Positions 1 to 32,000 of a DNA stretch of 32,000 nt are shown here, in pieces. Under the pieces are notes generated by a model that had not been told where the DNA came from, searched no databases, and saw only the letters and a list, made by a program, of their open reading frames with translations. Within the stretch, counting starts at the first letter, position 1. The number at the start of each line of letters is the position of its first letter. The translations under genes were made by a program, and so were the position numbers. The stretch lies in contig CAURWT010000002.1 of NCBI GenBank assembly GCA_963528875.1, positions 60,001-92,000 on the forward strand, in the 5' to 3' direction. Source of the stretch: an uncultured Candidatus Saccharimonas sp. (GTDB lineage Bacteria > Patescibacteriota > Saccharimonadia > Saccharimonadales > Saccharimonadaceae).

Positions 1-117
1 AAAGCAAATCTGGCGGTAATCAAATTATTAAGCGAAGAATTTGGCGTTTCGAAAAGCAAAGTTTCCTTAAAAACCGGTGTAAAATCACGATTTAAGATTT
101 TCGAAATTGAAAAATAA
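1..117 (+). CDS. C-terminal fragment of a DUF167/YggU-like small protein (start lies upstream of the window)
   Basis: Frame is open from base 1 to TAA at 115-117. The tail KANLAVIKLLSEEFGVSKSKVSLKTGVKSRFKIFEIEK resembles the conserved C-terminus of DUF167 proteins (from memory, not searched). Confidence 0.4.
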   Translation, partial: KANLAVIKLLSEEFGVSKSKVSLKTGVKSRFKIFEIEK

Positions 118-280
118 CAATTTTACTTCCATAAAAGCAATTCTATTTTAGTCATAATTAAATAGAAAAAGAAGACTATTCCTTCGATTTTTAGTTGGCA
201 GGTTTAATCTATAACACAAATAACTATAATATTTTATATAATAATTTTACAATCAGTCCATTTTATAGTATAATTTAGTT

Positions 281-610
281 ATGTTTAAAGAATTATCTCG
301 ATTAATTAGAGATTACGCAGAAAATCAATCAACCGATTCAGTGAAGCGATATTATAACGACATCGCAGACGCTTTAGATGATGAAGAGTTTCTTCAGACT
401 CTATCAAACACAGGAGTTTTAAATCAACTAGATTATCTTCTGGATAACTTCGACTACTATATATCCAATGCAGGCAATCACCAGAATGCATTAAATACAA
501 TCTATACTAACTATGTTATATATAGATCAGAACCAAAGCAGGCTATCAGTAATTTTTTGGAAAAAATTAAAAATTTTGAAAAAAAATTAAAGAAAGTGAA
601 GAAAGCTTAG
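281..610 (+). CDS. hypothetical helical protein, 109 aa; possible N-terminal part of a frameshifted longer gene
   Basis: ORF from the track with no family recognised. It ends 24 nt after an A8 run (579-586). From that run the -1 frame is open into the next ORF. Confidence 0.5.
   Translation: MFKELSRLIRDYAENQSTDSVKRYYNDIADALDDEEFLQTLSNTGVLNQLDYLLDNFDYYISNAGNHQNALNTIYTNYVIYRSEPKQAISNFLEKIKNFEKKLKKVKKA
580..586 (+). other. A_AAA_AAA slippery heptamer / A8 homopolymer linking ORFs 281-610 and 652-1152
   Basis: Zero-frame codons are GAA AAA AAA TTA. A -1 slip gives AAA AAA ATT AAA GAA..., a frame with no stop from 580 to 1152. Confidence 0.35.
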
Positions 611-651
611 AAATAATTAAAAAAGTCGCAGGTGATATATCTGGTGCTGAG

Positions 652-1152
652 ATGTTAGAAAAGTATGCTAGATTTTTTGATAAAGAAGCTAAAAAGCATA
701 AAGAGGAATCGAGAAAGTGGCTAAAATGGTTAACTATATCCGTTATTATATTTACTGCTATTGTTGCATTACTTTTGTTTGTTCAAATTTCTAACTTCTC
801 TATTATTAAAGACTGGATAGCTAATGATATAAAATGGTTAGCTAATCTAAACACCTTGATGCTTGTTATAAAAGGCTCAATAATTATAGCTTATGTTCAA
901 ATTCCGCTATTTATTAGAAAAAATTACTTTGCAGAAAAACATTTAGAGCAGTCCTCAATCCATCGCAGAAATGTATTAAGAGCTCTGCACGCCGTCTATA
1001 AAACAATAAGCAATCCTGAAGAAAAGGATAAGATACTCACAGTCGGAGCAACTATTGCATTCTCAGAACCAGAAAGCGGATTTATTACTAGAAAAGAAGG
1101 TGCTGGCGGAGATGACAATATTGAAGCTATTTTAAAGGTAATCAGTAAATAA
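652..1152 (+). CDS. hypothetical membrane protein with two predicted TM helices; may start upstream via the frameshift
   Basis: ORF from the track. Hydrophobic stretches are WLTISVIIFTAIVALLLFV and LMLVIKGSIIIAYVQIPLFI. The same frame stays open upstream to 580 (KKIKESEESLEIIKKVAGDISGAE-M...). Confidence 0.55.
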   Translation: MLEKYARFFDKEAKKHKEESRKWLKWLTISVIIFTAIVALLLFVQISNFSIIKDWIANDIKWLANLNTLMLVIKGSIIIAYVQIPLFIRKNYFAEKHLEQSSIHRRNVLRALHAVYKTISNPEEKDKILTVGATIAFSEPESGFITRKEGAGGDDNIEAILKVISK

Positions 1153-1160
1153 AAGCAAAA

Positions 1161-1208
1161 AACGGCAGCGATGCCCGAACCAAAATCGGGTACATTACCG
1201 TTCTTTTA
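1161..1208 (+). terminator. intrinsic terminator after the 652-1152 gene
   Basis: Imperfect hairpin AACGG..GCCCGA / TCGGGT..CCGTT followed by CTTTTAT. Confidence 0.5.
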
Positions 1209-1221
1209 TACTTTAATAGCG

Positions 1222-1335
1222 CTACAAAATAAAAAAATCAATATTATCTAATTGTTTTGCCGGTTTGAGTTTTAATTTCGAGTTCTTGATTTTTTCAAGC
1301 TCTTGTTCAAACTCGGTTTCGTTAGTATTTTGCAT
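1222..1335 (-). CDS. small ORF, 37 aa (MQNTNETEFEQELEKIKNSKLKLKPAKQLDNIDFFIL)
   Basis: Hand translated. ATG at 1335-1333 is preceded by AAAAGGAG 7 nt upstream, and the stop is TAG at 1224-1222. It is below the ORF-track cutoff and has no homology basis. Confidence 0.3.
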   Translation of the reverse strand: MQNTNETEFEQELEKIKNSKLKLKPAKQLDNIDFFIL

Positions 1336-1410
1336 AATTTACTCCTTTTTAGTGAGCGGTTTGAACTGAAGTATGGTTGGGTGGATTCTAGCTCGAATCG
1401 CTCACTAAAA

Positions 1411-1438
1411 GTTATAATTTTGAAGTTTCCTAGTCTAA
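1411..1438 (-). promoter_or_regulatory. possible promoter (TTAGAC-16-TATAAC) for the small minus-strand ORF
   Basis: Reverse complement of 1433-1438 is TTAGAC and of 1411-1416 is TATAAC. A 12-bp inverted repeat (1347-1358 / 1399-1410) lies in the resulting leader. Confidence 0.3.
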
Positions 1439-1694
1439 TTGCTTAAGCTCTAAATTATTGCTGATTAGCTCGCTTTCGAAAGGGAAGACTTCTATTAAAT
1501 AATGCCAGATTGTTAATAAACACACCTATTATCAGGTTTTTGTTAGACTGATGAAGAGGCTTAAAACCAAAGTCCCCTCAATTCGTATAACAAAAAAGAG
1601 TGCAGCATCGCCATAACACTACGCTCTTTTGGTCTTATCTTTTTCTATATAATTAAAAAGCCAAGACAAAGTGTTTACAATAAACATCTCATCT

Positions 1695-1769
1695 TGGCTG
1701 GGATGGAGGGATTCGAACCCCCGAATGGCGGGACCAGAACCCGCTGCCTTACCACTTGGCGACATCCCA
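1695..1769 (-). tRNA. tRNA-Gln (anticodon CUG), CCA encoded
   Basis: The reverse complement is TGGGATGTCGCCAAGTGGTAAGGCAGCGGGTTCTGGTCCCGCCATTCGGGGGTTCGAATCCCTCCATCCCAGCCA. It has a 7-bp acceptor stem with U1-A72, anticodon stem GCGGG/CCCGC, loop TTCTGGT and T-loop GGTTCGAATCC. It closely resembles E. coli tRNA-Gln. Confidence 0.92.
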
Positions 1770-1779
1770 ATACTTTTCA

Positions 1780-1808
1780 ATTATATCAAAAAAAATAATG
1801 CTTTTCAA
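1780..1808 (-). promoter_or_regulatory. promoter of tRNA-Gln (TTGAAA-17-TGaTATAAT)
   Basis: On the minus strand TTGAAA is at 1808-1803 and TATAAT at 1785-1780, preceded by TGA. The tRNA 5' end lies 10 nt downstream. Confidence 0.6.
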
Positions 1809-1829
1809 GAGCTTTTCGAAAGCCTTTTA

Positions 1830-1858
1830 TTGACAAAACTCATATTTTCTGCTATAAT
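1830..1858 (+). promoter_or_regulatory. perfect consensus sigma-70 promoter TTGACA-17-TATAAT for the 1903 gene
   Basis: TTGACA at 1830-1835, a 17-nt spacer and TATAAT at 1853-1858. It sits back to back with the tRNA-Gln promoter, with TTTCGAAA (1814-1821) between them. Confidence 0.7.
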
Positions 1859-1902
1859 TTAATTATTCAAGCTTTTGCTAGAACTTTTCAGGAGGACTTA
1901 AA

Positions 1903-2265
1903 ATGATTGACCTTTTATTACAAACTGTGATTGTCGAAGCAATTCAAAGAAATTCAGTCTTACGATTCGAGATGGACGGAAACAAAGTTGTACACATACA
2001 ACCAGAATCAGCGTACAATTTGAATAGTGAATTCGTTGAGCTTCGCGGCTCAGCGGAAATTGTCTTTCTTGGGGGTGATGCCCCAAATAGATTTATCTCA
2101 AGAAAAGAGATTATTCAAATCTGCTTGGTGGTAGATCGAAAATCTAAAGTCAAAAAAATGATGACAGATGAAAATATTCCACCAAGAATTGAAGAGGCTT
2201 TTACAATAAAGCAGTCTAATCTTTCGAAAGAAGAGCTAGAAACACCACCTTTTTTGCGTAATTAG
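1903..2265 (+). CDS. hypothetical small protein, 120 aa
   Basis: ORF from the track, with SD GGAGGA at 1891-1896 and its own promoter and terminator. Confidence 0.6.
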   Translation: MIDLLLQTVIVEAIQRNSVLRFEMDGNKVVHIQPESAYNLNSEFVELRGSAEIVFLGGDAPNRFISRKEIIQICLVVDRKSKVKKMMTDENIPPRIEEAFTIKQSNLSKEELETPPFLRN

Positions 2266-2277
2266 CTCTTCACCCAA

Positions 2278-2299
2278 AGTCGCATTTGCGGCTTTTTAT
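2278..2299 (+). terminator. intrinsic terminator
   Basis: AGTCGC / GCGGCT stem (one G-U pair), 4-nt loop and a T5 run. Confidence 0.5.
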
Positions 2300-2310
2300 T
2301 TCGCTCAAGC

Positions 2311-2339
2311 TTGCATTTTAAAAAATCTTGTTATAAAAT
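2311..2339 (+). promoter_or_regulatory. promoter TTGCAT-17-TAAAAT for the 2398 gene
   Basis: TTGCAT at 2311-2316 and TAAAAT at 2334-2339. The leader carries a TCGG-UUCG-CCGA tetraloop hairpin flanked by direct ATAAGCTT repeats. Confidence 0.55.
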
Positions 2340-2397
2340 TTAAGCAATAAGCTTCTCGGTTCGCCGAAATCTATAAGCTTATGGGGGGAGGCTCATT

Positions 2398-2751
2398 ATG
2401 AGCAGTATTTTCATCAAACTTTTTGACGAAACCGTAAGCGAAAGACAGCTTTCGGTTGAGCTCAACAAAATCAAACCCGTTAAAATTGAAGGTGAATCTG
2501 CAGAGCGAATCGTGAAAAATCTCGAAACGCTCCTCGAGGGAAAGGATTCCCTTAGAATAACGGCTGGTGCCAATATTTTTAGTGATAAACTAGTGCTAAT
2601 GGAAGAAGTCTTCGATATTTTCGAAGAACAGAGCATTAACGATTCAGCTTATTACTATAAAATATTTCAAAATTCAGACGAAAACAATGGTTTCCAAATT
2701 TACTGTCGAAGAGGTGACGGTATTGAAATCAAAAGAATTCGTTCGAATTAA
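2398..2751 (+). CDS. hypothetical small protein, 117 aa; distant paralog of the 2868 gene
   Basis: ORF from the track with SD GGGGGGAGG. It shares motifs with the next gene: DKLVLMEEVFDIFEE vs EKIALRKEVFEELLR, and QNSDENNGFQIY vs KQNENVTGFEIF. Confidence 0.6.
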   Translation: MSSIFIKLFDETVSERQLSVELNKIKPVKIEGESAERIVKNLETLLEGKDSLRITAGANIFSDKLVLMEEVFDIFEEQSINDSAYYYKIFQNSDENNGFQIYCRRGDGIEIKRIRSN

Positions 2752-2763
2752 ATTAATATGGAA

Positions 2764-2790
2764 CCTCGCAATTTTGCGGGGATTTTTTTT
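2764..2790 (+). terminator. strong intrinsic terminator
   Basis: CCTCGCA / TGCGGGG 7-bp stem, 4-nt loop and a T8 run. Confidence 0.75.
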
Positions 2791-2794
2791 AACC

Positions 2795-2823
2795 TTGATT
2801 TTTCTTTAAAAAAGTTGTATAAT
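2795..2823 (+). promoter_or_regulatory. promoter TTGATT-17-TATAAT for the 2868 gene
   Basis: TTGATT at 2795-2800 and TATAAT at 2818-2823. Confidence 0.65.
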
Positions 2824-2867
2824 ATCAAAAGCGCTCGTTTGAGTAGCACATTAGAAAGAGGACTTAT

Positions 2868-3203
2868 ATGGCTTATTATATTTTTTCTATTCGCACTTCT
2901 GCTGGTGATGAATTTCTTTATGATGGCGACAGCGATAAACTTATGCGAGACTTAAACGCAATTGATGGGTCGAATCGCACAGGAACGGTTTTAGTTAAGG
3001 ACGAAAAAATAGCTCTTCGAAAAGAAGTTTTCGAGGAACTATTGCGAATCCGTAGCTTATTCAAACAAAATGAAAATGTTACTGGATTTGAGATTTTTGA
3101 TAGCTTTCAGTATTCGAAAGAAAGAAAATTCAGTATTGAGTTTTTAGAAAACGACATAATTGAAGTTTTTAGATTGGAGGAGGAACAAGATGAAAGCCTA
3201 TGA
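2868..3203 (+). CDS. hypothetical small protein, 111 aa; paralog of the 2398 gene
   Basis: ORF from the track with SD AGAGGA; similarity to the 2398 product as listed for that gene. Confidence 0.6.
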   Translation: MAYYIFSIRTSAGDEFLYDGDSDKLMRDLNAIDGSNRTGTVLVKDEKIALRKEVFEELLRIRSLFKQNENVTGFEIFDSFQYSKERKFSIEFLENDIIEVFRLEEEQDESL

Positions 3204-3315
3204 AATCAGGAGCAAGGCATTGCAAGAGTTGAGAACCTTGATGAAAGAAAACCCTTCAGGTACTTTTGCCAGAGGAAAAACAAAGTATCTATGGCAATAC
3301 ATTAAGGAGTACTGA
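3190..3315 (+). CDS. small ORF, 41 aa (MKAYEIRSKALQELRTLMKENPSGTFARGKTKYLWQYIKEY); the frame continues past TGA to 3429
   Basis: Hand translated. The ATG at 3190 overlaps the 3' end of the previous gene and GGAGGAGGA lies upstream. After TGA at 3313-3315 the same frame is open for 37 more codons (QVDEHQTYFRLKSAGKVYDVDIVGDSLTIYKHNWKSS) with no in-frame start codon. Confidence 0.35.
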   Translation: MKAYEIRSKALQELRTLMKENPSGTFARGKTKYLWQYIKEY

Positions 3316-3432
3316 CAAGTAGATGAACATCAAACGTATTTTCGTTTAAAAAGTGCGGGAAAAGTCTACGATGTCGACATAGTTGGAGATTCGTTGACGA
3401 TCTACAAGCACAACTGGAAATCCTCTTAAAAT

Positions 3433-3454
3433 AAAACCCTAAACCAGGGTTTTT
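3433..3454 (+). terminator. intrinsic terminator closing the small-gene array
   Basis: AAAACCCT / AGGGTTTT stem, loop AAACC and a T run. Confidence 0.65.
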
Positions 3455-3588
3455 AATTTTAAATAAAATCCAATGCTAAAATTTTATTTTTTTAAGCATA
3501 ACCATTTCTGTAAAAATTACAACATCCTACATTTAACAGATTAAAAATTGTGGAAAACTTAAAATTAGCTTAAAATTATGTAAAAATA

Positions 3589-3617
3589 TTGACTTTTAGG
3601 TTAATTCGTGATAGAAT
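3589..3617 (+). promoter_or_regulatory. promoter TTGACT-17-TAGAAT for the 3665 gene
   Basis: TTGACT at 3589-3594 and TAGAAT at 3612-3617. Confidence 0.6.
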
Positions 3618-3664
3618 TTAGAAGATAATATCAAAAGAAAACAGACAAGGAAAATGCGAGGAAT

Positions 3665-4183
3665 ATGTCTGAATTACCAGAAAAACAAGTAAAAAGGCTA
3701 AAAAGCTTGATTCAAGAAGCGGAAACGAATCTTGCGGCAGCTAAAGAATTGCTCATAAGCATTAGCGGTGAAGATAACACCGTGACAGCTCCAAGTAATT
3801 CCATCATCGAAAGCCCTCATGGTAAAGTTATTGAAGGTGTTTTCGATGGTCAAACTATGATTGGTCCAGATGGCAAAAATTACCCAGTTCCAGCGAATTA
3901 CGCTTCAAAATCAAAGCTTGTGGAGGGCGATATTTTGAAGCTTACAATTAATGAAGATGGTGGGTTTATTTATAAGCAAATTGGTCCAGTTCCGCGAAAA
4001 CAAATTATTGGAACACTCGTCAATCACGATGGTTCTTTCTTCGTTGAAGCAGGTGGCAATGAATATAAAATTTTGCTTGCAAGTGTAACTTACTTCCGTC
4101 TTCAAGCTGGCGACCAGGTTACAATTATTATCCCAGAAGACAACACCGACACCACTTGGGCTGCGGTCGAGGCTTCATTCTAA
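3665..4183 (+). CDS. hypothetical protein, 172 aa (N-terminal coiled coil plus a beta-rich C-terminal part)
   Basis: ORF from the track, with a clean promoter and a strong terminator. No family recognised. Confidence 0.7.
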   Translation: MSELPEKQVKRLKSLIQEAETNLAAAKELLISISGEDNTVTAPSNSIIESPHGKVIEGVFDGQTMIGPDGKNYPVPANYASKSKLVEGDILKLTINEDGGFIYKQIGPVPRKQIIGTLVNHDGSFFVEAGGNEYKILLASVTYFRLQAGDQVTIIIPEDNTDTTWAAVEASF

Positions 4184-4209
4184 AAAATTTGAGAGATTTA
4201 TATTAGTTA

Positions 4210-4247
4210 AAAATCGTGCGAAACTATTGCGAGGTCGCACGATTTTT
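4210..4247 (+). terminator. intrinsic terminator of the 3665 gene
   Basis: AAAATCGTGCGA / TCGCACGATTTT 12-bp stem plus a T run. Confidence 0.75.
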
Positions 4248-4370
4248 AATTTATTTGCTTTTTTTCGAAAACTTGCTAAATATAATCGCTTATGTTAAAA
4301 TTAGTGAGTTAATTATTAACCTTAAGTACATTGACAAAAGTAATAGATATTTTAATATTATAACATAAAA

Positions 4371-4500
4371 AAACCGCCTAAGCACGGGTGGGCATCGCTT
4401 AGACGGTTTTTTATCTCTTCGACGCACCCGCTAAGGCTCGAAAAATTCGAAGCTGAAAACCCACCAAAATTCAACAAAGGGCTCGCCGGTCAAAGAGGTT
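4371..4500 (-). ncRNA. candidate structured small RNA or orphan regulatory RNA (unclassified)
   Basis: A terminator hairpin (4374-4407) with a U-run on the minus strand, and a 9-bp long-range helix (4415-4423 with 4489-4497). In both, a C-A mismatch on plus becomes G-U on minus. GGGTGGG / CACCCG / CCCACC triple complementarity allows alternative pairings. No convincing promoter was found. Confidence 0.25.
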
Positions 4501-4677
4501 ACCATGTGCAATATTTATAATTCTTATAGTATATAAAGGAGGGATAAAGAATTATTAATAATATATTACACACTATAACAATAGATTTAAGTTTCATTGA
4601 CAAATTTTTAAATTATTTTATCAATATTTATATATTATCATAAACTTATAACAATGTCAACATTATTTTAGGATTTT

Positions 4678-5538
4678 ATGGAAATTATTAAAATTAAGCC
4701 TGCATCATTAGATTATTTAAAAGATTTACAACATATTCCAGACCCACCAAAACAGCTTTTTATACGAGGTCAGCTACCTTCGAAAAAGATTAAAACCGTA
4801 GCAATTGTAGGAACTCGCAAGCCGAGCGCTTATGGTAAGGAGGTTGCAACTAAAATTGCTAGTGAATGCGCCAAAAACGGTATCGTGGTAGTGAGCGGCT
4901 TAGCTTTAGGAATTGACTCGGTTGCACATCGGGCAGCGCTTGATAGCGGCGGGATTACTCTGGCGGTTCTTGCGAATGGTGTTGATAAGATTTATCCGCG
5001 TTCACATGAAGCCTTAGGGCAGAGAATTCTTGAAAATAATGGAGCAATTTTAAGCGAATACCCAAATGGAACGCCAGCCCAACCTTGGCAGTTTTTAGCA
5101 CGTAACAGAATTGTTTCAGGTCTTGCTGATGCTGTAGTAATTATTGAAGCTGCTTCGCGTAGCGGAACTCTCTCAACCGCAAATCATGCCCTCGACCAAG
5201 GAAAGGAAGTTTTTGCCGTTCCAGGAAATATCACCTCACCACTTTCTGCGGGCTGTAATCAGCTTATTAAGAACGGTGCAAATCCCTTAACTTCAATCGA
5301 AGATCTGCTCGATTTTTTAATTCCAGACCGTTTCGAAAAACAAACCAAGCTTTTCCAAGGTGACACACCGGCCGAAAACATAATTCTCGAAATTCTTTCA
5401 AAAAATGGCACAACAGCTAGTGATTCTATAATTAAGCAATCCGGGCTTTCTGTGAGCGACTTTAATCAAGCTGCAACAATGCTCGAAATTAAAGGGTTAA
5501 TCTCAAACAATGGCGGAAATATTTGGAGCTTGAAGTAG
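4678..5538 (+). CDS. dprA: DNA processing protein DprA (Rossmann-like DprA core plus C-terminal winged helix)
   Basis: Translation shows typical DprA motifs: VAIVGTRKPSAYG, VVSGLALGIDSVAHRAAL, LSEYP, FLARNRIVSGL, VIIEAASRSGTLSTANHALDQGKEVFAVPG. Confidence 0.92.
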   Translation: MEIIKIKPASLDYLKDLQHIPDPPKQLFIRGQLPSKKIKTVAIVGTRKPSAYGKEVATKIASECAKNGIVVVSGLALGIDSVAHRAALDSGGITLAVLANGVDKIYPRSHEALGQRILENNGAILSEYPNGTPAQPWQFLARNRIVSGLADAVVIIEAASRSGTLSTANHALDQGKEVFAVPGNITSPLSAGCNQLIKNGANPLTSIEDLLDFLIPDRFEKQTKLFQGDTPAENIILEILSKNGTTASDSIIKQSGLSVSDFNQAATMLEIKGLISNNGGNIWSLK

Positions 5539-5555
5539 ATTTTTAAAAAGAAATG

Positions 5556-5564
5556 TGATATACT
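5556..5564 (+). promoter_or_regulatory. extended -10 (TGaTATACT) 7 nt before ATG 5572; leaderless-type start
   Basis: TG at 5556-5557 and TATACT at 5559-5564. There is no room for an SD. Confidence 0.5.
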
Positions 5565-5571
5565 AAAAAGA

Positions 5572-6999
5572 ATGAAAAACTTAAAAATTAGCGATTTTTG
5601 GATTTATAAATTTCGTTACCAAATTGGAGTTGGGATTTTATCGCTCAGCTATCTTGCAATAATTATTTATACTTTATTTTTTGCACCAAATGGATTAACT
5701 GCTGGTGAAATTGAGAGCGCCAAAAGTTCAGTGAACTTAAACTTTTCAAATATTTTTTCGAAGAATATTCTAGATTTTCCATTTAGATTTTTGCAAAAAA
5801 CTAGCATTGATATTTTTGGTTTAAGCAATTTTGCAATTAAATTGCCGTCAGTTTTAATTTCTCTATGTTCGATATTTTTTATAACGAAAATCTCAGGAAT
5901 GTGGTTTTCGAAACGCGCTTCTATTTTAGCTTCTATTATTGCAATCACATCAAGCCAGTTTTTCTTTATTGCTCAAAACGGAACAAGTGAAATTCTTTAT
6001 ATTTTTTACCCAATTTTGCTAATTTGGAGCGGAATGGAATTTCTAAAAGAACCGAAAAAACGCCAAATTTTCACTTTAATTTCAATTTTAGGGCTTAGTT
6101 TTTACACACCGCTCAGTTCTTACATTGCACTAGCATTTTTAATTACAATTTTAGCTCATCCACATTTGCGGTTTATTATTAAAAAATTACCAAATTACCA
6201 AAAAATCACGGCGCTAATATTATTTTTAATAATAACTTCACCACTTTTAGTTTCGATCTTTTTCGATTTTTCAATCTTGAAGATAATTTTTGGAATTCCA
6301 AACTCTTTAAAACTTTTCGAAAATCTCAAAAGCTTGGTTTTAGCACTTTTTGGTTTTTCAAATCCAATCAGTAACGGAATGATTTCGCCAATAATCAACC
6401 CAGCAACTTCAATTTTAATCACAATCGGGCTATATTTTACATTTATCGCAAAACATTCCGCAAAAAGTTATTTAATCAATATCTGGACAACAATTCTAAT
6501 TTTAGTTTGTATCATCAACCCCACAACAATCACAATTCTTTTTACGCCAATTTTAATTTTAACGATTACAGGCCTCCAAGGTTTGATTAACACTTGGTAT
6601 GCACTCTTTCCAAAAAACCCTTATGCTCGAATTTTTGGCTTGATTCCAATTTCGATTTTTGTTTTCAACCTATTAATTACCAATCTTTCAGTTTTTGCTC
6701 TAAGCTATCGATATTCACCACAGCCGCTCGCTGCTTTTAGTCAAGATTTAAATATTTTACTTGAAAAAACAGATTCAAACCGTGTTTTGATGGTTTCGAA
6801 AAATGAAGAAGATTTTTATAAAGCACTTGAGCGTCAAGGAAGGGCAAAAGTAAAAAATAAATTCGAAGATTCTGAAGTAATTCTTTCGAAAGAAGCCTAC
6901 CAAAACGCAAAAATTCCGGCAAATTATAGCATAAAAAGAATTTTAGTTTCAAACCGTAAATATAATGCTGATAGATTTTATATTTTGCGGCGAGGTTGA
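5572..6999 (+). CDS. polytopic membrane protein, GT-C fold / GT39 (ArnT/PMT)-like glycosyltransferase
   Basis: 475 aa with more than 10 hydrophobic segments. The N-terminal third resembles ArnT/PMT_2-type proteins (FGLSNFAIKLPSVLISL...), and the C-terminal ~90 aa are soluble. Family call is from pattern only. Confidence 0.6.
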   Translation: MKNLKISDFWIYKFRYQIGVGILSLSYLAIIIYTLFFAPNGLTAGEIESAKSSVNLNFSNIFSKNILDFPFRFLQKTSIDIFGLSNFAIKLPSVLISLCSIFFITKISGMWFSKRASILASIIAITSSQFFFIAQNGTSEILYIFYPILLIWSGMEFLKEPKKRQIFTLISILGLSFYTPLSSYIALAFLITILAHPHLRFIIKKLPNYQKITALILFLIITSPLLVSIFFDFSILKIIFGIPNSLKLFENLKSLVLALFGFSNPISNGMISPIINPATSILITIGLYFTFIAKHSAKSYLINIWTTILILVCIINPTTITILFTPILILTITGLQGLINTWYALFPKNPYARIFGLIPISIFVFNLLITNLSVFALSYRYSPQPLAAFSQDLNILLEKTDSNRVLMVSKNEEDFYKALERQGRAKVKNKFEDSEVILSKEAYQNAKIPANYSIKRILVSNRKYNADRFYILRRG

Positions 7000-7015
7000 T
7001 TTTCAAGTATTTTTT

Positions 7016-7024
7016 TGATAAAAT
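7016..7024 (+). promoter_or_regulatory. extended -10 (TGaTAAAAT) for ybaB-recR-nrnA; leadered, with SD GGAGGA
   Basis: TG at 7016-7017 and TAAAAT at 7019-7024. GGAGGA lies ~6 nt before ATG 7057. Confidence 0.5.
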
Positions 7025-7056
7025 TAGACGAGTAAATTATTTTAAATGGAGGAATT

Positions 7057-7353
7057 ATGGCAGGAATTAAAGACCAAATGAAAATGGTGCGCGAACTACA
7101 GAAAGCGCAAAAAGAACTTAAAAAAGAAATTATTGAAGTTGAAGCTGGCGAGGGCGCAGTTATAATTCAGTTCACTGGTGAGTTAAAAGTAAAAAGTGTA
7201 AAACTCAACCCAGAATTGATTGATTTTGAAGACACTGAAGAACTTGAACATTGGATTCAAATTGCGATTCGTGATGGTTTGGAAGAAGCTCAAAAAGTTG
7301 CAGCTGAAAAAATGCAACCTTTAATGGGCGGTTTGGGAAACTTGGGACTTTAA
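7057..7353 (+). CDS. ybaB: YbaB/EbfC family nucleoid-associated protein
   Basis: 98 aa. The profile MKMVRELQKAQKELKKE...VEAGEGAVIIQFTGELKV..V.L.PEL is typical of the family, and it sits in the classic position upstream of recR. Confidence 0.9.
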   Translation: MAGIKDQMKMVRELQKAQKELKKEIIEVEAGEGAVIIQFTGELKVKSVKLNPELIDFEDTEELEHWIQIAIRDGLEEAQKVAAEKMQPLMGGLGNLGL

Positions 7354-7371
7354 TTTTTTCGAAAGAGAAAA

Positions 7372-7989
7372 ATGTCACAAATTCTACCTCAAGCATTAAC
7401 CGAAACTATTGAAAATCTCGGTAAGCTCCCTGGCGTCGGCTCACGAACAGCCGAACGCTATGCTTACTATTTACTAAAAAATAATGCTACTATAAGTGAA
7501 AAAATTGCCGATAGTCTTTTAAATTTGCATAAAAATGTTAAAAGCTGCCCTATAACTTTTGCATTGATTTCAAAAGATGAGGAAATTTCACCGCTTTATA
7601 CTGATGAAACTCGCAATAAAAAACTAATTGCGGTCGTTGAGGAGCCACTAGATATTATCGCCCTTGAAAAAACAAAGCATTTTAACGGAACCTACCATGT
7701 TTTAGGCGGTGTTATTTCGCCAATTAACGGAATAACACCCGATCAATTACATATTCGTGAGCTTACTGAAAGAATTTTGAAAGATGAAGTTCAAGAGATA
7801 ATTATTGCAACAAACGCTAGCGTTGAAGGCGAAAGCACAGCACTTTATATTCAGAATTATTTACGCGAAAAAGGCTTCGAAAACTTAGTAATTTCACGAC
7901 TTGCGCGCGGTCTACCAGTAGGCGTTGATCTGGAATATGCCGACCAGATCACTTTAAGTCATGCTTTAGAAGGACGAAAGGCAATTTAA
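7372..7989 (+). CDS. recR: recombination protein RecR
   Basis: Contains LGKLPGVGSRTAERYAYYLL (HhH), a Toprim-like segment (IIATNASVEGESTALYI) and the C-terminal LARGLPVGVDLEYAD. Confidence 0.95.
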   Translation: MSQILPQALTETIENLGKLPGVGSRTAERYAYYLLKNNATISEKIADSLLNLHKNVKSCPITFALISKDEEISPLYTDETRNKKLIAVVEEPLDIIALEKTKHFNGTYHVLGGVISPINGITPDQLHIRELTERILKDEVQEIIIATNASVEGESTALYIQNYLREKGFENLVISRLARGLPVGVDLEYADQITLSHALEGRKAI

Positions 7990-8966
7990 TGAATTTCGAA
8001 AATGCAAAAAAAATAGTTGAAAATGCAGAAAAAATTTGCGTTATTCAGGCTGAAAACCCCGATGGCGACAGTTTAGGGTCAGCTTTAGGATTAGAAGAAA
8101 TTTTAAGCGAGTTAGGCAAAGAAGTTAAACTTTTCTGTCCAGTTGACATCCCTAAATATTTGCGATATTTTAAGGGCTGGGATAGAGTGGAAAGTTCAAT
8201 TTATGAAAAATTTGACCTTTTTATTATTGTTGATACAACTAGCAGCATTCTACTATCAAAAATAATTGAGGACCCGATTTATAAAAACTTACTTGAAAAA
8301 ACGCCAGTTTTAGTTATTGACCACCATACCGATGCAACACCAGATTTGTTTTTTAAACACGAATTAATTTTAGAAGAGGCTAGTTCGGCAGGTGAATTAA
8401 TTTTCGAAATTGCAAAAGCAAATCGCTGGAAAATTAATGAAAACGCTGCACAAAATTTACTTGGGGCGATTTTTAGCGACACACTTGGGCTTTCAACGAG
8501 CAATACTTCAGCCAGAACTTTTGAAGTTGCTAGCGAATTAACAAAACTTGGCGCAAATTCAGCCAAACTTGAAGAGGATCGCCGTGAACTTTCGAAAAAA
8601 GCACCTGAAATTTTAAAATATAAGGGAGAACTAATTCAGCGAATTGAATATTTTTTAGATGGAAAATTAGCAGTTGTACATATTCCATGGAGCGAGATTA
8701 AAGAATACTCTGATAAGTATAACCCAAGTGTTTTAGTGATTGATGAAATGCGAATGGTTGAAGGTGTAGAAGCTTGCGTGGCTATAAAAACCTACCCAGA
8801 TGGTAAATTGACAGGGAAAGTTCGCACGAACTCACCAGTCGCGGCTGATATCGCTGGTTATTTTGGTGGCGGCGGCCACGCTTATGCTGCAGGCTTTCGA
8901 ATTTATGAGAATTATGATGAAACTTTGCAAGAATTAATTAGTTGCTGTTGGAAAATTCTGGGCTAA
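7989..8966 (+). CDS. nrnA: DHH/DHHA1 phosphoesterase, NrnA-like (oligoribonuclease / pAp phosphatase family)
   Basis: Contains NPDGDSLGS, VIDHH and GGGGHAYAAG motifs. The start overlaps the recR stop (TAATG). Confidence 0.8.
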   Translation: MNFENAKKIVENAEKICVIQAENPDGDSLGSALGLEEILSELGKEVKLFCPVDIPKYLRYFKGWDRVESSIYEKFDLFIIVDTTSSILLSKIIEDPIYKNLLEKTPVLVIDHHTDATPDLFFKHELILEEASSAGELIFEIAKANRWKINENAAQNLLGAIFSDTLGLSTSNTSARTFEVASELTKLGANSAKLEEDRRELSKKAPEILKYKGELIQRIEYFLDGKLAVVHIPWSEIKEYSDKYNPSVLVIDEMRMVEGVEACVAIKTYPDGKLTGKVRTNSPVAADIAGYFGGGGHAYAAGFRIYENYDETLQELISCCWKILG

Positions 8967-9069
8967 AAAATATATAAAGCTTAACTAAGATTATCGATAA
9001 ATAATTTTTTAATCTATTGATTAAGCTTTTTATTTCAGTTAAGTTCATAAAAAATTTTGACTAGATGAG

Positions 9070-9362
9070 ATGGCAAAAAATATCAAGAGGCTAAAGCTCT
9101 AACTGGAAGAATTGGCGGATAGAGTGCTATACCATATAGTGATCTATAGTCAACCGATCGTAGAACAATTGATATTTAACAGATACTAGTAAGTCAACTC
9201 AAGAAAAAACCACCGTATGAATATTTTAGTAATGATATTAAACGTGTTGATATTTTGCGATTCTATGACACCAGTTATAGGTTAATAGTGGTATATTCCG
9301 AATCTGATAGCATGTTTTATGTTGCCTTTATTGACTATAGATTAGAAATCTACAAGTACTAG
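9070..9362 (+). pseudogene. decayed RelE/ParE-family toxin gene (in-frame TAA plus a frameshift)
   Basis: Frame 1 reads MAKNIKRLKL*LEELADRVLYHIVIYSQPIVEQLIFNRY*. Frame 3 from 9180 reads QILVSQLKKKPPYEYFSNDIKRVDILRFYDTSYRLIVVYSESDSMFYVAFIDYRLEIYKY*. The C-terminal YRLIVVY...V.FIDYR..IY pattern resembles the RelE/ParE core. No intact ORF and no adjacent antitoxin. Confidence 0.3.
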
Positions 9363-9375
9363 TTAATCTTAACCA

Positions 9376-9406
9376 TTCAAAATAGCACCCGAAGGTGTTA
9401 TTTGAA
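9376..9406. terminator. bidirectional hairpin terminator between the toxin remnant and the mazG-like gene
   Basis: TTCAAAATAGCACC-cgaa-GGTGTTATTTGAA. Confidence 0.55.
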
Positions 9407-9430
9407 TATTATAGTTAGTTTGAATATTTA

Positions 9431-9784
9431 TTATCGATTATCTCCGCTACCATGAATCTTATCTCGCCGTTGTCGACTAGCTAATTTTTCAAGATTAGTT
9501 TTTGCGATATCTTCAAGCCTGATATCGTTATAAAAGGCTAGGGCAGAAAGATACCACAAGACATCACCAAGTTCTTTTTCAAGCCTCTTACGGTCTTCTT
9601 GTGTAGTTTCGAAAACTCCGCCTTTGTCTCGAATCATTTTCTTGATTATTTCTAAAACTTCACCAGTTTCACCGGCCAACCCAAGAGCTTTTTCCATATA
9701 GCCATTGTAGCGAGCAGATTTGGTAGTAGCGCCATGTGCAACATCTGTTTGGACAGCTTGATTTTGGTATTCATTAAAATTCAT
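9431..9784 (-). CDS. MazG-like nucleotide pyrophosphohydrolase domain protein
   Basis: 117 aa. LGLAGETGEVLEIIKK...EKELGDVLWYL is the EXXE...E..D MazG-type helical signature. SD AAGGAGGG; extended -10 TGTTATTAT at 9829-9821. Confidence 0.8.
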   Translation of the reverse strand: MNFNEYQNQAVQTDVAHGATTKSARYNGYMEKALGLAGETGEVLEIIKKMIRDKGGVFETTQEDRKRLEKELGDVLWYLSALAFYNDIRLEDIAKTNLEKLASRQRRDKIHGSGDNR

Positions 9785-9950
9785 TATCCCTCCTTATTTT
9801 ATCTCAAATTCTTTACCTTTATAATAACATTTACCGTCGATAAAATCTATATCGTTCTTTATATTATTATTTTTAAAATTCCATTTTCTGCTTTATACGC
9901 ATCCATTATTCCTTCTTTAAATCGCAGAGTAATCACCTCAGTTGGAGCAA

Positions 9951-10022
9951 CAAAAATATCCCTGCAGAATCGTACTACTGCAGGGATATAAAAAAAGACT
10001 GCTTCATTTGCACAAAGCAGTC
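9951..10022 (-). terminator. two tandem intrinsic terminators downstream of tRNA-Glu
   Basis: On the minus strand, GACTGCTT/AAGCAGTC (10022-9997) plus a T run, then ATCCCTGCAG/CTGCAGGGAT (9987-9958) followed by ATTTTTG. Confidence 0.6.
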
Positions 10023-10033
10023 AGTTCTCAGAT

Positions 10034-10108
10034 TGGTGACCTCACGGGGAATCGAACCCCGATTGCAAGGATGAGAACCTTGTGTCCTAACCGTTAGACG
10101 ATGAGGCC
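10034..10108 (-). tRNA. tRNA-Glu (anticodon CUC), CCA encoded
   Basis: The reverse complement is GGCCTCATCGTCTAACGGTTAGGACACAAGGTTCTCATCCTTGCAATCGGGGTTCGATTCCCCGTGAGGTCACCA. It has anticodon stem CAAGG/CCTTG, loop TTCTCAT and a Glu-type D arm. Confidence 0.92.
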
Positions 10109-10117
10109 AATGTTATA

Positions 10118-10146
10118 ATTTTACCAAATTCAACCAAAAAAGTCAA
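10118..10146 (-). promoter_or_regulatory. promoter of tRNA-Glu (TTGACT-17-TAAAAT)
   Basis: On the minus strand TTGACT is at 10146-10141 and TAAAAT at 10123-10118, 9 nt before the tRNA 5' end. Confidence 0.6.
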
Positions 10147-10183
10147 TTATAGTTTTTAAAACGAAGCCTATTGTATTTTAGGG

Positions 10184-10609
10184 TTACTTTTCGTTTGCCT
10201 TATTCGAAATAATCTCAATCGCTTCGGTTAATAGATTAATCTCTTTTAAAGAAATATCACCAAAGATTTCTTCACACCATTTAACTAGAATTTGCTGACG
10301 AATGTTCAGTTTTTCTTTACCTAGTTTTGTAATTTCAATTTCACGAATTCGCTTATCTTTCTGTGAGTTTTTCTTTAAAATTATTTTTTTCTCTTCCATT
10401 TTAACTAAAACTCGCGAAATATAGGCCTTATCAACACCAATTTCTTTAGAGATTTCATCTTGCGGAGCAGAAGAATTATAAATTTTGGTTAAAATTGCAG
10501 CCTCAATAGCCGAAATATCGTTTTTCGAAAGCTCGCGTGTTGCATATTTTTGTGCCGAGCGATAAATTGTATTAATTTTTTGCAATAAATCAAGAATCTT
10601 TTCTTCCAT
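10184..10609 (-). CDS. MarR family transcriptional regulator
   Basis: 141 aa winged-HTH pattern (LSKNDISAIEAAILTKIY...QDEISKEIGVDKAYISRVLVKMEEKKIILKK...DKRIREIEITKLGKE). Confidence 0.85.
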   Translation of the reverse strand: MEEKILDLLQKINTIYRSAQKYATRELSKNDISAIEAAILTKIYNSSAPQDEISKEIGVDKAYISRVLVKMEEKKIILKKNSQKDKRIREIEITKLGKEKLNIRQQILVKWCEEIFGDISLKEINLLTEAIEIISNKANEK

Positions 10610-10615
10610 AAAATA

Positions 10616-10660
10616 AGTATACCAAATATTGTTGACTTTTACAACAATATTTTATACAAT
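10616..10660. promoter_or_regulatory. divergent promoter region with a 9-bp-arm palindromic operator
   Basis: On the minus strand TGgTATACT (10624-10616) lies 6 nt from the marR ATG. On the plus strand TTGACT is at 10632-10637 and TACAAT at 10655-10660. The palindrome ATATTGTTG-N7-CAACAATAT (10626-10650) covers the -35. Confidence 0.55.
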
Positions 10661-10702
10661 AGAGTAATCATTGATAAATACAACTATTTTATTAGGAGGA
10701 AG

Positions 10703-12709
10703 ATGAAGAAATATTTTAGAAAAATAAAGCAAAATCGTGTGCTTCTAGCCACTTTATTTATAGTAAGTTTTATTCCTGTTATTTATGCTGGAACTTTTTT
10801 GGCGTCAATCTGGGATCCTTATTCAAAAATCGAAAATCTAAAGATATCAGTAGTAAACAAAGATGAACCTGTCATTTTTAATGGTCAAAATATTGAACTT
10901 GGCAACAAAATTAGTGACAATCTTAAGAAATCAAGAACTTTAAACTGGCAGTTTACGGATTTAAAAACAGCCGAGAAAGATTTGACCGATGGTGACACTT
11001 TCATGATCGTACATATTCCAAAAGATTTTTCGAAAAATTCAGTTAGTTTTTTGGGAGAAAATCCACAAAAAGTAAATATTTCATTTAAGACAAATGTTTC
11101 AAAAAGTAAATCTGGAGAAGTAATTTCAACCAACGCCGCACAAAAACTGAGCGAACAGGTTCGAGCGCAAATTAGTGAAAACTACAGTAAGATTTTACTT
11201 TCTCAACTTTCGAATGTTCAAAACGGTTTTTCAAAAGCAGCGAACGGTTCAGAACAAATCTCAAACGGGATTGGCAGTTTAGGTAATGGTTTAAATTCGG
11301 CAAATTCTGGAACTGAAAAAATAAAAAATGGTGCGGAAAAATTAAATTCAGCAAACCATAAAATGGCCGAAGTGAGCAATAAACTTACTTTTAGTGTAAC
11401 CGAAATTTCAAACAAAACCAATCTTTTAAGCCAAAATAGCGAAAACTTGCAAAAGGGATTACAAGATTTTTCAGCCAAAAGTGAAGAATTTTCGAATGGC
11501 TTAAGCACGCTAAACTCTGCGATAAGCGATAATTCTGATGCGAAAAATCAAAGTGAACACTTATTGGAGCTAAATCAAAAAGTAGCAAAAATGCGCATTT
11601 TAGCTGAACAAACTAACGATCAGAATATTAAAAATCTTGCCGACGAGTTGGCAGTTTCGGTAAAGAATATTACCGCTGATGCCCAAAAAAATGCTAAAAA
11701 ATCGCAAAACTTACAAGCGCAATTTTCGCAAAAAATTGTTCCAGCCGCACAAAGCTTGGCGCAAAATTCACGCAAAATACAAAATTCGCATAATTTGATT
11801 CTAGCGGGCGAAAAACAGCTTTTAACTGGAGCTGCGGCCTTCTCGATAAAAATGAACGAATTCAATGCTAATGAACAAAAAATCCCTGAAAGCACAACTC
11901 AACTTTTGGGCGGAATCAATACTTTAAATTCAGGAATAAGCACACTAAATTCCGGCGCTGCAAAACTACAAGATGGTTCAAATCTATTAACTTCGCAACT
12001 TTCATCTAGTGCAGAAAAACTTTCGAAAATCAATTTCTCAGATGAGTCTGCTAAAAATATCACAACGCCAGTTAAAAGTGAAATTTCAAACAATTCCGGA
12101 GACGCAACATATGGAAAGGCGATGGCGCCATATTTTATCGCGTTAGGTTTGTTTGTTGGAGCGATTTCGTTTAATATTGCGTTCCCAATCCAAAATAAGC
12201 CAAAAAAGAATCGTTCAGCGTTTAAATGGTGGCTTTCAAGAACGGGGATTATGGCTGGCTTTGCCGGAGCTGAAACTTTAGTTCTTACAGTTATTTTTAG
12301 CGGAATATTTAACATTTCGCCTGCAGATATAAATTTTTTCGTTTTGAATTCTTATGTTTCGGCATTTTCATTCCTTTTGATTGTTCATGCATTAATGTTC
12401 GCTTTCGGCAGAGTTGGTCAATTTGCCTCGATCGTTTTCATGATTTTACAGCTTGCAAGTAGTGGAGGAATGTTCCCGATTGTGACAACACCTCAAATTT
12501 TCCAAAACATGGCGCCATTTATGCCACTTTACTATTCACTAACAGCTTTCAGGCAAGCAATATTAGGCGGATTGTCTCAACCAATTTTCGAAAGCTCCAT
12601 CTTTAGTTTAATTATTTTTGGTTTAATTTTTAGTATTATAAGCTTATTGGCATATTATGTTAAAATGAGCTCTAACGAAAACAAGACTCTTTCTAGTAAT
12701 AAAATTTAG
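10703..12709 (+). CDS. YhgE/Pip family membrane protein (phage-infection-protein-like)
   Basis: 668 aa with an N-terminal TM. A long coiled extracellular region carries repeated LNSANSG / LNSGISTLNSGAAKL motifs, and the C-terminal block has several TM helices. SD AGGAGG. Confidence 0.8.
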   Translation: MKKYFRKIKQNRVLLATLFIVSFIPVIYAGTFLASIWDPYSKIENLKISVVNKDEPVIFNGQNIELGNKISDNLKKSRTLNWQFTDLKTAEKDLTDGDTFMIVHIPKDFSKNSVSFLGENPQKVNISFKTNVSKSKSGEVISTNAAQKLSEQVRAQISENYSKILLSQLSNVQNGFSKAANGSEQISNGIGSLGNGLNSANSGTEKIKNGAEKLNSANHKMAEVSNKLTFSVTEISNKTNLLSQNSENLQKGLQDFSAKSEEFSNGLSTLNSAISDNSDAKNQSEHLLELNQKVAKMRILAEQTNDQNIKNLADELAVSVKNITADAQKNAKKSQNLQAQFSQKIVPAAQSLAQNSRKIQNSHNLILAGEKQLLTGAAAFSIKMNEFNANEQKIPESTTQLLGGINTLNSGISTLNSGAAKLQDGSNLLTSQLSSSAEKLSKINFSDESAKNITTPVKSEISNNSGDATYGKAMAPYFIALGLFVGAISFNIAFPIQNKPKKNRSAFKWWLSRTGIMAGFAGAETLVLTVIFSGIFNISPADINFFVLNSYVSAFSFLLIVHALMFAFGRVGQFASIVFMILQLASSGGMFPIVTTPQIFQNMAPFMPLYYSLTAFRQAILGGLSQPIFESSIFSLIIFGLIFSIISLLAYYVKMSSNENKTLSSNKI

Positions 12710-12711
12710 TT

Positions 12712-12740
12712 TTGACTTTTTCTCAAAAAATTGTTATAAT
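12712..12740 (+). promoter_or_regulatory. promoter TTGACT-17-TGtTATAAT for rplA
   Basis: TTGACT at 12712-12717 and TATAAT at 12735-12740, with TG at 12732-12733. Confidence 0.65.
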
Positions 12741-12802
12741 TAAAAGGTTAATAATCAATGTTGGGAGGCGCAAGCCGTTATCACCACAGAAAGGATAAGA
12801 AA

Positions 12803-13852
12803 ATGGCAAAGAAAAAAGCCGACTTGATCGAAGAAGCTAAAGCTCTTGGGCTTGAAGTTTCTGAAAAAATGACAATTACTGAAATCAACGAAGCAATCAA
12901 AGGTGCTAAAGCTGCCGAGATTGCAGAAGAAATTGTTGAAGCAGTTGAAACTGCAGAAGTATTAGAAGAAGTTGTCGAAGAAGTTGTCGAAGAAATTGCT
13001 GAAGAAAAATTCGCAAAAAGCGGAAAACGAAGCAAAAAACACGCTGAGGAAGTTGCTGAAAAAGAAGCAAAAGAAGCTCGAAAAGCTGCTGGCGACACAA
13101 CTCCACTTGATGGTTCTGAAGTAGTTGTTAAAAAAGGCCCGAAACCAATTACACGACCACGCATCGAACGACGAGGCAAAAAATACCAAGAAGCTGCTAA
13201 AAAAGTTGAAAAAGATACTATTTACAACCTAGGCGAAGCTCTTAAACTTGCAACAGAAACCAACCCAGCTACATTTGACGCTTCGGTTGAAATTCATGCT
13301 CGACTTGGTGTTGACCCACGACAAGCTGACCAAAATATTCGTTCAACAGTTATTCTACCAAACGGAACAGGTAAAGATGTGAAAGTTGCTGTTTTTGCTC
13401 CAGAAAATGAGCACAAAACTGCAAAAGATGCTGGCGCAAACATTGTTGGTGATGAAGAATTTCTAAAACAACTAGATAAAGAAGAATTGAATTTCGACGT
13501 TCTTATTGCAACTCCAGCATATATGCCAAAACTTGGTAAATATGCACGACTTCTTGGCCCACGCGGATTAATGCCAAATCCAAAAGCTGGAACAGTTGCC
13601 GCTGATGTTGCTAAAGCCGTTTCTGAAGCTAAAGCTGGTAAAGTTGAATACCGCGTAGACAAGCAAGCAATTGTTCATCTTTCAATTGGTAAAGTTTCAT
13701 TCGGAGCAGAAAAACTTGAAGAAAATGCAAAATCATTCTTTGATAGTCTTGCTTTACAAAAACCATCTTCAATTAAAGGTGCTTACGTGAAAAGCGTTTC
13801 AATCGCAACTTCACAAGGCCCAAGCATTAAAACCGAAAATCCAATTGCTTAA
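12803..13852 (+). CDS. rplA: 50S ribosomal protein L1 with a ~135-aa N-terminal extension (HeH/Rho_N-like motif, acidic repeat, basic linker)
   Basis: The C-terminal ~215 aa are canonical L1 (GKKYQEAAKKV...IHARLGVDPRQADQNIRSTVILPNGTGK...LLGPRGLMPNPKAGTV). ATG 12803 (MAKKK) with AAGGA upstream is preferred over the track start at 12758. Confidence 0.9.
   Translation: MAKKKADLIEEAKALGLEVSEKMTITEINEAIKGAKAAEIAEEIVEAVETAEVLEEVVEEVVEEIAEEKFAKSGKRSKKHAEEVAEKEAKEARKAAGDTTPLDGSEVVVKKGPKPITRPRIERRGKKYQEAAKKVEKDTIYNLGEALKLATETNPATFDASVEIHARLGVDPRQADQNIRSTVILPNGTGKDVKVAVFAPENEHKTAKDAGANIVGDEEFLKQLDKEELNFDVLIATPAYMPKLGKYARLLGPRGLMPNPKAGTVAADVAKAVSEAKAGKVEYRVDKQAIVHLSIGKVSFGAEKLEENAKSFFDSLALQKPSSIKGAYVKSVSIATSQGPSIKTENPIA
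12965..13000 (+). repeat. 12-nt tandem repeat GAAGAAGTTGTC x2 plus a degenerate third unit, inside the rplA extension
   Basis: 12965-12976 equals 12977-12988; 12989-13000 is GAAGAAATTGCT. It encodes EEVVEEVVEEIA. Confidence 0.8.
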
Positions 13853-13871
13853 TTTTAAGCCTTTCGAAAAG

Positions 13872-13900
13872 CTCGCCAAGTTCGGCGGGTTTTTCTTTTT
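13872..13900 (+). terminator. intrinsic terminator after rplA
   Basis: CTCGCC / GGCGGG stem plus T runs, flanked by TTTCGAAA copies at 13862-13869 and 13903-13910. Confidence 0.6.
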
Positions 13901-13918
13901 GATTTCGAAAGCTAAATC

Positions 13919-13927
13919 TGATATAAT
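13919..13927 (+). promoter_or_regulatory. extended -10 (TGaTATAAT) 9 nt before the cysS ATG; leaderless-type
   Basis: TG at 13919-13920 and TATAAT at 13922-13927, with ATG at 13937 and no SD. Confidence 0.55.
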
Positions 13928-13936
13928 AGTTTCAAT

Positions 13937-15337
13937 ATGCTAAAATTCTACAATACGCCAAATCGAAAACTTGAAGAATTCCACCCAATAAACTCAAAAA
14001 ATGTTAAAATTTACACTTGCGGGCCAACAGTTTACGCCAGCCCACACATTGGCAACTGGGTAGCATTTATCTATTGGGATATTTTAGTTCGAACTTTACG
14101 CTTGAACGGTTATAATGTTACTCGCACGATGAATATCACTGATGTTGGACATTTAGTTAGCGATGAAGATGATGGCGAAGACAAGCTAGAAAAAGGTGCA
14201 AGGCGAGAAGGGAAAACGGCTTGGGAAGTTGCTGAATTTTATACGGCAGAATTTTTGAATGGAATGCGAGAGCTCAATTTAATTAAACCCGAGAATCTTT
14301 CGAAAGCTACCGATTTTATCCCTGAACAAATTAAAATTATTGAAGAACTTTCGAAAAAAGGTTTTACTTATGAGACCAGTGATGGAATTTATTTCGATAC
14401 AGCAAAATTCCCTCGTTATGCTAATTTTGCACATCTCGACTTAGATAATTTAAAAGCTGGCGCACGCGTAAATTTCAACCCTGAAAAGCGAAATTTAAGC
14501 GATTTTGCACTTTGGAAATGGTCGCCAGAAGGCCAAAAACGCGACATGGAATGGGAATTTCGTGGAAGGATGGGTTTTCCTGGTTGGCATTTGGAATGCT
14601 CGGCGATTGCGATTAATACTTTAGGTGAAACGATTGACATTCACACTGGCGGAATTGACCATATCCCAGTTCATCATACAGATGAGATTGCTCAAAGTGA
14701 AACTTTCACAGGTAAGACTTTTTCGAATTATTGGCTGCATTGTAATCATATGAAAAGTGAAGGGCAAAAAATTTCAAAATCACTTGGTAATGGCTTTAAC
14801 CTTGAAGAGCTGAAATCTCGCGGATTTTCGCCAATAGATTTCAAAATGTTTGTTTTACAAAGCCAATATCAAACCGAAAGTAACTTTAATTTTGAAAGCC
14901 TTCAAGCAGCTAAGAATCGGCTCAAAAATTGGCAAAACGTTGCAAATATGCGTTGGCAAATTAAAGGAAGCGAAGGGGAAATTCCAAGCCTTGCTGCTAA
15001 AAATGTAATTCTTGAAGAGATTAATGAAAATCTTGACACGCCAAAAGCTTTGGCAAAAATTGATGAGGTTTTTAGTGAAATAATTAAAGCAAACCTCAAA
15101 AAACTAAATCACCAAAACTTAATTGAACTTTTAGAATTTATAGACGACCTTTTGGGACTAAATCTACTTGGTTCAACGCCAGATATTCCAGACGAAATTA
15201 AACAAAAGATTATCAAAAGAAATGCGGCTCGCGCTGGAAAAGATTGGGCGAAAAGCGACAAAATTCGCGATGAATTGCTTTCGAAAAATATTGTTTTACG
15301 CGATACGCCAAAAAAGAGTTTTTGGGAATATAAATAA
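13937..15337 (+). CDS. cysS: cysteine--tRNA ligase
   Basis: Class I motifs HIGN (PHIGNWVAF) and KMSKS (KISKS), plus TCGPTVYA, GWHLECSA and the DHIPVHHTDEIAQSE core. Confidence 0.95.
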   Translation: MLKFYNTPNRKLEEFHPINSKNVKIYTCGPTVYASPHIGNWVAFIYWDILVRTLRLNGYNVTRTMNITDVGHLVSDEDDGEDKLEKGARREGKTAWEVAEFYTAEFLNGMRELNLIKPENLSKATDFIPEQIKIIEELSKKGFTYETSDGIYFDTAKFPRYANFAHLDLDNLKAGARVNFNPEKRNLSDFALWKWSPEGQKRDMEWEFRGRMGFPGWHLECSAIAINTLGETIDIHTGGIDHIPVHHTDEIAQSETFTGKTFSNYWLHCNHMKSEGQKISKSLGNGFNLEELKSRGFSPIDFKMFVLQSQYQTESNFNFESLQAAKNRLKNWQNVANMRWQIKGSEGEIPSLAAKNVILEEINENLDTPKALAKIDEVFSEIIKANLKKLNHQNLIELLEFIDDLLGLNLLGSTPDIPDEIKQKIIKRNAARAGKDWAKSDKIRDELLSKNIVLRDTPKKSFWEYK

Positions 15338-15339
15338 TA

Positions 15340-15370
15340 AAAATCAGCCTTCAAACTTTAGGCTGATTTT
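15340..15370. terminator. bidirectional terminator between the convergent cysS and AI-2E transporter genes
   Basis: AAAATCAGCC-ttcaaacttt-AGGCTGATTTT. Confidence 0.7.
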
Positions 15371-15382
15371 ATTATTTGTTTT

Positions 15383-16519
15383 TTAATTGCTAATTTTCTT
15401 AAGAAGTTCAACAAATTTTTCTGAGTTTTCTTCACGCGTGCGGCGTTTTCGAGATTTCAATTGTTCTTGAACGAGAATTTTTATGCAAGCTGCTAAAGGA
15501 ATTGCAAGTAGTGCTCCAAGTAGGCCAAAAGCATAAACGCCAATTGTAAGGGCCACAAAAATTATTAGCGCCGAGAGCTGATTGTTTCGAGCTTGAATCA
15601 TTGGTGAAATTACATTATTTTCAACTTGCTGGTAAATTAAGAAATAAATTAGGAAGAACAATCCCGCAGTTGGAGCATTTAATCCTAAAATTACGGCGGA
15701 AAGCAACCCAGCAATTGTGGCGCCAACCATAGGAATCATTCCGAAAATGAAGAGTAAAACTGCAATTGGCGGAACTAAGGCGATCGGTAATCCAAAAATT
15801 AACGCTAAAATTGCTGTCGCAATCGAACCACAAGTTGCACTAATTGAACAAATTGTAACAATACTTGAAACATAGCCTGAAACCGTTCCATACATTCGTG
15901 AAAGAATCCTACGGTGATCTTTTTCGAGCATTTTATCTGTGTAAAAAACTTTAAAGATTTTATCTATTAAGTCTGGTCCTTCAACGAGCATTAGAAACGC
16001 CATCGCAAGAATCATAAACAGAGAAATAAGCCAACCAACAATTGAAGCGATACTTCCAAAGAAGAAGTCGCCAAGCTTTGAAACTGAAGAATTGATTGAT
16101 CGCGTAATTGAATCAACTGCTTGCGAAATCATTCCTTCAAGATGGTTTTCAACAATAAATCTGCGGATTCCAGATTCCTCGCCGGTATAATTTTTCACAA
16201 TTTGTGGTAAATCTTTCGAAAAATGTTTAACTTGGTCAGCAATAATCGGCGTAAGAAGTGAAATTAACGCACCCAAAATTAGAACAATTGTAAGATATGC
16301 AACCGCAGTCGCCGCCACGCGGTTTTTATTTGAACCGGGTAAAATTTTTGTAATTCTTGCTACCGGATCATTTAGAGCAAGGGCCAAAAAGGCCGCAATT
16401 ATTATCATAATTAGAACGTCTTTTGCAACCCAAATTAATCCTGCAAAAATAATAAAACCAAAAATCACTAGCCAAAAGCGAATTAGTGTTTTTGTATCGA
16501 TTTCAATTTTAACTTTCAT
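15383..16519 (-). CDS. AI-2E family transporter (PerM/YhhT-like permease)
   Basis: 378 aa with ~8 TM segments. The C-terminal pattern ([10 protein letters not shown]...[16 protein letters not shown]...[11 protein letters not shown]...[13 protein letters not shown]) is typical of the family. Confidence 0.85.
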
Positions 16520-16526
16520 AAAAATA

Positions 16527-16535
16527 ATTATATCA
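16527..16535 (-). promoter_or_regulatory. extended -10 (TGATATAAT) 7 nt before the AI-2E transporter ATG; leaderless-type
   Basis: The reverse complement of 16527-16535 is TGATATAAT. The ATG is at 16519. Confidence 0.55.
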
Positions 16536-16566
16536 TATTTTTTAAGTTTTCGAAAGTTAGTTTTTG

Positions 16567-16575
16567 TGTTATACT
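16567..16575 (+). promoter_or_regulatory. extended -10 (TGtTATACT) 7 nt before the dus ATG; leaderless-type
   Basis: TG at 16567-16568 and TATACT at 16570-16575, with ATG at 16583. Confidence 0.55.
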
Positions 16576-16582
16576 ATTATCT

Positions 16583-17593
16583 ATGAAAAGTGAATTTTGG
16601 AATAAAATTATTGAATCAACTGGCGAAGAAAACGGTAAAAAACTACCATTTTTCTCGTTAGCGCCAATGGAAGCCGTGACTGATGTAGTTTTTCGACACG
16701 TAGTTTCAAAGGCAGCCCGACCAGATATTTTTTATACCGAATTCACTAATTCTTCAAGTTTCGCCAGTCCAAAAGGAATCCATAGCACACGCGGGCGATT
16801 GACCTTCACACCAGACGAGCAACCAATTATTGCTCAAATTTGGGGTTCACGCCCAGACGATATTAAATTTATGTGCGAAAAACTGCCAGAACTTGGGTAT
16901 CAAGCGATTGATGTCAATATGGGTTGCCCAGATAAGGCTGTAATTAAGAGTGGTGGCGGAAGTGATTTAATTCGAAACCCTGAGCTTGCTGCCGAAATCA
17001 TCAAAAACGCAAAAGCCAGCGGTTTGCCAATTTCAGTAAAAACGCGACTTGGTTTCTCTAAAGTGGAGGAGTGGAAAGATTGGCTCAAATTTTTGTTAGA
17101 GCAAGAAATTGCAGTTCTAACAATTCATCTTCGAACAAAGAAAGAAATGAGTAAAGTTCCAGCGCATTTTGAATTGATTCCTGAGATCTTAGAGCTACGC
17201 GATGAAATTGCGCCAGAAACCCTAATTCAAATTAATGGCGACATTAAAACTCGCGAGCAAGGCTTGGAACTTTGGCGAAAATTCCCAAAAATTGATGGAA
17301 TTATGATTGGCCGTGGCGTTTTTGAAAACCCATTTTGTTTTGAAAAAAATCAGCCAGAAACCGCTCGAACTTCAAGTGGCTATTTAGACCTGCTCGAACT
17401 TCAACTTGATTTATTCGAAAAATATTCTCGCGAGCTTGAAAAACGCCGTTTTGAGCCTTTAAAGCGATTTTTCAAAATTTATGTGCGAGAATTTGCTGGC
17501 GCGAGTGAACTTCGGGCAAAATTAATGGAAACAAAATCAGTTGATGAAGTTCGTGAAATTTTGAAGGATTTTCGAAATGCCACGCAAAAATAA
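16583..17593 (+). CDS. tRNA-dihydrouridine synthase (Dus family)
   Basis: [28 protein letters not shown] and LTIHLRT motifs of the Dus TIM barrel. Confidence 0.9.
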
Positions 17594-17774
17594 TAAACAG
17601 AAAGTGAAGTTTGAACGTTTCGAAATGCAGCTTTCAAGCTCAAAAAAGAAGAGGTACGCTTCAAAGTTCGAAGCCGAGAAAGCTGCGAATTATTTGATGA
17701 CAATGGATTTTTCACTTGAACTTAAAGTTTATCAAGATTTAGATGGCGGATGGTATTTGACCAAGAAAATTTAA
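17577..17774 (+). CDS. small basic hypothetical protein, 65 aa
   Basis: ORF from the track whose ATG overlaps the last 17 nt of dus. The C-terminus is [16 protein letters not shown]. No family assigned. Confidence 0.4.
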
Positions 17775-17810
17775 TATTTTGTAAATTTTAATGATTTTTT
17801 AAGCTTTTTA

Positions 17811-17819
17811 TGCTAAAAT
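17811..17819 (+). promoter_or_regulatory. extended -10 (TGcTAAAAT) 6 nt before the glutaredoxin-like ATG; leaderless-type
   Basis: TG at 17811-17812 and TAAAAT at 17814-17819, with ATG at 17826. Confidence 0.5.
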
Positions 17820-17825
17820 ATATTT

Positions 17826-18077
17826 ATGGATAAAAAAGTTATTGTTTACTCAACAAGCTGGTGTGGATTTTGCTCGGCTGAAAAAGACTGGCTTGAACAC
17901 AACGGTGTGAAATTCGAAGCTAAAGATATTGAAGAAGATGCTGAAGCTCGCGATGAGCTCCTTGCAAAAATGGGTGGGGAATTCCGTGGCGTGCCAGTGA
18001 CGGATATAAATGGCGAAATTGTACTCGGTTTTGATCGCGCAAAACTTTCAAAATTGCTTGACATTAAACGATTTTAA
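17826..18077 (+). CDS. glutaredoxin-like protein (NrdH/YruB-type thioredoxin fold, CGFC active site)
   Basis: 83 aa: VIVYSTSWCGFCSAEKDWL...GVPVTDINGEIVLGFD. Confidence 0.85.
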   Translation: MDKKVIVYSTSWCGFCSAEKDWLEHNGVKFEAKDIEEDAEARDELLAKMGGEFRGVPVTDINGEIVLGFDRAKLSKLLDIKRF

Positions 18078-18092
18078 CTGAAAAATTAATTT

Positions 18093-18127
18093 GTAGTGAA
18101 GGGCTGAACTTTCGCTACTTTTTTTAA
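18093..18127. terminator. bidirectional terminator (hairpin plus T7A7)
   Basis: GTAGTGAA / TTCGCTAC stem followed by TTTTTTTAAAAAAA, between convergent genes. Confidence 0.6.
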
Positions 18128-18157
18128 AAAAACCCATATCAAGAACTATTTCTACTT

Positions 18158-19852
18158 TTAATTTTGACGAATTTCTACAGTCTGAAAATCTTTTTGTGTC
18201 GATTCCATTACTTTTCGAAAATAATCATCATGGCTCACAAAAATAATCGCACCCGAATAATTCTTCAAAGCTCGTTCAAGCTCTTCAATACTAGGCAAAT
18301 CTAAGTGCGAAGTCGGCTCATCTAAAATCAAAATTTGCGGCTCGTTCGAAAGCATTTTAATCAACTGAAAACGCGCCTTTTGACCGCCAGAAAGTTCACG
18401 GATAGGCGTTTCGAAATCTTCAGTAGAAAAGAGATATTGGTGCAAAATTCGGTAAATTTTTTCCTCCGTGATTGAAATATTTTGGTCAAGGTAGATTTTC
18501 TCAATTGCATCTTTTAAATTCATCTTAAAAAACTCAGAATCAATTTCTTGGCTGTAAATTCCAATTCTCGCCGTCTCATCAAGAAAAATCTTACCATCGT
18601 AGATTTCCGCTTTTTCATTTTCTGCGCCAAAAATCGTTTTAATTAAGCTGGTTTTTCCAACACCATTTCGGCCAAAAATCTCCAAAATACCACCAACTTT
18701 TAAATCAAAATTTACATTTTCAAAAAGAATTTTTGCACCATTTTTATTTTCAAGTGCGTCTTCAAGCGAACCATAGCCGAGTGCAAGATTTTCCGCCCGC
18801 ACCAAACTCCGCACCGAACGCGTTTCTTCATTTTTAATACCAATTTTAACATTTTTGGCCTTAAATTTTTGATAAGATTTTGCCGCCTTAAAACCTAGAT
18901 TTTCAACATTTGCTTGATCAATCCAAAAACTTGGTTTTTCAATCAGCTCCAGATCCGCGAGCTCTTCGCGCGATTTATTTTCTAGCCGCTTAAACCGTTG
19001 AATAGTACTAGGATCGCGAGCCTTTTCCTTCATCCGTTGATATTCACGAATTTTATCTTTCAAATTTGCAATTCGGTGCTGAATACTTTCGAAATCTTGA
19101 ATTTGATTGGTTGTCGAAAACATATTTGCTCGCAAATAATCGTCATAATTTCCTTTAAAAATATAAGTTTTACCGTCGCGAATTTCAATAATTCTATCAA
19201 CTTTCGAAAGTACATCACGGTCGTGCGTAATTACTAAAACCGCCTCGCTAGAATTCTTCATCCAGTTTAAAAAACGATTCTTTGCGTGCGAATCCATAAA
19301 GTTAGTTGGCTCATCAACGAGCGCCAAATCAGCTTTCGAATGGATAATTTTAATCGTATCAACTAAACGTTTCTGACCGCCCGAAAGTGTTTTCATTTGG
19401 TGATTCTCAAAACCGCTGAGGCCAAAATCGCGAAGTTCGGCTTTAATCTTATCTTCAATAAAGTGGAAATTTTTCTCTTGAAAGCGATTCAAAGCATCAG
19501 TATATTTTTCGATCAGCTCCATGTTTTCGCCCATTTTTTCAGGAAGTTCACGCAAAAGTTTCGAAAGGCGAGCATATTCCGGCAGGTCATTCAAAATAAA
19601 ATCAAGCACAGTTTGCTTGCCAACGCTGGAATATTCTTGTTGCGTGCTAGCAATAATTGAACCTTTTCGAAAAATCACTTCACCCGAAAAATCTTGGTCT
19701 CGGCCAAGCAAAATGCCAAAAAGCGTGGATTTTCCAATTCCATTTCTCCCAATTAAACCAACTTTTTCGCCCTCATCAATACTGAATTTTATGTTCTGAA
19801 GAAGTTGCTTGTTGCCAAAAGATTTTTCAGTAATTTCTACACTAATAATCAT
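18158..19852 (-). CDS. ABC-F family ATPase (two ABC domains, no TM domain)
   Basis: GRNGIGKST / LSGGQKRL / LALVDEPTN, then GRNGVGKTS / LSGGQKARF / ILILDEPTSHLD, with a charged interdomain linker. Confidence 0.9.
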   Translation of the reverse strand: MIISVEITEKSFGNKQLLQNIKFSIDEGEKVGLIGRNGIGKSTLFGILLGRDQDFSGEVIFRKGSIIASTQQEYSSVGKQTVLDFILNDLPEYARLSKLLRELPEKMGENMELIEKYTDALNRFQEKNFHFIEDKIKAELRDFGLSGFENHQMKTLSGGQKRLVDTIKIIHSKADLALVDEPTNFMDSHAKNRFLNWMKNSSEAVLVITHDRDVLSKVDRIIEIRDGKTYIFKGNYDDYLRANMFSTTNQIQDFESIQHRIANLKDKIREYQRMKEKARDPSTIQRFKRLENKSREELADLELIEKPSFWIDQANVENLGFKAAKSYQKFKAKNVKIGIKNEETRSVRSLVRAENLALGYGSLEDALENKNGAKILFENVNFDLKVGGILEIFGRNGVGKTSLIKTIFGAENEKAEIYDGKIFLDETARIGIYSQEIDSEFFKMNLKDAIEKIYLDQNISITEEKIYRILHQYLFSTEDFETPIRELSGGQKARFQLIKMLSNEPQILILDEPTSHLDLPSIEELERALKNYSGAIIFVSHDDYFRKVMESTQKDFQTVEIRQN

Positions 19853-19853
19853 A

Positions 19854-21164
19854 TTATTTCTTTAATTTTCGCGAGAGTTTTTCGAACCAATTTCGCGGTT
19901 CTTGTTTTTTCTTTTCGATCACAAAATTATAAATTTCTTCAAATTTCGAAATTGTAAAATTCAAATCGTGTTTTTTAATAATTTCAAGTCCAGTTTTTGA
20001 AAAATCTGCCGCAAGCTTTCTATCGTTTAAAATCTTCGAAATGCTTTCAGAAATTTGTTCAATATTATCAGTTTCACACAAAAAACCATTCACACCATCT
20101 TGACAGATTTCTTTAACCGCACCAACATCAACACCAATCACGGGTTTACCGCAAGCTGCAGCTTCAAGAAAAACAATTCCCTGAGTTTCAGTTGGGCTGG
20201 CTGACACAAACACGCTAGCCGCACGGTGAAAATTCACCAAATCTTCGCCAAGTTGCGTACCCATAAAGCGAACATTTTTCGAAATTCCTAATTTATAAAC
20301 CAAATTCTCAAGGTTCGGACGATCGGTACCATCACCGACAATCACGAGCTGAGCTTTTTTGTTATTTTTTAATACTTCATTAAATGCCAAAATCAAGGTT
20401 GAAATATGCTTTTCGGCATCAACGCGACCAATATTCATTACAATCGGTGAACTTTGAACTAAATCAAATTTTTTAAAAAATTCCTTTGGTGGTTTTTCGG
20501 GAGTAAATCGACTTAGGTCAATACCATTCGAAACAGCCTCGATTGGCATTTTAGCTTTTTCTGGATTTCGAAAATGCCTTTCAATTGCTTGCTGAGTTGG
20601 CATTGTAGCATAATCTGCTTGAAGCGCAAAGCGTTTAGTATAAAGCAAAACAGTACGATTAATAATCGGCGATAGTGGTGCAAGCATTTTTAAATTATCG
20701 AATAAGTTCTCGGGGCTAGAATGATTAGTAATAACTACTGGAATATTATGCTTTCGCGAAAAATCGATCATTGCTTGACCAACAAAAAGTTGCAATTGAA
20801 TATGCGAAACATTTGGCATAAAATTATTTTCTTTGCAAAATTTGCGGATTTCACGGATTGGCAAAAGTGAAAGTCGATAACCATTATGAAGATAAATTCG
20901 CGGAATAGTAATTCGGCCACCAGCAATTTTGCGAGGCTCAGGCAGAGTTTCAGTTTGATTCGGGTAAAAAGGGAAGTTGGTCGAACTTAAACGAACTACG
21001 CGGTAGCCGTCTACTTTTTCGATATAATATTCACCAGTCTGGCTTGGCGCAAAAACCACAACTTCGTGGCCACGAGCTGTCATTTGTTCGGCTAAATTTT
21101 TCGAAAAGACCGAAATTCCGTTAATCATCGGCCAGAATAAATCAGATGCAATTGCAATTTTCAT
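19854..21164 (-). CDS. GT4 family glycosyltransferase (GT-B fold)
   Basis: The start MKIAIASDLFWPMINGISVF is typical of the family, and the C-terminal E..G....EA.A.G.PV motif (TETQGIVFLEAAACGKPVIG) is present. ATG 21164 is preferred over the track start 21200 because TGATATAAT lies 7 nt upstream. The stop lies 1 nt from the ABC-F ATG. Confidence 0.85.
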   Translation of the reverse strand: MKIAIASDLFWPMINGISVFSKNLAEQMTARGHEVVVFAPSQTGEYYIEKVDGYRVVRLSSTNFPFYPNQTETLPEPRKIAGGRITIPRIYLHNGYRLSLLPIREIRKFCKENNFMPNVSHIQLQLFVGQAMIDFSRKHNIPVVITNHSSPENLFDNLKMLAPLSPIINRTVLLYTKRFALQADYATMPTQQAIERHFRNPEKAKMPIEAVSNGIDLSRFTPEKPPKEFFKKFDLVQSSPIVMNIGRVDAEKHISTLILAFNEVLKNNKKAQLVIVGDGTDRPNLENLVYKLGISKNVRFMGTQLGEDLVNFHRAASVFVSASPTETQGIVFLEAAACGKPVIGVDVGAVKEICQDGVNGFLCETDNIEQISESISKILNDRKLAADFSKTGLEIIKKHDLNFTISKFEEIYNFVIEKKKQEPRNWFEKLSRKLKK

Positions 21165-21171
21165 AAGCTTG

Positions 21172-21180
21172 ATTATATCA
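21172..21180 (-). promoter_or_regulatory. extended -10 (TGATATAAT) 7 nt before the GT4 ATG; leaderless-type
   Basis: The reverse complement of 21172-21180 is TGATATAAT. Confidence 0.55.
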
Positions 21181-21382
21181 GATTTCGCAGCAGATTTCAA
21201 ACCAAATTAGTTATGCTTAAAAATTCAAAATAACTTTTAATCGTTTCTAGTTAGATGCGTGGAAGCGTTGCGATTAACTTATATTTTTATTTTTAATTAA
21301 AAACAATTTTCTTTATAAAAAATCTGGAACTCTGTCAAATTATAAAATTATAATTTTAAAATTTGCAGAAAAACTTTGAAAG

Positions 21383-21391
21383 TGTTAAAAT
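21383..21391 (+). promoter_or_regulatory. extended -10 (TGtTAAAAT) 11 nt before the topA ATG; no SD
   Basis: TG at 21383-21384 and TAAAAT at 21386-21391, with ATG at 21403. Confidence 0.5.
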
Positions 21392-21402
21392 AAGTTAAGC
21401 TT

Positions 21403-23775
21403 ATGAAGAATTTAGTAATCGTAGAGAGCCCCGCCAAGGCTAAAACTATTGAAAAATATCTCGGCAAAGATTTTACAGTAATGTCCAGTGTTGGTCATAT
21501 TCGCCAGATTGCCAAAAAAAATAAAGACGGTGGCCGACCAATTGAAACAAACAATAAATATAAAATCACTTTTGAAGTTGATCCCGGCAAGAAAAAAGTT
21601 GTTACGGAGCTTCGAAAAGCCGTTAAGGCCGCCGAAGAAGTTTGGCTTGCAACAGATGAAGACCGCGAAGGTGAAGCAATTGCATGGCACCTTTGCGAAG
21701 TTCTGAAATTAAACCCAAAAACTACCAAGCGAATTGTTTTTCACGAAATTACTAAAAATGCAATTGAAGAGGCAATTAAAAATCCACGAAAAATTGATAT
21801 GAAAATGGTCGAAGCTCAACAAACTCGCCAAACTTTAGACTGGCTGGTTGGTTTTGATCTGAGTCCTGTTGTGTGGCGAAAAGTTCCCGGTGGTAAAAGT
21901 GCTGGCCGCGTGCAGAGCCCAGCAGTTAGATTACTCGTGGAGCGAGAGCGCGAAATTGAAAAATTCGGCGCAAAAAGTTCGTTCAAAATTACTGGGGAGT
22001 TTTTTGTTCCGAGCTCAGGTGAAATCTTAAAAGCTGAGCTTAATAAAAAATTCGAAAGTGAAAAAGCTGCCACTGATTTTCTTGAAAGCTTAAAAAATGC
22101 GAATTTTAAAGTGGCAAATATTTCAAAAACTCCCGGAACTCGCAACCCAAGTGCGCCTTTTACCACTTCAACCCTTCAGCAAGAAGCTAACGCACGGCTT
22201 GGATTTTCGGCCAAAAGTACAATGGCTGCCGCACAAAAGCTTTACCAATCTGGAAAAATTACCTACATGCGAACCGATAGTGTAAATTTGAGTGGATTTG
22301 CAATTAAATCTAGTGAAGAATTTATTAAGAAAACTTTCGGTGAAAAATATCACAAAGCACGCAATTTTGCCACAAAATCGGCCGCAGCACAAGAAGCGCA
22401 CGAAGCAATTCGGCCAACCGTAATAGCAAATGAAAAAGTTTCAACCAGCCAAGATTTACAAAAGATTTATACACTGATTCGAAACCGCACGCTTGCCAGC
22501 CAAATGACACCAGCGCAAATCGAAAAAACCACTATCAAAATTGAAATTTCTGGTCAAGAAAATTATTTTGAAGCCAAAGGTGAAGTGGTTGTTTTTGACG
22601 GATTTTTGAAAGTTTATTCAAACGGAAAGAAAGATGAATTCTTGCCAGAACTTACAAATGGCGACAATTTAAATTTTAATGAAATTATCGCAAAAGAAGT
22701 CTTCTCTCGTCCACCGGCGCGCTACACCGAAGGCTCTCTTGTTAAAAAACTTGAAGATCTCGGAATTGGCCGCCCATCAACTTATGCTACAATTTTGGAT
22801 ACAATTCAAGCTCGCGGCTATGCTTTGAAAGGTGAAGGCGAAGGAAATCCACGCGATGTGATTCAAATTTCACTTTCGAAAAACCAAATTAACCGCGAAG
22901 TCATTCAAGAAAAAACTGGTTCAACTAAAGGAAAACTACTGCCCACTGCAAGCGGCGAGGTTTTGAGTGATTTTCTAAACGATTATTTTAATCAGGTTGT
23001 TGATTATGGCTGGACGGCAAACCTCGAGAATGATTTCGACAAAATTGCTTTAGGAGAAGAAGATCGTCTTGAAGTGCTTGACGATTTCTATAAACCATTT
23101 CATAAATTAATTATGGATTCAGGCGAAATCGACCGCAACGCTGTAGCACCCGCTCGTGAAATTGGAGTTGATCCAAAAACTGGACGAAAAGTTTTTGCAC
23201 GATTCGGTCGTTTTGGTCCAATGATTCAGCTTGGCGATAATAAAGTTGAGGGCGAAGAAGTTAAATTTGCACCAATGCCAGCTGGCGAAAAAATTGAGAC
23301 AGTTTCACTTGAGAATGCTTTAAAAATGTTCCTTTTGCCACGAAAAGTTGGCAAAACTGAGGACGGCAAAGAAATTATAGCCAATATCGGTCAATATGGC
23401 CCATATATCAAGATTGAAAATACTTTCGTAAGTATTAAGCCGATGTCTCCTTTCGAAATTACCGAAACTGAAGCGCAGATGCTTTACGAAGAAAAGCTGA
23501 AGGCTGATGAAAAGCGAATTTTAAAGAAATTCAAAAACGGAATTACAATTTCTCGTGGCGGATTCGGAAGAAAATATATTACTGATAACGAAATTAAAGC
23601 AATTCTGCCAAAAGATTTAGACATTGAAAAAATTACTGAAAAACAAGCCAGTGAATTAATTGAAGTTGCAAAATCTCGAAAATCTGGCAAAAAAACTACA
23701 ACTAGAAAATCGACTAAACAAAAAATAGCTTCAAAAAATACTAAAAAATCCGTTTCGAAAACAAAAAAATCTTAA
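21403..23775 (+). CDS. topA: DNA topoisomerase I (type IA) with cysteine-free C-terminal repeats and a Lys-rich tail
   Basis: Toprim (LVIVESPAKAKTIEKYLG, ATDEDREGEAIAWH) and active-site region ITYMRTDS. The C-terminal GRFGPMIQLG and GQYGPYIKIE repeats lack the Zn-ribbon cysteines. The tail is KSGKKTTTRKSTKQK... Confidence 0.95.
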   Translation: MKNLVIVESPAKAKTIEKYLGKDFTVMSSVGHIRQIAKKNKDGGRPIETNNKYKITFEVDPGKKKVVTELRKAVKAAEEVWLATDEDREGEAIAWHLCEVLKLNPKTTKRIVFHEITKNAIEEAIKNPRKIDMKMVEAQQTRQTLDWLVGFDLSPVVWRKVPGGKSAGRVQSPAVRLLVEREREIEKFGAKSSFKITGEFFVPSSGEILKAELNKKFESEKAATDFLESLKNANFKVANISKTPGTRNPSAPFTTSTLQQEANARLGFSAKSTMAAAQKLYQSGKITYMRTDSVNLSGFAIKSSEEFIKKTFGEKYHKARNFATKSAAAQEAHEAIRPTVIANEKVSTSQDLQKIYTLIRNRTLASQMTPAQIEKTTIKIEISGQENYFEAKGEVVVFDGFLKVYSNGKKDEFLPELTNGDNLNFNEIIAKEVFSRPPARYTEGSLVKKLEDLGIGRPSTYATILDTIQARGYALKGEGEGNPRDVIQISLSKNQINREVIQEKTGSTKGKLLPTASGEVLSDFLNDYFNQVVDYGWTANLENDFDKIALGEEDRLEVLDDFYKPFHKLIMDSGEIDRNAVAPAREIGVDPKTGRKVFARFGRFGPMIQLGDNKVEGEEVKFAPMPAGEKIETVSLENALKMFLLPRKVGKTEDGKEIIANIGQYGPYIKIENTFVSIKPMSPFEITETEAQMLYEEKLKADEKRILKKFKNGITISRGGFGRKYITDNEIKAILPKDLDIEKITEKQASELIEVAKSRKSGKKTTTRKSTKQKIASKNTKKSVSKTKKS

Positions 23776-23812
23776 AAATAGTAGTTAATATTTTATTATA
23801 AGCGCAAGCATA

Positions 23813-23855
23813 ATGACATAAAAGTTTAAAAAATAAATTTTTATGTCATTTTTTG
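23813..23855 (+). terminator. intrinsic terminator of topA
   Basis: ATGACATAAA / TTTATGTCAT stem plus a T run. Confidence 0.65.
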
Positions 23856-23873
23856 TTGTTTTTTACAATTTTG

Positions 23874-23882
23874 TGGTATAAT
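23874..23882 (+). promoter_or_regulatory. extended -10 (TGgTATAAT) giving a ~90-nt structured leader for the 23980 gene
   Basis: TG at 23874-23875 and TATAAT at 23877-23882. Unlike most genes here, the ATG is ~97 nt away. Confidence 0.5.
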
Positions 23883-23979
23883 ATAAATAAAGAAGAGATA
23901 AATGGTATTGACAATACTCAAGTGTTATTGAAAAATAATACTTGGTTTTTATAAAGTATTAATTTTAATCAAGGGAATT

Positions 23980-25038
23980 ATGGAACAAGAAACTCAGATT
24001 CAGAATGAAAAAATCCAGTTGATTCAAACGGTTATTTCGAATGCTTTGCAAGTTATCGACCAACCGCGAGAACGCGAAATTATCAACCGCCGATTTGGGC
24101 TTGGCGAGCAAAAAGAAACTCTCGAACAAATTGGCGAAAGGCTTGATATTACTCGTGAGCGAGTTCGTCAGCTTGAAAAAGCCGCGCTTATTAGGCTAAA
24201 AATTGCTGCCGAAAAGGGAAATATTGAACATCTTGCTGAAATCGAAAAAACTATAATTCGAAATCTTGCCGAAGTTGGGCGAATTTCGAAAACTAAAAAT
24301 CTTGTTGAAAAAACTATTGAATCTGAGTCGAGCGATCAGCAAATTTTTAACTTTTTATTTATTGCTGAAATTAGTTCGAAATTAGTTTTAGTCCAAGAAA
24401 ACGATAAATACCACAGTGCAATCGCCAATGCAGAATACGGCGACGAACGAAAGATTAAAAAATCAATCGATGAAATTGTCAATATCATCAAAAAGAATAA
24501 AAGTCCAGTAACCTTGGAGCAGTTAGACGAGCAATTAAGTTATGAACATCCAAGCCAAATTAGTGCGATCGCCAGCGTTTCAAAATTACTCGCAACTTTA
24601 AACGGTCTTTGGGGTCTTGAAAAATGGCCAGCAGTGAATCCGAAAAATATTCGCGACAAAATTTTTGTGATTTTAGAAAGCCAAAAAAAGCCAATGCATT
24701 TTTCAGAAATTGCTGAAGAAATTCGAAAGAGTGACTTTAGCCGAAAAGCGGTTACAACTCAAGCAATTCATAATGAGCTAATTAAAGACAAACGTTTTGT
24801 TTTGATTGGCCGTGGAATTTACGCACTCGACACTTGGGGCTTTAAACGTGGAACTGTAGCCGATATAATTACGGCGGTTCTTAAGGAAGCGGGCAAACCA
24901 CTCTACCGAGATGAAATCGTAAAACGTGTGCTTGAAAAGCGCAAAGTTAAAGAGACAACCGTTTTATTAAATCTTCAAAGTAAAAAAGAGTTCAAACGCG
25001 TAGCAAAAGCAACTTACACTTTAGCTGAACTCGCCTAA
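23980..25038 (+). CDS. sigma-70 region-4 HTH fused to three HARE-HTH-like winged-helix repeats (not a complete sigma factor)
   Basis: The N-terminus REREIINRRFGLGEQKETLEQIGERLDITRERVRQLEKAALIRLK is region 4.2, and no region 2 is present. The C-terminal repeats IVNIIKKNKSPVTLEQL, IFVILESQKKPMHFSEIAEEI...GRGIYAL and IITAVLKEAGKPLYRDEIVKRV...ATYTL resemble the RNAP-delta-type HARE-HTH (pattern recall). Confidence 0.65.
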   Translation: MEQETQIQNEKIQLIQTVISNALQVIDQPREREIINRRFGLGEQKETLEQIGERLDITRERVRQLEKAALIRLKIAAEKGNIEHLAEIEKTIIRNLAEVGRISKTKNLVEKTIESESSDQQIFNFLFIAEISSKLVLVQENDKYHSAIANAEYGDERKIKKSIDEIVNIIKKNKSPVTLEQLDEQLSYEHPSQISAIASVSKLLATLNGLWGLEKWPAVNPKNIRDKIFVILESQKKPMHFSEIAEEIRKSDFSRKAVTTQAIHNELIKDKRFVLIGRGIYALDTWGFKRGTVADIITAVLKEAGKPLYRDEIVKRVLEKRKVKETTVLLNLQSKKEFKRVAKATYTLAELA

Positions 25039-25049
25039 AAACTAAAATT

Positions 25050-25078
25050 CGCTCAAAAATTTGAGCGGGTTTTATTTT
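25050..25078 (+). terminator. intrinsic terminator
   Basis: CGCTCAAA..TTTGAGCG hairpin followed by GGTTTTATTTT. Confidence 0.6.
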
Positions 25079-25107
25079 CGAAAAACCAAAAAGCATAACC
25101 ACCATCT

Positions 25108-25136
25108 TGATTTTTTTGCAGTTTTATGCTATTATT
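25108..25136 (+). promoter_or_regulatory. promoter TTGATT-17-TGcTATTAT, 8 nt before ATG 25145; leaderless-type
   Basis: TTGATT at 25108-25113 and TATTAT at 25131-25136, with TG at 25128-25129. Confidence 0.55.
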
Positions 25137-25144
25137 TAAACACT

Positions 25145-27937
25145 ATGACGGCATTTTTTTCAATCTTATTTAACCCTCTAGTTTGGCTAACAATTGTGGC
25201 AATTTTAGCTTTTTTAACTTGGCAAAATTACAAAAAAATCGATAAATTAACTGTAATGAATACTGACAGCGTTCTTTTAGCGTTGGAAATTCCAAAAACT
25301 AATGATAAATCAGAGCTTGCCGCCGAGCAACTCCTTGCCAGTTTGCACGGAATTCTACGAGACCCAACTGAACTTAAAAATAACAATGGCGTTCAGGAAC
25401 ATTTAAGTTTCGAAATTGTATCTGTTAATGGCGCAATTCGGTTTTATGTTTGGATGCCGAGAACTTTGCAAAGTTTTGTGGAAGGGCAAATTTACTCACA
25501 ATATCCAACAGTTCAAATTTATGAAGCAAAAGAAGATTACGCAGAAAATCTCGAAAATAAACACGTAATTTATTCAACTGAAATTGATTTGATTGAAAAT
25601 GAAGCCTTACCAATTAAAACTTTTGATGGTTTCGAAGTTGACCCACTTGCAGGAATTACTGGAACGCTTGCAAAATTAGACGGAACAAATGACCAGCTAT
25701 GGATTCAAGTTTTAGCACGACCAGTTGCCGATGATTGGCATAAAAAGTTGGATGAATGGGTGAAGAAAGTTAAGTCTGGCAAAAAAGCTTTCAAAATTGA
25801 TTGGAAATATATTTTGCGAATTCTAGAAGCGCTTTGGACGCCACCAGAAGGTTCAGAAAATGCTAAAAAAGAACCGTCCGACCGCGATAAAACTCGCATT
25901 TCGAAAGCTGAAGAAAAGGCCACAAAGCTCGGTTATCAAGTTAAAATTCGTTTGGCATATTTAGGTGAAGATGAAGATACTGCGCGGCTTCAAATTCAAG
26001 CTTTAACTGGAACTTTCAAACAGTTTAATAGTACAAATTTAAATGGTTTTAAGGCTTCGAATTCTTCACTCGATAAAGATAAAATTCGAGATTTTCAGTC
26101 GCGAATATTCTTTGATGACGGATTTATTCTAAATATTCAAGAGCTCGCCAGCATTTGGCATTTACCGCACACAAACGTAGAAACTCCAAATATTGTTTGG
26201 GCTTCAAGTAAAACCGCTGAACCACCTTCGAAATTACCAATAATTACTGGCGACCGCGCGCATGATGAAAATATTTCAGCTTTTGGTTTAACAAACTTTC
26301 GTGGAATTAATCACCAATTTGGAATGCTTCGCCGCGACCGTTCGCGCCACCTTTATATTATTGGTCAAACGGGAACCGGAAAGTCTGGATCGCTTGAACT
26401 TTTGGCGCTTTCGGATATTTTTCATGGTGAAGGATATGCAATTATCGACCCGCATGGCGATTTTGCGCAAAACAACATGCGATTCATTCCCGAACATCGT
26501 CTTAATGATGTAATTTACTTTAATCCTGCCGACACAGAATTTCCACTTGGTTTCAATCCACTCGAAGTAACTGATCCGAGCCGAAAATCGAATATTTCTT
26601 CCGAGGTTATCGGTGTTTTAAAACGTATGTTTGGTGATTCTTGGGGTCCTCGTCTTGAATATATCTTGCGCTTCACGCTTCTGGCACTTCTCGACCGCCC
26701 AGAAACTACAATGCTTGATATTTCAAGAATGCTAACAGATGGCGATTTTCGAAAAGAGACTTTAACTTATTGTAAAGATGACTCCGTACTTCAATTCTGG
26801 AAAAAGGAATTTGGTCAATGGGGTGAAAAACAGGTAAATGAGGCAATCGCACCGATTTTAAATAAGGTTGGAGCTTTCACAGCAAACCCAATTATTCGAA
26901 ATATCATTGGTCAGCCAAAATCGACCTTTAATATTCGCGAGATTATGGATGAAGGTAAAATCTTGGTTGTTAATCTTTCGAAAGGGTTAATCGGTGAAGA
27001 TAACGCCTCAGTTCTTGGTTCCTTTTTGGTAACTAAAATTCAGCTTGCCGCCCAATCGCGCGCAGATATCGAACGACTTGAAGATCGCCGACCGTTTCAT
27101 CTTTATGTTGATGAATTTCAAAACTTTGCTACCGATTCTTTTGCGGTAATTCTTTCAGAAATTCGAAAATATGGCTTAACTTTAACCGTTGCTAATCAAT
27201 ATGTTTCACAAATGACCGACAGCGTTAAAAATGCGGTTTTTGGAAATGTTGGATCAATCATTTCGTTCCGCGTTTCAGTTGAAGATGCTCCAATTTTAGC
27301 CGAGCAATTTAAGCCGCAATTCGATGCTTCAGATTTAATGAGTTTAAATAACCGCCATTTTGTAATGACGATGATTATTAATGGCGAAAAATCAACACCA
27401 TTTAGCGCAACAACTTTAACTTTGCCAAAACCTTTTAATGATTTGAGTGCAAAGATTATTGAAAATACGCGCCGAAATTACAGTACGCCACGGGCTGTCA
27501 TCGAACAACGCATCCGCGATATTCTAGTGCCACCAAAAGAACTAATGACAAAAGCTTGGGCGGAACGAAACGGCGTTGAATTTTCGAAAAAGGTTGCGGA
27601 AAATGTTTTTGCGCCAGTTAAAAATCAAGGAATTTTGAACCAAAAATCCCAGAACATAAAACCAATAGCAAAACAACAAAACTTCACGCCAGTTCAACCA
27701 ATGTTTGAAGCGAAAAAAATTGATTTTTCGAAAGCACCAATTGATCCAAAAAAGATTAGCCCAAATTCTGCCGAACAAAAAGAGCCAAGTTTAGGCCTTA
27801 AGGATCTTTCGAAAGCTTTTGCTGAAAAAGGAATTGAAATTCCGCAAGTAAAAAAACGCCGCAAACCGCGTTCGCGAAATTTAAAACCGCAAACTCGAGA
27901 AACTCAAAATACAAATAATCTTAAAATTGAGCATTAG
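25145..27937 (+). CDS. membrane-anchored VirD4/TraD/TrwB-like (type IV coupling protein family) P-loop ATPase
   Basis: N-terminal TM (LVWLTIVAILAFLTW), Walker A YIIGQTGTGKSG and Walker B FHLYVDEFQNF, then RKYGLTLTVANQYVSQ. The C-terminus is a Lys/Gln/Pro-rich tail. ATG 25145 is preferred over the TTG at 25061, which overlaps the upstream terminator. Confidence 0.8.
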   Translation: MTAFFSILFNPLVWLTIVAILAFLTWQNYKKIDKLTVMNTDSVLLALEIPKTNDKSELAAEQLLASLHGILRDPTELKNNNGVQEHLSFEIVSVNGAIRFYVWMPRTLQSFVEGQIYSQYPTVQIYEAKEDYAENLENKHVIYSTEIDLIENEALPIKTFDGFEVDPLAGITGTLAKLDGTNDQLWIQVLARPVADDWHKKLDEWVKKVKSGKKAFKIDWKYILRILEALWTPPEGSENAKKEPSDRDKTRISKAEEKATKLGYQVKIRLAYLGEDEDTARLQIQALTGTFKQFNSTNLNGFKASNSSLDKDKIRDFQSRIFFDDGFILNIQELASIWHLPHTNVETPNIVWASSKTAEPPSKLPIITGDRAHDENISAFGLTNFRGINHQFGMLRRDRSRHLYIIGQTGTGKSGSLELLALSDIFHGEGYAIIDPHGDFAQNNMRFIPEHRLNDVIYFNPADTEFPLGFNPLEVTDPSRKSNISSEVIGVLKRMFGDSWGPRLEYILRFTLLALLDRPETTMLDISRMLTDGDFRKETLTYCKDDSVLQFWKKEFGQWGEKQVNEAIAPILNKVGAFTANPIIRNIIGQPKSTFNIREIMDEGKILVVNLSKGLIGEDNASVLGSFLVTKIQLAAQSRADIERLEDRRPFHLYVDEFQNFATDSFAVILSEIRKYGLTLTVANQYVSQMTDSVKNAVFGNVGSIISFRVSVEDAPILAEQFKPQFDASDLMSLNNRHFVMTMIINGEKSTPFSATTLTLPKPFNDLSAKIIENTRRNYSTPRAVIEQRIRDILVPPKELMTKAWAERNGVEFSKKVAENVFAPVKNQGILNQKSQNIKPIAKQQNFTPVQPMFEAKKIDFSKAPIDPKKISPNSAEQKEPSLGLKDLSKAFAEKGIEIPQVKKRRKPRSRNLKPQTRETQNTNNLKIEH

Positions 27938-27993
27938 AATTTGACAGTAAAAATCATAAGTAGTAGAATAAATAACTATAAGGAAGGAATTTA

Positions 27994-28686
27994 ATGAACA
28001 AAAGTAATTTAATAGAAGTTAAGAATCTCGTCAAAGTTTATCGCGACGGCAATACGTATTTTAAAGCACTAAATGGCGTTTCTTTTAGCATTCAAAAAGG
28101 TGAAAGCGTTGCAATTATCGGTAAATCTGGTAGCGGAAAATCAACACTTATGCACCTTTTAGCAGCGCTCGACAAACCAAATGAGGGTGAAATTTTAATT
28201 AATGGCCAAAATATTGCTAAAATGAAAAAACGCGAATTGAATAAACTTCGAAACCAAACTTTTGGCTTTGTTTTTCAACAATTTTTTATGAATCCAAAAG
28301 ACACGGTTTTACAAAATGTGATTCTACCGCTTAAAATTGCCGGAGTTGGTTCAAGAAAGCGCAAAGAAATTGCTCTAAAAGCTCTCGAATCTGTTGAGCT
28401 AACCGACAAAGCTAAAAATAAAGCTTCAAATCTTTCTGGTGGTCAAAAACAACGTGTCTGCGTGGCTCGCGCAATTGCAAATTCACCAGAAATTATTTTC
28501 GCCGATGAACCAACAGGAAATCTCGACTCAAAAACAAGCAAAAAAATTGAGGATTTACTTTTTGGTTTAAATAAGGAAAGCGGAATTACACTGATTATTG
28601 TAACGCACGATGAATCTTTGGCTGCAAAATGTGATCGCCAGATTCGAATTCAAGACGGACAAATTGTTTCGAAAGGAGAAAAATAA
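27994..28686 (+). CDS. ABC transporter ATP-binding protein, MacB/LolD/FtsE-like
   Basis: GKSGSGKST, LSGGQKQRVCVARA, IIFADEPTGNLD and IIVTHD motifs. SD AAGGAAGGA. Confidence 0.9.
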   Translation: MNKSNLIEVKNLVKVYRDGNTYFKALNGVSFSIQKGESVAIIGKSGSGKSTLMHLLAALDKPNEGEILINGQNIAKMKKRELNKLRNQTFGFVFQQFFMNPKDTVLQNVILPLKIAGVGSRKRKEIALKALESVELTDKAKNKASNLSGGQKQRVCVARAIANSPEIIFADEPTGNLDSKTSKKIEDLLFGLNKESGITLIIVTHDESLAAKCDRQIRIQDGQIVSKGEK

Positions 28687-29969
28687 TGAAATTTTTAGAT
28701 ATGGTTGGAACCTCAGCATCAAATTTGTGGCGAAATAAAGGCCGAACTTTCTTGACGATTATTGCGGTTTGTATCGGCTCTTTTACTATAGCATTAACCT
28801 CTGCTGTAAATATCGGCGTGAATGATTATATCCAAAAACAGCTTTCGGTTTTTGGTGACGACTCTATAATTTATTTTCAACCAAAGAAGGACAATGGCAT
28901 AACTTTTGGGCCACAAGAATACAAAGAAGGCGATTCTAAAAAAGCTGGCTCTAGATATGCTCAGCAGACTCTAAATTCTAAAGATCTTGAAAAAATTAAT
29001 AAAATTTCAAACGTTAAAAATGCCCGCTTCTACAAAATAGCAACACCAGACTATATTCAATATAAAGATGGCAAGAAACTTACAATTACATCTGTTATAG
29101 TGGAAGTTGAAGGACAAAAATTTGACTTTGATTTCTTAGCTGGAGGTAAACCAAAAAATAAAGATGAGGTAACAATTTCTCAGGATTATCTTGAACCTCT
29201 AGGCTTAAAAAATGCTCAAGACGCGATCGGTAAAAAAGTAACCTTTCAAGTTTCAGATTCTTTGACAGGTGAAAAGAAAATTATCACCCAGAAAGTTTCA
29301 GGCGTAACAGCTAAGAGCTTGATTCAGTCAGCAATGGTAACAATTAACGAACCAACCTTTAATGAAATTTATGACTTCCAAACAAAAAGCTTACCACTAG
29401 AATCGAAAGAGAAAAGTATTTCTGCTCTAGCTCAAATTGAAGGAAAAGTAACTGAGGATAAATTAAATCAAATCAAAGAAGATGCTAAAAAAGCAGGTTA
29501 TTCAGCAAACACAGCTAAAGACCAAGTTGAAACTATCATGAATGTTGTAAATGGAATTACTGGATCTTTGATTGTTTTTGGTGCGATTGCACTTCTTGCG
29601 GCTAGTTTTGGAATTATTAACACACTTTACATGAGCGTGCGCGAACGAACTCGTGAGATTGGTTTAATGAAAGCAATGGGGCTTTCGAACCGAAAGATTT
29701 TCCAACTTTTCAGTATTGAAGCAATTTTGATTGGTTTAATTGGTTCAATTTTAGGAATTTTACTCGCATCTTTAGCAGGGGACGCCTTAAATAGCTTCGC
29801 CTCAAAAGATTTCTTAAAAGGGCTTGAAGGATTTAATTTAACTAAATTTACAATTGAGAATAGTATAACTATAACTTTAATTATTGCAGTTGTGGCATTT
29901 TTGGCAGGAGCTTTGCCAGCACGAAGCGCCAGCAAAAAAGACCCAATCGAAGCTTTGAGATACGAATAG
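28686..29969 (+). CDS. ABC transporter permease, FtsX/MacB type (N-terminal TM, large extracytoplasmic domain, 3 C-terminal TMs)
   Basis: RNKGRTFLTIIAVCIGSFTI start, REIGLMKAMGLSNRKIF loop and C-terminal PARSASKKDPIEALRYE. The ATG overlaps the upstream TAA (TAATG). Confidence 0.88.
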   Translation: MKFLDMVGTSASNLWRNKGRTFLTIIAVCIGSFTIALTSAVNIGVNDYIQKQLSVFGDDSIIYFQPKKDNGITFGPQEYKEGDSKKAGSRYAQQTLNSKDLEKINKISNVKNARFYKIATPDYIQYKDGKKLTITSVIVEVEGQKFDFDFLAGGKPKNKDEVTISQDYLEPLGLKNAQDAIGKKVTFQVSDSLTGEKKIITQKVSGVTAKSLIQSAMVTINEPTFNEIYDFQTKSLPLESKEKSISALAQIEGKVTEDKLNQIKEDAKKAGYSANTAKDQVETIMNVVNGITGSLIVFGAIALLAASFGIINTLYMSVRERTREIGLMKAMGLSNRKIFQLFSIEAILIGLIGSILGILLASLAGDALNSFASKDFLKGLEGFNLTKFTIENSITITLIIAVVAFLAGALPARSASKKDPIEALRYE

Positions 29970-30710
29970 ATGGCACGAAAACACCGCATTTCGCAAAATT
30001 TCTTGCGTTCGCCACGAATTGCACTAATGCTTGTTGGGCATAGCAATATTCGAAAACGCGATTTTACGCTAGATATTGGCGCTGGAAGCGGTGTTTTTAC
30101 TTTTGCCCTTAGCAAGAAATCTGCTCAAGTTTTGGCAATTGAATTTGACCGCGAAACTTTCAAAAAACTCCAAAATAACACTAAAAATTTAGAGAATATT
30201 GAAGTTTTATGCGCAGATTTTTTGCGCTTCAACCTTTCGAAATTACCAAAAAATTATAAAGTTTGCGCAAATATTCCTTTTCACTTGAGTTCACCAATTA
30301 TCCAAAAGCTTACAAATGCTCAAAATTCACCAAAAAGCATTTATTTAATTTTACAAAAACAATTCGCCCGCAAACTAATTGTGAGTGATAAAAATTTTAC
30401 TTCCGCACTTGGTGTAAAAATATTTCCGTTTTTCGAAAGTAAAATTAAAAAACCTCTTCAAAAATCTGATTTTACGCCTCCACCGGCTGTTGAAACGGTA
30501 TTTTTCGAAATGAAACGGCGAGAAACTCCGCTAATTTCGAAGGAAGAACAGCCAATTTTTAATGATTTTATTAAAAAAATGTTTGCTGTGCCAGATTTTT
30601 ACAAAAAAAATTGCCAACCAAAATTTAAAACTAAAAAACCAAGCGAATTAAAGGGTGAAGAGTGGTTGGAGATATGGAAGTTTTGGCAAAATTCTGATAA
30701 AATAGAATAA
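29970..30710 (+). CDS. rRNA adenine N6-methyltransferase family protein, Erm-like by length and collinearity (KsgA not excluded)
   Basis: 246 aa with SQNFL, LDIGAGSGVFT, AIEFD, ANIPFHLSSPII, IYLILQKQFARKL and FTPPPAVETV. It is collinear with ErmB as I recall that sequence. The ATG directly abuts the permease TAG. Confidence 0.75.
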   Translation: MARKHRISQNFLRSPRIALMLVGHSNIRKRDFTLDIGAGSGVFTFALSKKSAQVLAIEFDRETFKKLQNNTKNLENIEVLCADFLRFNLSKLPKNYKVCANIPFHLSSPIIQKLTNAQNSPKSIYLILQKQFARKLIVSDKNFTSALGVKIFPFFESKIKKPLQKSDFTPPPAVETVFFEMKRRETPLISKEEQPIFNDFIKKMFAVPDFYKKNCQPKFKTKKPSELKGEEWLEIWKFWQNSDKIE

Positions 30711-30712
30711 TT

Positions 30713-32000
30713 ATGGCACGGAAAATTAAGTTCGAAATAGCTAAATTTAATAAAATTACGCCTGGCGGGCAAGCCTTAGGCACGCTTGAAAATGGCAAAA
30801 AAATCTTTGCTTGGGGAGTTTTACCAAATGAAACCGCAAAAATTCAAATTACAAAAAGTAAATCGAGTTTTGTAGAGGGTTTTGCGGTTGAAATTTTCGA
30901 AAGTTCGCCCGAGAGAATTGAGCAAAAAGATAAGGAGAGTTTTCTTTCAACCAGCCCATGGCAGATTTTTAACTTTGATTTCGAACAAAAAACCAAACAA
31001 GAACTAATTTTTGAAAGTTTTCGCCAAGAAAAAATTGAACTCAAAAACCAAGAAGATTTTTATTCTGATGGTAAAATTTTTGAATATCGCAATAAAGTGG
31101 AGTTTTCATTTTGGTGGGAAAAATCTGGAGAAAATGAAAATGATGGCGAGCTAAGTTTAGCATTTTTTAAGCGTGGAGGAAAGGGAAAAATACCAGTAAA
31201 AGGTACGAGTTTAGCGAAGCCAGAAATCAATCAAGCAGGCCAAAAAGTGCTTGCAATTTTACGAGATAGAAAAACTGCAAGTCGAGATTTGAAGACTTTA
31301 TTAATTCGCGCAAACCAAAAAGGTGAAATTTCAGCCCAACTTTATGTAAAAGATGAAAAGTTTGAGCCATTTTCGAAAAAAGAAATAACTAGCCTTGGAT
31401 TTAAAAATTTTGAGATTATTTTTTCAAACCCAAAATCGCCAGCCAGTGTGATAACTAAAAAGATTCAAAGCCAAAACCAAGAGAATCTGCAAGATTCAGT
31501 TCTTGGCGTGAATTTTAATTATGCAACTGAGAGCTTTTTTCAGATAAATCTACCAGTTTATGAACAGGCTCTGCGCGACATGAAAAAATTCATCGATATT
31601 TCAAAGCCAACAGTTGATTTATACTCCGGTGTAGGATCGATTGGTTTAACGATTGGTGCGGGTGATCTAACTTTGGTTGAAATCAACGAGCCAGCAGTTG
31701 AAGAAATGCGAAGAAATATTACAAAGCTTGGGCGAGAAAAAACCGCAAAAGCTATTTTATCACCAAGCGAAAAAGCTTTAGACTTCATTAAAAAAGGTGC
31801 AAATTTAATTGTTGACCCACCGCGAGCCGGAATGAACCGTGAAGTTTGCGAAAAGATTCTTGAGATAGAGCCAGAAAAGGTGATTTATTTGAGTTGCAAT
31901 CCAACAACGCAAGCACGTGATGCGGCAATTTTAAGTAAAAAATATGAGATAATTTACACTCGTGGCTATAACTTCTTCCCACGAACACCGCATATTGAAA
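30713..32000 (+). CDS. TRAM-domain (uracil-5)-RNA methyltransferase, RlmD/RlmCD/TrmA family (3' end beyond the window)
   Basis: Hand translated; the frame is open from ATG 30713 to the window edge. It has an N-terminal TRAM-like beta region plus FFQIN, DLYSGVGSIGL, VDPPRAGM and YLSCNPTT (catalytic Cys). It lacks the Fe-S cysteine cluster of RumA. Confidence 0.85.
   Translation, partial: MARKIKFEIAKFNKITPGGQALGTLENGKKIFAWGVLPNETAKIQITKSKSSFVEGFAVEIFESSPERIEQKDKESFLSTSPWQIFNFDFEQKTKQELIFESFRQEKIELKNQEDFYSDGKIFEYRNKVEFSFWWEKSGENENDGELSLAFFKRGGKGKIPVKGTSLAKPEINQAGQKVLAILRDRKTASRDLKTLLIRANQKGEISAQLYVKDEKFEPFSKKEITSLGFKNFEIIFSNPKSPASVITKKIQSQNQENLQDSVLGVNFNYATESFFQINLPVYEQALRDMKKFIDISKPTVDLYSGVGSIGLTIGAGDLTLVEINEPAVEEMRRNITKLGREKTAKAILSPSEKALDFIKKGANLIVDPPRAGMNREVCEKILEIEPEKVIYLSCNPTTQARDAAILSKKYEIIYTRGYNFFPRTPHIE

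Follow-up and report, generated by a model that had tools for sequence, protein, structure and literature searches.

The pattern described here resembles the DNA uptake sequences (DUS/USS) of naturally transformable bacteria and the highly iterated palindrome HIP1 of cyanobacteria. For DUS/USS, the proposed explanation is molecular drive, in which motif-creating alleles are preferentially transferred, and to our knowledge none of the known DUS/USS is palindromic. Saccharibacteria are very small cells living on other bacteria. A similar drive has recently been proposed for methylated HIP1, which raises transformation in a way that depends on methylation (bioRxiv 10.64898/2026.06.24.733823), and natural transformability via comEC has been described in Saccharibacteria (PMC10633639). 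Our analysis of a 32,000-nt window from a Saccharibacterium near Ca. Nanogingivalis showed that the 8-letter palindrome TTTCGAAA occurs about once every 600 bases, in genes as well as spacers. It resembles HIP1 as an iterated palindrome and shares signal-like iteration with DUS/USS, but differs from the latter in being palindromic. We found no earlier report in the literature of TTTCGAAA iteration in the Saccharibacteria phylum.

The window contains 102 TTCGAA sites, compared to 26.1±4.9 in dinucleotide shuffles (maximum 41), and TTCGAA ranks first for over-representation among all 4096 hexamers (z=13.9). The full octamer accounts for 57 of these sites (shuffles 6.0±2.8, maximum 14), and the other 45 are hexamer-only, most of them with 7 of the 8 octamer positions matched. 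An earlier note based on the letters of this DNA had estimated roughly 100 hexamers and 55-60 octamers, with about 10 hexamers predicted by base composition; the computed prediction is 10.8, and both estimates proved accurate. The density in the 18 kb that flank the window on the same contig equals that inside it (31 sites per 9.7 kb on the left and 27 per 8.7 kb on the right). Spacing is not consistently regular, with a coefficient of variation of 0.83 in the window, 0.96 in locus L087, and 1.49 in L088. The motif-free stretches picked out by the note do exist, but their size is not unusual (the longest is 1375 nt; P(≥obs)=0.73 under random placement), and as a gap statistic they lend no support to its suggestion that they mark foreign DNA.

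Comparison of TTTCGAAA with its one-off variants revealed graded recognition around the core. The octamer itself has an observed/expected ratio of 8.4. Variants that differ at the outermost positions have ratios of 2.3-3.0, those that differ one position further in have 1.4-2.3, and core variants reach at most 0.63. The TCGA core is indispensable, the T/A at ±3 and ±4 contribute progressively, and there is a weak Y/R preference at ±5. The selected unit is the octamer with graded end tolerance, rather than the AsuII/BstBI-type hexamer as such that the note had pointed to.

In the 4.2 kb of non-coding DNA there are 11 TTCGAA sites, compared to 2.6±1.4 in shuffles, and ten of the 11 are full octamers (shuffles 0.9±0.8). 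These lie in intergenic DNA at 47-54, 99-106, and 1474-1481; at 1814-1821, with tRNA-Gln (-) on one side and an ORF at 1903 (+) on the other; at 4263-4270, upstream of dprA; at 7357-7364, in the ybaB-recR spacer; at 16548-16555, with divergent genes on either side; and at 25076-25083, between the sigma-70 and DUF87/TrwB ATPase genes. The remaining two flank the rplA terminator hairpin (13866-13895), as the note had recognized: 13862-13869 lies at its 5' foot, and 13903-13910 lies directly past the terminator T-run and overlaps a -35-like hexamer of a promoter-like site of cysS. One additional TTCGAA, starting at 1712, is the T-loop of tRNA-Gln. The note had located 1814-1821, 13862-13869, 13903-13910, 7995-8000, 8591-8596, and 26895-26900 exactly, but had placed 4263-4270, 7357-7364, 16548-16555, and 25076-25083 1-10 nt off.

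Within genes, octamers occur as follows, with the codon offset of the hexamer in parentheses: 2222-2229 (2) in a hypothetical 120-aa CDS; 5331-5338 (0) in dprA; 5906-5913 (2), 6315-6322 (0), 6794-6801 (2), and 6884-6891 (2) in a PMT_2 glycosyltransferase; 7994-8001 (0, N-F-E-N), 8402-8409 (0), and 8590-8597 (2, L-S-K) in a DHH phosphoesterase; 9607-9614 (0) in a MazG-like CDS (-); 10523-10530 (2) in a MarR CDS (-); 11028-11035 (2), 12021-12028 (2), and 12586-12593 (0) in an ABC2 membrane protein; 14298-14305, 14349-14356, and 15279-15286 (all 2) in cysS; 16214-16221 (2) in an AI-2E transporter (-); 17570-17577 (1) in dus; 17618-17625 (0) in a 65-aa CDS; 18213-18220 (1), 18409-18416 (0), 19087-19094 (0), 19202-19209 (2), 19559-19566 (2), and 19665-19672 (1) in an ABC-F CDS (-); 19944-19951 (2), 20277-20284 (2), 20566-20573 (1), and 21099-21106 (2) in a GT4 glycosyltransferase (-); 22874-22881 (2), 23451-23458 (0), and 23753-23760 (2) in topA; 24284-24291 (2) in the sigma-70 CDS; 25408-25415 (0), 25899-25906 (2), 26747-26754 (1), 26976-26983 (2), 27582-27589 (2), 27726-27733 (2), and 27807-27814 (2) in the DUF87/TrwB ATPase; 28667-28674 (2) in an ABC ATPase; 30235-30242 (2), 30431-30438 (0), and 30503-30510 (0) in an Erm/KsgA-like rRNA methyltransferase; and 30895-30902 (0) and 31371-31378 (2) in an RlmD-like CDS. 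Besides the tRNA-Gln site, hexamer-only sites start at 2620, 2742, 3016, 3113, 4446, 4779, 5757, 6862, 7876, 8896, 10203, 11209, 11491, 14088, 14722, 16971, 17130, 17414, 17667, 17913, 18345, 19335, 19881, 20035, 20527, 21611, 22051, 22478, 24036, 24257, 24375, 24722, 25631, 26056, 26227, 26895, 27162, 28247, 28643, 29684, 30049, 30536, 30731, and 30980. Genes that are poor in the motif tend to be strain-variable or hypothetical, a grouping made post hoc.

At orthologous positions, the presence of the motif is nested by phylogeny, without indels; the sites originated in situ through point substitutions, both in spacers and in every codon phase, and their accumulation is ongoing and independent in each sub-lineage. 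Gain sometimes proceeded through amino-acid replacement, with D→E and K→R as explicit examples, and amino-acid differences from outgroups are more frequent at codons that touch the motif than at the rest, both in L088 (0.50 vs 0.31, p=4e-8) and in the window (0.39 vs 0.30, p=0.025). Existing sites are also retained longer than neighbouring synonymous sites. When synonymous identity was stratified by codon and compared between motifs and the same codons outside them, we observed 95/121 identical against 81 expected (p=0.003), 73/94 against 55 (p=2e-5), and 44/55 against 31 (p=1.5e-4) in three comparisons, and no excess in the comparison with the weakly enriched L090. A drive based on DNA repair and direct selection for a structural role of the motif both fit these evolutionary signatures as well as the sequence-biased transfer that we favour below, the conservation, nested gains, and amino-acid cost all being compatible with either.

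An explanation as a by-product of protein coding fares worse. Coding DNA holds 90 TTCGAA sites, compared to 28.4±4.5 in synonymous-codon shuffles and 56.6±4.6 when, as a very conservative control, the shuffle preserves junction dinucleotides as well (z=7.3). All three offsets are used (46 sites at offset 2, 25 at offset 0, and 19 at offset 1). The serine codon TCG makes up 46/81 of cases between T and AA vs 73/574 elsewhere, and Phe-Glu is encoded by TTCGAA 25 times and by TTTGAA 15 times, opposite to the overall preference for TTT (353) over TTC (133). We therefore rejected this explanation, as synonymous shuffles fall short and all phases and spacers are used. A mobile element was rejected as well; the sites arise by point substitution without indels. 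The note's argument for selection or drive at the DNA level, at a HIP1- or DUS-like density, is thus supported, having withstood comparison with codon-preserving shuffles, with DNA beyond the window and from relatives, and with a single-phase dipeptide preference.

To place the motif phylogenetically, we used about 50 kb of this genome and syntenic 22-kb loci from relatives. TTCGAA exceeded its order-1 expectation in relatives with 92% (66 vs 22), 87% (94 vs 25), and 81% (72 vs 34) TopA identity, and weakly at 72% (26 vs 19). It was not enriched in relatives of the same GC at 70% and 68% identity (4 vs 12 and 7 vs 10), and 21 distant Saccharibacteria loci pooled fell below expectation (68 vs 145). 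No comparable outlier k-mer was present in any other Saccharibacteria locus examined. Enrichment of TTTCGAAA is limited to a narrow clade around Ca. Nanogingivalis. Because no iterated motif was present in 22 kb from other Saccharibacteria, Nanosynbacter (a transformable genus) among them, an uptake signal is not a phylum-wide trait.

The window does encode dprA (4678-5538, +; PF02481, E=1e-77), as the note had reported. Its product is a recombination mediator of natural transformation, so its presence indicates that the lineage keeps transformation machinery; we give it as context, and it may be connected to the motif. Pilin-like genes also occur in the region. Differences between strains are almost entirely confined to tracts of 3-5 kb, with 147/153 SNPs within one tract and 163/164 within another, a concentration that is a signature of recombinational import. 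Within the 50 kb examined, we found no motif-specific receptor, methyltransferase, or nuclease; the only methyltransferases there are RNA methyltransferases. Elsewhere, TTCGAA has been seen as a methylated motif, carrying m6A at its final A (bioRxiv 10.64898/2026.06.24.734251).

An uptake signal, or an origin linked to methylation or repair, both suggested by the note, may account for the motif. The mechanism we favour would be sequence-biased, possibly methylation-linked transformation and recombination. A clade-specific dimeric DNA-recognition factor would favour motif-bearing DNA in natural transformation and homologous recombination, and could be a receptor for uptake or, alternatively, a methyltransferase whose mark on TTCGAA lets incoming DNA be accepted. 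Preferential passage of motif-creating alleles from cell to cell would follow, amounting to a molecular drive that selection for discrimination of self-DNA may strengthen. We tentatively regard TTTCGAAA as a highly iterated palindrome that is specific to this lineage and akin to HIP1 and uptake signals, a genome-wide DNA "watermark" that may be driven by transformation.

At 35.6% GC, the window contains 102 copies of TTCGAA and 57 of the complete palindrome TTTCGAAA. The earlier note had estimated on the order of 10 hexamers from base composition, and the computed value agrees with this (10.8); the dense field of sites that it described also stands against dinucleotide-preserving shuffles of the window, which gave 26.1 ± 4.9 hexamers and 6.0 ± 2.8 octamers and never approached the observed counts. 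TTTCGAAA is the commonest octamer of the window, exceeding A/T runs, and its z-score of 21-26 places all other palindromic octamers far below it. Over-representation here is 4-10 fold and concerns a single top word, as in highly iterated palindromes. A neighbouring T is present at 70 of the 102 hexamers and a neighbouring A at 79, and beyond ±1 nt there is a weak Y/R preference followed by no flank signal, leaving the information within 8-10 bp. Because the flank signal fades past the neighbouring bases, the unit is a word of 8-10 bp and not a longer repeat. The hexamer at 1712 is the T-loop of a tRNA-Gln. Most of the site coordinates quoted earlier are exact, with the remainder off by 1-10 nt, and rplA, the two octamers bracketing its terminator hairpin (13866-13895), and dprA were confirmed. 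The window maps to a 374.8-kb contig (ENA ERZ28636975 scaffold_8), and its flanks have a density equal to that of the window, with 31 hexamers and 18 octamers in 9.7 kb on the left and 27 and 11 in 8.7 kb on the right. Together with the window this gives 160 hexamers and 86 octamers in 50.4 kb, at a uniform ~3.2 TTCGAA per kb.

For the split between coding and non-coding DNA we defined 29 CDS in the window, which hold 90 of the TTCGAA sites (88%) in genes of both strands. The hexamer occurs at codon offset 2 in 46 cases, offset 0 in 25, and offset 1 in 19. Permuting synonymous codons within genes left 28.4 ± 4.5 hexamers and 8.6 ± 2.6 octamers where 90 and 47 are observed, and a more conservative shuffle, in which codon positions 1 and 2 and the junction dinucleotide were held constant as well, left 56.6 ± 4.6 hexamers against 90 (z=7.3). 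Against the synonymous null, TTCGAA ranks first of 4096 hexamers (z=13.9), and its own sub-words come next. The choice of codons is shaped by the motif: serine between T and AA is encoded by TCG in 46 of 81 cases, compared with 73 of 574 elsewhere, and Phe-Glu is written as TTCGAA 25 times and as TTTGAA 15 times despite an overall TTT:TTC ratio of 353:133. In the 4.2 kb of non-coding DNA there are 11 hexamers against 2.6 ± 1.4 in shuffles, and 10 full octamers against 0.9 ± 0.8, so that the motif takes its complete 8-bp form where coding constraint is absent. Consistent with this preference, hexamers with neither the neighbouring T nor the neighbouring A are scarcely enriched (19 in 50 kb). 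The force acting on the DNA itself, rather than on the encoded proteins, that had been argued for from the scatter of sites over codon phases and spacers is therefore supported by the tests then proposed, as both kinds of synonymous shuffle fall short of 90, all three offsets are used, and non-coding DNA is enriched too.

TopA homologues identified the source as a Saccharibacterium whose closest named relative is a Ca. Nanogingivalis sp. (81% identity). We compared syntenic ±10-kb loci at graded TopA distance, retrieving the close relatives by exact-protein look-ups, and the comparison with related genomes bore out the enrichment strongly in three loci and weakly in a fourth. Relative to order-1 expectation, TTCGAA and TTTCGAAA were counted 66 times (22 expected) and 40 times (4.4) in L087 (TopA 92%, GC 37%), 94 (25) and 46 (4.9) times in L088 (87%, GC 41.5%), 72 (34) and 26 (5.9) times in the Nanogingivalis locus L089 (81%, GC 40%), and 26 (19) and 10 (3.0) times in L090 (72%, GC 42%). 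The sister lineages L091 (70%, GC 36%) and L092 (68%, GC 38%) gave 4 TTCGAA with 12 expected (12.1) and 7 with 10 expected, and a single TTTCGAAA each (1.7 and 1.4 expected); in L091 no palindromic hexamer is more strongly under-represented than TTCGAA. Among the ten NTCGAN classes TTCGAA alone rises, 10-20 fold over the sister lineages, and the window lineage shows no change in the remaining TCGA contexts. Since only TTCGAA rises and the syntenic sisters L091 and L092 have the same GC with no enrichment, an artefact of GC content was ruled out. Judged from these loci, the enrichment appears confined to a genus- or family-level clade, and the trait probably arose within this narrow clade, with L090 as an intermediate.

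Negative-control loci came from a TopA-alignment scan of genome contigs, which held no close relatives among the matches listed. Pooled over 21 distant Saccharibacteria loci (of L007-L029, among the matches listed), TTCGAA was observed 68 times with 145 expected (order-1), and over 59 loci of other phyla (among the matches listed) 292 times with 429 expected. The deficit is deeper in Saccharibacteria outside the clade than in other phyla and hints at common TTCGAA-specific restriction around Saccharibacteria. No k-mer outlier of comparable size was seen in any other Saccharibacteria locus examined. Some other words are in excess against synonymous shuffles or Markov nulls, namely AGCTTG (21 vs 5), GCTTGA (23 vs 7), and, in L090, CGCCAG/CGCCAA (66 vs 15); from the window, L090, L009, and L025, these excesses appear family-wide and unrelated to TTCGAA. 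Genes for HIT, RlmH, an ABC ATPase, and part of G6PD lie on a 4-kb metagenome piece (L158, from the 171-kb contig ERZ773031 NODE-3; GC 36%), which carries 17 dispersed TTCGAA, or 4.2 per kb, and might represent a different part of the chromosome of some member of the motif-bearing clade. In a scan of JGI metagenomes for triple octamers, the inspected matches among those listed were locally clustered copies and not dispersed enrichment. The corresponding IMG/VR scan (three octamers within ~80 nt) returned two phage-like contigs, L122 (IMGVR_UViG_3300044959_000237; 8.0 TTCGAA per kb, with ACATAT and GGGTAG as strong repeated words) and L133 (IMGVR_UViG_3300020567_000331; 6.3 per kb). Both have a generally TTCG/CGAA-rich and CpG-rich composition, and no link to Saccharibacteria emerged. 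In the literature searched, we found no paper that describes TTTCGAAA in Saccharibacteria, whether as an iterated motif or as an uptake sequence, and no report of any iterated palindrome or uptake sequence in this group.

To follow individual sites we used codon alignments of up to 15 orthologous genes, with nesting counted in 12 of them (window, L087, L088, L090, L091, and L092). Motif presence is nested by phylogeny: 16 sites are common to the window, L087, and L088, 15 are found in the window and L087 only, and 11, 4, and 32 are private to the window, L087, and L088, respectively, with very few in L090, L091, and L092. No indels were seen at orthologous motif positions, and the alignments show that sites are made in place by substitution, with independent accumulation still going on. 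The ancestral hexamer, judged against outgroups, usually differed at 2-4 positions. Gains come with amino-acid changes, in that motif-touching codons differ from the outgroups more often than others both in L088 (0.50 vs 0.31, p=4e-8) and in the window (0.39 vs 0.30, p=0.025); in topA and the DUF87 ATPase gene, F-D became F-E and L-K became L-R at motif gains. As many as four motifs lie within 60 nt in L088. Existing sites are retained above the synonymous background: with the same codons outside motifs as the expectation, codon-stratified synonymous identity inside motifs was 95/121 vs 81 expected (p=0.003), 73/94 vs 55 (p=2e-5), and 44/55 vs 31 (p=1.5e-4) in CMH tests, with no excess in the comparison with L090 and a deficit in that with L091. 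The conserved 930-aa DUF8128/DUF87/TrwB-type ATPase (window:25145-27937) is weakly similar to conjugative coupling proteins (TraD/VirD4) and to CedD, a DNA translocase, and a sigma-70 gene adjoins it in all relatives examined.

The window and its flanks encode DprA and pilin-like N_methyl proteins; comEC was not seen in the 50 kb read. The pilin-like genes lie next to the window and are hypervariable from strain to strain. Over many kb, strains of this species from different samples do not differ except in discrete tracts, which we examined in strain loci flanking the window. Between L093 and L094, 147 of 153 SNPs fall within ~5 kb (locus positions ~4-9 kb, immediately to the left of the window) that covers the His-kinase/secE/nusG/L11 region, and between L095 and L096, 163 of 164 fall within ~3 kb that spans the pilin-like genes (locus positions 12-15 kb, corresponding to about 32-35 kb in window coordinates and so immediately beyond the right end of the window). 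With up to 7% divergence per kb, these tracts look like foreign alleles brought in by homologous recombination. Natural transformation of Saccharibacteria proceeds through ComEC (PMC10633639). A methylation-dependent boost to transformation has been connected with HIP1 (GCGATCGC), the iterated palindrome of cyanobacteria, for which a role as an uptake signal has also been put forward (bioRxiv 10.64898/2026.06.24.733823), and methylation of TTCGAA, as m6A at its final A, is known from other prokaryotes (bioRxiv 10.64898/2026.06.24.734251). The mechanism that we find best supported, with somewhat less than even confidence, is that a clade-specific recognition factor biases natural transformation and recombination toward motif-bearing DNA; this transfer bias would then drive and maintain the motif. 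The more specific proposal that TTTCGAAA is a recently arisen uptake or self-recognition signal for transformation in one clade of Saccharibacteria, palindromic and possibly read via methylation, is put forward tentatively, as a possibility on which we would not yet insist.

A recognition profile was pooled over 117.5 kb of the enriched lineages. Observed/expected (O/E) ratios against order-1 expectation were 8.4 for the intact octamer, 2.3-3.0 for variants of the outermost position, 1.4-2.3 for variants of the next position, 0.44-0.63 for variants of the TCGA core, and 1.03 for the CpG-transition variant TTTTGAAA/TTTCAAAA. Outermost-position variants reach 7-24x the density that they have in the sister lineages. 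Being graded and PWM-like, the profile resembles the energetics of protein-DNA binding, as reported for uptake sequences, and is unlike the all-or-none recognition of a hexamer. Searches of the 50 kb and the relatives' loci with Pfam, NCBIfam, and PADLOC revealed neither a DNA methyltransferase or nuclease acting on the motif nor an obvious receptor for it; in the window, its two 9-10 kb flanks, and the relatives they returned RNA methyltransferases and a canonical tRNA Tgt. There are two RrnaAD-family methyltransferases: a genuine KsgA/RsmA of 295 aa (L095:17568-18455), which scores above the NCBIfam cut-off, and an Erm/KsgA-like paralogue of 246 aa (window:29970-30710), which is below both cut-offs, is fused in an operon with an RlmD-like enzyme, and is kept in relatives with and without the motif. 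The defence islands next to topA differ between L088 and L089. L088:6374-8258 is a PabI-like type II R-M pair inserted beside topA, with zero TTCGAA in 2.1 kb, and L089:12391-18290, where an MmeI-like enzyme is accompanied by a helicase and a T5orf172 protein, matches the core genes in motif density; we considered both islands and neither explains TTCGAA. L088 also carries a small CRISPR array (1028-1262; type II-like repeat GTTTTAGAGTCGTGTTAAATAAGAGAGTACTAAAAC) with three 30-nt spacers, for which no protospacers and no exact match were found in IMG/VR, and the first 1400 nt of this locus have no TTCGAA.

An alternative without any uptake role is that a clade-specific, orphan TTCGAA methylase, coupled to strand- or site-directed mismatch correction, converts near-cognate into cognate sites and protects existing ones, so that the palindrome accumulates as a by-product. 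An origin of this kind was reportedly proposed for HIP1 by Elhai. The palindrome contains the AsuII/BstBI-type site, and the TTCGAA deficit in sister and distant Saccharibacteria (4 vs 12 in L091 and, among the matches listed, 68 vs 145) suggests that TTCGAA-specific R-M systems circulate, which could leave orphan methylases behind. Cyanobacterial HIPs co-occur with methyltransferases (PMC4390886; bioRxiv 10.64898/2026.06.24.733823), and the CpGs of the motif are more stable, with TCG identical at 21 of 30 positions inside and 20 of 43 outside motifs. However, very-short-patch repair drive would consume deamination neighbours (TTTGAA/TTCAAA), and no such depletion was seen: TTCAAA has an O/E of 1.44 against synonymous shuffles, and TTTTGAAA/TTTCAAAA stays at 1.03. 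Most gains are also 2-4 substitutions away from the outgroup state, which a bias in the last step explains weakly, the enrichment is graded and depends on bases beyond the hexamer, and no DNA methyltransferase or Vsr/MutH-like gene was found in the 50 kb. We therefore regard this alternative as unlikely.

Another possibility is that the sites form an array for an abundant dimeric nucleoid-associated or chromosome-organising protein, new or re-specified in the clade, with selection acting on structure or compaction. A binding array would agree with the perfect palindrome and its graded, PWM-like tolerance, with the similar density in coding and non-coding DNA, and with the conservation of sites, and the sites of the window are spaced a little more evenly than expected at random (CV 0.83 vs 0.98, p≈0.03). 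A structural role was earlier proposed for HIP1, as cited in bioRxiv 10.64898/2026.06.24.733823. The relatives do not repeat the evenness, however: L087 is random, and L088 and L089 are clustered, strongly so in L088, which has 45 gaps shorter than 60 nt. Turnover is rapid, with many lineage-specific gains that would be unexpected if sites had positional function, and no candidate protein was found, the window-encoded YbaB being universal and present also in motif-less lineages. On this evidence a binding array seems quite unlikely to us.

The motif-free gaps reported in the earlier note do exist, but as a mark of foreign DNA they were rejected, since their sizes are ordinary under random placement (largest 1375 nt, P=0.73). 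Seven strain-variable or hypothetical genes, grouped post hoc, hold 2 sites where ~11 are expected by a hand Poisson estimate. The rplA gene (window:12758-13852), which encodes an L1 of 364 aa with a ~130-aa N-terminal extension rich in Lys, Glu, and Ala, has zero TTCGAA in the window and in L087. Six small ORFs lie between tgt/DUF167 and dprA: three in tandem at window:1903-3203 (120, 117, and 111 aa) with 1, 2, and 2 TTCGAA sites, and those at 281-610, 652-1152, and 3665-4183 with none. No Pfam or PADLOC match was found for any of the six.

A neutral, context-dependent mutation bias, such as a lineage-specific polymerase or repair defect favouring the substitutions that create TTTCGAAA, would need neither function nor transmission advantage. 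It could account for the general rise of CpG in the enriched lineages (CG O/E 1.3-1.7 vs 1.1 in the sister lineages) and for an onset that is gradual along the phylogeny. We nevertheless consider it very improbable, as TTCGAA is the sole riser among the ten NTCGAN classes, an 8-bp palindrome reached by several substitution types from many precursors is not the outcome of a simple context bias, and sites are conserved above the synonymous background although their gain costs amino-acid changes. Finally, x-Ser-Lys/Asn (offset 2) is the commonest coding context with 46 of 90 sites, but a dipeptide, codon, or codon-pair preference is ruled out by the two types of synonymous shuffle, which do not reach the observed count, and by the use of all three phases and equal enrichment of non-coding DNA, just as a dispersed REP/MITE-type element is by the 8-10 bp of information with flanks not conserved beyond ±1 nt, the 88% of sites in CDS, and the orthologous sites without indels, so that the chance of either is negligible.

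At the level of sequence, the feature is a highly iterated palindrome, because it is a singular palindromic octamer found in all frames and in spacers, spread by substitution, and conserved above background. Like HIP1, TTTCGAAA is a perfect palindrome of 8 bp, built on a hexamer core that contains CG and is known as a site of restriction/methylation, and it is 10- to 40-fold over-represented at about one or more copies per gene. Both occur in coding DNA in all frames as well as in non-coding DNA, spread via substitution rather than insertion, and are conserved between relatives above expectation; in both the octamer reaches past the hexamer that a methylase would read, and the host lineage is naturally transformable. 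TTTCGAAA differs in being another sequence, AT-rich and found in Saccharibacteria/Patescibacteria, in being limited to a genus- or family-level clade where HIP1 spans a phylum, in that no cognate methyltransferase was found within the 50 kb, and perhaps in spacing, the slight evenness of the window not being repeated in the relatives.

DNA uptake sequences (DUS of Neisseriaceae, USS of Pasteurellaceae) occur at about one per kb or higher and are asymmetric 9-12-mers, often paired at terminators, with the minor pilin ComP as their reader in Neisseria. TTTCGAAA shares with them its density, of the order of one per kb or more, its graded core-plus-flank information profile, and its recombination context, with evidence for frequent recombinational import. 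It likewise lies within genes in all frames, where it carries some cost for the encoded proteins, is restricted to certain lineages and varies in amount among their sub-lineages, and seems poorer in strain-variable or hypothetical genes (here a post hoc grouping), but it is palindromic where DUS/USS are asymmetric. Methylation-dependent discrimination of DNA during transformation is known from CtsM and its RAATTY site in Campylobacter jejuni. In Synechocystis and Synechococcus, DmtC-methylated HIP1 is discriminated in this way (bioRxiv 10.64898/2026.06.24.733823). A frequent short palindrome such as TTTCGAAA could similarly be a methylated self-tag in transformation, although the abundance of RAATTY largely tracks AT content and that of TTTCGAAA is far above composition. 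Avoidance of the AsuII/BstBI site involves the same hexamer, TTCGAA, and the sister lineages alone show the usual deficit; within the clade the sign is reversed, with over-representation and 10-20 fold more sites than in those lineages.

The reason for highly iterated palindromes has been debated for thirty years, nearly always on cyanobacterial HIP1, which is ancient and phylum-wide. The case of TTTCGAAA looks young, being strong in a few close species, weak in one intermediate, and absent or avoided in syntenic sisters of the same GC. Its main interest lies in this recent, phylogenetically bracketed origin, which makes the cause tractable: given the graded distribution, the gain of the factor can be bracketed on a short branch and sought by gene presence/absence, and with motif-poor sisters and an intermediate lineage available, a responsible receptor or methylase could be identifiable by simple comparative genomics. 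Even if methylase-linked mismatch correction made the motif, the data reveal a force on the DNA itself that is strong enough to replace amino acids (D→E, K→R) in core genes, topA among them. If TTTCGAAA is an uptake or self-recognition signal, the candidate phyla radiation would have its first example of one. Saccharibacteria have only recently become genetically tractable, and if the motif biases which DNA is taken up or accepted, constructs that carry it could make genetic work on uncultivated-type oral Saccharibacteria easier. Such a bias would also reveal how an epibiont surrounded by the DNA of its host tells its own kind apart.
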